A stretch of 63,461 nt of DNA, counting the filler, from Asterionella formosa (taxonomy: Eukaryota): NCBI GenBank assembly GCA_002256025.1. It is 19 parts of 19 records of this genome, joined end to end, with 100 filler letters (N's around TTAATTAATTAA, not from the genome) between each part and the next. Parts side by side here need not be neighbours in the genome. Positions count along the whole stretch, not along the records: positions 1 to 20,252 come from NKIB01003415.1; positions 20,353 to 40,578 come from NKIB01003425.1; positions 40,679 to 41,926 come from NKIB01003427.1; positions 42,027 to 43,273 come from NKIB01003428.1; positions 43,374 to 44,620 come from NKIB01003429.1; positions 44,721 to 45,967 come from NKIB01003430.1; positions 46,068 to 47,314 come from NKIB01003431.1; positions 47,415 to 48,662 come from NKIB01003432.1; 11 more parts are not named here. The stretch is one strand, 5' to 3'. Made by a program: the position numbers and the translations under genes. Positions 1 through 63,461 of the stretch are shown one piece after another. The notes beneath the pieces were generated by a model that saw only the letters and a program-made list of their open reading frames with translations, did no database searches and was not told where the DNA came from. Each line of letters opens with the position of its first letter. The first letter of the stretch is position 1.

Positions 1-283
1 TTTCGAGAGCCTCGCGACGTGCGTTCAGCGACGCAACGAGGCTCAAGTCGAAATGTTCTGGTGAAATGTCGTCGTTTTCTTGCTGTTGCCGTTGTTGCTG
101 CTGATAGATTCTTGTTGTGGAAGCAGAATCCGAATAAGTGAATAAAGTATGAATTCTCGATGCAGTTTGACTGTGATATTTATTTTGATGCAGCGATGTT
201 GGCGGAATGTTAAATCCAGATATGATGGCCATAAAGGGGACAATGAGCAGGAAAAGAAAGGAAAACATCAAGGTCGTTACCAT
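1..283 (-). CDS. 5' part of a probable plastid-targeted protein (runs off the contig edge; not in the ORF track)
   Basis: Hand translation from ATG 283 gives MVTTLMFSFLFLLIVPFMAIISG-FNIPPTSLHQNKYHSQTASRIHTLFTYSDSASTTRIYQQQQRQQQENDDISPEHFDLSLVASLNARREALE with no stop. It has a hydrophobic signal peptide, a cleavage site followed by F (ASAFAP-like) and an S/T-rich transit-like segment. Divergent from ETFDH. Confidence 0.65.
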   Translation of the reverse strand, partial: MVTTLMFSFLFLLIVPFMAIISGFNIPPTSLHQNKYHSQTASRIHTLFTYSDSASTTRIYQQQQRQQQENDDISPEHFDLSLVASLNARREALE

Positions 284-677
284 CGTCTCTCCGGATCAGG
301 AGGGCGCTCGAAAAATACACACACACTATGGTAGACAAGGCAGAGTTGTATATTTCTGAGAATTCAACTTCTTCCAAAGCGACGACTAACATAGAGTATA
401 CGTCATTTTTTAGAAGTTCGTAGGCTTCGGAACAATTTTTATCGTATTACCGGTAAATTCTGAATTGTGAGCAGCTGCGGATGAGTCACAAATGATTGAT
501 TCCGGCAAAGACACCCAAAGTATCTGTTTGCGATATATTTAGTGACACCATCATGATGACGACGCTGTGCCTGCTTTGGCGTGTACTGTGGTGAAAAATA
601 TTGATGTTTACTTTCTTCGGCTACAACATCGTGTTTTCATTCACTCGTCACAAAACTAATGGCAAACAAAAACCATC

Positions 678-2558
678 ATGATGATGCTTTCTACTGGCCG
701 CCTATTGCGGCGAACATTGACACGATGCAAACTGGCAAGAACACTCTCAGGAGTTACCGACGAACCTCGCGAAAGCATGCCCTTTGACGTTTTGATTGTC
801 GGTGGCGGACCTGCCGGATTGGCGGCGTCGATTCGTCTCAAGCAGCTCTCCATTGAACACGGAAAGGACTTGTCGGTATGCTTGATTGAAAAGGGAAGGT
901 ATGAAGGCCAATAAAGAGGAAGATGCTCTTGTACGCATGCTCTATTGACCGCGACTAACATTGCCTTCACGCTTTCGTCTGGCCATTGTAGTGAAATTGG
1001 TGCACACATCTTGTCGGGCAATGTTTTTGATCCAAAAGCCATGAACGAACTGTTCCCTGCAGGTGACTGGGTCGAACGTTTTGAAAACGAACAAGGCTCC
1101 ATCGCCACACCTGTTACGACAGACGAATTTTCAGTCTTGACTGCAACCTCAAGCTATGCTGTTCCCAATCTGCTCCTTCCCCCGCAACTCGACAACCACG
1201 GCAATTACATTGTATCTTTGGGGCAAATTTGTCGTTGGCTCGGTCAACAAGCCGAATCATTGGGCGTTGAGATCTATCCTGGCTTTGCCGCCTCGGAACT
1301 TCTCTATCGAGAAGATGGATCTGTCAAGGGCGTTGCCACTCGAGACGTCGGACTGGACAAACACGGCATACCGAAAGCCACATTTGAACGTGGCGTTGAA
1401 TTGGTGGCTCGCCAAACGTTTTTGGCAGAAGGTGCAAGGGGTTCGTGCTCGGAAGAACTCATCAAAAAATTCCACTTAAGAGATGGCAAGGCGCCGCAGA
1501 CGTATGCCCTGGGCATTAAGGAGGTGTGGGAGATTCCTGAAGAACATCACAAACCTGGTTTTGTCCAACATACGACAGGCTTTCCTTTGCAATCTTCAAT
1601 CACAGACAAAGTGTTTGGTGGATCCTTTTTATACCATCAAGCTCCCAACTTGATCTTAGTTGGCCTTGTGGTTGGCTTAGACTATGCTAATCCATACTTG
1701 AATCCCTATCAAGAATTTCAAAAGTGGAAGACTCATCCAGCCATCAAAACACATTTTGAAGGTGGAACATGCATTAGTTATGGAGCTCGTGTATTGAATG
1801 AGGGTGGTTACCATTCGATCCCAAAATTAACAGCACCGGGAGCTGCCTTGATTGGTTGCAGTGCTGGATTCCTCAATGCTATTAAAATCAAGGGTAGTCA
1901 CGCCGCCATCAAGTCGGGTATGCTGGCCGCGGAAGCAGCATTTGAAGCGTTGAAAGATGGAGCTGCCGTAGCGGAGACAACGGAATTGGACGAGTCGTTA
2001 CCATCTGTGGAACTAACATGTTACGAAGATTCCGTGAATAAGTCTTGGATCAAGGAGGAACTATTCGAAGTCCGTAATTGCCATGAGGCATTTTTCCGAT
2101 GGGGCGTCGCTGGTGGTCTCATCTATACAGGCTTGACGACGCACATTACCAAGGGCCGCGAACCATGGACTCTGAAGCACACCATTAGGGACGCCGATAC
2201 GACTGGGAAAGCGGCCGATTTCGTGCCTATTTCGTATCCCAGTGCCGATGGAGTTCTGACCTTCGATTTATTAACTAATCTGCAACGGTCTGGTACTTAT
2301 CATGCCGACGATCAGCCGAGTCACCTTCGCATTAAGAGCGAATACAAGGATATTCCCAAAAGCGTATCGCTGCACACTTACGGAGCTCCGGAATCGAGGT
2401 TTTGCCCAGCAGGTGTGTACGAATACGTGGATGAAAAATTGGTGATTAATTCTCAAAATTGCATTCATTGCAAGTGTTGCAGTATCAAGATGCCAAGCGA
2501 ATATATACATTGGACGGTCCCTGAAGGTGGTGGAGGTCCTCAATATCAAGTCATGTAG
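678..2558 (+). CDS. ETFDH: Electron transfer flavoprotein-ubiquinone oxidoreductase, mitochondrial; join(678..898,992..2558)
   Basis: Arg-rich mitochondrial presequence and FAD motif [14 protein letters not shown]. Removing the 93-nt GT..AG intron 899-991 (branch-like GACTAAC near 952) restores [13 protein letters not shown]. Also [18 protein letters not shown] and C-terminal 4Fe-4S ligands FCPAGVYE and CIHCKCC. Confidence 0.97.
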
Positions 2559-5500
2559 TACGATGTGAAGACTTGTCGTGTTGACGATGTTTTTCGAAGA
2601 AGCAACAAATGATTTTAATTTGTGTATCGTGGGTTTTCTGGCGTTTGGGGCAGCTAATTGAGCAATCCTAATGGCGATCCTATTCTTCCTTGTCGCTGTT
2701 GAGTTTGAAAGGTGGACTTAACTACACGGAACTTACCTTTTTTGAAAATAATATTTTCGTCTACTCTACGCTGGAAGCCGTAATTCCTGCATTTTTTAGT
2801 TGACCGGACATAAAGGCAAGATGAGAGTTACGATAATCTCCACTTTCCAGTATGCATATATATATCGGTACTCTCATAGGTTCTCTCCTTGTAGTAGCAA
2901 TTGCTTTATACTGCTGTTTGCTAGGTTCACTGCTAGCTATCTGTATTGAACCTACTCCACCGAAGCTCTTATTTTACATATATGATCTGAACTAAATCTA
3001 GGTGGCTCTCTCAGAATTTCCCCTTTCGATTCTCCAGAACTTTTTTGCCCGCGTTCTCATAAACCATCTCTGTGGTTGGGGAAACCGTTGATAGTGCTGC
3101 ATATTAAGGGGCCAGGATACATTTTGACGTTTTGGACTGTCCATTGGCTGATTGGACAACAATCCAGTCAACAATCCTCGTGATTAGTGAAAGCCAAAAG
3201 GATGGGGTGGGGGTGGCTAATACTGAGGATGGCAACTCCTTTGTATGCTGTATGCATGGCTAGTAGGCGAACAATTTTCTACATTTGTTGGTGAGACGAA
3301 AGACTACCAGGTACCGTAAAGCAAATGAGGACATATGTATGGCTGGATGCATCATGAAACTACATTGGGTAGCCATCGTACATAGCTGCAAGAACAAAAT
3401 AATTCTAGCTACCAATACAACATAAATTTAGCTTAAGTAAAATGTTGTATGTAAATAACATACATATCATATAAATTTTATGTACACATGCATCCGCGAT
3501 CTCGTTGTTGTCATCATTGCATTCATTCATGACGAACATGAAATCGATGTCCTTTGCGCAGCGATGGGCGTGTAATCATTGTTGTATCTTCATTGCAACT
3601 AGCTACTATATGACCTTGTTTGAGACATTCCTGTACAGTTTCAACTCCAGCTTGCCCCCACTATCAAACTCAAGAGTGTGAAACTATTGGTCATGTAGGC
3701 GTGGATCTGTGTGCCCAACATAAAATAGTTCATATATAAACCAAATTGTGTCGTCCCGTGCCGCTTCCTGCTGTGTTTACTAGTAGTGCTACTCATGGCG
3801 GAAAGAAGGCTATTGAAGCGGCCGGCGTGGGAGGATGTTCTATTGTAAGCAATGGAATAATAACAACATGGTGGATGTGATTAGCTATACCATGCCAATC
3901 CAGGCGCAAAATATTATACACCATAGGTTTAGGGCTTATGCTGATACTAGGCCTACAGGGTCTACCCGATGGCCCCAAAATTTGCATCCAACCTAAGTGC
4001 AGACAAGCACACTCCTAAGTAAAAGCTGTCAATTAGCCCTGCATCACATCTAAGTCCTGCAAGGAAGCAGCTTGTGAGGTTGAAGGACTAGCCATATAGC
4101 AGGAAAGCTTTTTACAAATACGGTTTCGGCTCAGTTTATTTACCTCATCATTTTTTTGAGGATTCAATTCGAATTGGCCATGTGAAGGTTTCTATGCCGT
4201 TCAGGCCAATTTTTTACAACCCCCCCCCCACCACAGCTCCTTTCATCAAGTAATTCCTGTGAACATATTAAAAATATAGGTAATTGGTACATGAATGATA
4301 ATACTGTATCCATTTTCCATAAACACCACATCATCAGATCCTTGTTCGAGAATGTGGCATATCAAGAATATAGTATCAATGGCTGTAATTAGTCACAACG
4401 ACTGGGGACTCAACTATTGTCCAATCATATGCAACCTTTTGTGCTTCAAATGTTTGTTGATAAAAAGGTCAATTGAAAGTCACTGTAAAAAGAATCCTAA
4501 CCAGTCCTGTGTTTTCTTAACTAAATTAAAATTGTCTTCATGATGCCAATCGACTGAAACAAAATGAGGGGTTAATCGCTATCATTTTGATTTTCAACTT
4601 CTTCATCTCTTGGCAAATCTTGGCAGCATTCCAGACTTAAGCTTTCTTATGTACTTAATGTTTGGGGCAAAGCATCCCTTCATGATAATACTAGCTAGAT
4701 ACCAGGTACTAGCTATGGCAGTGTCAACCAGCTGTTGGAAGTCAAGGTGTTGGTCAATATCCAAGCTAAAGTTTGGAAAAAATAGGGGAATAGGTATTCA
4801 TAGAAAAAACCATCTGAAAATCGCCCAGAAAAGGAAGACTATAATGCCATTGTAGATGTGAGGCCTTGCTCTGGCTATCAACCTGTTTGCGGCAACAACG
4901 CGTCACTCAATATATTGAACAACAAACCCAGGTTGATCGACATGATCTGTGATAATCTACTAACAAGAACAATAGTAATATAGTGATGTTGATTCCCCAT
5001 TTTCTTATTGTTACTACAACACTACAGGTAAAGCGTTGAAAGCGCTGTATAAAGCAATCCAAAGATAGCTAGCTATGTAAATATATTTGTGAAAGGTTGC
5101 ATTGATACAGTGTTGGATATTGGAAGAAAAAAGGTACAAAAAAGGGACTGGCAGTAATTTTGAAGTGAGGGATGTCATGAGATGAAATGTTTTAACCACA
5201 CTTTCAATCTCAACCCCTTTGTTTGTTAAGCAAAGGTGCATGTTTATAGGATGCTGTTAGCTGCCTTGAAAGAGTAGGGAAAACAAAATATACAAACAAC
5301 GCTGCATCTCAAACCTGCATCTCAAACACGATTCAACTGCTGCGGGTCAAGACTTCCTTTATGCTCCCGCTGCAAGGCATACCAGGTTGTATGCACAGAC
5401 GGACCTGGTCAGAACAGTACGAACTACCGGTACCTTGCAAGTTGCGGTAATTTTTCTGAAACTAAAGATTTAGCTATCTTTATCGCAGATTAAAATGTTA

Positions 5501-6962
5501 GTTTCAGCAAAATGAACGCAACTTGCTTGGTACCAGTGTTGTATTTGAGTCCTCCGGGTCATTCTTGATCCGGGGTATTCGGAATACAAATACTGTAGTA
5601 AGTCACACTTTGTCACATAGCTACGATACCAGGTACCCTTTTTTACCAAATTCAACGAGCACATTATTCGACGTAGTATGAGCACTAAAAGTTCCATGCT
5701 ATGCATGTCTGACCACATTTCTTACGCAGTTAATGATGACTGAGGCGGGACAAGCGAATCATGATTCGTACCAGGAGTACAAATGGTGAAGACGGATTTA
5801 TTGCTCAGTACTTAGGATTTGTTTACAGTTAGTTACCATTACTTATACAGGTATGTGTGAACGGGTATTTTTAAAAGATGCTCTTGCAACTACCGGTGCT
5901 GCATGTAAAAATTGATGTTTCCTTGGACCACAATTGCAAAACGGGCTTTACTCTAATAACGAGCATCGCCCGCCAATGTTGCTTGACTCACGAAAGCAGT
6001 CGTATGTGCAATTGGTATTGTTCTCACTGGTCGATGCCTTGTCGGCGATCGCCGTGCAATGGCGCGGCTTGCTTGTTTGGCTGAGGGCGCCAAGCACCTA
6101 GGTACGACGGTGCAGCTGCTGGCTACACGAAATATTCGCCTACCGTAGTCTACTTTACCGATAGTAATCTAGTTTACATTATCATGAATTATGCAGATAG
6201 TCCAATATGTTCCGTGTGTGTTGGTCAGATATACCGGTATAGGTTGTGCTGCCTAAATGAATTACAGGTATGATGCATGGGCGGAGGGAGGAGAACAAAA
6301 ACGTTGTGAGGTTCACTCAACGACGAATCGGTGCTGTAGACTACTGGGACCAGGTACTCAGTACCAGGTACCAGGGTACCGGGAATGCTTTTTACTGCTT
6401 GCTGGCTTGCTGGTACAAGGGTACCAGTACACTATGGCCCATTAAAGGAACCTTGTACCTACCAGGGTAGCAGGTACCGTGGTACCTGGTACCTGGTTGT
6501 CCTGTATTCCAGGTAACAGGTACCTGGTCCCTGGTAATACTACCAACATAAAGCGACCCCTACATACCTTACCAGTAACTTAAGACTTTTCCACCTGGCT
6601 TCATGACCTCCACATGATCAATCACCTACCGGGACCCAATGGAAGATCATTTTCCTCATGTATCAATACATTTTTAAATATTTCCAAGGTTTTTCTGCGC
6701 GCGCAAGCATTTCTCAATCCCATTAGAAAATTCATTTTACAAAGTTTAACCGCTTATTAACCATTGCATCTACCTGGATTTTTTTGCTAGCCGGACTGAG
6801 TTGTGTGTGTTGTGTGGTCGTGTCATGCTGGTGTTCGTAAAGCTTGATTGAGATCAAATCAATTTTCATTTTTAGAAATTGAAAGGGAGAAGGAGGAATT
6901 GTTACAGGAATTGTCTCAGCTTCTGATAGGTTCAAGTTTTGGCCCCACATTGTTTAGAAGTA

Positions 6963-8048
6963 ATGCCCGAAACAATGAAAATGGCGCACGCAGCTCCTGG
7001 AGATATCAGTTATGAATTGAGTAGTATCAAAGAACGTTTCGCAGAGAGCTTCAGCGTTGGGTCAACAGTGTCTGGCGATTCCTTCATTAATTTACACGCT
7101 TCGAGCGACGAAGACGATGTCAAGTCCTATGATCCCTACCTAGATGGAGGGAATCGACGAACGATGACGAGTCAACAAGACAATGAGAGGAGCTCGACCC
7201 CTACCAGATTGCCCAGCACTGCCGTTCATTTCGACTTTTCTGATTCGTGTTCGTCATCCATTGATCAGCCTAAGGATACCATTGACCTTTCCATGGTTCA
7301 TATCGAAGTACCCAAACAATCGCAGACACAACACGTATCAACCGTTGCTGATCGATCCAGAATTTCGTCCGAACTCCTTAAGGCGCAGCACGAACGCAAC
7401 TATTGGAACATGATTGTTTCGAACAGAATTCACAGTCACTCTGCCATTCATCCATCCACAGCCCAAGCACTCATGCAACTTGGACACTCCCATTCTCGTT
7501 GCAACGAGCCGAATGAAGCTCTGAAGGTTTTTAAATCTGCCGTTCGCATCTTTCGAAAGTTATATGGCGAAAACGACTTGTGTGTGGCGTCGGCACTCAA
7601 CAAGTTTGGCCTGGTTGCATGTCGCTTTCCTGAAAATAAAGAGTATCTGATACTTTCTATGAAGGCCTTGAAACAAGCCTTTGCTATTCGATACGCCACT
7701 TTGGGTCCACACCACATTGACACTGTGGATTCGCTCAATAACATTGCCGGAGTATATTTGCAAGTCCAGAATTATGAATCGGCGCGCAAGGCATATTATG
7801 AAGTGTGGATGGTGAGAAAAGAGCTACTGGGAAAGTATCATCCATCGGTTGGCGTTGCCTCACAATCCTTGGCAAATGTGCACTTGAAAATGTCCCAGAC
7901 TTCCCATGCTTCGACATTTTTTCGCATTGCTCATGACATTTTTCGACGGAATCATTTGGCACCTGAGAATCCAACTATGATTCGATTGCAGGCAGATATG
8001 ATTCGATTGGAAAGGATAATGACACACAACACCAAGGTGGAGCTGTGA
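6963..8048 (+). CDS. TPR-repeat protein (kinesin-light-chain-like TPRs) with disordered Ser/Asp-rich N-terminus
   Basis: Approximately 42-aa repeats such as HPSTAQALMQLG, LGPHHIDTVDSLNNIAGVY and LGKYHPSVGVASQSLANVH. First ATG is 6963 (the track starts at an upstream TTG). Confidence 0.85.
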   Translation: MPETMKMAHAAPGDISYELSSIKERFAESFSVGSTVSGDSFINLHASSDEDDVKSYDPYLDGGNRRTMTSQQDNERSSTPTRLPSTAVHFDFSDSCSSSIDQPKDTIDLSMVHIEVPKQSQTQHVSTVADRSRISSELLKAQHERNYWNMIVSNRIHSHSAIHPSTAQALMQLGHSHSRCNEPNEALKVFKSAVRIFRKLYGENDLCVASALNKFGLVACRFPENKEYLILSMKALKQAFAIRYATLGPHHIDTVDSLNNIAGVYLQVQNYESARKAYYEVWMVRKELLGKYHPSVGVASQSLANVHLKMSQTSHASTFFRIAHDIFRRNHLAPENPTMIRLQADMIRLERIMTHNTKVEL

Positions 8049-8980
8049 GCTCTGGAGGCGCTCGCTCAAATATGATGATGTAATGGTTCTATTGATGTCT
8101 ATTTTTTTATGTTGTTAAGAAACTGTTGGAATCTTGCTTTATGAGTAAGGTTGACATTTATTGTTTATATTACCTAGTTTTTCTTGATCTACCAGTACTC
8201 TGCCAATATGATAAAGAAAAAAAGGTTTGCGTCATACAAGCTGCTTGAACTTCCTAGGCAAAAACTCCAAATGCCTTGGTTGAGTTGGTTGGGGACTCAG
8301 ATAGTGTGCAAAGTAGTGAAGGGCAGCACACAATCAACATTTGCCTATCAATAGAAACCAATGGGCTGTAAATAGGCTATCATTGTTTGTTAACATTAGC
8401 TATAGTTATTGCTGCTCACTGCAATCACAAGAACTTAAGTTTTCAGTACTTTATCATGTGAGCATAAAAACTGGTGACCGGGCATAAACCAATCCCAATG
8501 TATAAAGCAATGATAGATTTTACTTAGGCGGCAAAACTCTAGGCCCTTTTCATTGTCAATGATCATGAGCAAAATAATCTCAATACTGACTGCCTAACAG
8601 CAGACATGACAACATGAAAAGAGATGCTGTTCTATTGGCAAATGAATCTCGATTATTTGGAAAGAGTCAGGATAGAAGATGAGGAAATTCTCCAATGATT
8701 CATATTCATGAATTTTGGTACTTTTGCTGTTGTTTTGGTACTTTCAGGAAATGATCATGATGGACAACCACATGTGCTGGCAAGTTGCAGTCATTTTGCT
8801 GAAATTGAAAATGTGATGCAGAACAGGCGTTGATGTACATAGAAAACGTCATTAATTCAATTTTTTAAAATCTTCTGTGCCATGATAACCACTTAGTTAC
8901 GTAGGTTTTATGCTAGTTTTTCTTCAAAATAGGGTCACGTAAAAATGCAAGAATGACCGGGGCAATAGAGGGGTGGCACG

Positions 8981-9042
8981 AAGCAAAAGTATGCAAGAGT
9001 AAGCAATAGTAAGCAAAAGTAAACAAGTTGCTTACTTTGCTT
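8981..9042. repeat. Degenerate 10-bp tandem (AAGCAAAAGT) followed by an inverted copy
   Basis: aagcaaaagt atgcaagagt aagcaatagt aagcaaaagt aaacaag, then ttgcttactttgctt (inverted). Confidence 0.6.
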
Positions 9043-10291
9043 TATTCTCTCCAAACTCAAACTCATTCTCCTTTTCCGGTTGCAGTGATGAAAACAACCT
9101 ATATTAATTAATTAATGGTTTCAAAGTCGTTGAGATTGGAAATTCGTATCTGCCAGCATTGTCATACCAATGTTTTCAATGTCGTTGGGATTGGAAATTT
9201 GAACTGGCATCATCATCATACAAATGACCCGATATAACTATCATAACCTATGTATGTACAGTACATACACATGGTATGTATACTATTCACTGGTGCACTA
9301 TATACTAAATCAACTGTCAAATAATGCATGAAAATAATACATAATACATAGTATACCAGTACTTGCTGGTAAGCAAACAATTTTAAAATCTCATCACCAT
9401 CACGCTTCCATCACTCCCATGTAAAAATGCATCCTTTCTGCAGCATCGATATAAGCAATCAAATCTAAGCTGATAAATAAGTTGTTTCACATCTTTTGCT
9501 ATAATTAATCATGTTTTTGTTTAGTTGTCTTTGTAGTCATTGTACAGCTACTGTGAAAGTGTCAAATCTGCTGATAGAATTGTCGCTTTGAACTGTGAAT
9601 CTATAAATTTCATTAATAAATGCGCTTTCGGCTATTTCAATTTTCGTTGTCAATATTAGAGTTATTACAACTATTCTTTTATGATTGTATTTTCTATATT
9701 GTGCTCAATATATGTACCCAATAGCAAAGCGTCTTTCTCATTTGTATGAAGGTATTTGTTAATTTTGTCATGGTCAATAGTTAGCAAAATATATGAAACA
9801 AGCGCTGAACATATAATGACGAAAGCATATTGCTGCCGGACAGAGAAATCAAGTTACCCATTGTTTACTTCTACTAATGTGTTCTCAATAAATTTATTAC
9901 CTGCCCTGTTGGAAATACATCCTGCTGTTAGCAGTATGCTTTCTGTCGTAAATCCAAATAAATTACATACCGGTATATCAAAAATAGAAAAGAATCGAAT
10001 AATCTAAGCTAAATAATTACACACAAGCACTTGCGAGTGCTACCTCGGGTACCTGCTACCTGGTACCAGGTAGTACATGGTATGGTACCTGGTACTACCA
10101 GATATCTGTGGGAAACTGCTGTGACCCACTAAAAAAATGAGTGACCCACTGTCTGTGTGTGAACAGGAGAAAAACACGGCTTTGACCCCACCAAATGCCG
10201 ATGTGTTGATTTTAAACTACGACCCGAATCCTGAGCATGTTCCATTAGATACCAAGTATAAGGTTATGGCATTTGGTTTGTCCTAAAATAT

Positions 10292-10413
10292 TTCCTCGAT
10301 GGAACGTCAAGGTATAACAACCATTAGTTTTTGAGGGGAATTTTCTTGCACGTTAAAAGGTTCCTCGATGGAACGTCAACGTATAACAACCATTAGTTTT
10401 TGCGGGGAATTTT
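10292..10413. repeat. 53-bp direct repeat, two copies, period 69 bp
   Basis: ttcctcgatggaacgtcaa(g/c)gtataacaaccattagtttttg(a/c)ggggaatttt at 10292 and 10361. Confidence 0.85.
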
Positions 10414-11036
10414 AAAACGTGTATCAAAAATTCACTGCCATCATGTCTGCAAGCACGTTTTCCGTATGTCCCGGTGCATACCGTCGGGACGCTGTAGCTA
10501 ACAACCGGTACTTACTACGGTATCTACGGTATGTATGATGGGGTCTACCGGGGGGCAGTCGTATGATTGTGTTCAGTCGACTACGGTACCGGTACGATAC
10601 CTGGTACCAGGTACCGGTTCTACGTACTACGTACTGTATATCTACGTGCGTATGAACAAATTCCTAATAGCAACCCTAGCCCCAACCCTGTACAAATTGC
10701 TACTTACTAGTATATGTACCGACGAATAATACATGCGTACCCAATAGGCGCATTCGATCTGTATTCTTTGTACCTGGTACCTGGTACCCTGGTAGGTACC
10801 GGGGTACCGGTACTCGGAGTATTCTATACCGGTACCTGGTACCTCCTGGCAGGCCGACATAAAATCTGTTGGGCGACCTTTTTCACTTGCTTCGTCACCC
10901 CATCCTCTTCGTTTCCCACGGAGTTCGAGTTTTTCAACGAGGCTTGCTTTTGAGAGGTCACAACGTCCCTCCCTTTTCACTTCAACATTGCCTAGCCTTT
11001 AATGCACCAGAGCGAACTGACGCGAATCGAAACCAA

Positions 11037-14000
11037 ATGGGCTGTAGTCAAAGCACAGAGGCGGTTGTGCCTCAAGCACATAAAGCCGTAACAAAGGAAG
11101 CAGCCATTGCCACAACGAAGGTGCCGCTAAAGAGTGGTGAGTCTTGTATTCGGTTATACGTGCTTGAATAACCAGTAATGCTCAATACCCATGACCTCAG
11201 AGTTGCGAGTTTTTTAACCCCTTGCTGATGAGGTGTTTAATCACGAGAAGGCCCCTCGTGTCATTCTGTTCTTGCAACATTCTCGGCTCGTGGTGTTACT
11301 CTTTTGCCTGCCAATACCATTAACCGGTACTCATCCTTCTCGCTTAATTCATAGTTCCCGAGCCATCTAAATCAAATGGTTACACTCCTGGTTATTCCTC
11401 CGGAGGCTCGTCGCTGGACGGGTCTGTTAATTCAAATCGGGACAGGACGAATTCCGTCAATAATACGAAAACACTTTGTCACTCTGGAAGCGTCCTTGGA
11501 CTTGATTCGATGATTGAAGCCAGAAGAGAAGAAGGAGCCTTATCCAGCAACGTCGTCCATATCGAGGTGGGTTTGTAACGAACCCAAAACAATGCGGGTT
11601 TGACTATAAGCGTGAACTGATCATGTCGTTTTTGTCGTTACTTAGGTTCCATTTGGAAAGCCTATTGAAGAAGTCTACGATGGCATTCACAGTGGTCCGG
11701 TGCTTGGATCCGGTATTTCTGGATTGGTCCGTTTGGTGACGCACAAGGCAACTGGGGTAAAGTACGCTGTCAAGTGTCTTGACCTGGGTCTTGTTGAAAC
11801 TGAAGAAGGGCTTCAGCAACTTCGCGAAGAGATTTTTATCATGTGCCAACTTGACCACCCGAACATTGTTCGTTTGGAAGAAGTTTATGAAAGTCATTCC
11901 GAGATTTACCTCGTGCAAGAGTTGTGCGTAGGAGGTGAACTCTTTGATCGGTTGGATGAACAACCCGATTACCATTATACCGAGGCTGAGTGTGCACGTC
12001 TTGTGAAACAGATGCTTTGCGCTGTAAGATACTTGCACTCGAAGGGAATCATTCATCGTGACATGAAATTGGAAAACTTTCTTTTCTCGTCAACTGCTCC
12101 TGACTCTGAGCTGAAAATGATTGATTTCGGTTTAAGTAAGCATTTCACGTTCGGGGAAGTCCAGACCCAAGCCGTTGGAACCCCTTACACAGTTGCCCCT
12201 GAAGTCATTCGGGGAAGCTACGACGAGAGATGCGACATCTGGGCCGTTGGAGTTATCTCATTCTTGCTTTTGAGCGGAGATCCTCCATTTGGCGGATGTG
12301 GAGGTCCTGAACCCCTTCTCCAAGTGCGCTCAAACATTCTCAAGGGTTCTTACAGGTTCGAACCACTTGAGATTTGGGGGCGTGTCAGCACTCAAGCAAA
12401 AGAATTTATCATGAGCCTCCTTGTAATCGAGCCGTCCAAACGCCCTACTGCTCGTCAAGCACAGAAACATAAATGGCTCAAGGAATGGGCAAGTCGAGGA
12501 GCAAGGGCAGAGGATAAAATGCTGAGCCCAGACGTTGTCAAGGCACTCGTAAACTTCAAAGAATTTTCTGACATGCGCAAGCTATTGTGTGAAGTCTTGA
12601 GTTTTACATTGCTTCCTGATCAGATCAAAGATCTTCGAAAGGAATTTGAAAAGATGGACACCGACGGATCCGGTGAAATCTCGCTACGTGCTCTGAAAGA
12701 AGTCTTGCTGTCAAACGCTCATGCAGGTTCGCTTGGAGCCTTGACCGAGGAGGAGGTTGAAGATATTTTCAATGCTATGCGTGTGAGAAAGAGCGAGACT
12801 CGTATCCATTGGCACGAGTTTATTGCTGCCGGTCTTTCGCAGTGTCAAGTCGACGAGAGAAATCTTCGTCTGGCGTTTGACCGTCTCGACAGCGACCACA
12901 AGGGTTATATTACCTTTGAAAATGTCATGGATCTCTTTGGGAACGATGCCTTCCAAAGCGAAGATGCCATGCGCAAAATGTGGGGCGATAGTATGCAAGC
13001 ATGTAACAGCAGCCATGCCCGCATCTGTTATGACGACTTTTTGTTGTTAATGAAAGGTCAGACAAAAGAACTCGAGCAACTGCCTATCGTTTCTCAACGT
13101 AAATTGTCCATGGTCCAGGAAGACGATGCGCAGCACGTTGAGTCAGTTCGCGAAGGGTCAAGCACCTTCGAAAGTGACACAGAGGTGACCAGCACCAAAA
13201 TTGTTGCTGAGGGTTCAACAGTGACTTCTGGGGCGGGCATTCAAGCGACCGCTTCTCCTCGTCTGACGCCTTTGACGCCCCCTCTCGGCCCCGATGCCTA
13301 TTTTGATGAACCTCTTTCATGGGACGATGAAGACGATTTAGGAGATATGCCAAAGTTCCCACCGACTGGAATTGGCTCGCTCACTCCACCAGCATCTCCT
13401 GTGCGTGGTCCAACTGATTATATCACGCCGAGCACAGGACGCTTCCTTTCCCCTAATGTGCCTTCACTTGATTCCCTCGAGTCTCTCCCAGAAATGCCAC
13501 TCCAAGAAATGTATACAAGACGACGATCAAGATCTGTTGACGATCATGATATAGAACCAACGAAAGAAGACAACGGCGTAGTCGACGTAAGACGAGTTGC
13601 AGAGTTCGATTCTGATACCCGTCGTGCCATGATGTTGCCTGAACATGAACATGAAGCTAATATGGAGAAGTTGATTAATGATGAAACAAAGACTCCACTA
13701 GTGGTAAACAGGAAACTCTATCGAGCGCATCGCCAGATGCGCATGGCTGTCATTGAGGCAACAAAGCGATTCGAGGAAGAGCAAACTCGCCGCGCTCGTG
13801 AAATCTTGGAGAAACATGAAGGAAACAGTTCTCAGCCTGTTGGTGCTGGACTTGTAATGCGCCACGGACTGAAGAAACAGGTATCATCACAAGCTGTTCG
13901 TGATTGGCTCCTGAAGAGCCAGGAGGAACAATCAAAGCAGCTCGACATTGCCACCAAGCGCGGCGGACGTGGAAAAAGTCGGAGAAAGAAAACAATTTCG

Positions 14001-14249
14001 GACATGACTGGTATGCTTAACGATTTGAGCTCAGATTTGAATTCTGATTTGCCATCTTTCGGTATCAACACAATAACTGAACAAGTTCCTGCATCATCTT
14101 TGAACGTTTTCTCCGAAGGTGAAAGCGCACTTACAACAGATGTGGTCCATCTTGACGACATTGTTCCTATCAGAGAGGCGACTGTTCCTGGCGTGTTCCG
14201 CAGAACGCAAGATCCTTTTTCCATGGGTGGAAGGTATGGTCTCCCGTAG
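11037..14249 (+). CDS. CDPK: Calcium-dependent protein kinase; join(11037..11136,11355..11566,11646..14249)
   Basis: Exon 1 starts MGCSQS (myristoylation/palmitoylation-type). GT-AG introns 11137-11354 and 11567-11645 join in frame. Kinase motifs GSGISG, AVK, HRDMKLEN, DFG and APE, then an autoinhibitory junction and EF-hands DTDGSGEIS and DSDHKGYIT. Confidence 0.92.
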
Positions 14250-14669
14250 AAAAATACAAGTATGGACAAAATTGAACACTGGAAACTTCATATTTAGCGC
14301 AGCATGATGTATTGTTCGATAGGAATTTCGATATAAAAAACACCGTCGCGAGCCATTGGAAGATATACATGAATTAATTAGGTATCAAAACTCATTAAGA
14401 TGGTCACCAGACTTTCTGTTCCATTGCAGTCACCTAGACTATCGATATCCATATAATTGTGTTAAGATGTTGCCCTTGTATCCTTCCTTCGGGGAGCGAG
14501 GACAAGCTTATCGAAACGCAAACCAATATGATAGTCGTTCACGAAATCTGTGGTGTAAACGATAGCTAACACGAGTTCAATAAATAGTAGCTTTGTTTCT
14601 ACTTGATTATATATGTCTTTTGTTCACTATCAGTTTCTATAATATTATTATTCTCATATCCTATCTCCC

Positions 14670-15938
14670 TTATCTTTCTCGTTCATGAATCAAATCCGTG
14701 TTGAGACCAGCCAATCGATCACGCATTGCTTGGAGCTTTGTATCAAGGTGGCTAACCCGCAACTCGTAGGCAAGTTGTTCTGACTTTAATGCTTCTTTCA
14801 ATATCTCAGCTTCATCTCGCTTTGCCATGTAGACTTCAAGAATATTGTTGGAGTCATTGACAATAGCTTCAAGTGATCGAACACTTGGTTGTTCTTGAGT
14901 AGGAAGGTGAAAGTTGATGGCGCATTTCGCCTTCTGGAAACTACTGTACTTGACCACAATCGCGGCAATCTTCTTTGCCAAATCGATTTCGGCACTCCAT
15001 CGAGCAAGATTCTTTCTGAGAATGAGGTTTTTGTCGCGAGCGTTGATATACGCTTTCTCCCAATCCTTCGCCTTTAATGTCTTGTTAATGGTACGGACTT
15101 CATTGAGCTGTCTGCTGTACTTGCACATAACGCTGTAGCGAGTTTTTGTCACGAACATGTGGGAAATGTCAAGATCTTTTTTACCAATTTCGATTGATAT
15201 CATTTTATTATGCACCACTTGTTTTTGTGACGTGATGTCTGTAATATCTTTAATGGTCATCATTAGCTTTTCCTCCAAGAGTTTTATTTCGCATTCGAAC
15301 TCCGTGGCGATCTGCTTTCGCTTCGTGTCACCTTGAAACAACTTAATGTTGTAGAAATCTAAGGCATCCATAAAGTCCGCAATCATCTCATTTGTGATTG
15401 AGATCTCCTCCCTGCATATTACCGCACTTTCGACGATTTTCATGAGTACCTGGGGAGTATCTAGTCGAGCACGCCAATATCTAGTGTTCATCCAAATGTT
15501 GCGAAGAATCTTGTTCAGCTTGTTGCGAACGTGGCGACATTCCCATTGAAGTTTGGGAAAAAGTTCATTCTGTTTCTCACAATCTTCCTTGAGATCATTT
15601 AGCTTTTCGTTTTCTTCCATGAGCGTCTCCAATTCCTTGCGCTGAGAATTGAAAGAGTTGAATTCTTGTTGGTGTATCAAGATTTCATCGTCGCACAATG
15701 GCATGGTCGTGTTTACGCAATCAGGAGCGCTCTTGAGATCAACGCAGTGAAGAGTAGATAAACGATAGCGATTGCTGTTAATGAACTTCATTTTGTCTAT
15801 AAAAGGAGAAAAGGAGATTAGATTTTGAGATACACACTCCAGGAATGGTTTAATGTCTTCGAGTGCGTTTTGATTCCCACTGGCCACTTTGCTGCTTTTT
15901 GATCGCACTATGTACGGTACAAAAGGAAGCTTAGACAT
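14670..15938 (-). CDS. Hypothetical coiled-coil protein (about 422 aa)
   Basis: Long uninterrupted ORF from ATG 15938 (MSKLPFV), rich in E/K/L/I heptads; no recognisable domain. Confidence 0.6.
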   Translation of the reverse strand: MSKLPFVPYIVRSKSSKVASGNQNALEDIKPFLECVSQNLISFSPFIDKMKFINSNRYRLSTLHCVDLKSAPDCVNTTMPLCDDEILIHQQEFNSFNSQRKELETLMEENEKLNDLKEDCEKQNELFPKLQWECRHVRNKLNKILRNIWMNTRYWRARLDTPQVLMKIVESAVICREEISITNEMIADFMDALDFYNIKLFQGDTKRKQIATEFECEIKLLEEKLMMTIKDITDITSQKQVVHNKMISIEIGKKDLDISHMFVTKTRYSVMCKYSRQLNEVRTINKTLKAKDWEKAYINARDKNLILRKNLARWSAEIDLAKKIAAIVVKYSSFQKAKCAINFHLPTQEQPSVRSLEAIVNDSNNILEVYMAKRDEAEILKEALKSEQLAYELRVSHLDTKLQAMRDRLAGLNTDLIHERER

Positions 15939-16919
15939 GATTGACTTACTCTGAGAATGCTTATGTTGGTAAGTGTTCGTGAAAGTGCTCCTCGGATTTC
16001 GTCGCGTCAAAGGAAATGTGAGCCTTTTCACTTCAGCACGGTGCTTATCATAAAAAGGGATGTGAGCAGGATGGGGATCTTGGTACAAATTAAGACAGAA
16101 TGGTCTACATACAGTATAACCAGTTATGAATAACAAAATATATTGATGTGTAAATTGAGGGTACTTACACGTTATCTGTCAAATTCATTAGTATACTAAA
16201 TAACCTATGACGAAAACGTGAGGGAGAGCGACAGGGACGATCGTGGAAAAAAAATGGCGCGAGCGACAAGAATGTTACCGGCTACCTTCTACATACCAGT
16301 GGTAGACTCCGGCAATGCTCCAATCAGGACGCACCACGTTGTATCACATAGAGCTATAACCAAGAGGAATCATACATAGTAATTCCTTTACGCCTGTACC
16401 AGGTACATGGTAAATGGTAATGTAATTATGGTAACTTACAGCAACCTCTACGGTAAATAATGCCTACCGAAACTTGGTACCTGGTACCTGGTGCTATACA
16501 TAGTAAAGCATGGATTGTTATGTAGGCACACGTACAATACTCCCTTGAGTCGAGCCAGTCATACTAAATCACGTGAGCTTCTTTATTTTTCACTCCCCAA
16601 CGATGAACGATCAAGGATTGGCTGATTTGGAGCGAGGCAGTGTGGCAAGTTTAATCATACGCAGTTTTAGTAGGCAACGAATGCCACTGTTTGACCAGAA
16701 AAGTGTATCTTTATGATGTTTGACTTTTAAGGTTTCAAATCATCTACTTCTGCTATTTATCAAGCAAAGGCCATTGAAATTAAATGCTATTCCATTTCAC
16801 AAGTAAAATCAAAACATAAAATGAGAGCCGCCATAATCTTACCACCTTTCTAATTGGTAAAAGCAAGAGATGATTGCATGATACCTTCATGAATTTAACT
16901 CTTTGTATCCATTTCTACA

Positions 16920-18258
16920 TCAATGGTCTAAACGGCGACCCAATAAGACACCCGAAAGGACTGCAATAATTGTGGAAACCACCAAAAATGTAGGACCAAA
17001 GAATGCAACAGTGCCATCTGGAACAGGTACTACTGGTACCTCTTCCACAGGTGTGGAATCATCTCTTTTCAACTCTTCATAAGCCTCTTTGCAACAATGG
17101 AGTGCTCCACGGACCCCAAGGTCCTCCACCATGACAGCAAACAAGGGGACATAGTCCAAAACAGTCCCTACACGACCCTTGTCTCGGTAGGCCTTCATAA
17201 ACTCTGATTCTGGGCCTTCAATGAAATGGATATTCTTTGGAGTTAATCCGCCAGTTACAAAAAGTCCTCCAGTAGGAATGAACTTGATGGCAGTTGAACC
17301 AACCTCAGACCCATATGCACTGTGGAGGATGAGCAAGAATGATTTAGGTATGTTTCACTTGATGATATAAAAACGAGACCAAGCAATATGTAACGACTTA
17401 CGCCATTGCAATAGCCATTGCCTGATGAAAAAGAGTCCCTTCCTTGGCATTTTCTGAAACAAACTTTCCTTTCGAATCACCTGGTGCCTTCAAGAACTCC
17501 TCATGCATTTTGTCATCCTTCATTTCAGGAAATTCGGAAACAAGGAAATCGTAGACATTCCCCAGCCCTGGTCCAGATACAACACGTTCCGCCGATAGTC
17601 GATGTTCTCTTCCAAACCTCTTCATCATGTAGGCCCGCATTTTGATTTCCAACTCTGATCTAGGGTTGAACTCGACATGACCCCCTTCGCTCGGAAAACA
17701 AGAATAGGTTCCAGTACGTCCATTCGGCGTTAGGAAGCACTCGCCCAATCCAGTCCCAGCTCCGACACATACCTTGGGTCCTCCAAACATGGTCATGGCA
17801 TGCGATCCTGGCGTAAGTTCCCTCATCTCGTTGGGTTTGAGTGTCAGACAGCCGTACCCCTGCGCAACAAAGTCATTAATGACTTTGCATACTTTGATGC
17901 GTTTGACATAAATCTCCTCGCAGAACATGCCAGTTTCAATGGCGTGCCCGTCAATGACAATGTCCTTCAGGTTGGACATTTGCACCCGGTTGTCTCGCAC
18001 GGGCCCGGCAATGGCGAGACATGCTACAATTTCTGACCAGTCAATGGGTTCGAGGCCCTTGACGGAATCCCAACAGTGCTGGAGGAAGGGAGCGATAATC
18101 TTGGCTTCAAAGATGCCATCCTTCTTTTCTTTGATATGTTCCTCGTTGCGGTAGTACTTGACGCAAAGGGGAATGGACGACGCCGCTCCGTAGAGCGCCA
18201 TGCGAGAGTTCGTTCCTCCCACGTCTCCCGTGAGCATGTATGTGCATGTTATTGTCAT
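16920..18258 (-). CDS. glk: Glucokinase, bacterial Glk (group A) type, with C-terminal hydrophobic tail; complement(join(16920..17319,17402..18258))
   Basis: Motifs GDVGGTNSR, AIAGPV, INDFVAQGYG, GAGTGLG, SEGGH, ERVVSGPGL and GGLFVTGG. An 82-nt intron 17320-17401 (GTAAGT donor, CAG acceptor) restores MAIAMAAYGSEVG. Confidence 0.93.
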
Positions 18259-18795
18259 TTTGTGGAACTACAACGTGCGGTAGTCTGTTGTATGCTATGC
18301 TGTTTCGAGCTTGCTGTGCCACGCTAATATGTGAGGCAACGGTAGGTTATGATTTTGAGAAGGAACAAAGGTACGACGACGGGTGGGAGAATTGTTCAAT
18401 CAAACCACTACCGGTGTGGTAGCTACATAGGCAATAAATAGGCACTTTTAGATCGCCGTTCTGTAGCGACAGTACCAGGTACCGTACATCCTGAAAAAAT
18501 TCTATGGTACCTGGTATGGTGTACCGATGGTGTTCCCAGAGCGCTTTCCGCCTCGTAAATACCTGCATGTTCCGGGATTGTTGCAATTTGCCTCTTCAGA
18601 TTCATCACTACTTATGTATGGGATCATCTGATAACATCCTCGTCCCTTCTCACACATAAGATATCCACACTACAGGCAGTCATTTTTGTAACGACGCACG
18701 TGCGCATATATTTGGTACGTGACTACCAGGTGCTCGAGTAACCTACTAACTACCTGGTACCTGGACCAGGACTCGAGTACAGGTACCACTTAAAA

Positions 18796-18993
18796 ACTGT
18801 AAGCCACCGCCATTTTACTCTTTCTTTCGACTAAAAATATTTATGTAATTCAACGATCAAAACTTGACGCAAGTACAAAGCTTATGTTAGACAATGCTCT
18901 CTGCTATACTATTAAGGAATCAGTTTTGATTCAGTGTAAGAAAAATAATTTTTCCAAAGTCACTAAGATTATTGCATAGCGGTGGCTTACAGT
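18796..18993. mobile_element. MITE-like element or DNA transposon terminus bounded by 15-bp inverted repeats
   Basis: ACTGTAAGCCACCGC (18796-18810) and its exact reverse complement (18979-18993) flank an AT-rich interior. The same sequence recurs at the start of another contig (54145-54165). No clear TSD. Confidence 0.6.
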
Positions 18994-19141
18994 GCATATT
19001 TTTCTTTTTGTACATGTATATATTTTCCCCCCAAACCGTGTTAATTTTTACTCCATTAATACTTCAAAAATTATTTTCTTATTACTTTACGTTTTACACT
19101 TTTGCAGGGCAGCATCATTTTTGGAGAATTCTTCTGATGCA

Positions 19142-20105
19142 TTACATTAATCTCAAGCTTCTTTGCATCCAATTACTTGTTTGCAGAGTCTCAAACTTCA
19201 TCACGGAATGGTGGATCGGCTCTAGAAGTTGTGGAAGGAGAGGGAATAGCAACAGAAGGAGGTGCAGTAACAACAACCACAGCAATAGGAGGTGTATGGA
19301 GAGGGAATGGCGGCTGCTGGTCACCATGGTGATTGGTGTTGTTGAATCTTGTAATCAGAGCTTGCCTTGTTTGTGGAACCGGCAAATCACCTGATCGTTT
19401 GTACCAATGCACCATTAATTTCAATTCTGGCACAGACATGAGGGAGAGTGGCAGTCTCTGTAGGCGCATTGATGTTCTGTTGTGGTTGGGTTAGTTGAAT
19501 CTCAGGGTGAAGCAAGACATTATAATTCAGGGTATACTATCCTAGTTCATAAATTGCTTTCTTGTTTGTGGCAATATTTGCAAAGGAATTGTCCCATGCC
19601 GTATTCACCAGTCCAACTATGTCGACCTTGTTAATTGTAAGCTCCTCTTGCCTGTGATCTGCTTTTAAGGTGAGCAATTTGCGTTTTGCTTTTGTAATGT
19701 TCATTTTGAAACAACCGTTTTGCTCACTACTGTCTCCAACCTGCCAGTAGCTTGTACCATAGTACTAAGGAACACCAATACAGACTGTCTAACCGTTTAC
19801 TGGGTTTGTTTATGTATTCAAGGAACAAAATGTCAAATCGAGACCCATGTCCATCAAGTATTAGGAATGGTGGGGGCCCGTTGTTTCGAGGAAAGATGCC
19901 AGAGTCATCCATGTGCTTTAGCATGCCAACCAGAAGCTCTGCAGTGATTGAGCCGTTTCCTGACACACAGCAGTATGTAGGCAACTGTTTCCCTTCCATA
20001 TCACAGACTGGTCCTTGTGGATATCGTTTTCCCTTTCCGCTGATGCCATGTATGTTTTCATCGTCTCCTTCCCAAGCAGCAAACGGATCTAGGCCAAGCT
20101 TCTAG
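19142..20105 (-). pseudogene. Degenerate pogo/Tigger-like (DDE_1, Tc1/mariner superfamily) transposase
   Basis: Fragments across frames: GSITAELLVGMLKHMD, PFLILDGHGSRFDILFLEYIN, and a C-terminal ELKLMVHWYKRSGDLPVP; multiple frameshifts and stops. Confidence 0.7.
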
Positions 20106-20252
20106 CTCCCTAATCACATTGTTAAGACAAATCTGAACACTGACCAACTCTTCAGGAGACAATTTCTTTCGAGGCAAGGCATTGCCTTGTCGAGGCGTTT
20201 TCGAGGTCATGATGTTGGTATTGTGATGGGTGATTGTTGTGTTTGCATTTAA

Positions 20253-20352
20253 NNNNNNNNNNNNNNNNNNNNNNNNNNNNNNNNNNNNNNNNNNNNTTAA
20301 TTAATTAANNNNNNNNNNNNNNNNNNNNNNNNNNNNNNNNNNNNNNNNNNNN
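20253..20352. other. Artificial contig linker (first of 18; others start at 40579, 41927, 43274, 44621, 45968, 47315, 48663, 50006, 51352, 52699, 54045, 55391, 56737, 58082, 59427, 60772, 62117)
   Basis: Identical 100-nt N44-TTAATTAATTAA-N44 blocks, giving stops in all six frames. Confidence 0.98.
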
Positions 20353-22041
20353 GATATCCATTATTTTCGTCATGGTCAAGTCTGAGACGATATCATGGCT
20401 CATGCACCCATATTCTCCAGCAGTTCTAAACAACTACAATGTAGTGTTTTATAAATAGAAACAAATCGCAACATCGAGGCTAAATGATTATGTACTAGCA
20501 TCTACAAGGGCTACTTCAGGTACCCTGAGCATATCATATATCCCAGCCATGCATAGTAAGTGATATGTGATACTACTTTGCATGATAGCTATGATTTCAA
20601 AAACAGCAGTACCCCGGTAGGCTGTTGGATCAGGCGTAATTATTACTGTCTGTAACCAAGTATATAATTATAGCATTATGTATATTCATAGTATTGGCAA
20701 GGCTATCAGGGGGAATGGTTATGTCTTTTCATGTATACTTCATAGCATAAGGGTCATTTGCAAGAAGTTCTAGTCATTGTTAGCAAATTCTAGTCATAGT
20801 CAGCCAGCAGGTTTAAATGTAGAAAAAGGTGATTCCTATTTGTATTCCAAAGCTAGAAGACGGTTTGCTGAATTGTTCCATCAGTCAGCAAATCGAAGTC
20901 ATGTTCAGAGACTCATTCTGCAAATCATCATCGGTCGCTCAATTAGTCTAGGGTAATGTTTTTTCTAAATTACATGAAGTATATTCTTTCCATCAAAAGC
21001 TGGCCTATCTCGTCTGGCAGGCATGGGACAAAGCATTGGGAGTGAGTCGAAACTGATGAAATCGATCAATGAGAATTTTAGCACAATAGCTTGATTGATT
21101 GATGCTGTGCTGACACTATCGACGAACAAAGTAACGGATCTGCAATTCTGTAGAAACTACCTTTACTCGGAGGAGTCAAACAAACACCTACTAACTCAAT
21201 GGGTCATGGCAGTTTTTTACTGGCACCAGTTACCAACTACCGTAAGCTGGTATCCTTACGATACGATATGGTCACAAACATGATAGCACTAGTATGTAAC
21301 TTTTTGTCGTTTCATGGTGGTCTGACTGGTGGTGTTGTTCAAACCAGAAAAAAGTAATCCACTGTACCACCAGTACACATCAAAGCTCCTATTACTTGGT
21401 AGTAAGTACAATACCCTGTAACTAAATAGGGGATGCATTTTGTCCGACTCCTGCCGACAATACGGCCATACGTTTGATTTATGTAGCAGACCCATCCCAT
21501 TACGTTTGACGTCCTCAGCCTGTTCGTTATGTCACACTGTTATCAATCGGGTCGTTCGTTTTTAATTAAAGACATTTATATGTACATACATTAATATTAA
21601 GACAAAGGTCGGCAGGCTACACATTGTGACCGTTGGTATCCTTCCAACAGATTGGATGTTCTACCATAATAGTACTACCTGGTAGCAGGTGCCAGGGTAC
21701 CAGGAACAGTGAGCAAGAATTATACATAGGCACTTCTATACTAAGTATCGCTTCCTACATCGGTACCGGTACTATGCTACTGGTACCTCTCTATGTGATG
21801 ACAACTTTATACGTCGCATCCGTGGTTCAAACCTGCTGCCGAGCCACTTTTAAAAAAAATCCCCAAAAGTCATCGTTTATATTTTTGTTCCCTTCCCTCC
21901 AAGGAAAATCATATCGATGTTCCACATTCTTTCTACTAATAGAAGTCACCTTGAAAATTGCATCACAGTCTATAAAATCCACTGCATCTCACTCCGAGGT
22001 GCAATACAGCACAATACAATAGCAAATAGAAGGAGGAAAGA

Positions 22042-23159
22042 ATGGCTTGTGTTTCCTCTTCCCGCCATCATGGCCCATCAATGAACAATGAAGAATCCAG
22101 CCACATGACGATGAGTCGAGCGGACGAACAAGAACTCCTGCTTCCAGCAACATCATCCAATGAATTGATGAGAACTCCTTCTTCCATGCAGCAGCAACGG
22201 GCCATGAGATACTCCTACCCAAATGATGCTCTTGACACACATCATCAGCACTACGCGGGGCCGTTCTTGGCTGCCAAAAGTCCAATTTCCATGTCATTTG
22301 CAACTATTATTGGAGCAGGTACGTATCTGTTGCCTTTGGGTTTCGCCAGAATGATTGGTTGTCCAAAGTGGACTTACACGCTCCATCATCCTTGCACACA
22401 TTTATCACAGCTCACGCTGTGGATCAGCAAGAGGCGATTTTTCGAGATCAACAGCCACAAGTAGTTCCTTCCAGAGACAAGATCATGAAGGAACGTACCA
22501 ACAAAACGTCTCTTCCTCAGACAAGTACTATCAATGCTTCCACCTCTGCGAAAACAACAACAACAACAACAACAGCAGTAGTACATCATCACGTTAGTTT
22601 CGAAATTGAGCTACAAGAGCCTGACGTATGCAAACGCTTGGTATTGGCCATGGCCTTGGAACGCCCTCGTGCCCTCCATCACGGCAGTGATGGCGACAAT
22701 GCAAAGCCTCCATCACCACTGATTCAATTGGGATTTTTTTGGAAGGACTACCCAATCCTTGAAGGCCTCTTGTACGATCACATGCCTCTCTATTATGAAT
22801 GGTCCACTCATCAACGGCAGTCCAAACACCAGCAAGCCTTTAACAATGGGTTGGTCGAAAAGACTCGTCTCGTGGCTTGTGAACAAGGCCTGACATTTTG
22901 TTCGCAGTTTACAGACAAGAAATTGAGAGATAGGATTCGTTGCTTCTTCAAGACGCATTTGCAAAATGCAAAAAAGAGATTGCATACCATGATGAAGCAC
23001 TTGGACGCGCCGTTGGTGCGACAAACCTTAATGGAGATGATGGAAAAGAGTAAGGACTTATTGCCGTTACGGTCTGTAATAAGTGAAGAAGATAACATGC
23101 CTCCTGTTGTAAAGAAACATGGAGCCATGAAATTATTGCCAAAGCAACAGTGCTTTTAA
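22042..23159 (+). CDS. Uncharacterised protein with a compact basic helical domain; join(22042..22318,22411..23159)
   Basis: A 92-nt GTACGT..CAG intron joins the two track ORFs in frame (GAAHAVDQQ). Core FFWKDYPILE...YYEWS...FNN.LV...FTDKKLRDRIRCFFKTHLQNAKKR. Confidence 0.75.
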
Positions 23160-23362
23160 CAACCAGGCGGCGTCGAACACTCAAAAGTAGATATAACCAT
23201 TTATGATTATATTGTATCCTACTAAAACATGCTAGGAATATTATCCAAGAGTGAACACTAACTGATATTATTTACTATTTAGACTACCGGTATTTCAAGG
23301 GACAGGCGTTGCAAATACGTTTCGCAATACTAAGATAGAGTCTAAATTTAAAATGAAACATT

Positions 23363-24523
23363 TTAGGATGCCGGTACACCAGTAAACAAGGGAACCTTTG
23401 GAATAGTCATGGTTTCTGGCATGGGCAAATCTGCTTTGGCAAGCAACTGTTGTCGAATCGGAGGTAGTGTCCCCCCAATTTGAGCGTCACCGTACATAAA
23501 GTCTCGGTTGTCCTTGTCTGCTTGAGCCTTGCGATCTTTGACTAACGCAATCAATGCATTGACTTCTCGCATCACGTCACTTAACTCTTCTACAGAATCA
23601 GCAAATTCCTTGCATGATAGGAGTGACTTCAAGGCTTGATCCAATCTCATAATTTCTGTCCCCCAATCACTCGCTTGTCGTGCCGCGACCGCTTGGTGGT
23701 ATTCCGCCTTGGCTGTCAGAATCATACTCCAATACTTGCACCTGGCCCCCCACTCTAAAATAGGTTTTGGAAGGTTACTTACCAACAGTGGGTCCTTGGA
23801 CAGTACAAGTGCTTCGTTAAAGACAGGTACCGCGCCCATGGCAAGATAGCTAAGCAACGCATGCTTCGGGGGGTCCTCTCCCTTGAGTACCATTTCATAT
23901 GCTGCCATTTGTGCACATCCCAACATGGCCCGTTCCCAAAATTCCAATAATGCTCCACTCATGTCAACAGTCTCAAAGCATTGTCCCTTCATCGCCTCCC
24001 TGAGATGATGCATCGTCGATGCTGCATTCTGATAGTGTTTGACCGCTTGTTTGCGCTCCTCCTTCTTGTCAGTCCCACACTGCGACCCAAGGAACGACTC
24101 TAGTGCCGCAATGTTCCACAAGGTACATACGCTATCCCAAATGAGTGAGCCATGTGATTCTTGCTGTGGCCCTACAGCTGCCTTCCATGTTAATTGCAAT
24201 GGCGAGTCTTCATCAAACGTCGGAAAGGCGTGACTCTGAAATATGCGCAGGGCCGCGTGGTATTCATGTAAATCGGACAAGGCCATGTCATCGAGGGCAT
24301 GACGATGAGACATGGGTTTCATAATGGCGTCGGCCAAGCAATTACGGAGTGATGCAAGTCGTGTCACGTCCTTGTAGCAGTGGGCACTTGTGAAACTGGG
24401 TTTGAGGCATGTAAAGGCCATGGGATTGGCGAACAATTCGTAGTCGGGAGGAGCATCAAGCCAGGCGACGAGTGGAGCTTTCAGATCTGTCTTGAATGGG
24501 ACTTTCAACGGAATGATGAGCAT
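23363..24523 (-). CDS. BRO1-domain protein (standalone, BROX-like size)
   Basis: From ATG 24523: MLIIPLK...DLKAPL, LTWKAA, DSVCTLWNIAALES, AVKHYQNAA, MLGCAQ, KAEYHQA, and KAQADKDNRDFMY (resembles the BRO1 KDNDFIY motif). Confidence 0.82.
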   Translation of the reverse strand: MLIIPLKVPFKTDLKAPLVAWLDAPPDYELFANPMAFTCLKPSFTSAHCYKDVTRLASLRNCLADAIMKPMSHRHALDDMALSDLHEYHAALRIFQSHAFPTFDEDSPLQLTWKAAVGPQQESHGSLIWDSVCTLWNIAALESFLGSQCGTDKKEERKQAVKHYQNAASTMHHLREAMKGQCFETVDMSGALLEFWERAMLGCAQMAAYEMVLKGEDPPKHALLSYLAMGAVPVFNEALVLSKDPLLVSNLPKPILEWGARCKYWSMILTAKAEYHQAVAARQASDWGTEIMRLDQALKSLLSCKEFADSVEELSDVMREVNALIALVKDRKAQADKDNRDFMYGDAQIGGTLPPIRQQLLAKADLPMPETMTIPKVPLFTGVPAS

Positions 24524-24886
24524 TCGTTTGTGTGTTGTGTGTGAGTGTGTATGCGTAGTATCTGAATGCGACAATGGCAGATGATCGAGAGGAATAATGG
24601 TGTGTTTTGTGTGAAATACCGGTAGTCTAATAAAACGAAAAAAAAATATACATACACGTATTGCGATGATGATAAATACTACCAGTACCGGAATGTTACT
24701 ACGATCAGATCCGTACGTAATGTGAAACAAGAAAAGCAAAGAAAGGACGACTGATGTGCTGCAACAGCTGCAAAATAGTACACGAATAATCCGCTGTACG
24801 TTTATTGATACCTCCAATATGAGCTATTTAAATTTATATTCATACTTACTACATGTACTGTGGGATGTTATCTTGGGAATTTTTAT

Positions 24887-25092
24887 CCCCTTGCTTTCTC
24901 CTCCTGCTTGAATACTAGATGGTATTCACAAAAACAAGATCGCGTTGGGAATCCTTCTCCATTTGCTGTTGAGCGAGCAAGGGTCGACTCAGCCCCTTGC
25001 TTTCTCCTCCTGCTTGCTTACTGGTATTCACAAAAACAAGATCGCGTTGGGAATCCTCCACCAGTTGCTGTTGAGCGAGCAAGGTTCGACTC
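24887..25092. repeat. Tandem duplication of an approximately 100-bp unit in the BRO1/TRM10 divergent intergenic region
   Basis: ccccttgctttctcctcctgcttg...ggtattcacaaaaacaagatcgcgttgggaatcct...gctgttgagcgagcaagg.tcgactc occurs twice. Confidence 0.85.
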
Positions 25093-25692
25093 GGCCGATC
25101 AAGGCAGGTACCAGTACCGGTACCTGCTGATGAGTCGTGCTAACCGTCGATTAAATTCAATATGGTATTCTTTTATTTACATGCCGGTGGTATTTACTGT
25201 GCATGCACTGATTCAATCATACGGTAAATTCATATCTTACGCAAATAGGAAGGCCATTCAAGTAGCTACAGCTATGGTACCATGTACCTGGTAATACTGT
25301 GTACCGGTATATGTAATACATAGACCACCAGGAAACGATACCCATAGTAAATTTCTCAATTATCGGACATTTCAAGTCGCTCTACTGGCATCAACTAAAT
25401 ATAAATTTTATAATAATTACTACTTTTAAAGTCTGTCTAAATACCGGTATACTGCTTCAGCTGTCGTATACTAAACAATGGGCATGGCTGTGATCGGCAA
25501 CTCATCATCAGTCGCCACCGATGCTAGTATAGCGGATCAATCGATCCCTTCTGTTTCTCATTTTCGTCAAGCAGCACCAAGCTAAGGCATTGGGAGAACC
25601 AACAATCCAAAGGGTAATTAATTGAAACTCTGCCAGTAACAGTAGTAAAAGCGGCTTTCTCGTTCTTCTCAACGAACAACAACACAATTATA

Positions 25693-26541
25693 ATGTCTAT
25701 GCCTGGTGAGACTGATAACAAACACAACAATACTGCTACTACTACTACTGCGACGAAGACTGAGAATGACGACAAGCAACATGAAGAACAGTTACAGCTT
25801 CTAGTTGAAACAACATTGGCCATTTCCAACCTTTCCATCGTCGTCAATAAGAACGAGGACGCTGATGCGGTGAATGTTACTGCTACTATTCCAGCTATTA
25901 TTGCTTGTGATGCTGGCTATGGATTTCCATCAGAACCAAGACCTCGGAAAGAAAAAATCTTGGCTGTTGCAAAACAAATTGTTAATTTTCTTAAATGGCA
26001 AAGACAACATCAACAACATGATGTGGCAGTCGTCAAATTACTTGGATGTAATGAGGCTGATCAAAAGGCCATCAAGACTCGGATGGAGGAACTTTGGAAA
26101 GGACAGTTACCAGAAAATATGGAATTTTCGCTACAGTCCATGGAACAGTTTGCTACTGGTACTACTCATCATGGAGCAGTATACCTATCTCCCGATGCGG
26201 AAACGTCGTTGGACCCGAACAAACCTGCTCCATCGATTGTTGTTGTGGGGATGCTTATTGACAGGAGGGTTCAATTGAATCGGAGTTTGCAACGAGCTGA
26301 ATGTCTTGGAATTTTGCCAGCACGATTGCAATTGGAGAACTTTAATATTGACAACCATGAGCCCCTAAATGTGGATGTAGTGATGGAAACAATGCAACAA
26401 TGGTGGTGGAATGGGACAGGGAGAGAATCATATATGAATGCAACAGAACAAGCCATTCAACATCATTGTGAACGACATCCCAATCGACCACTTCATACTG
26501 CAACAACACAACAGCAAATAGAGGATTTAATGGAAGGATAG
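25693..26541 (+). CDS. TRM10: TRM10-type SPOUT tRNA methyltransferase domain protein
   Basis: VYLSPDAE..L, VVGMLIDR, ARLQL and PLNVDVV match the pattern of the TRM10 SAM-binding motifs. Confidence 0.75.
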   Translation: MSMPGETDNKHNNTATTTTATKTENDDKQHEEQLQLLVETTLAISNLSIVVNKNEDADAVNVTATIPAIIACDAGYGFPSEPRPRKEKILAVAKQIVNFLKWQRQHQQHDVAVVKLLGCNEADQKAIKTRMEELWKGQLPENMEFSLQSMEQFATGTTHHGAVYLSPDAETSLDPNKPAPSIVVVGMLIDRRVQLNRSLQRAECLGILPARLQLENFNIDNHEPLNVDVVMETMQQWWWNGTGRESYMNATEQAIQHHCERHPNRPLHTATTQQQIEDLMEG

Positions 26542-27303
26542 TCTCGTTCCGTCATGTTGGCTGCGCAAACTAGTGTGTGTGTGTGCTTACGAACATTGGG
26601 ACCTCCTCCCCCTCGTAGCTATAGTGTCTTGTAAGTATCCCGTCAAAGATCATAACAAATGTCACATTGGAACAACACGCCCTTCTCGCTGATCTTTGTA
26701 TACACCATTATATCCCTCCTCCTATCTGCGAACATGATGTGCAGCCATTTTTCAGTTTATGGTGCAGCAGCTCGCAAATTGGCTACAGTATACCAGTTTA
26801 TATTGGAACCATACTAGCTTGGCGAATCATTTTTGAACTCATATGCCAATTGAATATTAGTCCATTCTGCTATAATATTGGTGCAAGTCTATGTTTCGCA
26901 AGATCTTCCTCTATTATTGACTTAACTAGGATCATTGTCGAACATCACTCGACTTCAGAAATATCTCGGTTTTCCACATCTAGCTGTAACAGCTACAATA
27001 ACGCTTGTGTCGACATCTTCAATATACCTGAAACTCCAAGTTAGCAACATCAACAAATTCTACAGCATCATTTATCTTCTACCCATTCTGCTTTCATGAA
27101 TAATCATAACCACATCAATCCCAAATGAGATCGTGCCAAAAAAGGACAGTTCGAGCATGGCAATACGTTGTTGCACTCTCGCTGCCACGCCAAAGACAAA
27201 TCTATTGAGTTGGTGTATCTGGCATGCTCTACTCACAATCGTAAGAGAGATTGTTGCACTAGTCGAAGCACTTGAAATGGACCGTCAGTCTTGCTTGAAA
27301 CAT

Positions 27304-28989
27304 CTATTGAAGAGGAACACCCTCAAACCAACGAGTATCCAAACGATCACTTTGCATGTTCCGCGCCTTCATGGCGGAAATCACTCCCATAGCATGGACC
27401 TGTCCGATATCTCGATAGGATGTTACCGAATGATGGATCAAATCTCGCATCGGATCATAATTCAACCTTGCATACGTCATTTCAAAGACTGGAATTATAC
27501 CATCTACAAGCCGACCAAGTCGTCTGTGAATGCATCCCGACACGTATTCAATATTGAAATTGTGTACTCCCCTCCAACCCTGCAGCGGTTCATGTATCAA
27601 GTCAGACGTTACTGCTGTCGTTGTTTGTATCAGGACAATGTGCTTGTCGTATAAATTTGGAAAATGCTCCTTACAATTGTGTAGCAGGCTTTCAATTGCA
27701 GTTATAATGTTATTCCAACCTTCACGTGTTTCATACACAAAGATCCATGTTGGAATGGCAATGATTGTAGCATTGTACATGCCAAGACCGAGCAGCCCAG
27801 TACAGGAGCTGAGCGATCCTTGTCTGAATGCGTTCGAAATGCCATCCTGATCATTCTTGAAATCAACACCAAGATATACAGCTCGAAAGAACTGATAGAC
27901 AACGTTGAATGTATGTGTGCGATTGGGGCAGTTGTACTTGTGATCGAATACCTCCTTAGTGCTGAATCCAGGGCACATCATCTTAACCCAGCTCTCCAAT
28001 ATAAAATCGCCATGGCTGTCCTGCAAGTACTTGATTCTCATACCTCGAAGTCTTTCACTGAGCTCATCGAGTCCCTTGTATCCAAAGTTACACCTCGACG
28101 ATGCAAAAGACCACTTGACAAGTGAATTATGATCGGCGTTCTGAAACACTCCCACAGGAGCCCATAGTGGCACCGGCACCTCGGAGCAATCTGGTAGCTC
28201 CTTTCTTGGAGGTACTACATGCTTGTTGTCTCTGTTTTCAAACACAAACGTGAAAGGCTTTCCTGGAATGGCTTCGAGATGGTTTTGAAGATAGTCCAAT
28301 CTATCCTCTCCGACGCGTTCCATTACCTCCGCCACGCTGAGCGTACCACTATCAATACGCGACTTTGTATTGTAAGCCCAATCAACGTCACTGATTCGAT
28401 TGGTGTAGTAACGTCTATGGGACGTCCAGTGCAGGTCGATGGATACTGTTTTGCTGCCTTCAATGACTGGTACTGTCGCCTTGTAGATACCGCATCCGTC
28501 CCTGACGGCAAACCTTGGGCCCACTGAGCCCATAAAATGGCTATCCTCCGTCGAAGCAGAGATTCTGAAGGTAGATGCTTCATATTGGACAGGGCATTCG
28601 GATATTTCAAAATATACAAAAGGGACAAAGGAGTTTGTCGATTCCGCTTTGAATTGCGCACCGCCGTGGCGCTCCAATTGGCAGTAGAAGGAGTCAAGTT
28701 TTACATGAAAATAGGTTGCCGCTGTCGGTTCGTCAGTTGTCGAATTCATCAACTCTTGGATGCTGCATGGGAGTATCTCAATGTCAGTGCCGTTGTCTCT
28801 GCTGAACAAGGTGTCCCCAATGGCCATTAGTTGCTGCTGTCTCTGATTGGAAATGTCCACACATAAAGTCGAACTTCTGAAGAATGATGTCGCGAGTAAA
28901 GCAAGAGGAGTTACCAGGAGGACAATAGGGTTTAGCGTCCGTCGATTTCTCCATTGTTTGGGTACCGGTATTGAGACATGGACCGACAT
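27304..28989 (-). CDS. Type II membrane protein with C-terminal SGNH/PC-esterase (TBL-like) domain
   Basis: From ATG 28989: basic N-terminus plus TM segment (PIVLLVTPLALLATSFF); WSFASSRC, LRGMRIKYLQDSHG (GDS-like block) and RDLIHH (DxxH). Confidence 0.6.
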   Translation of the reverse strand: MSVHVSIPVPKQWRNRRTLNPIVLLVTPLALLATSFFRSSTLCVDISNQRQQQLMAIGDTLFSRDNGTDIEILPCSIQELMNSTTDEPTAATYFHVKLDSFYCQLERHGGAQFKAESTNSFVPFVYFEISECPVQYEASTFRISASTEDSHFMGSVGPRFAVRDGCGIYKATVPVIEGSKTVSIDLHWTSHRRYYTNRISDVDWAYNTKSRIDSGTLSVAEVMERVGEDRLDYLQNHLEAIPGKPFTFVFENRDNKHVVPPRKELPDCSEVPVPLWAPVGVFQNADHNSLVKWSFASSRCNFGYKGLDELSERLRGMRIKYLQDSHGDFILESWVKMMCPGFSTKEVFDHKYNCPNRTHTFNVVYQFFRAVYLGVDFKNDQDGISNAFRQGSLSSCTGLLGLGMYNATIIAIPTWIFVYETREGWNNIITAIESLLHNCKEHFPNLYDKHIVLIQTTTAVTSDLIHEPLQGWRGVHNFNIEYVSGCIHRRLGRLVDGIIPVFEMTYARLNYDPMRDLIHHSVTSYRDIGQVHAMGVISAMKARNMQSDRLDTRWFEGVPLQ

Positions 28990-30222
28990 TTCGATGTGTA
29001 TCGATGTGTCAAGGTTTGGGACATTCAGTACCTGGTACCTGGTACAATGGTGCAACAATGATGGAAGCTGGGCACATTATACAATGTTGTTGTCCCACGC
29101 ACATTCATCGTTCGCGTTCATCATCATACATATTTCTGTTGAACGCACGGAGTGGCGAACTACCGGTATGTATCAGGAATCAATTTTTGAATTTATGAAA
29201 ATTTTCGAGGTCAAATATATATACCGGTACGGTACCAGTATTCCTACCATTTTTATAAATTTAAATATAGTTAGAGAGATTGAATACAAAAATGCTATAA
29301 ATTTATATACAACCATATAATTATAAGCGATGACAATATTCATGTACCGGTATATTGTATGACCGCATATGAGCTTATTGCACCTATTTTACCCAAGCAA
29401 CACATTTGTCCACCATGCTATGTGTATACCGGTGTACCGGTAGCGACACAACAATCCTTGATTCCAGAACAAAATGCACCAAAAAATTACCTGTGTGCTG
29501 TGGCAGCCGGTCACTGCCTAATAGGACTCTCATTTATACACACAGTACAATCAATTCACATTGCCCTCTATGTAGTATTTGGGTGTCCCTTGGCCTAATG
29601 CATTCCTATATTAATACCCAGTCAGTACAGGAGCCTGTTTACCACTATTGGGAAAGTCTGATTGCAAAGTACATGGCTGGCTGGTGACCAACTTTGACTA
29701 CCCAGCAAAACTTAACAGACTAAAAAACATTGATAATGAGGGAAAATAGACACTATTACTGATCCTGTGCCATACCCAAGAACCCTTCCATCTCTACATG
29801 AAATCCAACAATTTCCTGTAGGATGCTATATTCCTAGCTAGAAGGATTGCAACCCAACAAAAGTCTCTACCTTCTTAATTGAGTTTAAAAATGGTGAAGC
29901 AAAAAGCGCCAGCATATATACTTGCATTTCTATGGATGTGATGAAAAGGCAAACGAGCTTTTAGCAAAGAATTATGAATGTTGACACAAATGTATAACTA
30001 TGCATTTATCATGATTTTGTTTTCTGTTGATCTACAATCTTGCCAAGGGTATGTTAATCAGGATTCCCAGCAGTGTAATGGCTGATACTGCAAGGCTGAT
30101 ACCTATGTCTTATTTGATACCAAATGCCAGTGAATGAATGTATTGATGACAGTAAATGGATTGAGGAGGAGAGTAAAGGGTGCTAATGGCTTGGACAGCG
30201 TTAATGGGGATATTTGCGGATC

Positions 30223-32022
30223 CTAAAAGCATTTGGTGCAACATGTTGATGCATCGCATTTCAACTCAGGAGATGGCCCTTTACAATCAGCAGTGAGGTT
30301 AAGGAGATAAATCCAATCCTCAGGACCAGTTGACACTCTTAAGTTGCAAATGGTATCTGGCATAGAGCCTATCAAATCATTGGAATTAAGAAACAATCGT
30401 TCCAAATTTACCAAGTTTCCCAATGAAGTAGGAATGGTTCCATTGAGCTTGTTGGAGCTCAAATCCATAACGTACAGATAGCTAAGTTTGCCCAATGACA
30501 CAGGAATTTTTCCATTAAGCTTGTTGAAACTCAGATCCATAAGGTATAGATTGCTAAGTTTGCCCAATGACTCAGGAATTTTTCCGTTAAGCTTGTTGAA
30601 ACTCAGATCTAAGTATGACAGACCACTGAGATTGCCCAAGGTTATAGGGATTGGTTGATTGAGTTGGTTGGAACTGAAATCCATAGAGTAAAGCGAGGAA
30701 AGTCTGCCCACAGTCACAGGGATAGCTCCATTGAGCTTATTGGAAGTCAAATTTAAGACTTGCAGATTGCTGAGAGTACCCAATGTAATAGGAATAGTTC
30801 CACTAAGTTTGTTGGAACTCAAATCCAAATTATACAAACTTTTGATCTGACCCAAGGTAATAGGAATAGTTCCATTAAGTTTGTTGGAACTCAAATCCAT
30901 GTTATACAACCTTTTCATCTGACCCAATGTACTAGGGATTTTTCCATTGATTTGGTTGGAATTCAAATATAGTCCATACAATCCCTTCATCTGGCCCAAT
31001 GCATTAGGGATTGGTCCAGAGAGCCGATTATGGTGCAAATAAAGGTATTCCAGAAAAAGAATATTCTTCAATGCACCAGGAATGGGTCCATTAAGACGAT
31101 TAAATGAAAGATCCAGCCAAGACACATTGAGATTTCCCAATGCACTAGGAATGGGTCCATTGAGGTTATTAAATGAAAGATCCAACTGGGACAAAAGGCT
31201 GAGATGTCCCAATGCAGAAGGGATCCTTCCTGTGATATCGAAATTCCTTGACAAATCAATGGATAACAATTTGGTTAGCTTGCCCAATTCAGAAGGAATA
31301 TTTCCAGCAAGATTATTCCATGTCAAATCCAGGGAGGTCAATTGGCTGAGAAGGCCCAGTTCGGAAGGAATGATTCCAGCAAGATGATTGTAGCTGAAAG
31401 AAAGAGATGTCAATGTTTTGCTCAATTGAGGAGGAATGGATCCTCTAAGAGAATTGAAAGACAAATTCATCTCAGTCAGCCTAGTGAGCATGCTGAATTC
31501 ACTAGGAATGGTTCCAACAAGGTGATTAGAATACAATGTCATGAAGGCCAGTCTGGTGAGCTTGCTCAAAGTATGAGGAATTGTACCAGTGAGATCATTC
31601 CAGCTCAAATCCAACGATGTTAAATGAATGAGCTTTCCCAAATCACTAGGAATTGATCCTGAAATAATATTACTGCCTAAATCGAGATGCAAAAGGTTTG
31701 TGAGTTTTCCCAGTTCACGTGGAATACTCCTCTTGACATTACGCAGTTCCATGGAGGTCAAATGAGTTAGTCCAACAATGGACTGTGGGATTTGTTTAGG
31801 ATTCTGGCCAAAGTCTCGTTGAAAGGATGTAACATTGCAAGCAATCTTATTTCCAAACAAAGTTACATGGTTGGTTGCATCACAGGCCTTCACGCATGCT
31901 CCAGTGGCTTTGCTGATGTAGTATCCTGGTCTTTCTGCGCAAGTGACAAGAATTCGTGCCTTAACAGGCACAGCAACCATGGCAGAAAGGTAGAAGAGTA
32001 AATCAAACAGTAGGAGGTTCAT
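30223..32022 (-). CDS. Secreted leucine-rich repeat protein (plant-type 24-aa LRRs) with Cys-rich caps
   Basis: Signal-like N-terminus from ATG 32022; about 20 repeats of LxxLxxLDLSxNxLxGxIPxxLG; C-cap ADC...C...CC..CF; no TM or kinase domain. Confidence 0.9.
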   Translation of the reverse strand: MNLLLFDLLFYLSAMVAVPVKARILVTCAERPGYYISKATGACVKACDATNHVTLFGNKIACNVTSFQRDFGQNPKQIPQSIVGLTHLTSMELRNVKRSIPRELGKLTNLLHLDLGSNIISGSIPSDLGKLIHLTSLDLSWNDLTGTIPHTLSKLTRLAFMTLYSNHLVGTIPSEFSMLTRLTEMNLSFNSLRGSIPPQLSKTLTSLSFSYNHLAGIIPSELGLLSQLTSLDLTWNNLAGNIPSELGKLTKLLSIDLSRNFDITGRIPSALGHLSLLSQLDLSFNNLNGPIPSALGNLNVSWLDLSFNRLNGPIPGALKNILFLEYLYLHHNRLSGPIPNALGQMKGLYGLYLNSNQINGKIPSTLGQMKRLYNMDLSSNKLNGTIPITLGQIKSLYNLDLSSNKLSGTIPITLGTLSNLQVLNLTSNKLNGAIPVTVGRLSSLYSMDFSSNQLNQPIPITLGNLSGLSYLDLSFNKLNGKIPESLGKLSNLYLMDLSFNKLNGKIPVSLGKLSYLYVMDLSSNKLNGTIPTSLGNLVNLERLFLNSNDLIGSMPDTICNLRVSTGPEDWIYLLNLTADCKGPSPELKCDASTCCTKCF

Positions 32023-32702
32023 AATGCTATCATTCAATGATATGAGAAGATGATGTGATGAAATTTGCAAAACAGCAGTTCACGAGGTTGGAACGTCTAA
32101 AGTCGAGAAATTATGAGCTGATCATCAAGCAGCTTTGCCGGGCGATTTGTAGTCCGTATTTGCAACTCTTCGAGGTGTTCTCAATGTTTTATTTCATTCG
32201 CAAAAGTGGCATGGACGCTCGTTCATTGTTGGTACAGCAACAAAAGCAAAAGCGAATACCTTGCTTTATGTGTGACAACTGAATGCCGGACCTTTCTATT
32301 CTTGACTGCATTGTTCTTCGATATCATCTTTGCCATACCATATACCAAAAATATAAGATTAAAAGCGAATGCGTTGACACCGGTATCAATGCACATTGGT
32401 AGGAGCGATGTAGGTTTGGGAGAAGAGTCGTGGAGGGCGTGAGAAGTACCTCAGCGAACTCCCATCATGCCGAGGGTTCGTTTTTTCTTATTCGTGACAT
32501 CAGAGCGAAAACTCATTGATTTGACATTCAGGGCACCGATAGCTGTGGTAAAGGTAGCTATAGAGACAGGACGGCCACTGTTGGGGTATGACGCCACAGG
32601 GAACAGAACCATCACGCTCATACTAATCCCAAGGTGCCACAATTTAAAGAAAAATGATTGTCAAGAATAAAATGCATACCGGTAAAATCGATACTCCAGA
32701 TA

Positions 32703-33932
32703 CTGGGCGCGCTCTGATATTAAAAGATTATTATATAATGTGCACTATAACACAAATCGTTGTACTCATAACCCCAAAATTTGGTCAACACAAACACAAA
32801 TTTTTTACAGTAATATAAATTACAGTGTATAATAAAAGTAGAGAAATAGGCATGAATGACTACATATAATTTCCTGTAATAATTCAAGACTAGCTTGCTC
32901 ATACCCGAAATGGCTTGCTCTTACCAAAAAAGATGTCAGTATGCATAGTATTCATACTGACATTAATCATCCTAAAGGTATCATCAATCGTCTGCTTCCA
33001 GTTTTGTTGTGATCAAGTCTTCTTGCTCACAATTCACCTGCAATGCAATCATAGTGGTCGCAGCCACTATCAATTCATGTGCAATGTCTGCACTGATTGA
33101 TGACTATAAGGCGAAATGAAGAAACTGAGCACATTACATCATTCTATGCATTTGTTGTTGTTAGCTTTAATGTCACTACATCATCAACACTGCCATAAAC
33201 TAAAATGCATGTTACTCTAGTATCCTTTGTACAATGACTTCCGCATGGAACTTATTTTCCAGACAAAACAAATTCCACTGAATTTCTCTGCTGGTAACTC
33301 ATCATCTCCATCTACAAGCTGCGATACATTTGGATTTGCTGCCAATTTTTCTCGCAACTGTTGAAATTGATTTTCAATGTCATCAAAAACTGGACTGATT
33401 TTACCTCCGTCCCCATGGGAATCGATACAATTTTGTCATTGAAAGTCAGGAATAAGTTGGGCTTGCTACCAATCGCTCTCAGCTTTGATGAATTGATTTT
33501 TAATTTCATCGAAAACTTGATTGATTTCACCTCCATTCCTATTGGGATTGATAAGAACTTGTCGTTGAAGAGCGGGAATAGGTTGGTCTCAGTCCATAGC
33601 ATGGGCAAACAAACGATGCAATTTACTCTGGCAGTCTTCGTTTTGGAGTGTAAAGTTGCTCTTGGAGGGCCTTACCTCGTTATGAAAGTTCTGTTGGCCT
33701 GATTTGAGGATCAAAGGCTTGCTTCTTGAGAAAAGCTGAGATTTCTAAGTCTCTGTTTAATGTTTTAAGTTCACTTGTGGTATCATCCTTGTCATTAAAT
33801 GTCAGATAACTAATATAAAATATCTTGATTATCAGAGCGTGACGACGTTATTATGTATCAACTTGCCAAAATAATTTGTGTTATAATATGCACATGATAA
33901 AAAAATAATTTTTTATATCAGAGCGCCCCCAG
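32703..33932. mobile_element. Non-autonomous TIR DNA transposon (probably PIF/Harbinger-related), both ends present
   Basis: Left CTGGGCGCGCTCTGATAT and right reverse complement CTGGGGGCGCTCTGATAT; the imperfect inverted repeat extends about 60 bp; TA on both flanks. The interior has a decayed minus-strand coding remnant with a tandem duplication of about 120 bp (around 33350-33600). Confidence 0.78.
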
Positions 33933-34147
33933 TACATCCAGATGACGATGTACCATGAAATTTATGGGGCTTCTTCCTAGCGCGCTCAAGTACTGCCCTG
34001 GAATGACTGGTCAAGATCTTTCTCCTGCCGCTCGTTTGCATATTATTCTGCTATATAAATACTCGTCTGTAAAAAAAACCGTTAGGCCTAACAGTTTTGC
34101 TGTAAGACCCACTGCCCCAAAAATTCTCAGTATGACGTATTATTTTT

Positions 34148-34243
34148 TGATTGATCATACAAAAAAGCTGATTGATCATACAGAATTACTGATTGATCAT
34201 ACAGAAATACTGATTGATCATACAAAAAAACTGATTGATATCA
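34148..34243. repeat. 21-bp tandem repeat, about 4.5 copies (TGATTGATCATACA-core), probably TE subterminal
   Basis: Copies start at 34148, 34169, 34190, 34211 and 34232. Confidence 0.85.
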
Positions 34244-34559
34244 ACTAACGTTTTGGTGTTCGATCTAAAGATAGTAAGTGTGAGATCAAATCAGTTATTC
34301 ATTCGGTCTAACCTTTGGAATGCTAATATCAAATAGAATTTTTAGCTTTCGATCTAACGTTCATTACTACTGATCTAACTTGTTATTTCTCTCATGGATC
34401 AAACCTATTATCATGTTCGACCAATGATGAAGACAAATCGAATTAAATGGATTGCTATTTAATACTCAAATATTCTACTTCTGGTCACCCATACTTTCCA
34501 CTGTGCATCCTCTATCAGAATGAGCACACAGTGGTCTTCAATACCTTAATTTTCACTTC

Positions 34560-36290
34560 CGGTAGCTATGTTTAGATCATTGCCTTTTCAAAATGAAATG
34601 AGAGAGTAAACGAAATTGATGATGCTTCATTCGAACCTCTACCATTGCGAATGGCAGCAAGTCACATTCTCCAATGTTCTTGTACGACTTTCCTGTAAGA
34701 GATAATAACAACAATGTTAGCAAAACTGTTGCATCAAGCAAGTAAGCAAGGCATCTAAACGAAGATATGTGCAACAAAACGATCACATGAACAATCCATC
34801 ACTCCAATTTCCGTATGAGCAGGCAATGTGCATATAACTTACCTGTGCTCTCATGGTTGATTGTTGCTTCCATTAAGAATGGTAGCAAGCCATATTTTCC
34901 AAGGTTCATGTATGATTTTGAGGAGATATATCAATGTTAGCAAAAGTGTTGCAACGATTAAAGCATCTCCAGCCACCCTTCCCTTCTTCCACTTGTTTCA
35001 ATATCCGGTCGGCACATGACGTGGCTACAGTGAAACTGTACCTATTACTACGCTGGTACTGTGAAATTGTAGGTTTGCCCTCGTCTGCAAATAAAAAGTA
35101 TCGTACATATAAGATCAGGGGTATCGTACGATAACTGGCACAGAATTTTTCTGTGCATGATACGCGTTTTGTTATTTGTGTTACAGGTACACACTTTATA
35201 TATGAATATTTGATAAGCATGTTTATACTTATAATAATTGATCATATTGTTCTAATATTGATCCGTATTGACTCATAATGGTAACCACAAAGTAATCATA
35301 CAAATACAGTAAATGAGTAACAGCAATTCAAGTCGAAATCACTACTTCTCTTTTTAATTGTAAATTGCTCTTCTCATGACCATGAATTACTAATTGTACT
35401 TACAAGACCATCATCGATTTACCTTAGCTACATCCTCTATTGTGTATTTGTTCATCTTATAGCCATATTATTGCCATCGTATCTCTATGAAGTATTTGTC
35501 CAAAATATTTGGAAACGGATTGTAATTTAACTACTAAATTTAGAATTGTTTCAATCTATCTATAGAAACAGTTATCTCACACCGTCTCACTCCTGTTCAT
35601 TCTCTTGTCTGCTTCTTCCCTGCTAGCCCGTTTCTGACACAACTGTAACTGCCAACGTCGTCTTTTCCCTTGTACTTGTCTGATTCCGAAGGATGAACTG
35701 ATGTCGCTGATAGCGGCGGGTTGGCTCTCCTCATTCCCTTCTACTCCGTATCAGAGCTTTCCTTCATTATTAGTATTCATGTTAATGTTGTAACAACTGC
35801 GAAGCAAATACATGTTAGTCATATTATTTTTATGCAACAACATGCAGTTCCATTCTATTTTCACTTACCGTGAATAGATGTATTCCATCACACAGGTTTT
35901 CCCATCACAATGTGTCCAACGATTCATTTCTATTGTTCACTGTATTAACTAATGGGAAGGAATTGTGTGTTAGGCTTGTCTTGTCTAGCTTTTAATACAA
36001 CAGGCAGTTCCAATCATGATGATATGGTCATTTACCGCAACAATATTACAAATCCATGTTCAGTTCTTTCCATATTCCTCAATAAATCGTGAAGTCATTG
36101 ATGTTCAGAACTTCCCTATACTCTTTGTATACAATTACCCTGATAGATATAAAAGGATGTGTTACTTATGTTCTAACGGGTGATTCTTGTGAGCATTGAT
36201 CCAACGACAGCACTTACCGCGACCGTCATTTATTCACATTTAATTTGTCCCCGAAAGTATGCATATACAGGTAAGCAAATAAACACTTGA
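34560..36290 (-). pseudogene. Decayed intron-containing gene of unknown function
   Basis: Well-formed minus-strand intron 35797-35868 (GTAAGT donor, GACTAAC branch, CAG acceptor) and further GTAAG donors near 36218 and 34842, but the exons contain stops. Confidence 0.35.
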
Positions 36291-36312
36291 AGAGAATGCA
36301 CGCATTGAAGTT

Positions 36313-36826
36313 CTGGGCGCGCTCTGATAATAAAAAATTATTATATCATGTGTATTATAACACAAATCGTTGTACCCATAACCCCAAAATTTGTGTTTGT
36401 GTTCACCAAATTTGGTAAACCTGGTAGGCGCCCGAGGTGCTTACCAGGTTTACCAAATTTGGTCAACACAAACACAAATTTTTTACAGTTATAAATAACA
36501 GTGCATTATATAAAAAGATGTTTAGACATGAATGACTATATAGAATTTCCCGGAATATTTCAAGACTTGCTTGCTCATACTCAAAATGGCTTGCTCTTGC
36601 CAAAATAGGTATGCATATACATATGCATATCGTTACATATGAATCAACCTCCTCAAAAAAACGATCGTCATCGCTTTGAGATTTCGGCCATGTCTTCATC
36701 TTCTTCTGGTTATAAAGGAGAGCAGCCAGGGAGGGCTTCCCTTCCTCTCCAAGGCTGCTTGAATGTCGCAGTCACCAGCAACAAGAACAACAACAGGTGT
36801 TTCTCAGATTGGTGTTTCTGGGGTTA
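36313..36826 (+). mobile_element. Left end of the CTGGGCGCGCTCTGATA-TIR element family, internally deleted
   Basis: Near-identical to the reverse complement of 44890-45499. Includes the long hairpin and a truncated MSSSSSG ORF start. Confidence 0.8.
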
Positions 36827-37160
36827 ATTTAAATAGTAACCCTTTTGACTATGTATATTTAATTATTATATGTACTGTTTCCATTAGATTGCTGTATTTG
36901 AATTTCTTGGTAGGATAATGTACCAGCTAAAGTAATGTAATTTGGCTCGTCATCACTCCGATTTTTGCAACAACAACGAAATACTAGCGACGACAAGTGG
37001 AATGATTGTTTGCAATAACAACGTCTTCATTGTTGGTCAAGTGATCATTATATCTTTGAGTAATCGTCATGTGCAGTGAACCTATGTTCATAATCATTCA
37101 ATTAATAGTTTACAGAGAAGAAATCATTCGAACTCGGAATGGTTCCGCACACAGCGCACA

Positions 37161-38230
37161 TAGTAAATCCATTTTGTCGACCACCAGCTTTACAATCTCT
37201 CCAATCAACTCATAAACAAACACATTCTCGTTGAAATTTTCAATTCTCACATGATACTACATCTACAATTGAGATTCAGCATAGAAGGTGATACGAAAAT
37301 GTAACAGAGGACTGCTGTCCATATAGTTGTAGAATGATTCTGATTACAATTTCTTTTTCATATCGCTCGTTTCCGTATTTGGGATGCTGTACTTGTATTC
37401 ACTGTTGCACTTGTCCGCAACTTTGATACCATCAAAAAAGCGACAAGTGGCTCTCTTCATTGTTGTTTGCTCATGGAAAACCCGCCCAGTATCTGTATCA
37501 TCAGCAATAGAGGGACGAATGTCCTTAATCATTATCATTGTGATTTAGTAAATCCGTTTCGTCGACCACCAGCATTACAATCTCTCCAATCAACTCATAA
37601 ACAAACACATTCTTGTTGACATTTTCAATTCTCACATGATACTACATCTACTATTGAGATTCAGCAAAGAAGGAGATACGAAAATGTAACAGACTGCTAT
37701 CTACATAGTTATAGTTATAGAATGATTCTGATTACAATAACTTTTTCATATTGCTCGTTTCCGCATTTCGCTTGCTGCACTTGTATTTACCATTGATTTT
37801 GTCCGCAACTGTGATACCATCAAGAGAGCAACAGCAAGTGGTTCTCTTCATTGTTGTTTGCTCATGGAAAACCCGCCTGGTATCGGTATCATCAGCAATA
37901 GAGGGATGAATGTACTTAATCATTATCATTGTGGTTTGCCATAGGAAAAATTTGGTATCCGCATCGTTTGCTTGTTGGAACTGTCCGTTGCATCGACTTG
38001 TTTTCATTGGTATGTTGTTCTTGTATTCACTGTTGAGCTTGTCCGCATCTTTGTTACCATCAATAGAGCGACAAGTGGGTCTCTTCATTGTTGTTTGCTC
38101 CTGGAAAAGTCGGTGTCCATGTCATCCTCATCAATAGAGGGACAAGTGTCCTTCATCATTGTGGTTTGCCACTGGAAAAATTGGTACCCGTGGTATCGTC
38201 ATTCGCTCGTTGGAACCACTGTCCGTTGCC
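37161..38230. repeat. Hierarchical tandem repeat region (about 385-bp duplication plus about 240-bp and 65-bp subunits)
   Basis: tagtaaatcc..gtcgaccaccagc.ttacaatctctccaatcaactc at 37161 and 37546; ctcttcattgttgtttgctc.tggaaaa occurs three times. Confidence 0.8.
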
Positions 38231-38486
38231 TCAAACCTGCTTAGCGTGTGTGTACGTACACTGTCGACTAGTGTACATTACAGCAGTGACTTAGCTACTA
38301 AGAAGGTGCGTGCTATAATATCATACTCCGTAGTATGATGCAGAATAAAGTTCCCAATCAACATTGAATGATTGATAAAATGATAATGTGAATTCACCAT
38401 AAGGTTGCATCGATGCATACATCACCAAAATCCAAAATATGATACATAATATTGAATAAAGTAAATCACATAGCTATGATACATTG

Positions 38487-38653
38487 TGTTGAGGGGAACA
38501 TTGTCATGAATAAAGGTGAACTACAATATTATGACTATTCTATTGCTGTTTCGAGTACATCGTTGTTAGCGCTCATGCATGTACCTAATCTGGTGGCTGC
38601 GCCGGTATGGTTCGTACGGCGCATGTATGGAGCATCATATGCAGATATTAACA
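38487..38653 (-). repeat. Putative 3' LTR of the Copia element (about 167 bp)
   Basis: Begins TGTTAA immediately after the PPT and ends TCAACA. Only one copy is visible, so the distal boundary is inferred. Confidence 0.55.
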
Positions 38654-40578
38654 CACCCTCACCAACAGATTCAGGCAGAAGAACAGGAGCTGGGGTGGAG
38701 ATGAGATCAGCATCAGAAGCCAAGCATGCATAATAGTTAGGAGGAGGACTAGGGAGGGATGGAGGGCAATGGAGATAGTGCGGGCGCATCAACATATGAT
38801 GGGAAGCGGGATGATGTTTAGTGAAATAATCAGCACGATTCAAACTACCTTTTTTCCAGTATACAAGAAATTGGCCTTGGCGAACCCGATCACATACCCA
38901 GTAATAGCGCATATCCATAGCTTTGGAGCGTTTTTGGCGGACAGTATCATTGGCGATGCCACTGGCAGTGCTATTATCGGTGACAATACGGGTAGAAGGT
39001 TGGGGATGACCAAGCACAACAAGAATGTTGCAAATAGCATATGCCTCTTTGCCATTGTGGAACAAAGCAGCTAATTCGGCCTCAGCAGCACTTGATAAAA
39101 CCTCCTTCAGAATTTGACAGTGTACGTACTAAATAGCACCGTTAAGAGGAGGGATGGACGTAGTGAGGCTAGGCGGAGACAAGGGTTTACAGCTGAGAAA
39201 GTGAATGCTGGCAGCGCGGGAGCGACCACGTGTTTCAGAGAGATAGGAAGAATCGCTTTCAACATGGAGGACCATGTCACTGGCAGTAAAGCGAAGTGTG
39301 GCCTCAGGATGAGTGGCACAATAATTGAGAAGGTGAGTAATAGCAGTCAAGGTAGCCACAGTGGGGGTTGCTTGTTGTGTAGCCAATGTACCAAGGGCCG
39401 GCAACATAGTACAGTCAATAGCACGGGCATAATACAATAAAGTACCAAGAATCTCTTGCACACGTGTTTTATCATGGAGGTCAAGGACAGGTGTGACGTC
39501 AGAAACAACAAATTGCTGGCGAGCGCCATAACTAGGTGCAGTCCAGGCATGAGGGGCATGTTGTGGGTGTGTTGGGGTGGAGTGCGTGAATCGTTGTAGA
39601 GCACGAACAATGTGACCAGGCATAGTGAGGTCAACTGTGCGATGTTTGTAGTCCCACATCAGTGTAAGGCCAATTTAACGAGAGCCAGTCCAATCAGTTG
39701 TGAGTCGGTATTTGGTACGTAAAGCGGTGAGGAGACGGTCCACGTCACTACGTTTGGTGTAACATACACCAAAATCATCAACAACAAGCGTAAACATGAG
39801 ATCACTCCTGGTGGTATCCATCCATAGGCCAGGGGTGACTGGGCAGGGGAGGTAATGATGCGGGAGCAAGAACTGAGCAAGTTGATCATAGGCAAGTTTA
39901 CCAGCCTGAGGCACCCCATACATGCCACAACGGATTTCGGCATAGATGTGCCCATCAATGATTTTGGGAGCTAGGTTGTAGAGAGTTTGAATGTGTGGGG
40001 GGATCATCCATATAGGGATGCGCACGTTTTCATAGTTGGCAGGTGCAAGATGACTTTCCAGATAAAAATCAGATAAATCCAGAGTCATGAAGCGGCCAAT
40101 GGGGGTACTGATGGTGCTGTTGAACAAACATTTTGCAGTAGTGAGATCAGCAGTCTTGGTGCTGACATTTCCAGTGTAAATGACGCGATCCCCCCCAGCG
40201 GTCCAACGAACTCGTTGGGGAATGGTTTTTTCAGGGCGATCGGCACACACAATGCGGATGTAAGTGGCGCGTTTGTGTGAGGGCATTTCATGCTTATGAA
40301 TGAAAAAACAGCAATTAGTACCCGTGGGCATGTCAGAATGGGGTCCCAAGCCCTGAAATAACCGGCCAATTTATAAGCCATTGGCCTTGGCCAACAGGGG
40401 AGCAGTGCTGCAAGTCAATAATTCTCGATAGCCAGCAATTTTGCCATTGTCAGGGTTGATAGCGGTGCCATGTAAACAAAAATTAGTGGCCAGGGGAGTA
40501 GCACTGGTTTGAGGAGGGGCGGAGAGAGCACAGTTGGCAAGCAAAGATTGGGTGTGGGGATGGCTAGCATGTGGTGCA
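38487..40578 (-). mobile_element. Ty1/Copia LTR retrotransposon (diatom CoDi-like), 3' half, frameshifted
   Basis: RT motifs RVRWTAGGDR, STKTADLTTAK, DLSDFYL, GMYGVPQAG and LVVDDFG; RNase H TDNSTASGIAN, RSKAMDMRYYW and NRADYFTKHHP. PPT GGTGAGGGTG at 38654-38663; truncated by the contig end. Confidence 0.92.
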
Positions 40579-42297
40579 NNNNNNNNNNNNNNNNNNNNNN
40601 NNNNNNNNNNNNNNNNNNNNNNTTAATTAATTAANNNNNNNNNNNNNNNNNNNNNNNNNNNNNNNNNNNNNNNNNNNNTTCTGAAGATACAAAATATATG
40701 GATAACATACCTGGTGTATTGTGAATATGTCTGGAATGGCATCATGATGCTGAGTGTGTTGACCTCAGCTAATGAATAGTACGTATGGTATCTGGGACCA
40801 GGTACTGGTATACAAGGTCTACTCAGGGCTACTATGATACATACTACCAGGGCTAGTACCAGGGGAGTACCTGTTACCTGGTACCTTGTACCTTGGGTCT
40901 TTTGACGTTGCACTCAGACATACTAACAAATAGCTATACTGTATGGTACCACCAGGTACTCCTGGCTGGTCGGTACTTGGTACCAGGTCATTGTTACAAG
41001 TGTGAGACTGTAGGTTTGCCCTACCAGTATTTTCATCTTTCCCTTCTTGTTACAATAGGAATTATTTCGTTTGTACTGAGAAACTGTACTCATTTCTAGG
41101 TTCATACTGTGGAACTGTAGGTTTGCACTACCAGCATTGCTTTTCCGTATTCCCCTTATTACAATAGAATATGGCGTTCGTACTGTGAATATATTAAGAG
41201 TACCTTTGGCTGTGTACTCTCCTTCTTGTCATACCGATATTTTTTTAAGGTCACACTTGTAGCATCAAAAATTTTCCCGACGAAGTAAGACTGCGCAAGG
41301 TTTTTTCATGTAGATAGTAGGTTCTGTTGGTACAAAGATGAAGTCATGGCTGCGCCAGGATTTTGGACCCTCTGAATTCATAAAGACAACATTTAACCAG
41401 CACCACTGTGCACAATATATGTTTTCAACATGGGGACGACCCTTAAAAGCAGCATCCCCTTCTAGCTTTTCAGCGTCTCACTATTAACAAATACTACATC
41501 AGCCAGCCACCAAGAACTCACATATTGTTTGTTGAAACAATAGAAGGTGGAATGACACAACATTGAGATCGTAAGCAATCGATGCTTTTAAGCAAGGTAA
41601 GATTTATTTGCTTGCTATTTTTGCTATTATATCACCAAGCGAGGGATAACTCATGATATGTCATGCTTTTGTTTTCAACATTCATTTGACATTTGAACAG
41701 GCATTTTCAGAAAAGCAGTGTTCTTTGGAAAGTAGGAGTGATAGCAGATGAAATGACACAATATGGAGACCCGCAATGGAGGCCTTCAAGGTGAGCTTTA
41801 TCTTCAGTTTTCATAATTGTAACAGCAAAGCGAGCGAGAAATCACATGGTTCTGTTATTGTTCTCTACATTTATTTTACATTTTAGCCGTTCATTTCATA
41901 ACAGGAGCATCTTTTTTAATGCATCANNNNNNNNNNNNNNNNNNNNNNNNNNNNNNNNNNNNNNNNNNNNTTAATTAATTAANNNNNNNNNNNNNNNNNN
42001 NNNNNNNNNNNNNNNNNNNNNNNNNNAGTAGGTGAACAAGCAAGGAATCTGCTGGACTGAAGATATATGTGTTAGCCATATCACAGGATTTACTGAAATC
42101 AATAAACAAGCTTCCCTGAGCGTCAATTGATCATATCTTTGCTGTAAGACTCCAAATGTTGACCTGGCTTGTAAGGATACACAAAGAAGTTTGAATCTTG
42201 ATGTTTAGTATGTTGTTATCCTTCATCAATTGGACCACTGGAACTTGAGAGGACATCAACAATATTAATTCTAATTGGACTCTTTTTGAATTCAAAG

Positions 42298-42494
42298 TGA
42301 AGTATCTAACTAGAAGTAGTAGTATTTGTTGAATATATGAGCTTATTTGTTAATCCTTGTGTGTAACTCGTTCTCCAAGTCGACACCAAAGTATACAATG
42401 AGGGTTAGTCGAGTTCTCTCATTATTGAGTTCTTATACATACATGATATAACACTAACCCTATATACATCTGTATTGATGCGCAAGATCGCTCA
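42298..42494 (-). repeat. Gypsy-type LTR (197 bp), probable 5' LTR
   Basis: Nearly identical to 51873-52069, with TGA...TCA ends. The adjoining 42027-42195 recurs at 57912-58081, consistent with a multicopy internal region. Confidence 0.85.
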
Positions 42495-43373
42495 CCAGGT
42501 ACCTGGTTGGTACCCAGTCTAAACAGTATCGGTATATCGCTACATAATTTTTTTGTCGAAGGTGCTACCGGGACTCCGTTCACTTTACCAGTGCACAACA
42601 TAGCTACGACTATGTGTAACGGTACCTGGTACCAGGTACCCAGTCTACCCTGTATTCAAGTATATGTACATCGCGAGGTTTGTCGAAGGTGCTAGTTAAC
42701 TACCAGTGCAGAACATAGCTACAACTATGTGTATGGCAACAAAAGGTTGCGCTGATGAGAGTTGATTATTTTTTTGGTACGTTCGTATTACTTGTAAAAA
42801 TCAACCCAGGTTGTATTTTTCTGTAGGCCTCAAGTATCGTTCTACTGCGGATGGTAAAATACCTTGACGGTATTTTTCCGTACTTGATCACGAGAAAATA
42901 CAGTATTGTACAACAAGGAAAAAATCAACCCGGTTGCATTGACGGTTGATTTTGTACTCCCTTTTTGGTTGAAAAATCAACTCTGATTAGTCGTAGAAAG
43001 GCCGGGATGTGCGTGATGATGCATAAAAATATGCACATGAAGCAAGATGGTGGTACCAGGCATAGGTCGGTGATTACTTACTGGGTTGGCAGTATACTGC
43101 AGTATTGAATAAGAACTCCCCGGGATTTGCTGGATCAGTATACCAGTATACTGTTTCGGTGGTTTCGAAAAACCATACTGTTCAGCCATTGGCTGCAGTA
43201 TACTGGTATATAACTGCAGGCCTAAAAAATACTTTTGCAGGCTCGCAGTATACTGGCATCGTAGATACTCTGCNNNNNNNNNNNNNNNNNNNNNNNNNNN
43301 NNNNNNNNNNNNNNNNNTTAATTAATTAANNNNNNNNNNNNNNNNNNNNNNNNNNNNNNNNNNNNNNNNNNNN

Positions 43374-43675
43374 GCGCGGTGTCCAGGCGGACCGTGAGCT
43401 CGCCCACTTTCTGGTGCAGTGCGCGCACCTCGTCGGCCGAGGGTCCACCCGGCAACACAATCACGCAGGCACCGCTGTTGCGGTCGCTCAGCTCCAGCGG
43501 CACCGCCACCGTACAGCCTTGGACGAGGGGCAGCTCCTGCAAACAAGATTGGCGCGCGCAATGCCGGTCGGCATCGGTGCTCTCGCGGCCCAACACCATC
43601 CGGGGGTGAAACCCCAGATCGTCCGCCACCCAGATCTGCACCCCGTTGGCACCCAACTTTTCAGCGGCCCAGGAC
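43374..43675 (-). CDS. Bacterial signalling-protein fragment, possibly a GAF-like sensor N-terminus (partial)
   Basis: Open GC-rich frame WAAEKLGANGVQIWVAD...TVAVPLELSDRNSGACVIV...LTVRLDTA; bounded by a 10-N gap and the contig end. Confidence 0.45.
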
Positions 43676-43808
43676 NNNNNNNNNNCGAAGCTCCGCCGAC
43701 ACTGCGAGCAGGTCTGTCGGGTCGGGGGAATCGGGCAGCAGCAGGCGAGTTTGAAAGAGTACAGGGCTATCCTAATGCAGACCCACTGCGGCCCCGGCTA
43801 CCCGATTG

Positions 43809-43831
43809 AAAAAGCCCGCTTTTGAAGCAGG
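43809..43831 (-). terminator. Rho-independent terminator after lysA
   Basis: Minus strand CCTGCTT-CAA-AAGCGGG-CTTTTT, just downstream of the lysA stop. Confidence 0.65.
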
Positions 43832-43838
43832 TCGTAAC

Positions 43839-44618
43839 CTACACCGCTTCCAGCGCAATCAGCTCCGCCACGGTCTGTTTGCGCCGGATCAGACGGGCCT
43901 GGCCCGAATGGGCGCCGCCCTCCACCAGCACCTCAGGAATGAGCGGGCGGGTGTTGTAGTTGGATGACATGGATGCACCATAGGCCCCCGTGTCATGCAA
44001 GACCACGAGGTCGCCTACGCGTGCAGCGGGCAAGTCGCGGTTGAGCACCACACCACCTTCGCCTTGGGTAAACACGTCACCCGACTCGCACAAGGGGCCC
44101 GCCACTGCGGTGGGCTGCACATCGCCCCGGGCGACGGTGCCATCTGCGTGGATGACTTCCATGCCATGGTGGCTGCCGTACATGGCGGGGCGCATCAGAT
44201 CACTAAAGCCCGCGTCCACCATGACAAAACGGGCACTGCCCTGGTGTTTGGTGGCGCGCACCTCGGTCACCAGCACACCGCTCTCTGCCACCAGGTAGCG
44301 GCCCGGCTCCAGCTCCAGGGCGACCGGGTGGCCCAGCAGATCTGCCACCTGCTGGCGGGCCGCATCCCACAGCGCAAAGTAGTGCGCCGTGTCAATCACC
44401 GGCTCGCCAGCTTGGTAGGGAATAGACAGCCCACCCCCGGCCGAAATGGCCACAAGGTCCATGCCCTGCGCCTTGACGGTGTGCACCAGCGCCACCATAG
44501 CGCCGCACACCTCTTGCAGATGGGAGTAGTCGACTCCTGAGCCGATGTGCATGTGCAGGCCCTGCAATGCCAAGCCGTTGGCGCGCACCTTGGCCAAGGC
44601 GTCCCCGAGCTCGGTGTG
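43839..44618 (-). CDS. lysA: Diaminopimelate decarboxylase, 3' part (bacterial, GC-rich, betaproteobacterial-like)
   Basis: HMHIGSG, SAGGGL, EPGRYLVAESG, GPLCESGD and GAYGASMSSNYN. Confidence 0.96.
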   Translation of the reverse strand, partial: HTELGDALAKVRANGLALQGLHMHIGSGVDYSHLQEVCGAMVALVHTVKAQGMDLVAISAGGGLSIPYQAGEPVIDTAHYFALWDAARQQVADLLGHPVALELEPGRYLVAESGVLVTEVRATKHQGSARFVMVDAGFSDLMRPAMYGSHHGMEVIHADGTVARGDVQPTAVAGPLCESGDVFTQGEGGVVLNRDLPAARVGDLVVLHDTGAYGASMSSNYNTRPLIPEVLVEGGAHSGQARLIRRKQTVAELIALEAV

Positions 44619-44720
44619 CCNNNNNNNNNNNNNNNNNNNNNNNNNNNNNNNNNNNNNNNNNNNNTTAATTAATTAANNNNNNNNNNNNNNNNNNNNNNNN
44701 NNNNNNNNNNNNNNNNNNNN

Positions 44721-45499
44721 AGTAGAAATGGTTTCCAGCAATGAGAGAATCTCATTGATCCTGAACTGTTGACCCCGACTCTGCATGCTTCGGCGAGCTC
44801 TTGGAAACGTTGGTGCTCGCCTGGCAGTTGCTGTTCTTGAAACTGAACTAGTAGGAGCACGTGAAAAATCGTTGTTTTTCCTTGATGGGGACTGAGTAAC
44901 CCCAGAAACACCAATCTGAGAAACACCTGGGACACCCATCCTACTGTCCTCATCGTCACTGGCAAACTCATCAGCACCAGTGTCATCTTCATTCTCGTCG
45001 TCTTCCTCCTCCTCTTCTTCTGGTTGAGTCTGTTCTTGTTGTTCTTGTTGCTGGTGACGGCGACGTTCAAGCAGCCTTGGAGAGTAAGGGAAGTCCTCCC
45101 TGGCTGCTCTCCTTTGACCAGAAGAAGATGAAGACATGGCCGAAATCTAAAAGCGATGACGATCGATTTATTTTGTAACGATAGGCATATGTATATGCAT
45201 ACCTATTTTGGCAAGAGCAAGCCATTTTGAGTATGAGCAAGCAAGTCTTGAAATATTCCGGGAAATTCTATATAGTCATTCATGTCTAAACATCTTTTTA
45301 TATAATGCACTGTTATTTATAACTGTAAAAAAATTGTGTTTGTGTTGACCAAATTTGGTAATCCTGGTAAGCACCTCAGGGTGCCTACCAGGATTACCAA
45401 ATTTGGTCAACACAAACACAAATTTTGGGGTTATGGGTACAACGATTTGTGTTATAATACACATGATATAATAATTTTTTATTATCAGAGCGCGCCCAG
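44721..45499 (-). mobile_element. Left end of a coding copy of the CTGGGCGCGC-TIR element, with 5' part of an ORF (ATG 45137)
   Basis: TIR ends at 45499. ORF MSSSSSGQRR... is acidic and low complexity, then RGQQFRINEILSLLETIST, resembling the start of a Myb/SANT-like helix as in Harbinger ORF2 proteins. Confidence 0.75.
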
Positions 45500-46067
45500 T
45501 AGCTGAGCATGTAGCGCTTCTCTATGAATGAACGAGCTACACTGAACATTTCATTTGTGGAATCAACATTTTTACGTGAAAGTGTCGATCTGTTACATCA
45601 TATCTGAGGAGATCCAAATCAGCAGAATGTACTAGTAAAATCTGCTGAATCGGCGCTATTTATTTAAATCTCCGGAATCTTTCATTCATCAGATTTGAAG
45701 CGATAAGTCCAAGTATCTGTATAGGAGCTTTTGTTTTATGAATAAACTCCACTGTCACGACCATCTTTTTGGAGTCATGGATAAAAGTTTCAAGGCAATT
45801 TCAGAGGCAATTTAACTTTGATTATATGTTTTCTAGGCTTAGAAAATCACCATCATAACCCCCTGGCATAGGGGTGGTTCCAATAGGCCTACGGTACGTA
45901 CACTGGTAGTGCTAGTTTGCATAATACCAATGTAACATAAGGCATTACCAGGAGTACCTAGTACACANNNNNNNNNNNNNNNNNNNNNNNNNNNNNNNNN
46001 NNNNNNNNNNNTTAATTAATTAANNNNNNNNNNNNNNNNNNNNNNNNNNNNNNNNNNNNNNNNNNNN

Positions 46068-47314
46068 TGCCACTAAGGCTGATATCCAGGCTGCCCTTGT
46101 GGCCTCCATTACCTCTTCTGATAATAAGAAGGAGCTTTCCATGAGCCTTCCACGCTTCAATGGGGATCCTACAAAATTCAATGAGTGGTTCACCATGTTG
46201 ACCACCCGCCTGAGCACCCCAGTTTGGCGCCACATCCACCTTGCCTCTCCTGATGATCCTTCATATGAATCTCTATCCCAGGCATTGTATTTGGTTCTCA
46301 TTGTGGCCCTCCATGACCAAGCTGCTGATCATTGGCGCAGCCGTAATGATATCCTCCACAATGGTATTGGTCTCCTTGCTGAAGTCACCAAATATTATCG
46401 GGTCTCCCATTCCTACTCGCTTATCAACCTTTTGACAGCATGGGATAATCTCTTCCAGAAGGATAAAGAGACACCCCTCCAACTTTCATTTCACACCCGT
46501 GAACTTGTTTCAAAGGCAGCTGATGCTGGCCAATTATTCACAGAACCATTCATTTGTTATCGTTTTCTCTTGGCTCTTGGTCCTGCCTTTCATGCCTTTG
46601 TCCAACCCTACCTCTTACACCAGAAGGACATCACCACCATGACCCTGGTCACACTGACTGCTTCTGCCAAGACATACACTGACACCCCTGGGTTTGACTC
46701 CTCCAAGATGGCTCACACAGGTCACCGTTCTGCTGCTCCTTCCTCCTCTGATTCCTCCTCACCCTCCCCAACCGCATGGATTGGGTCTACTTCCTTCAAT
46801 ACCTTCCAGGCCCGGGCTATGCAGCAATTCAAATGCCCCATTCATCGCTGCAATCATCATGACCTTGCTGCATGTAGTCTGGTTACCTCCCGCTTCTCCA
46901 TTGTTCCCAAACTTCTCTCCTCCTCTGGTGGTGGTCCCCCCTCCACCGCCCCACGCCCCACCACATCCTCCTCTACCCACCCTGCTGGTAGTGGTCTTCT
47001 TGGTTCTGTCCGGTTGGTTGGCGATGTTCTTCCTCCTTCTCCACCTGTGGTGCCACCTGCTGAGTCCTCTTCTCCAGCGGCTCCTATTCCTCCTTTGGTC
47101 TCTTCCACTCCCTCTGCTGCTGCCCGCCATGCTGTTTCCATGGTGTCTCTTGCCCAACCCAATCCTTTCGCCCCACTGGACTTCTCAGAGGATGACTGTC
47201 CTGATTCTGCCTTTTCTTACCTTGACTCTGATGATCCCTGTCCTTCCAGTGTGGGCACTTCTCGCCATGTTCGCACTTCCCCGGTCCCCCCTACTTGCAT
47301 GGGTACCCTCCGAC
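46068..47314 (+). mobile_element. LTR retrotransposon Gag-like ORF (partial, frame open across the contig)
   Basis: LPRFNGDPTKFNEW, FQKDKETP, RFLLALGPAFHAFV, zinc-knuckle-like CPIHRCNHHDLAAC, then a Pro/Ser-rich linker; C/T-rich strand bias. Confidence 0.7.
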
Positions 47315-47416
47315 NNNNNNNNNNNNNNNNNNNNNNNNNNNNNNNNNNNNNNNNNNNNTTAATTAATTAANNNNNNNNNNNNNNNNNNNNNNNNNNNNNN
47401 NNNNNNNNNNNNNNAT

Positions 47417-48647
47417 CAATTCTTTATCCTTTGTCATCTGGCTCTGGAGGCTGAAACGAAAGTTAAAAAGAGGAAGGCGAAATGGGAGCATGAGAGAATG
47501 TCATGGCATTCTCATGTCAAGAAGCTGTGTCATGAGGACGCATTTGAAAAGACTTATAGAATGTCCCTTCGAGCCTTTAAGAAGTTGGTTTACTTACTGG
47601 AGAGTGATGTCATTGGAAATTTCTCCAAGTGCGGTACAGCTACTCCCATTTACCCAGAAATTGTGCTGGCCATTGGCATTCGATGGTTGGCTGGAGGCAG
47701 CTACATTGACATTTGTCATGCCTATGGATGTAGCATAGCTTCAATCTATAGATGCCGAGATTTATTTCTTGAAGCCGTGCTTAACTGTGATTATCTGAAA
47801 ATTATATTTCCTAAAACAACGAATGATTTGGTGAAATTGGCTATAGCCTTTGAACAAAAGAGCACAGAAGGGTTGATCAGAGGGTGTGTTGGTGCTATTG
47901 ATGGTTTTTTAGCCACAATTAGTCGCCCCACGCTACGTGACTGTGGAAACAATCCAGGAGTTTTTTATTCTGGACATTACATGACTTATGGTATCAATGT
48001 TCAGGCTATCTGTGATGTTGAGAGTAGATTTATATTTTTTGGGGTGATTGCTCCTGGACGATGCAGTGATCAAGTTGCATTTGAGAGAGCTGCTCTACCC
48101 AACAAAACTGCATTATTTGATTCTGTTTTTTTATCTTGTTGGTGATGCAGCATATACATTGTCAGATGTCATGTTAGTGTTATTTGTTGGTTCTCAGCGT
48201 GATGACCAAACACAAGATGCCTATAATTTCTTTCTTTCCCAGCTACGGATTAGGATAGAGATGGCATTTGGTTTGTTACAGACAAAATGGGCTGTTCTAA
48301 AAAGAAACTTAACAACTGGCTTGGAAACAACTGCAAAAGTGCTTGAGGTATGTGCACGTTTGCACAATTATGTCATAGACGAAAATAAAGTTGATAAGGA
48401 TATTTCTGGGTTAACTGGAAGCAATGAGGCAGATGACATCCAGGAGATTTTAGCTGAAATTACCCCAGTCTACAATTCTCCACTTGGTTGGGGATATTTG
48501 CCAACGGTTGAGAAATTGGATGTAATGCCTGGTAGTTCTGTCATTCGAGATGTTATTCTTGAAAGAATTGCTAACATGGGTTTGCAAAGACCTCCAGGTA
48601 ATATTGAAAGAAAAAGGTTGGAATTACATGAATTAAATTTAATGTAG
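47417..48647 (+). mobile_element. PIF/Harbinger (HARBI1-like, DDE_Tnp_4) transposase with one frameshift
   Basis: RWLAGGSY, GCVGAIDG, NVQAICD, YLVGDAAY, YNFFLSQLRIRIEMAFGLL and CARLHNY. Removing one T from the T7 run at 48126-48132 joins the two track ORFs. Confidence 0.92.
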
Positions 48648-48764
48648 ATTATAATCGATTGTNNNNNNNNNNNNNNNNNNNNNNNNNNNNNNNNNNNNNN
48701 NNNNNNTTAATTAATTAANNNNNNNNNNNNNNNNNNNNNNNNNNNNNNNNNNNNNNNNNNNNAT

Positions 48765-48947
48765 TCTAGGGTTCAAGAGCATGGTTGTGGAGCACTTTGG
48801 AAATTGGCTTTGAATAATGGCAGCAACAAGGTGACGATATCCGATGCTGGTGGAAAAGCCCTAATTGAGTCTGCTATGCGAAATTACTCGTCCAATGCTG
48901 GTGTTCAAGAAAAAGGTAATGGAGCACTTTGCAATTTGTGGAAATGA
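48765..48947 (+). CDS. 3' end of an armadillo-repeat protein (partial)
   Basis: Hand translation gives VQEHGCGALWKLA...DAGGKALIESAMRNYSSNAGVQEKGNGALCNL, two ARM-like repeats. Confidence 0.75.
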   Translation, partial: SRVQEHGCGALWKLALNNGSNKVTISDAGGKALIESAMRNYSSNAGVQEKGNGALCNLWK

Positions 48948-50105
48948 TCATTATGGTTATATTTAGGAGGATCAACTAGTATTTATTATTCTAATTACGG
49001 AACTGTTATGTTTTGATTATCAATAAGTAGGGTATCTTTTTGTTAAACTGTTTGTTGAAATTTACTTTTACACTCTTCTTTATGGATGTTTCCCTGATTA
49101 TGATACATACATTCTGAGCGATGCTTGTTTTGTAAACTCGTTCATTTTGCATACAGAAGGATCGATCATCATGGATATGGAGATGAATAGCACACCGTCA
49201 CCATCTGGGGATAGCCGGAGTAAAACAAGTCCATATATAAAATGTATTCGCAACAGCAACAAATCAGACATGATTCCTCGGAGAAAGTGATGAGTGAGTA
49301 CCATGTACTGGTACCAGGTACCTGTCGTATCCCCGTCGTCTTGGTCTACAGTATTAGGGGTTTATTATAAATAGAGGAGGATCAGAACAGCTGGATATGT
49401 TCCGATCCTGAGAATTTGAGAAAAAGGATTATGTATGCACTATTTACTTATAGAAGTAGAATTACTCTACAGGAAGAGAGGAATGGATTGACCATTGGAG
49501 ATCATTTCCATTTTTCACAGTTTATATCATAATTTTAGTTTACGTTTTACATTTTAACCTTTATTATCCGGTATTGCCACTGAGAATATCGTCACTGTTT
49601 AAGACGGGTTTTGGTTAAGAAGGCTAGCCAGTCCATTTTCCCTCCACTACATAATATATTAGGAGAAAGTTATGGTGATCACGTTTTTACTATTTACATA
49701 GCAAAATACTATGGCCCATATTTCGATTCATGACGTAAGTTTGCAATATATTAGCTTTTTTGATGAAAATGTAACTTCGTCAAAGCATAGAATTTCTGGC
49801 ACTGGATTCGATTTCAGGGATGAACACAATTGAGGAAATGGTAAGTTGTCCAAAATCATGATGTCATAACTTCGGCAAGACCACTTCGGCAAGACCATCA
49901 TCATCGTTGTAACTGTTGATTGTTATTTGCACTTACGTCCTGTCGTTGCTCTTGTAAACACAGCGGATGATGCAATGTGGAGGAGGAACGGCAGGGGAGA
50001 CGCCGNNNNNNNNNNNNNNNNNNNNNNNNNNNNNNNNNNNNNNNNNNNNTTAATTAATTAANNNNNNNNNNNNNNNNNNNNNNNNNNNNNNNNNNNNNNN
50101 NNNNN

Positions 50106-50288
50106 CACATTGCTAGGCATACCTGCGCTACAACTCTTTTAAACAGGGGTGTTTCTATTGATATTGTTTCTAAATATCTAGGACATACCAGTACCAAACC
50201 AACGAGGATATATGCAAAAATGCAAGATGAAACTATGAAAAAGGAAATCTTAAGGGCGTTTGAAAAAGGAAATAAAAACAGCATTTAA
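50106..50288 (+). CDS. Tyrosine recombinase/integrase C-terminus (Bacteroidota-like, partial; not in the ORF track)
   Basis: HIARHTCATTLLNRGVSIDIVSKYLGHTSTKPTRIYAK contains HxxRH, LGH and the catalytic Tyr. Confidence 0.9.
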   Translation, partial: HIARHTCATTLLNRGVSIDIVSKYLGHTSTKPTRIYAKMQDETMKKEILRAFEKGNKNSI

Positions 50289-50463
50289 GTACTTGATTAC
50301 CAAGTGAAATTTGATTTCATAAATTTGCTGCAATATTTTACATTAAAATTTTATTCAACAAGTTTAAAATGATAATGAATTGTGAATCCAATACAATAAT
50401 TTATAATAGATTTTAATTTTTTAAATTTTCTTCCCAAAACCAAGCCAACAGGTAATTAAGTAA

Positions 50464-51255
50464 ATGTTATTAATGAAAATTAACTTTTCAACCAAGTTAG
50501 AGATTATCCTCTCGAAACTGACTTTCAAGGAATTTACGCAAGAGGAATTTGAATCGAAATTCACAGATTTTGAACAAATCCAATTTTATAATGGTTCCAA
50601 AATTTTTGATGAGATTAAAGCCTATGTTACAGAAACTCCATTTCTATATAGTGAATATTTGCCTCAATATTTATATTATCTTAATTTAATATCAAAGGAA
50701 AATATTGATAATTTGGAAATTTCTGATAAAATAGAAAATGACTTTTTTAAGTCCTTTATTAAATTTTTAAGTGAATGTGATATTCTCTTTGAAAAATCTA
50801 ATTTTAATGTAGATAGAACAGATTACTTTGTGAATATTGATAAAGAACAAATGATAACCCTAGATGGTTACTTAATTCAATCCATTTTTCTAGATTATAA
50901 TATAGTCTTAAGAATGACCGAAATCTTTAAGGCAATAGATAGTGATACAAAACAAATAATAGTCAATTTTAAAGATGAATTAAAATCAACATTACAAAAT
51001 GCAGCAAGTTTTTGGGAAGTCAGCGATTTAGGAAAATATAAATATAAAAGTGTCATTTTTAATAATGGTCAAAAGAATCCATTAAAGTTAAATTTATCCG
51101 AACCAATTATACTTTTGATAATTAGTGCTGTAAATAAGGTAAAAGAAGTAAGTCAAGAATTATTTGAGGACACTTTTACACCTGAACTTATCATGGAAAT
51201 CGTTGAATTAATAGAACTTTTCGAATCGTATGATTTTAAAAATGAAATAGGTTAG
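50464..51255 (+). CDS. Hypothetical bacterial protein, 263 aa, very AT-rich (integrase-adjacent cargo)
   Basis: Complete intronless ORF downstream of the integrase; acidic and F/I/L-rich; no motif recognised. Confidence 0.7.
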   Translation: MLLMKINFSTKLEIILSKLTFKEFTQEEFESKFTDFEQIQFYNGSKIFDEIKAYVTETPFLYSEYLPQYLYYLNLISKENIDNLEISDKIENDFFKSFIKFLSECDILFEKSNFNVDRTDYFVNIDKEQMITLDGYLIQSIFLDYNIVLRMTEIFKAIDSDTKQIIVNFKDELKSTLQNAASFWEVSDLGKYKYKSVIFNNGQKNPLKLNLSEPIILLIISAVNKVKEVSQELFEDTFTPELIMEIVELIELFESYDFKNEIG

Positions 51256-51451
51256 TCGGAGTAGTAAGCGAGCAACAGAATGCCATCTGTTAATTTATTA
51301 TATGATACCATAAATTTTCTAATGGCACGGACCAACAAGTAGATGACAAACNNNNNNNNNNNNNNNNNNNNNNNNNNNNNNNNNNNNNNNNNNNNTTAAT
51401 TAATTAANNNNNNNNNNNNNNNNNNNNNNNNNNNNNNNNNNNNNNNNNNNN

Positions 51452-51756
51452 CCAGTACGAGGTACCAGGTACCCCTGGTAGAATTTCTTGGACAATACCA
51501 TGGCATACTGCAGGGTTCCATCGGTCCGTTGGTAGAATATTCTACCAAAGTACTACTGGGTAGAATTTTTGCCTTTCTTTATACCATATTTTCACCACGG
51601 TCAAGCAAGGGAGGAATACCGGACAGTATTGACCTGTCCAGAGTAGAACACTACCGGAGCCCTACAGAAAAATACTACGTTGGTAGAATTTCGTCAATAA
51701 TGTGCCAGTATTGACAATTAATTCTACCCCCAATACTACCATTTTTTGTCGTAGTG
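51452..51756. mobile_element. CACTA/EnSpm-type transposon terminus
   Basis: Ends TTTTTTGTCGTAGTG (reverse complement CACTACGACAAAAAA), with repeated subterminal GGTAGAAT motifs in both orientations (about 51477, 51531, 51559, 51682, 51721). Confidence 0.65.
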
Positions 51757-51872
51757 AAAGCTAGTGCACTAGTTAACTATCATGACGCACGTACAAAGCA
51801 TGCACTATGTGGGAGTGGGCGGTGCCACCTTTGCTGGTACCAGGTACCAGGTACCTGGTACCTGGTACCTGG

Positions 51873-52698
51873 TGAAGTATCTAACTAGAAGTAGTAGTAT
51901 TTGTTGAATATATGAGCTTATTTGTTAATCCTTGTGTGTAACTCGTTCTCCAAGTCGACACCAAACTATACAATGAGGGTTAGTCGAGTTCTCTCATTAT
52001 TGAGTTCTTATACATACATGATATAACACTAACCCTATATACATCTGTATTGATGCGCAAGATCGCTCACTCTCCCACACCAAGGGAAAACCTTTTACCT
52101 TTGAAAAGGTTTGATGTAATGGATATTAATTCAGTCCGTAGTATGCATAGTTTGTTGAAAAGTAACTGGACCATTGGCATATACTTGAATAAATAGAATA
52201 AGGACCTCGTCCATGGTTATCCAAGGTAGTAGGATTATCCGATAGGATTAAAACCTCATCAACAACCTTGTAATCGCAAGAACGACGACGGAAAGTATCA
52301 CAACGTAGTCATTTGTCAATTATCACTTATCGACATTGATATCCCAATATCAATTACATATCTATAATCAAATCATGTTGTAAAACCCATGTTCCTGGTG
52401 AAAATACACAATGTACTATAAATAGTAGCTCGAGCTGCATATGATGCAGCAAACTGGTATCCACAATATTCTGAACTTGAAATTCCTTGATTGGAGGATG
52501 AGCCTTTAACATGACTTGTACATAGGCTTTTAATGTGTATGAAAGGAATACCAGTAAATTGACCTCCATTGTCATGTATACAACCTTCTGGATGGAGATA
52601 TCCGTCCAACCAATCAGTTTTTAAATTTCATCGCAATATATTCTGATGTCTTATTATTGATATGTGAAATTTCTGGTAAATTGGTGACTGTGTTAACT
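51873..52698 (-). mobile_element. Gypsy LTR retrotransposon 3' end: decayed integrase, PPT and 3' LTR (51873-52069)
   Basis: Integrase fragments TNLPEISHINNKTSEYIA, CIHDNGGQFTG, AASYAARAT and QVYANGPVT...INIHYIKPF. PPT GTGTGGGAGAG (52070-52080) abuts the LTR start TGAGCG. Confidence 0.85.
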
Positions 52699-53862
52699 NN
52701 NNNNNNNNNNNNNNNNNNNNNNNNNNNNNNNNNNNNNNNNNNTTAATTAATTAANNNNNNNNNNNNNNNNNNNNNNNNNNNNNNNNNNNNNNNNNNNNGT
52801 GAATGATTTAGTCGTTAGCATGCCTTCTGAGGAGGTGGCAGGTTTGATTCCTGAACTCTCCACCTGTCTTTTTGATGAAGTACTAGTTCTAGGCAAGTGC
52901 TGGTGTCGGGGCTGACAACAGACAGCAGGTCTAAGGTCTTCTGGGCCACAGTACAACTTCACAACCTCCACAATTGTCAAGTTCTTAAACAAAAGCAGCT
53001 TTAAATTTTAAATAATATTTTAGAGCAGGTGAGTTTACTTTCACATGTAGCTATATTACTCAGTATGAAAAAGTATATTTTCGATGAGGCAAAAAATCCT
53101 CAATAATGTTGAAACCTAATTTTTTAGCCGCAATCCATCCTAAAATTATGCGATCTTGTAATCTTACTATATAATTGTTGAGCTTCAAGAAGCAAGTAAC
53201 TCAATTTTTCGGACAGCCGATGACGAGGAGTAACAGTGTACAGGGAAGGTCCGGTAATCGAGATTTTATACCTTAATTAGGTAATCGTTTTCAAAGTAAT
53301 AACCGTGTTTTACCGGACCTTCCAAGGTATCCTAATTGTACCGGTATGGACGTCGGAAAACCTACGTACGACGAACCTTTCCATTATCAGTGCGTAGAAC
53401 GTATCTGTTTTTATGTACCCCTGGCACCGTAATAGCATTTCGAAGCGATCTACCGGTGTCTAGTCTCATGTTTACTCCCAGGTACCGGTACACTGGTACT
53501 GGTATTTGACTTGGATTCGGCTGACGTATCAATGTTCTGCTATCAAATGCATCAGGTAGACTGCCGGTAATCTTACCGGAGTACCAGGGTAGGTTGGCTA
53601 CAAGTGTATGTATAATACATACCGGCATGCTTCTTCGCTCTTCTATCCGATGCGTCCTTTTGCTTTGCTTGATTTCCGTCGTCGTCATGATGATTCTATT
53701 CATTTGATGTAACCAAACCATATTAGTATTCACGTATCATACCAGGTACCGGTACATACTCAATATTTCCTTACATTCTGAGTGAATCTTTAACATTTCG
53801 ATCATCTTTGTCGGTTGGGTACCTGGTACTGTATCCGAAAAGATACTAACCAATCTCTCACA

Positions 53863-54044
53863 ATGATTTCGACCCGCATCATTCGACACGCTGCGACTCG
53901 CCGCGTCGTCGTCCGCACCTTTTCCAATGCCGAGCAAATGGAAGCCATGAAGTCGCATCTGGCCAACATGCGCATGACCTACTCGTTCGAGCCTATTCCA
54001 TATGATTCCAGGCTTCCCATAATTCCCATCAACGACGACGCCAA
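53863..54044 (+). CDS. 5' end of a probable mitochondrial protein (partial)
   Basis: MISTRIIRHAATRRVVVRTFS is an Arg-rich presequence with no acidic residues; the frame is open to the contig end. Confidence 0.6.
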
Positions 54045-54618
54045 NNNNNNNNNNNNNNNNNNNNNNNNNNNNNNNNNNNNNNNNNNNNTTAATTAATTAA
54101 NNNNNNNNNNNNNNNNNNNNNNNNNNNNNNNNNNNNNNNNNNNNTAGCGGTGGCTTACAGTTTTTCACTGGTATCAGAGGATTCCTTGCTGCTCTGTTTT
54201 TGTGCTTAATATCTTTGTCCTTATTCTTGCTACATATGAATAGCAAAAAAGTGTGCTGCTTCCGCAACATTCGCCTACAGCAACCTCAAATTTGTCCCAA
54301 CGATTGACACACAGGGGCATCTCGTTTTTCATCTCAATTCAGCCTTGTTCCCAGTCCAGTATAGAAGCTTGGGTCTCAATGCATAGAGTGAGGCAATCAC
54401 ATTTTAAATTTTAAATCATGGGCAACATGTATCTTCATGGTGCCTGGTACTATTACCCAATTTCTCATTCAACGCAGCCATGCAACCCTGCTGCTCAACT
54501 TACATTGTCTGATTTTACTTGGTGTCAGTGGGGCTGCCGAAGTGCAACCAACCATTGTCTACTCTAGTCAAGCTTCTATAATGCGTACTATAAAATTAAA
54601 TGATTCCCTATTTAAAAT

Positions 54619-55390
54619 CTAATCAGTCTGAAGGACACATGATTGAGAGACAGGGGACCAATTCTGCTGCACCAACCATAGCTTATTGGAAAATTCCAAA
54701 AATTGTAGTATGCAAAGGCCTGAAAGTCCACATGAACATCCCCAAAGTCCCAAGCGCACTTGTCAGCATTCTCATACCCATTTGCATCATACCAAGCCTC
54801 TTTTCCAGAATCATCAACATAAGGATCTGTGACTGCTTCAGTTAGTTCATGTGCAAACACACTCAACATGGCATCAACGGCCAAATTATTGTTAGGGGAT
54901 GAGCCAAACCAATTCCAAAATGAACCACATCTAGAAAACAAGCAATATTCCGAAGCTATTCCCAACATTGAATACTGGACTCTGATATTATTCTTATTTT
55001 CATTGGTTGAACCATGATAACCACAGTAAGTGGTGCAAAAACTATTTTTTGATGCATCCATGGATTCCTTGACATTGTCGGATGGAAGAACAATATAGAT
55101 TGCATTAGTATCTGCAGGAAAAGTGCCCGAGTTAATGTTTCCAATGACGATTTTGGAAATGTTGTTGGGCCCCAAATTGAACCCACGACTTCCCTTGTCA
55201 GTGATGGTTTGCTTCACCTTGACTGTTCCATTGACCATGACCTTTTCAGAGTTCTGATCTTTTTGAAAGTAGTATTGTTTGGTTATACCGTCGTACCAAC
55301 TTGATGTTCCAATTCCATTTGCAAAAATTTCGATCAACTACATCTCCTCGTTTTCCCAATACCCGTAGTAAATCAAATAAAGATCAACAT
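54619..55390 (-). pseudogene. PHI-1/EXORDIUM-family (phosphate-induced protein 1) pseudogene
   Basis: YLIYYGYW, FCTTYCGYHG, SPNNNLAVDAMLSVFAHELTEAVTDP and WYDANGYENADKC. In-frame TAG at 55338-55340; a frameshift near 54700 hides the terminal WLVQQNW...C motif. Confidence 0.82.
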
Positions 55391-55670
55391 NNNNNNNNNN
55401 NNNNNNNNNNNNNNNNNNNNNNNNNNNNNNNNNNTTAATTAATTAANNNNNNNNNNNNNNNNNNNNNNNNNNNNNNNNNNNNNNNNNNNNCAATTTTTTT
55501 ACGTGATTATTATTAATCAAAATCAACACTGGTGGAATTATGTCTACTGATGAGGATGGTACCAGGTAGTATTGTTTGCCAAATATGTGCCGAACAAGGT
55601 CCATTATTTTAGCTACCTGTTATTCTTATTTTTCTCTCGCCAACACAGCACTGCAACGACAGTAAATATC

Positions 55671-56541
55671 ATGGATCTGTGTGACAATAACGACGAGGAC
55701 AAATGTAAATTCTGCGGTAAAGGTCCTTTTAAATCAATTCGTGGTCATCACAGACACAGCCCCTCGTGTGGGCAACAATATATGATTCAATCTCAGATTC
55801 AAGCATCGCAGACATCATCAACGGTAGCGACTTCTCCAAGAGATGGACGACACCACTCTCAAGACCCCCTTGCAAAATTCCTGAAACAATCGCCAGCAGC
55901 CATTGATTTCAGGTGGTGCACGCTTTATCTTAAAGTTACAGGAAAATAATGGTGGATTCGCTATTGCATCTGTCACTTCCAATTCGGCGACTATAAAGAC
56001 ATCAGGAGTTGACCTTGATTTAATTCGATTTCTAGGAAAGGAAGTGCTTCCCTTCATAACCAAAAAGTCAATTGAGGTCCTGTGTGAACACAAATGAGAT
56101 GGAAATACTTTCCATGCCCATCCCAATTATTTGGGACAGGGGTCTTGGTATGATTGGGCCGACTTCAAATGGATAGACGAGGAAAGTGGTATACCTTACA
56201 TAGTGTTGGGGAAAATCTTTGGTTTTGTATTGCTTGGGCCTGAATTTGATTTTACTGATCCACGATTGTGTGCATCACTCCGCAACGAAACAACTGGAAT
56301 CTTTGCAATTGTGAACTCATGTAAGGATCCAAGTGAGAGTTTATTTAATAGCCGTCGTTCTAAAATGTTTGAGATAGCTCACCTGATGGGTTATGAATCA
56401 GGAAAGAGAAAACAGCTCATGTTTGTTACAGTCGATTGTATTTCTGCTCCTGCTGTTGTTGTCCCTAATATTGGAGGAATACCTGGGTCGGTATTACAAG
56501 TTAAACCTCAGCATACTTGGCAATCTTTTTTCTCATTTTGA
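55671..56541 (+). pseudogene. Internally deleted Plavaka-like transposase remnant
   Basis: N-terminal zinc finger CKFC...H...C, then after a frameshift and a stop FHAHPNYLGQGSWYDWA...GKIFGFV...VDCISAPAVVVPNIG. Confidence 0.5.
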
Positions 56542-56924
56542 GATTCTAGATATGCATGCACACAACACAGCAGTACTAGTTATTTCTATTAATATATATA
56601 TTAGCTACCGGTAGCTATATGTATGAACGTTGTATGCTACACGAAGGCCAAAGCGAGCGCTGGTCAATGTGTACGACAGGGTCTCCAATAAATCAGTTCT
56701 CGACCATGCCCGGAAGCCTTCCGAAATCAAGAAAATNNNNNNNNNNNNNNNNNNNNNNNNNNNNNNNNNNNNNNNNNNNNTTAATTAATTAANNNNNNNN
56801 NNNNNNNNNNNNNNNNNNNNNNNNNNNNNNNNNNNNCACCACAAATATCCTTACTATTTCATTAAGTAAAATGCGTGTTGCGAATGTATTAATTAGCCTC
56901 AAGAGCAGGATCTTAGTTGAACTT

Positions 56925-57239
56925 TCAAATGAATTATTTGAAACATCAACTAATTCAGTCTCGTTTCAAAATTCATTGTGAAAACTTCACATGAAACAGT
57001 TAAAACTTCACATGAAACCGTTAAAACTTCACATGAAACCGTTAAAAGTAACCTTTTTTACGTGAAGAGTGGCATTAATGCATGTGAAGTACCACATAAT
57101 TAACACTCGTACGTAGACGAAATTTCGAAAAGTCAAATGAATTATTTGAAACATCAACTAATTCAGTCTCGCGTTCAAAATTCATTGTGAAAACTTTACA
57201 TGAAGCAGTTAAAACTTCACATGAAACCGTTAAAAGTAA
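56925..57239. repeat. Duplicated block (56925-57051, 57133-57239) containing 21-bp tandem AAAACTTCACATGAAACCGTT
   Basis: Three tandem units in the first block and two in the second. Confidence 0.8.
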
Positions 57240-58182
57240 TCACAGGACTGTATTTAGCAATGCGAAGACGATCTTTTGTTAAAATTACACCAGTCACGCT
57301 TATTTTCTTGATGTGTCATGGAATTGTCTTCAACTTCAACTATTTATTTACGATTTTGTGTTAGAAAATTGACACCAGGCACACGCGCATTCTCTCGACA
57401 TAACACGATTGCCTTCAGCGATGCGAAGTCGATTTTGGCTTACGGTAGAACTCATCCTTGAGGATGTGCTTGAGTTGATCTTTGAATGATTGTTGACTCT
57501 CGAAGTAAGTCAAAACCAAGCGAATCAATTATTTTGTGTTCTTTTCATTTTTTCCATTCAAACACTTGTTGCCACGCATTGTCGATCAAGCAAAATGACA
57601 ATCAACCTCAAATCTTCCTTGGCGGAAACCTCTTGATCTTCTGGATGAGTTATCATGAGTTTTAAGAGCTTCTTTAAGGTCTTTAGACAGGCAGCGAAGT
57701 CGATTATAAACATGTCGAAATGTTTTATTGAGTAATATCATGGCATCCAGCCACTGTTATTGACTCTCAGAGATATCATGAAGAAGGTAATCTTTCAGCC
57801 ACATCACTATGACTTTCTTGTTGAGACTGTTATGGTGGGACTGAGCACCTGAGTGTATTGCAACGCTCATCCAGTCAGACAAGACGATATCTGTGAGTCA
57901 CCTTTTGTAGCAGTAGGTGAACAAGCAAGGAATCTGCTGGACTGAAGATATATGTGTTAGCCATATCACAGGATTTACTGAAATCAATAAACAAGCTTCC
58001 CCTGAGCGTCAATTGATCATATCTTTGCTGTAAGACTCCAAATGTCAACCTGGCTTGTAAGGATACACAAAGAAGTTTGAANNNNNNNNNNNNNNNNNNN
58101 NNNNNNNNNNNNNNNNNNNNNNNNNTTAATTAATTAANNNNNNNNNNNNNNNNNNNNNNNNNNNNNNNNNNNNNNNNNNNNT

Positions 58183-58842
58183 GCTTTATTAATAGAGAAT
58201 CTAAAGTTGAGTGGCTATACCTCCCGTTATTGTAAAGATGGTGAAGAGTGTTGGCAAATTTTCCAAAAGGAACGATTCGACCTTTGCATATTTGATGTAA
58301 ATATGCCTAAGAAAAATGGATTTGAACTAGCTAAATTGGTTAGAGAAAAAAACCAGCACACTCCTATTTTATTTTTAACAGCCAATTCTTCGGAAGAAGA
58401 CAAGTTAAAAGGATTTGAAATTGGAGCAGATGAATACATCACCAAACCATTTAGCACACAAGAATTATTGGCTAGGATAAAAGTAATTCTTAAAAGAAGC
58501 ACGCAAGCTGCTGCAGAATCCCTGGTTCAGGATGAAACATATGAGATTGGCAATATGAAGGTTGATATACCTAATCACCTTTTAACATTTGGAGAGAATC
58601 ATAAAAAAATCAGTAATACAGAAGCTGATTTAATAAAATTATTCATTAAAAATAAAAACCAACTCATTTCCAGAAACAACTTACTATTAAGCGTTTGGGG
58701 AAGGGATGATTTTTATACTGCAAGAAACCTAGATGTTTATATTAATAAACTAAGAAAATTAATAAAAGAGGATTCGAACCTGGAAATTGTAAATGTACAT
58801 GGTTCCGGATTTAAACTTGTTGAGAAAGAAAACGCTTCATAG
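58183..58842 (+). CDS. OmpR/PhoB-family response regulator (Bacteroidota-like, 5' partial)
   Basis: DLCIFDVNMPKKNGFELA, PILFLTA, GADEYITKPF and winged-helix RNLDVYINKLRK...NVHGSGFKL. Confidence 0.93.
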   Translation, partial: ALLIENLKLSGYTSRYCKDGEECWQIFQKERFDLCIFDVNMPKKNGFELAKLVREKNQHTPILFLTANSSEEDKLKGFEIGADEYITKPFSTQELLARIKVILKRSTQAAAESLVQDETYEIGNMKVDIPNHLLTFGENHKKISNTEADLIKLFIKNKNQLISRNNLLLSVWGRDDFYTARNLDVYINKLRKLIKEDSNLEIVNVHGSGFKLVEKENAS

Positions 58843-58895
58843 AAAAGCCCATTAGTTTGGGTATTTTCGTAATTATAAAGCGTTTTCTTCCTAAC

Positions 58896-59426
58896 ATGAA
58901 ACTGAATAAATTATACGGCATTTTACTTGGTTTCTCCATCTGCTTTTGCCTGCCTAAACTATGGGCATCGCAAGACAGTAGCTGGAGTTCAAAGGCTGCT
59001 ATTTTAATTCAGGAAGCTCGTATACAAAGTTTATCTCAACCTAATTTAGCCATAAAATCGCTCGATGAAGCACTCATTATTAGTGAAAGAGATAATGATG
59101 AAGTAATGCAATCGGATATACTTCAATTGCAAGGCCAATATCTTATAAACTTAGGTAATTACAATTTATCAAGAGAAAAGCTTCAAAAAGCCCTTTTAAT
59201 TCACCAAAAATTTCAGGCTTCAGAAAAAAAAGCTCAAACATCTTATTTAATAGGAAAAACCTACCATGCACAAGGTTATCATCCGGGTGCTGTTAAAAGT
59301 TATTTAGAAGCTTTGCGTTTTTTTGAACAGAAAAAAGATGCAAATGGATTGTTACTTTGTTACAACGGATTGGCAAAAGTAAATTACCAGTTGAAGGATT
59401 ATGAAAGTTCAAGCACCCAATACAGA
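58896..59426 (+). CDS. Signal-peptide TPR protein, likely the N-terminus of a sensor histidine kinase (partial)
   Basis: MKLNKLYGILLGFSICFCL signal-like segment and TPR helices; directly follows the response regulator. The kinase domain is not visible. Confidence 0.7.
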
Positions 59427-59954
59427 NNNNNNNNNNNNNNNNNNNNNNNNNNNNNNNNNNNNNNNNNNNNTTAATTAATTAANNNNNNNNNNNNNNNNNN
59501 NNNNNNNNNNNNNNNNNNNNNNNNNNATGGTAATGCACTCCGCTCATTTCCCTGGGATTTCCGGGAAAGTCCGAATATTGCGAATATTTGTCCGTAAATA
59601 TTTAATCAAACCAGCCATATGTGATCAAACCCTAAAAATTGCTTATCGTTATGTTCATTAGGGTCGTTCTTATCATTTTTTTTCGTGTATCACGGAATTT
59701 GAATTTTTTTGAAAATGTATCAGCAACGGTAACTCGATTTGAACTGAATTTCATTCATTCCAAAAGTGTCACTGTATCACTGATTTGTGATCACATTGTA
59801 TCATGGAGTAACATGAATCTTCAACGGCAACTGGCTGGCGAAGATCATGTGTATATCCCTCCGGAATATAATGATGGTCTTGATATCAAGCAACAACAAA
59901 ATATAATTACCGGGAAACTAAATATAATATTAAAAACACACATTTGCATGAATC

Positions 59955-60771
59955 ATGTCGTCGCCATTTGATTTACTTGATGATAATGACGATGACAGTA
60001 GTGATCTTGATTTCTTCTTCCTCTGTCATTTAGCTAAGGAAGCAGAGGAAAAAGAACACTCATCCAAACGACAAAGGCGACGCTGTAAACGGCAGCTTCA
60101 GTCATCTGAACGACGACGACAACGAAGGCACAAGTGGCACCACGAAAGAATCTCCTGGCAATCACATGTCGAGAAACTCAATCACGAGATTGCTTTCGAG
60201 AAGACATACAGAATGTCACACAGATCATTCAAAAAACTCACCTCCATGCTGGAAATTCAGATTGCAGGGAATTATTCCAAATGTGGCACTTCTGAGCCCA
60301 TAATTCCCGAAATTGTGGTAGCCATTGGTTTGCGATGGCTGGCTGGTGGCAGTTACATCGACATTCGTCATGCCTACGGTAGTAGCATTGCTTCACTTTA
60401 TCGATGTCGTGATTTGTTCATTGATGCTGTACTAAACTGTAGAGAACTCGAAATTGTTTTTCCAAAAGAAAAAGAAGAATTTATCAAATTGGCTTCCAGC
60501 TTTGAATGCAAAAGCTCAGAGGGCATGATGAGAGGATGTGTTGGTGCTATTGACGGCTTCCTAGCCACCATCAACCGCCCGACTATAGTTGAAAGTGGCA
60601 ACAACCCTGGTTCATTTTTTTCCGGTCACTACATGACTTATGGAATCAATGTCCAGGCTGTTTGTGATGCTGACTCAAGATTTATTTATTTTGGTGTAAT
60701 TGCACCGGGAAAATGCAGTGACCAAGTAGCTTTTGAACGAACTTCCATTTTCGATCGAGTTGCAGCATTCA
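59955..60771 (+). mobile_element. PIF/Harbinger transposase, second family member, intact 5' part
   Basis: FEKTYRMS, RWLAGGSYIDIR, GCVGAIDG and GINVQAVCD; clearly paralogous to 47417-48647; open to the contig end. Confidence 0.92.
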
Positions 60772-61698
60772 NNNNNNNNNNNNNNNNNNNNNNNNNNNNN
60801 NNNNNNNNNNNNNNNTTAATTAATTAANNNNNNNNNNNNNNNNNNNNNNNNNNNNNNNNNNNNNNNNNNNNCTTTTTGATGTCATAACAATTTTTTTAAA
60901 ATCAGCACAAAGAGAATGAACCTGATTCAAAACGGCTGCAACAGCAATGCCTAGTACACATGTTTCCAACATGGGGAGACCAGCTCAGAATTATAGAAAG
61001 ATTGAATATATATATATATATATTATTCTTGTTAATACAATTTTGTCAAAGCACCCAAATGTAAACACAGAGGAAACTAAAGCTAGAACCATCATAGCAA
61101 CCCTAGTACTAGTAACATCATGACTGCTGGCTGGTAGTAAGCAGCACCCTCTCTCATCATGGAGGATGATGCATATTTACAGATACACCATCGAATGATT
61201 CCGTTTCAGCGCCACTGCAGGAGCTACACAGTATATAACAAACTATGAGCAGATGAAAGAACCACAAGAATTTACAAGAAACTCATGGAAATAGAGACCA
61301 AAATGACCAAAATCCACCCAACAGCATCATTAAATTGAGTAAGACTTTTGACAATATCCATGCATCCAAATCAGATCCAAACAGACCGTTTCCATCCCAC
61401 TGTACCTCTTCAGTAAATTCTGAACAATGGCATTCAAACAAAGGCAAAACAGTTACCTGTGAAGTATACAGGGAGACGTGAAAAACAAAAAGGATTTCAA
61501 GAAGAGGATATTACCATCGTAGATATCATCTACAATATAATTGCAAAATGTTTTCCCTAGACTGAAATGCATCTAGCTAGTTCGCCTGAAGCAGTAAAGA
61601 AAGCAATACATCAAGGGAGGAGCAGCTCTGAGTGTATTCTTCAGTTTGAAAGTGTTGTTCAAAGTGTTTAACATTGTTATGACTGTGAGGGGTGGGCT

Positions 61699-62116
61699 TC
61701 ATTTTGGTGAAAACAATCGAAACCATGGAGCTGGTTTGTCATGCTCATTTAATGTACTAAATGGGTCATCGTCTGGATAGACTTCAACATGATTACTGGT
61801 CTCTTCTGTCCCTTTTGTCTGTACTGACTTTTGATCCACTCTTGATGTTTGGTGTTCATGCACCGAAACATCTTGCATCATGTGTTCCGTAGAAATTACC
61901 AACTTGAAAGCATCATTGTCGTCATGAGCAGTGCTGTTATTCTGATTGTTGGTAAAGCGTTTAGATTTCATTAGCTCTTGATCAAATTTGATCGATAAGC
62001 TTTCCTTTTCTTCGTCGTCTACTTCATCAGCAGAACTAAATTGTGTTTGATATGGATTATTATTCTGTGACGACGCCGAGGTTGCTGTATCACCCACAGT
62101 ATCTCTTGATGTTTGG
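61699..62116 (-). CDS. Fragment of a low-complexity eukaryotic protein or pseudogene
   Basis: Open acidic, N/Q-rich frame from near the contig edge; no domain recognised. Confidence 0.35.
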
Positions 62117-62216
62117 NNNNNNNNNNNNNNNNNNNNNNNNNNNNNNNNNNNNNNNNNNNNTTAATTAATTAANNNNNNNNNNNNNNNNNNNNNNNNNNNN
62201 NNNNNNNNNNNNNNNN

Positions 62217-62678
62217 TCACATACACACGCCCTAGTCCCTGACTTCCGAAAGGCAACAAGCGAGGATGTTTTAGTCGCTCGCAAATTCTTGTTTAAAGAA
62301 GCAATGAATCCCCTTTCCCTCTCGACGCGAACCTTGCTGGTCGCCCACGACGTGAATCAAGGCATTCTTGGGTTTGGCCAAATCCGTCCCTTGGATGATA
62401 AGTATTCAGAATTAGCATCGATCTATGTACTCCCACAGCATCGTCGCCAAGGGGTTGGAAGTGCACTTGTGCAAGAGTTGCTGGAGCGACATGATGCCGA
62501 TGATGACACCAAAATATGTTTATTGACACTGAAACCAACCATTTCGTTTTACGAATCACATGGCTTTGCTTCCCTCAGGAGTCCTGAAGACCTACGTCCT
62601 ACTGTGCAGTTTGAGTTTAAAGCTGGAAGTTTTATATCTAGCATACTTGGAAACGAGTTGGTATGCATGGTGCGATGA
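62217..62678 (+). CDS. GNAT-family N-acetyltransferase (5' partial)
   Basis: Frame is open from the contig edge (SHTHALVPDFRKAT...); ILGFGQIRP, ELASIYVLPQHRRQGVGSALV and FYESHGF. Confidence 0.88.
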   Translation, partial: SHTHALVPDFRKATSEDVLVARKFLFKEAMNPLSLSTRTLLVAHDVNQGILGFGQIRPLDDKYSELASIYVLPQHRRQGVGSALVQELLERHDADDDTKICLLTLKPTISFYESHGFASLRSPEDLRPTVQFEFKAGSFISSILGNELVCMVR

Positions 62679-62699
62679 ATAATGCAGAGTAAACGTGAA

Positions 62700-63461
62700 A
62701 AATGCCCACCCTCATTCAAACATCTAGATCTAAAGCTGTGCTTCTAAATACTGGAAAGAAGATATCATGATTACCCGCTGCGTCCCATCATCTGGTGGAT
62801 GAGCATTGACCCATCAAATGTATTGCTTCCTCATTTGCTTTAACTCAGAGAGCAGTAACTTGCAGGTACTTTCTATTACAATTGCTGGATCACCATACTC
62901 TGATATTAATAATCGCATCAGCCCTTGACTTTGTGAACGTTCAATTGCATTGCAAAGTTGGTGTGTGAGTGAATCTACCTCGTGCAAAAAATTGGATTCA
63001 GCATTGAAAACTTTTTGTGTGCGTGATTTGACCTAATGCAAAACATTGGATTAAGTATTGAGATTTTGCCACATACTGATTCCCACCTTGAGTTGAGTCA
63101 TGTTTGTGCCCAGAAAGGGAGTCCAAATTTTCATCCAATGGCTCTTCCAATGACACGATAGTCTCTTGTACTAGGAATAACATCAGGTCTGCTGTGACTT
63201 TGGCTGTTGAGTCAGTTTCATTGCCCTCAGAGACCTTTTTCCTTGGTCAATACTTTTCACTTGTTTTTGACAACACCATGTTTTGTTGGGTTCATAGCAG
63301 CATCTTTGGTTATAACCTTGGTCAAATTGTGAGTATTGTAGACTGATTACCTGAGGGCATCCTATGCAGTTTGATTGGTGGTATTCAATCCAGAAGCAGG
63401 AGTCAAGTCAATACAATGCAATAAAATGGCATATCCTATCAATTCCATGCATCTGTAGGTT
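62700..63461 (-). pseudogene. Possible highly decayed non-LTR retrotransposon C-terminal region
   Basis: Stop-riddled fragments such as ALYLTPASGLNTTNQTA...THNLTKVI loosely resemble the post-RT region of RLE-type elements; weak. Confidence 0.25.

Follow-up and report, generated by a model that had tools for sequence, protein, structure and literature searches.

Non-coding DNA before the genes of the diatom Asterionella formosa carries arrays of the palindrome GGTACC, in which neighbouring copies are joined by nothing, A or T. The grammar of these units is strict, their distribution is biased, they decay along a neutral-looking spectrum, and a hairpin MITE with matching ends lies within the arrays. 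Tentatively, we regard the units as excision scars, and at the same time preferred re-insertion sites, of a TA-targeting cut-and-paste family, which would be tolerated in promoter DNA.

The window, by which we mean the whole stretch of 63,461 nucleotides analysed, combines two 20-kb diatom contigs with 17 pieces of 1.25 kb, the 19 segments being joined by N44-TTAATTAATTAA-N44 filler; these 63 kb in all form the evidence base. An assembly artefact is ruled out, since contigs from independent DNA and RNA runs bear the same arrays. Stretches without RNA-run contig cover were left out as evidence for transcript ends. Rfam returned no families in the whole window, and a sigma-70/terminator scan was set aside as irrelevant to a eukaryotic host. 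Taxonomic placement through the Protein Atlas yielded nothing beyond bacterial-type glucokinase clusters.

Grammar, enrichment and decay of the units

GGTACC occurs 65 times in the window against 7.13 ± 2.59 expected from 100 dinucleotide shuffles, none of which reaches 65, so that the arrays described in an earlier, sequence-only reading of this DNA are real and far above chance. In the same window TACCGGTA appears 23 times (0.37 expected), TACCWGGTA 34 times (0.28 expected) and TACCSGGTA not once (0.13 expected). All of the most strongly enriched 7-mers in the two long contigs are members of the GGTACC family (ACCGGTA, for instance, 45 vs 3.9), which comes first in every palindrome ranking. 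The order is TA without exception, followed by CC, an optional A or T, and GG; the spacer between TACC and GGTA is absent 23 times, T 19 times and A 15 times, and never a single C or G. Successive CC(W)GG are separated by the letters TA in 18 of 19 cases, and roughly one in two CCGG or CCWGG of the window has TA on its flanks. Within an array, neighbouring joints share their letter in 7 of 12 pairs and are mixed in the remaining 5. Just one exact array of at least three copies exists in the window, TRF reports period-7 rows of 2-8.6 copies with 71-100% match, and the arrays fold as hairpins beyond their shuffles in 7 of 7 folds (z -2.0 to -7.4). Not enriched in the window are the one-sided Mos1-type scar TACCATA (13 vs 12.1), one-sided or 3+3 scar forms including TACCTAGGTA, and TACATGTA (2 vs 2.35); TACCATGGTA has no occurrences there.

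Isolated units make up 14 of the 57 TACC(W)GGTA, and their flanks are not more palindromic than controls (38 of 140 symmetric positions; mean 2.71 vs 2.60 of 10; p 0.41). Thus, units standing alone in non-palindromic DNA fit discrete insertions of 6-7 bp at TA, and not hairpin growth. Beside the perfect copies of TACCGGTA, 50 one-mismatch forms are found where about 11.3 would be expected, and 19 of them are the CpG-transition products TACCAGTA or TACTGGTA; one-step decayed copies are roughly equal to perfect ones in abundance. This decay spectrum looks neutral, and taking perfect and decayed copies together, the exact copies seem to be newly made rather than kept by selection.

Position of the units relative to genes

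On the first long contig, a single TACCGGTA (448..455) lies in a divergent spacer of 392 bp, with a minus-strand gene (ATG about 285) on one side and ETF-QO (ATG 678) on the other, and it is followed by TACCAGGTACC 747 bp past the ETF-QO stop (3305..3315), by an isolated TACCAGGTA (4700..4708) and by TACCAGGTACC again (5627..5637). Upstream of the TPR gene (6232..6536), TACCGGTA at 6232 precedes a degenerate array zone at 6349-6536, 350-650 bp upstream of the first TPR base covered by the RNA run (6886), with 6460-6540 forming one long imperfect hairpin (fold z -5.9). A further TACCGGTA and an array at 10048-10094 (9968..10094 together) belong to a repeated element discussed below, and the sub-arrays 10585-10615 and 10771-10843 (10585..10843) stand upstream of the CDPK gene, whose longest spliced RNA-run contig starts at 10948 and whose ATG is at 11037. 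Units at 16397..16488 separate the 5' end of the minus-strand gene 14670-16178 from the glucokinase 3' end. A 44-nt hairpin, TACCAGGTACCGTA...TATGGTACCTGGTA (18473..18516), is contained in the spliced RNA-run contig of glucokinase; as this contig reaches 18642 and the ATG is at 18258, the hairpin is placed in the 5' leader. Units at 18751..18787 lie past the point where RNA-run contig cover of glucokinase stops.

On the second long contig, units at 21676..21787 are found 255-366 bp upstream of the ATG (22042) of a plus-strand gene. The divergent spacer between BRO1 and a plus-strand gene (24617..25449) has units at 24617, 25107-25124, 25276-25309 and 25442; the copies of a 102-bp tandem duplication at 24887-25096 show no unit-sized difference. 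TACCGGTA units, mostly separate and spaced 70-130 bp apart, precede a minus-strand gene with its ATG at 28989 (28961..29442), and a single TACCGGTA (32677..32684) lies 655 bp upstream of the ATG (32022) of an LRR gene. The 1.25-kb pieces add a degenerate array zone (40780..40984), arrays with an intervening repeated module of about 110 bp (42498..42640), GGTACCAGGTACC at 49310..49322 and, at a piece start, at 51461..51473, and the longest perfect array, five GGTACC with joints A, A, T and T (51836..51869; hairpin fold, z -6.3). They also hold units before a plus-strand ORF starting with M at about 53863 (53339..53828), GGTACCAGGTA (55558..55568) and a TACCGGTA within the 16-bp palindrome TAGCTACCGGTAGCTA (56606..56613). 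All the clusters named in the sequence-only reading hold units, with the corrections that 448 is a single TACCGGTA and that 10505-10584 and 40768-40870 contain degenerate forms only; its list passed over 3305, 4700, 5425-5637 and 9968. That reading had seen no arrays on bacterial contigs, which holds for the bacterial-looking pieces 43374-44620, 50106-51351, 58182-59426 and 62217-63461 (0 units) and needs qualifying for 46068-47314, also bacterial-looking, by one lone GGTACC.

Density on the long contigs is 3.5-8.3 units per kb in gene-proximal spacers, 0.24 per kb in coding DNA (4 units in 16,519 genic bases, as scarce as had been claimed) and 0.13 per kb in a transposon-rich tract of about 7.6-8 kb, so that equal density in transposon interiors, the test set beforehand, was not found. 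At least two units are present in 8 of 11 gene 5' flanks vs 1 of 10 3' flanks (Fisher p 0.0075; only four of the 3' flanks are full length). Within 750 bp, all 11 of the 5' flanks have at least one unit, and the statement that nearly every gene is marked is true at that level, falling to the same 8 of 11 when at least two units are asked for. In tandem spacers (n = 4 only), 16 of 18 clusters occupy the half closer to the start of the downstream gene; units lie 40-730 bp upstream of the ATG; and three convergent 3' spacers, 882 bp in total, contain one unit. The earlier proposal is supported in that the arrays are typical of the lineage, lie outside coding DNA and favour the 5' side of genes.

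This bias towards promoters, observed in a small sample, is what is expected of a transcription-factor binding-site cluster. The main alternative is that a putative dimeric factor of transcription or chromatin, perhaps common to stramenopiles, reads TACCGGTA/GGTACC in the units, with homotypic promoter arrays kept for recruitment, much as GAGA factor is recruited by GA-repeat elements in flies. The 5' bias, the distances to the ATG and the nearly empty transposon-rich tract all speak for such sites, and TACCGGTA is identical to M94, listed in the accessible part of PMC3597505 as an over-represented promoter motif of Phytophthora infestans. However, the spacing of the half-sites differs by one base, which is A or T only, overlapping tandem sites 6-7 bp apart are odd for a dimer, and decayed copies are as frequent as perfect ones, with a CpG mutation spectrum. 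Binding sites would not have foreseen elements that end in units either. In the literature, the main text of a P. infestans binding survey presents no such factor, with CCGG, GTAC, GGTA and TACC each appearing 0 times (PMC11267843), and the accessible part of PMC3597505 does not place M94 among its six tested motifs. We consider a binding-site role possible, if rather doubtful.

Mobile elements and the origin of the units

A 102-bp hairpin MITE, TA-CCTTGCAAGTTGCG...CGCAACTTGCTTGG-TA (5431..5532), lies inside array units, bordered by TACCGGTACC on its left and GGTACC on its right. Its terminal inverted repeats (arms 5426-5472 and 5491-5537, 47 nt, 81% complementary) give a DNA fold of -30.4 kcal/mol (z -7.4). 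The ends read TA-CCT...TGG-TA, and the units equal TA + CC..GG + TA (end bases CCT, reverse complement CCA). The window contains one copy, and 10 metagenome loci matching the MITE ends include one true copy, L112, which is 92% identical, starts after GGTA-CC beside 11 units, and has a right end that reads TGG-GA, not TA; the other nine are chance matches in unrelated DNA. Viral contigs yield no locus for the array and, for the MITE end, one chance locus with no match to the window. Another copy, from run X9, ends ...TGG-TAAAA. In DNA run X6, 16 contigs have loose ends at the left edge of the MITE, with a consensus ending in ...CAGGTACC, and summed contig depth is 578.6 in the MITE bin vs about 4-7 in genic bins, a difference of about 100-fold that is not a copy number. 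In the window copy both CC ends adjoin TA, and so do the left end of L112, the right end of the X9 copy and the X6 consensus of 16 contigs. Owing to the palindromic flanks, duplications of 2 bp (TA), 4 bp (GTAC) and 6 bp (GGTACC) are indistinguishable at the window MITE, and three further junctions from the run contigs are biased, since they were found through their match to the arrays.

Other repeats also meet the arrays. The two plus-strand copies of a 199-bp repeat, 99.5% identical, have an array on one side only and on opposite sides, with CAGGTACCTGG... directly after copy 1 (42297..42495) and an array directly before copy 2 (51872..52070). A repeated element begins at 18784, within the last GGTACC of the 18751-18787 units, where a loose contig end is found, and a plus-strand paralog (20420..20600) of 9950-10140, about 72-77% identical, shows a lone GGTACC (20519) where the other copy has an array. 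A lack of any link to mobile elements is not supported, as the hairpin MITE and other repeats end exactly in units. The arrays are not fragments of one transposon or satellite consensus, which the sequence-only reading had named as a refuting condition: once the units are masked, no more than 2 of the 38 off-diagonal self-matches have a unit within 40 bp of each of their two ends. Taken as a whole, the earlier interpretation is partly supported. A search for inverted ends (TA + CC...) returned 17 pairs in the window, all of which, except the MITE and one pair in the CAGTATACTG cluster, were arrays or TACCGGTA pairing mutually. Pfam scans of 45 ORFs detected no Tc1/mariner-type transposase in the window, only DDE_Tnp_4 (PIF/Harbinger) and an RVT_2 fragment.

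If the units are excision scars, as we tentatively suggest, the family may be Tc1/mariner- or Stowaway-like, with ends 5'-CC(T/A)...(A/T)GG-3'; we infer a TA duplication, an excision chemistry, a re-insertion preference and a transposase as follows. The element would insert at TA, duplicating it, and on excision the donor flanks would retain the first 2-3 bases of each element end. End joining would then produce TA-CCGG-TA, or TA-CC(A/T)GG-TA where the third bases (T of one end, A of the other) pair. If an element inserted again at one of the two TAs of the scar and was excised, 6 or 7 bp more would be left, and repeated cycles would build GGTACC units joined by nothing, A or T, which slippage or hairpin copying may further extend. 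Scars would concentrate in accessible gene-proximal non-coding DNA because the elements insert there and their scars are tolerated there, and point mutation, chiefly CpG transitions, would wear them down.

The grammar, the isolated units and the decay are more readily explained by insertional scars than by a binding site under selection or by a hairpin microsatellite alone. Scars are also favoured by the mixed joints (5/12, unlike the 27/222 of slippage-type bacterial arrays), by the MITE whose ends match the units it sits in, by the chemistry of SB and mariner excision described below, by the 199-bp repeat and the element at 18784, which end in units, and by the paralogs of one repeat that differ by an array or a lone GGTACC. 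Against them, the TA duplication rests on few element ends, Tc1/mariner-type transposases are missing from the window, the five-base CCWGG scar differs from the textbook product of 3-nt overhangs, and one-sided Mos1-type scars are not enriched. Moreover, to make the five perfect units at 51836-51869, a single spot would have to be hit five times unless slippage helped, the 199-bp repeat has its array on just one side in each copy, and the 5' bias is equally compatible with binding sites, TACCGGTA being a predicted promoter motif in P. infestans.

It is unlikely that the units are just a self-complementary microsatellite, growing in open promoter DNA through slippage and hairpin-primed copying, with neither mobile element nor function. 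The period-7 TRF arrays, the hairpin folds well past shuffles, the slippage arrays of the same heptamer in many bacteria and the irregular units common to some hairpin arms (6460-6540, 18473-18516) would suit it. However, slippage is unable to seed 14 isolated units in non-palindromic DNA, and it predicts runs of same-letter joints, as in bacteria (12% mixed), which is not what the joints show; the absence of C or G joints is left unexplained, and the window has a single exact array of at least three copies.

Very unlikely, in our opinion, is that the arrays belong to foldback-like non-autonomous elements as their (sub)terminal inverted repeats, with a variable loop between two arrays, bare arrays being loop-less or broken copies. 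Pairs of sub-arrays do flank inserts of 16-160 nt, the MITE hairpin extends into the flanking units, and repeats terminate in units, but masked inserts and flanks are unrelated (the 2 of 38 self-matches given above), two arrays of this kind will always form an inverted repeat with each other, and neither the isolated 8-mers nor the strict joint grammar is accounted for. That the units are candidate targets of a DNA-modification system is hardly credible, since, although GTAC, CCWGG and CCGG are palindromes within them and the excess of CpG transitions would suit methylated CCGG, such transitions are the commonest change even without methylation and modification does not explain the origin of the arrays.

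If the units are scars, one transposon family has visibly rewritten the DNA before most genes and left a simple repeat as a record of the family's activity; this would show in concrete terms how mobile DNA can give rise to promoter microsatellites, and would mark accessible DNA in a group for which regulatory maps are few. If they are binding sites, there would be a new general diatom promoter factor, whose site also appears in oomycete promoters. Decidedly unlikely, though it would join both, is that a scar-homing element family wrote the TA-CC(W)GG-TA layer before most genes and that this layer was then co-opted as a general promoter element, read by a putative, perhaps transposase-derived, stramenopile-wide factor; the Phytophthora motifs of TA-NN-N'N'-TA form (TACCGGTA, TACATGTA) would then share that origin. 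Short-read contigs break at the palindromic arrays, so that under either reading such genomes will be affected in their assembly and annotation.

Comparison with known systems

The literature searched gave no description of such arrays, with array strings appearing in primers only; GGTACC together with diatom led to cloning sites only, and work on diatom MITEs, core promoters and mariner-like elements held nothing on them. Excision footprints of Tc1/mariner transposons have in common with the proposed scars a TA target and its duplication. The transposases of SB and mariner make their cuts 3 nt within the element, leaving 3-nt 3' donor overhangs and footprints after end joining, and integrate at TA, according to the accessible part of PMC7827188. 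Such a footprint is a short scar between two TAs (PMC7827188), and TA + end bases + TA is the form of TACCGGTA and TACC(A/T)GGTA. The diatom scars, in contrast, would be stacked in tandem arrays and concentrated before genes, with an inner part of 4-5 bases rather than 3, in a window that holds no transposase of this type. As to their centre, the Sleeping Beauty scar also shows an A/T alternative there. The 102-bp element resembles Stowaway-type MITEs in its inverted ends, its hairpin, the TA at both ends of the window copy, the signs of many copies and its location near genes, although the L112 copy has no TA on one side; to our knowledge, its ends share nothing with the Stowaway consensus.

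Drosophila Foldback elements likewise have inverted terminal regions of short tandem sub-repeats around a variable middle, but the diatom arms measure tens of bases, not hundreds, the inserts are unrelated and no flanking duplication was seen. Cyanobacterial STRR are tandem repeats of heptamers, and intergenic GGTACCW arrays are found in many bacterial genomes. A scan of genome contigs for three joined units returned bacterial heptamer arrays only and no diatom DNA, the overlap with the window being the array itself. Unlike the diatom arrays, the bacterial ones form one-orientation runs (195 same vs 27 mixed joints) beside other heptamers, which is a slippage pattern. The (GA)n microsatellites of GAGA factor are also short, degenerate tandem motifs of variable length near many unrelated promoters, whereas the diatom unit is palindromic and its binding factor only putative.

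MuTAnT, a family of Mutator-like elements targeting TA microsatellites in Medicago, is, as described in the accessible part of PMC4486113, a DNA transposon family that inserts in one kind of simple repeat; it differs in superfamily and in repeat, and the Medicago repeat serves as a target without being made by the element. In P. infestans, the accessible part of Roy et al. 2013 (PMC3597505) counts M94 (TACCGGTA) among 103 over-represented promoter motifs, with high confidence by computational criteria, and gives 4150 promoter occurrences for M93 (TACATGTA). Although these are presented there as single predicted sites tied to life stages, and not as arrays with joints of 0 or 1 base (PMC3597505), both have the form TA-NN-N'N'-TA, and M94 is the same 8-bp palindrome in another stramenopile.

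Composition of the window and enrichment of the palindromic units

The window is made up of a pair of long stretches, 1-20252 and 20353-40578, together with 17 shorter pieces (1243-1248 bp each); filler of the form N44-TTAATTAATTAA-N44 links them, and more than one locus is represented. The long stretches bear eukaryotic genes with GT..AG introns, recognised by Pfam and by spliced contigs from RNA runs, encoding ETF-QO, a TPR protein, a CDPK, a bacterial-type glucokinase, a BRO1-domain protein, an LRR protein and a copia-like RVT_2 fragment. Among the best 120 of 8000 scored relatives of ETF-QO, the named ones at 65-70% identity are diatoms only, and further relatives reach 85-86% identity, with 74% also found. 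Sequencing runs containing the stretch come from freshwater and lake samples of 13 studies. Composition and content mark some of the short pieces as bacterial (an Orn/DAP decarboxylase at GC 0.65; an OmpR-type regulator). Fragments of a DDE_Tnp_4 (PIF/Harbinger-type) transposase, sharing about 76% DNA identity, lie on separate 1.25-kb pieces at 47363-48647 and 59952-60827, and neither of these pieces has any GGTACC unit.

Units, counted as TACC(N)GGTA or GGTACC, number 122 in the window. GGTACC occurs 65 times, compared with 7.13 +/- 2.59 in shuffled sequence; TACCGGTA was observed 23 times against 0.37 expected, and TACCWGGTA 34 times against 0.28, with no match to TACCSGGTA anywhere in the window. 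On the long contigs, every one of the most enriched 7-mers is a member of the GGTACC family, which also heads each palindrome ranking made against a second-order background. Units are present in each of the clusters listed by the sequence-only reading, which overlooked four more in the ETF-QO/TPR and TPR/CDPK spacers. Misassembly does not explain the arrays: contigs originating elsewhere link up or end precisely there in three RNA runs as well as in an independent DNA run, with, for example, 20 DNA contigs loose at 10598 and 16 at 5436, and joints 5460>18784 and 10070>18816. The array pattern is strong and real, and is seen in one composite window.

The next most enriched palindrome is TAGCTA, with 34 copies against 8.7 expected in the whole window (e.g., 4692, 4710, 5066-5070, 56602 and 56612); on the long contigs, 18 of its 25 copies are in gene-proximal spacers, and in several cases it adjoins units, as in TAGCTACCGGTAGCTA at 56602-56617. 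A second, distinct palindromic cluster is formed by the 10-bp palindrome CAGTATACTG, with four exact copies within 170 bp (43090-43255) and none elsewhere in the window, on a piece that also bears GGTACC arrays.

Position of the units relative to genes

In the genic DNA of the two long contigs, which spans 16,519 bp, there are four units (0.24 per kb), compared with 78 in the 15.4 kb of their eleven gene-proximal spacers, the density reaching 3.5-8.3 per kb in spacers longer than 700 bp. These spacers hold 16 of the 17 multi-unit clusters of the long contigs. A single unit was found in the 7.6 kb of the transposon-rich tract (33001-40578), and none in introns (625 bp) or in 3' UTRs covered by RNA-run contigs (946 bp). 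This tract shows internal repeats at 32697-36793 and 37161-38229, a 98-nt palindrome at 36386-36482, and a copy on another piece (45036-45505, 93% over 482 bp).

Two or more units within 750 bp were found in 8 of 11 5' flanks and in 1 of 10 3' flanks (Fisher p 0.0075), where four of the ten 3' flanks are full length, one of them with an array, and the convergent spacers are three, totalling 882 bp. Of the 18 clusters in the four tandem spacers, 16 are in the half closer to the start of the downstream gene, these events being non-independent. A 5' bias of the units is thus supported, although thinly sampled, and the proposal that arrays precede nearly every host gene has to be reduced to 8 of 11. 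The array at 18473-18516 lies in the glucokinase 5' leader, as it is covered by a spliced contig that extends to 18642. The CDPK arrays stop 105 bp short of the first base (10948) of the longest spliced contig, which need not reach the true transcript start.

Other features of these spacers were recorded. Within the glucokinase leader, at 18434-18439, contigs of RNA runs X9 and X8 carry insertions of 1, 11 and 2 bases that are missing from the window and from run X11, so strains differ at this point. In the poly(A) RNA run X11, one contig stops at 9668 with a loose A tail (9628-9668), in a repeated part of the TPR-CDPK spacer, and may correspond to a polyadenylated repeat transcript or an unannotated gene end. 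The BRO1 gene is bracketed by TACCGGTATTTCA and its near reverse complement (23285-23297 and 24612-24624, 1340 bp apart), which may be due to chance. In the divergent spacer of this gene, a 102-bp unit and its tandem duplicate (24887-25096, 89% match) directly precede the units at 25107-25124.

Structure, decay and proposed origin of the arrays

Between TACC and GGTA there is no joint base in 23 cases, a T in 19 and an A in 15, and never a single C or G. The dinucleotide separating successive CC(W)GG is TA in 18 of 19 cases, and TA flanks about half of CCGG (41 and 34 of 112 on the two sides) and of CCWGG (59 and 50 of 146). Fourteen of the 57 TACC(W)GGTA units are isolated. Flank symmetry at these is no higher than at control sites (38 of 140 positions, p 0.41), so they look like discrete insertions of 6-7 bp, unlike the centres of grown palindromes. 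Perfect copies of TACCGGTA number 23 and forms one mismatch away number 50 (about 11.3 expected); among the latter, 19 are the CpG-transition products TACCAGTA or TACTGGTA. One-step decayed copies are roughly as frequent as perfect ones, a balance expected from a constant supply of exact copies that erode neutrally, and not from a well-conserved site. In a paralogous repeat pair (9950-10140 and 20420-20600, about 72-77% identical) only one copy has an array, and the other shows one GGTACC followed by transition-worn remnants.

A MITE and other repeated elements touch the arrays at several points. A 102-bp hairpin MITE (5431-5532; 47-nt arms, fold z -7.4) reads TA|CCTTGCAAGTTGCG...CGCAACTTGCTTGG|TA, with array units on both sides. 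In DNA run X6, summed contig depth, which is not a copy number, is 578.6 on the MITE bin compared with about 4-7 on genic bins, and 16 contigs diverge at its left edge, the consensus ending in ...CAGGTACC. A metagenome contig (L112) carries a 92% identical copy that begins after GGTA|CC, adjoins 11 units and ends TGG|GA, and another copy, in run X9, ends TGG|TAAAA. A 199-bp repeat is present twice (42297-42495 and 51872-52070, 99.5% identical); one copy has an array directly on its right, the other directly on its left. A further repeated element starts at 18784, within a GGTACC. With units masked, only 2 of 38 off-diagonal self-matches lie near arrays at both ends and array flanks are otherwise unrelated; the arrays are therefore not fragments of a single element, in keeping with the earlier view that they do not look like MITE copies.

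We tentatively propose, at somewhat less than even confidence, that the units are excision scars of a TA-targeting, Tc1/mariner-like element family, and that arrays arose by re-insertion at the TAs of scars. According to the available text of PMC7827188, Tc1/mariner elements target TA, which is duplicated on insertion, and excision cuts 3 nt inside their ends, leaving 3-nt 3' overhangs on the donor and, after end joining, a footprint. At the MITE, the terminal bases next to TA are CCT at one end and, read on the opposite strand, CCA at the other. Excision of an element with such ends would leave TA-CCT and TA-CCA on the donor; pairing of the terminal T and A plus fill-in would give TACCTGGTA or, in the other orientation, TACCAGGTA, and keeping two bases from each element end would give TACCGGTA. 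Later insertions preferring the TAs of earlier scars would build arrays, and insertion into accessible DNA, with selection against coding hits, would produce the observed distribution. This scar chemistry would account for the invariant TA, the joint limited to nothing, A or T, the random A/T order and the isolated units in ordinary DNA. We infer the chemistry, the TA duplication, the re-insertion preference and the transposase. Several facts count against excision scars: the 63-kb window has no Tc1/mariner-type transposase, one MITE end (L112) lacks TA, palindromic flanks leave the target duplication length ambiguous, a five-base scar is not the textbook product, one-sided scars are not enriched in the window, and a perfect five-unit array probably needs slippage as well.

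An array of putative factor-binding sites, the leading but less likely alternative, accounts for the 5' bias equally well and draws support from the literature: TACCGGTA is motif M94, one of 103 promoter-over-represented motifs of Phytophthora infestans (available text of PMC3597505). Against it count a spacing that varies, the restriction of the joint to A or T, the pattern of decay and the elements whose ends finish in units. The unit words are absent from the main text of a later P. infestans binding survey (PMC11267843). A pure hairpin or slippage microsatellite is unlikely, being unable to seed isolated units. Foldback-like elements are improbable, as the inserts here are not related, and a putative DNA-modification target is the most remote of the explanations.

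Comparison with known systems

GGTACCW arrays also occur in bacteria, at no fewer than 110 loci (L001-L110) in a scan that took one genome for each prokaryote species. They differ from those of the diatom in their slippage-type joints, with 195 same-letter and 27 mixed joint pairs, an excess that is the signature of slippage, compared with 7 identical and 5 differing among 12 adjacent diatom pairs. The bacterial arrays are short, intergenic and tandem, and occur across many phyla, in genomes as well as MAGs. Some MAGs contain as many as 3-8 loci, frequently next to arrays of different heptamers, and at one locus (L063) the array lies between convergent ORFs. In 80 flanked bacterial loci (533 kb), exact tandem repeats of at least three copies number 102 for period 7 and 1, 4, 0 and 3 for periods 5, 6, 8 and 9.

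No description of arrays like those of the diatom was found in a literature search. The explanation proposed here is testable, and its base is one composite window. The nearest known systems are transposon footprints, TA-flanked MITEs, elements that target microsatellites, such as MuTAnT (available text of PMC4486113), and the Phytophthora 8-mer promoter motif. In the portion of PMC3597505 available, a second P. infestans motif, M93 (TACATGTA), has 4150 promoter occurrences; M93 and M94 both have the form TA-NN-N'N'-TA, as do the units described here, and by analogy it might be speculated that they are scars too.
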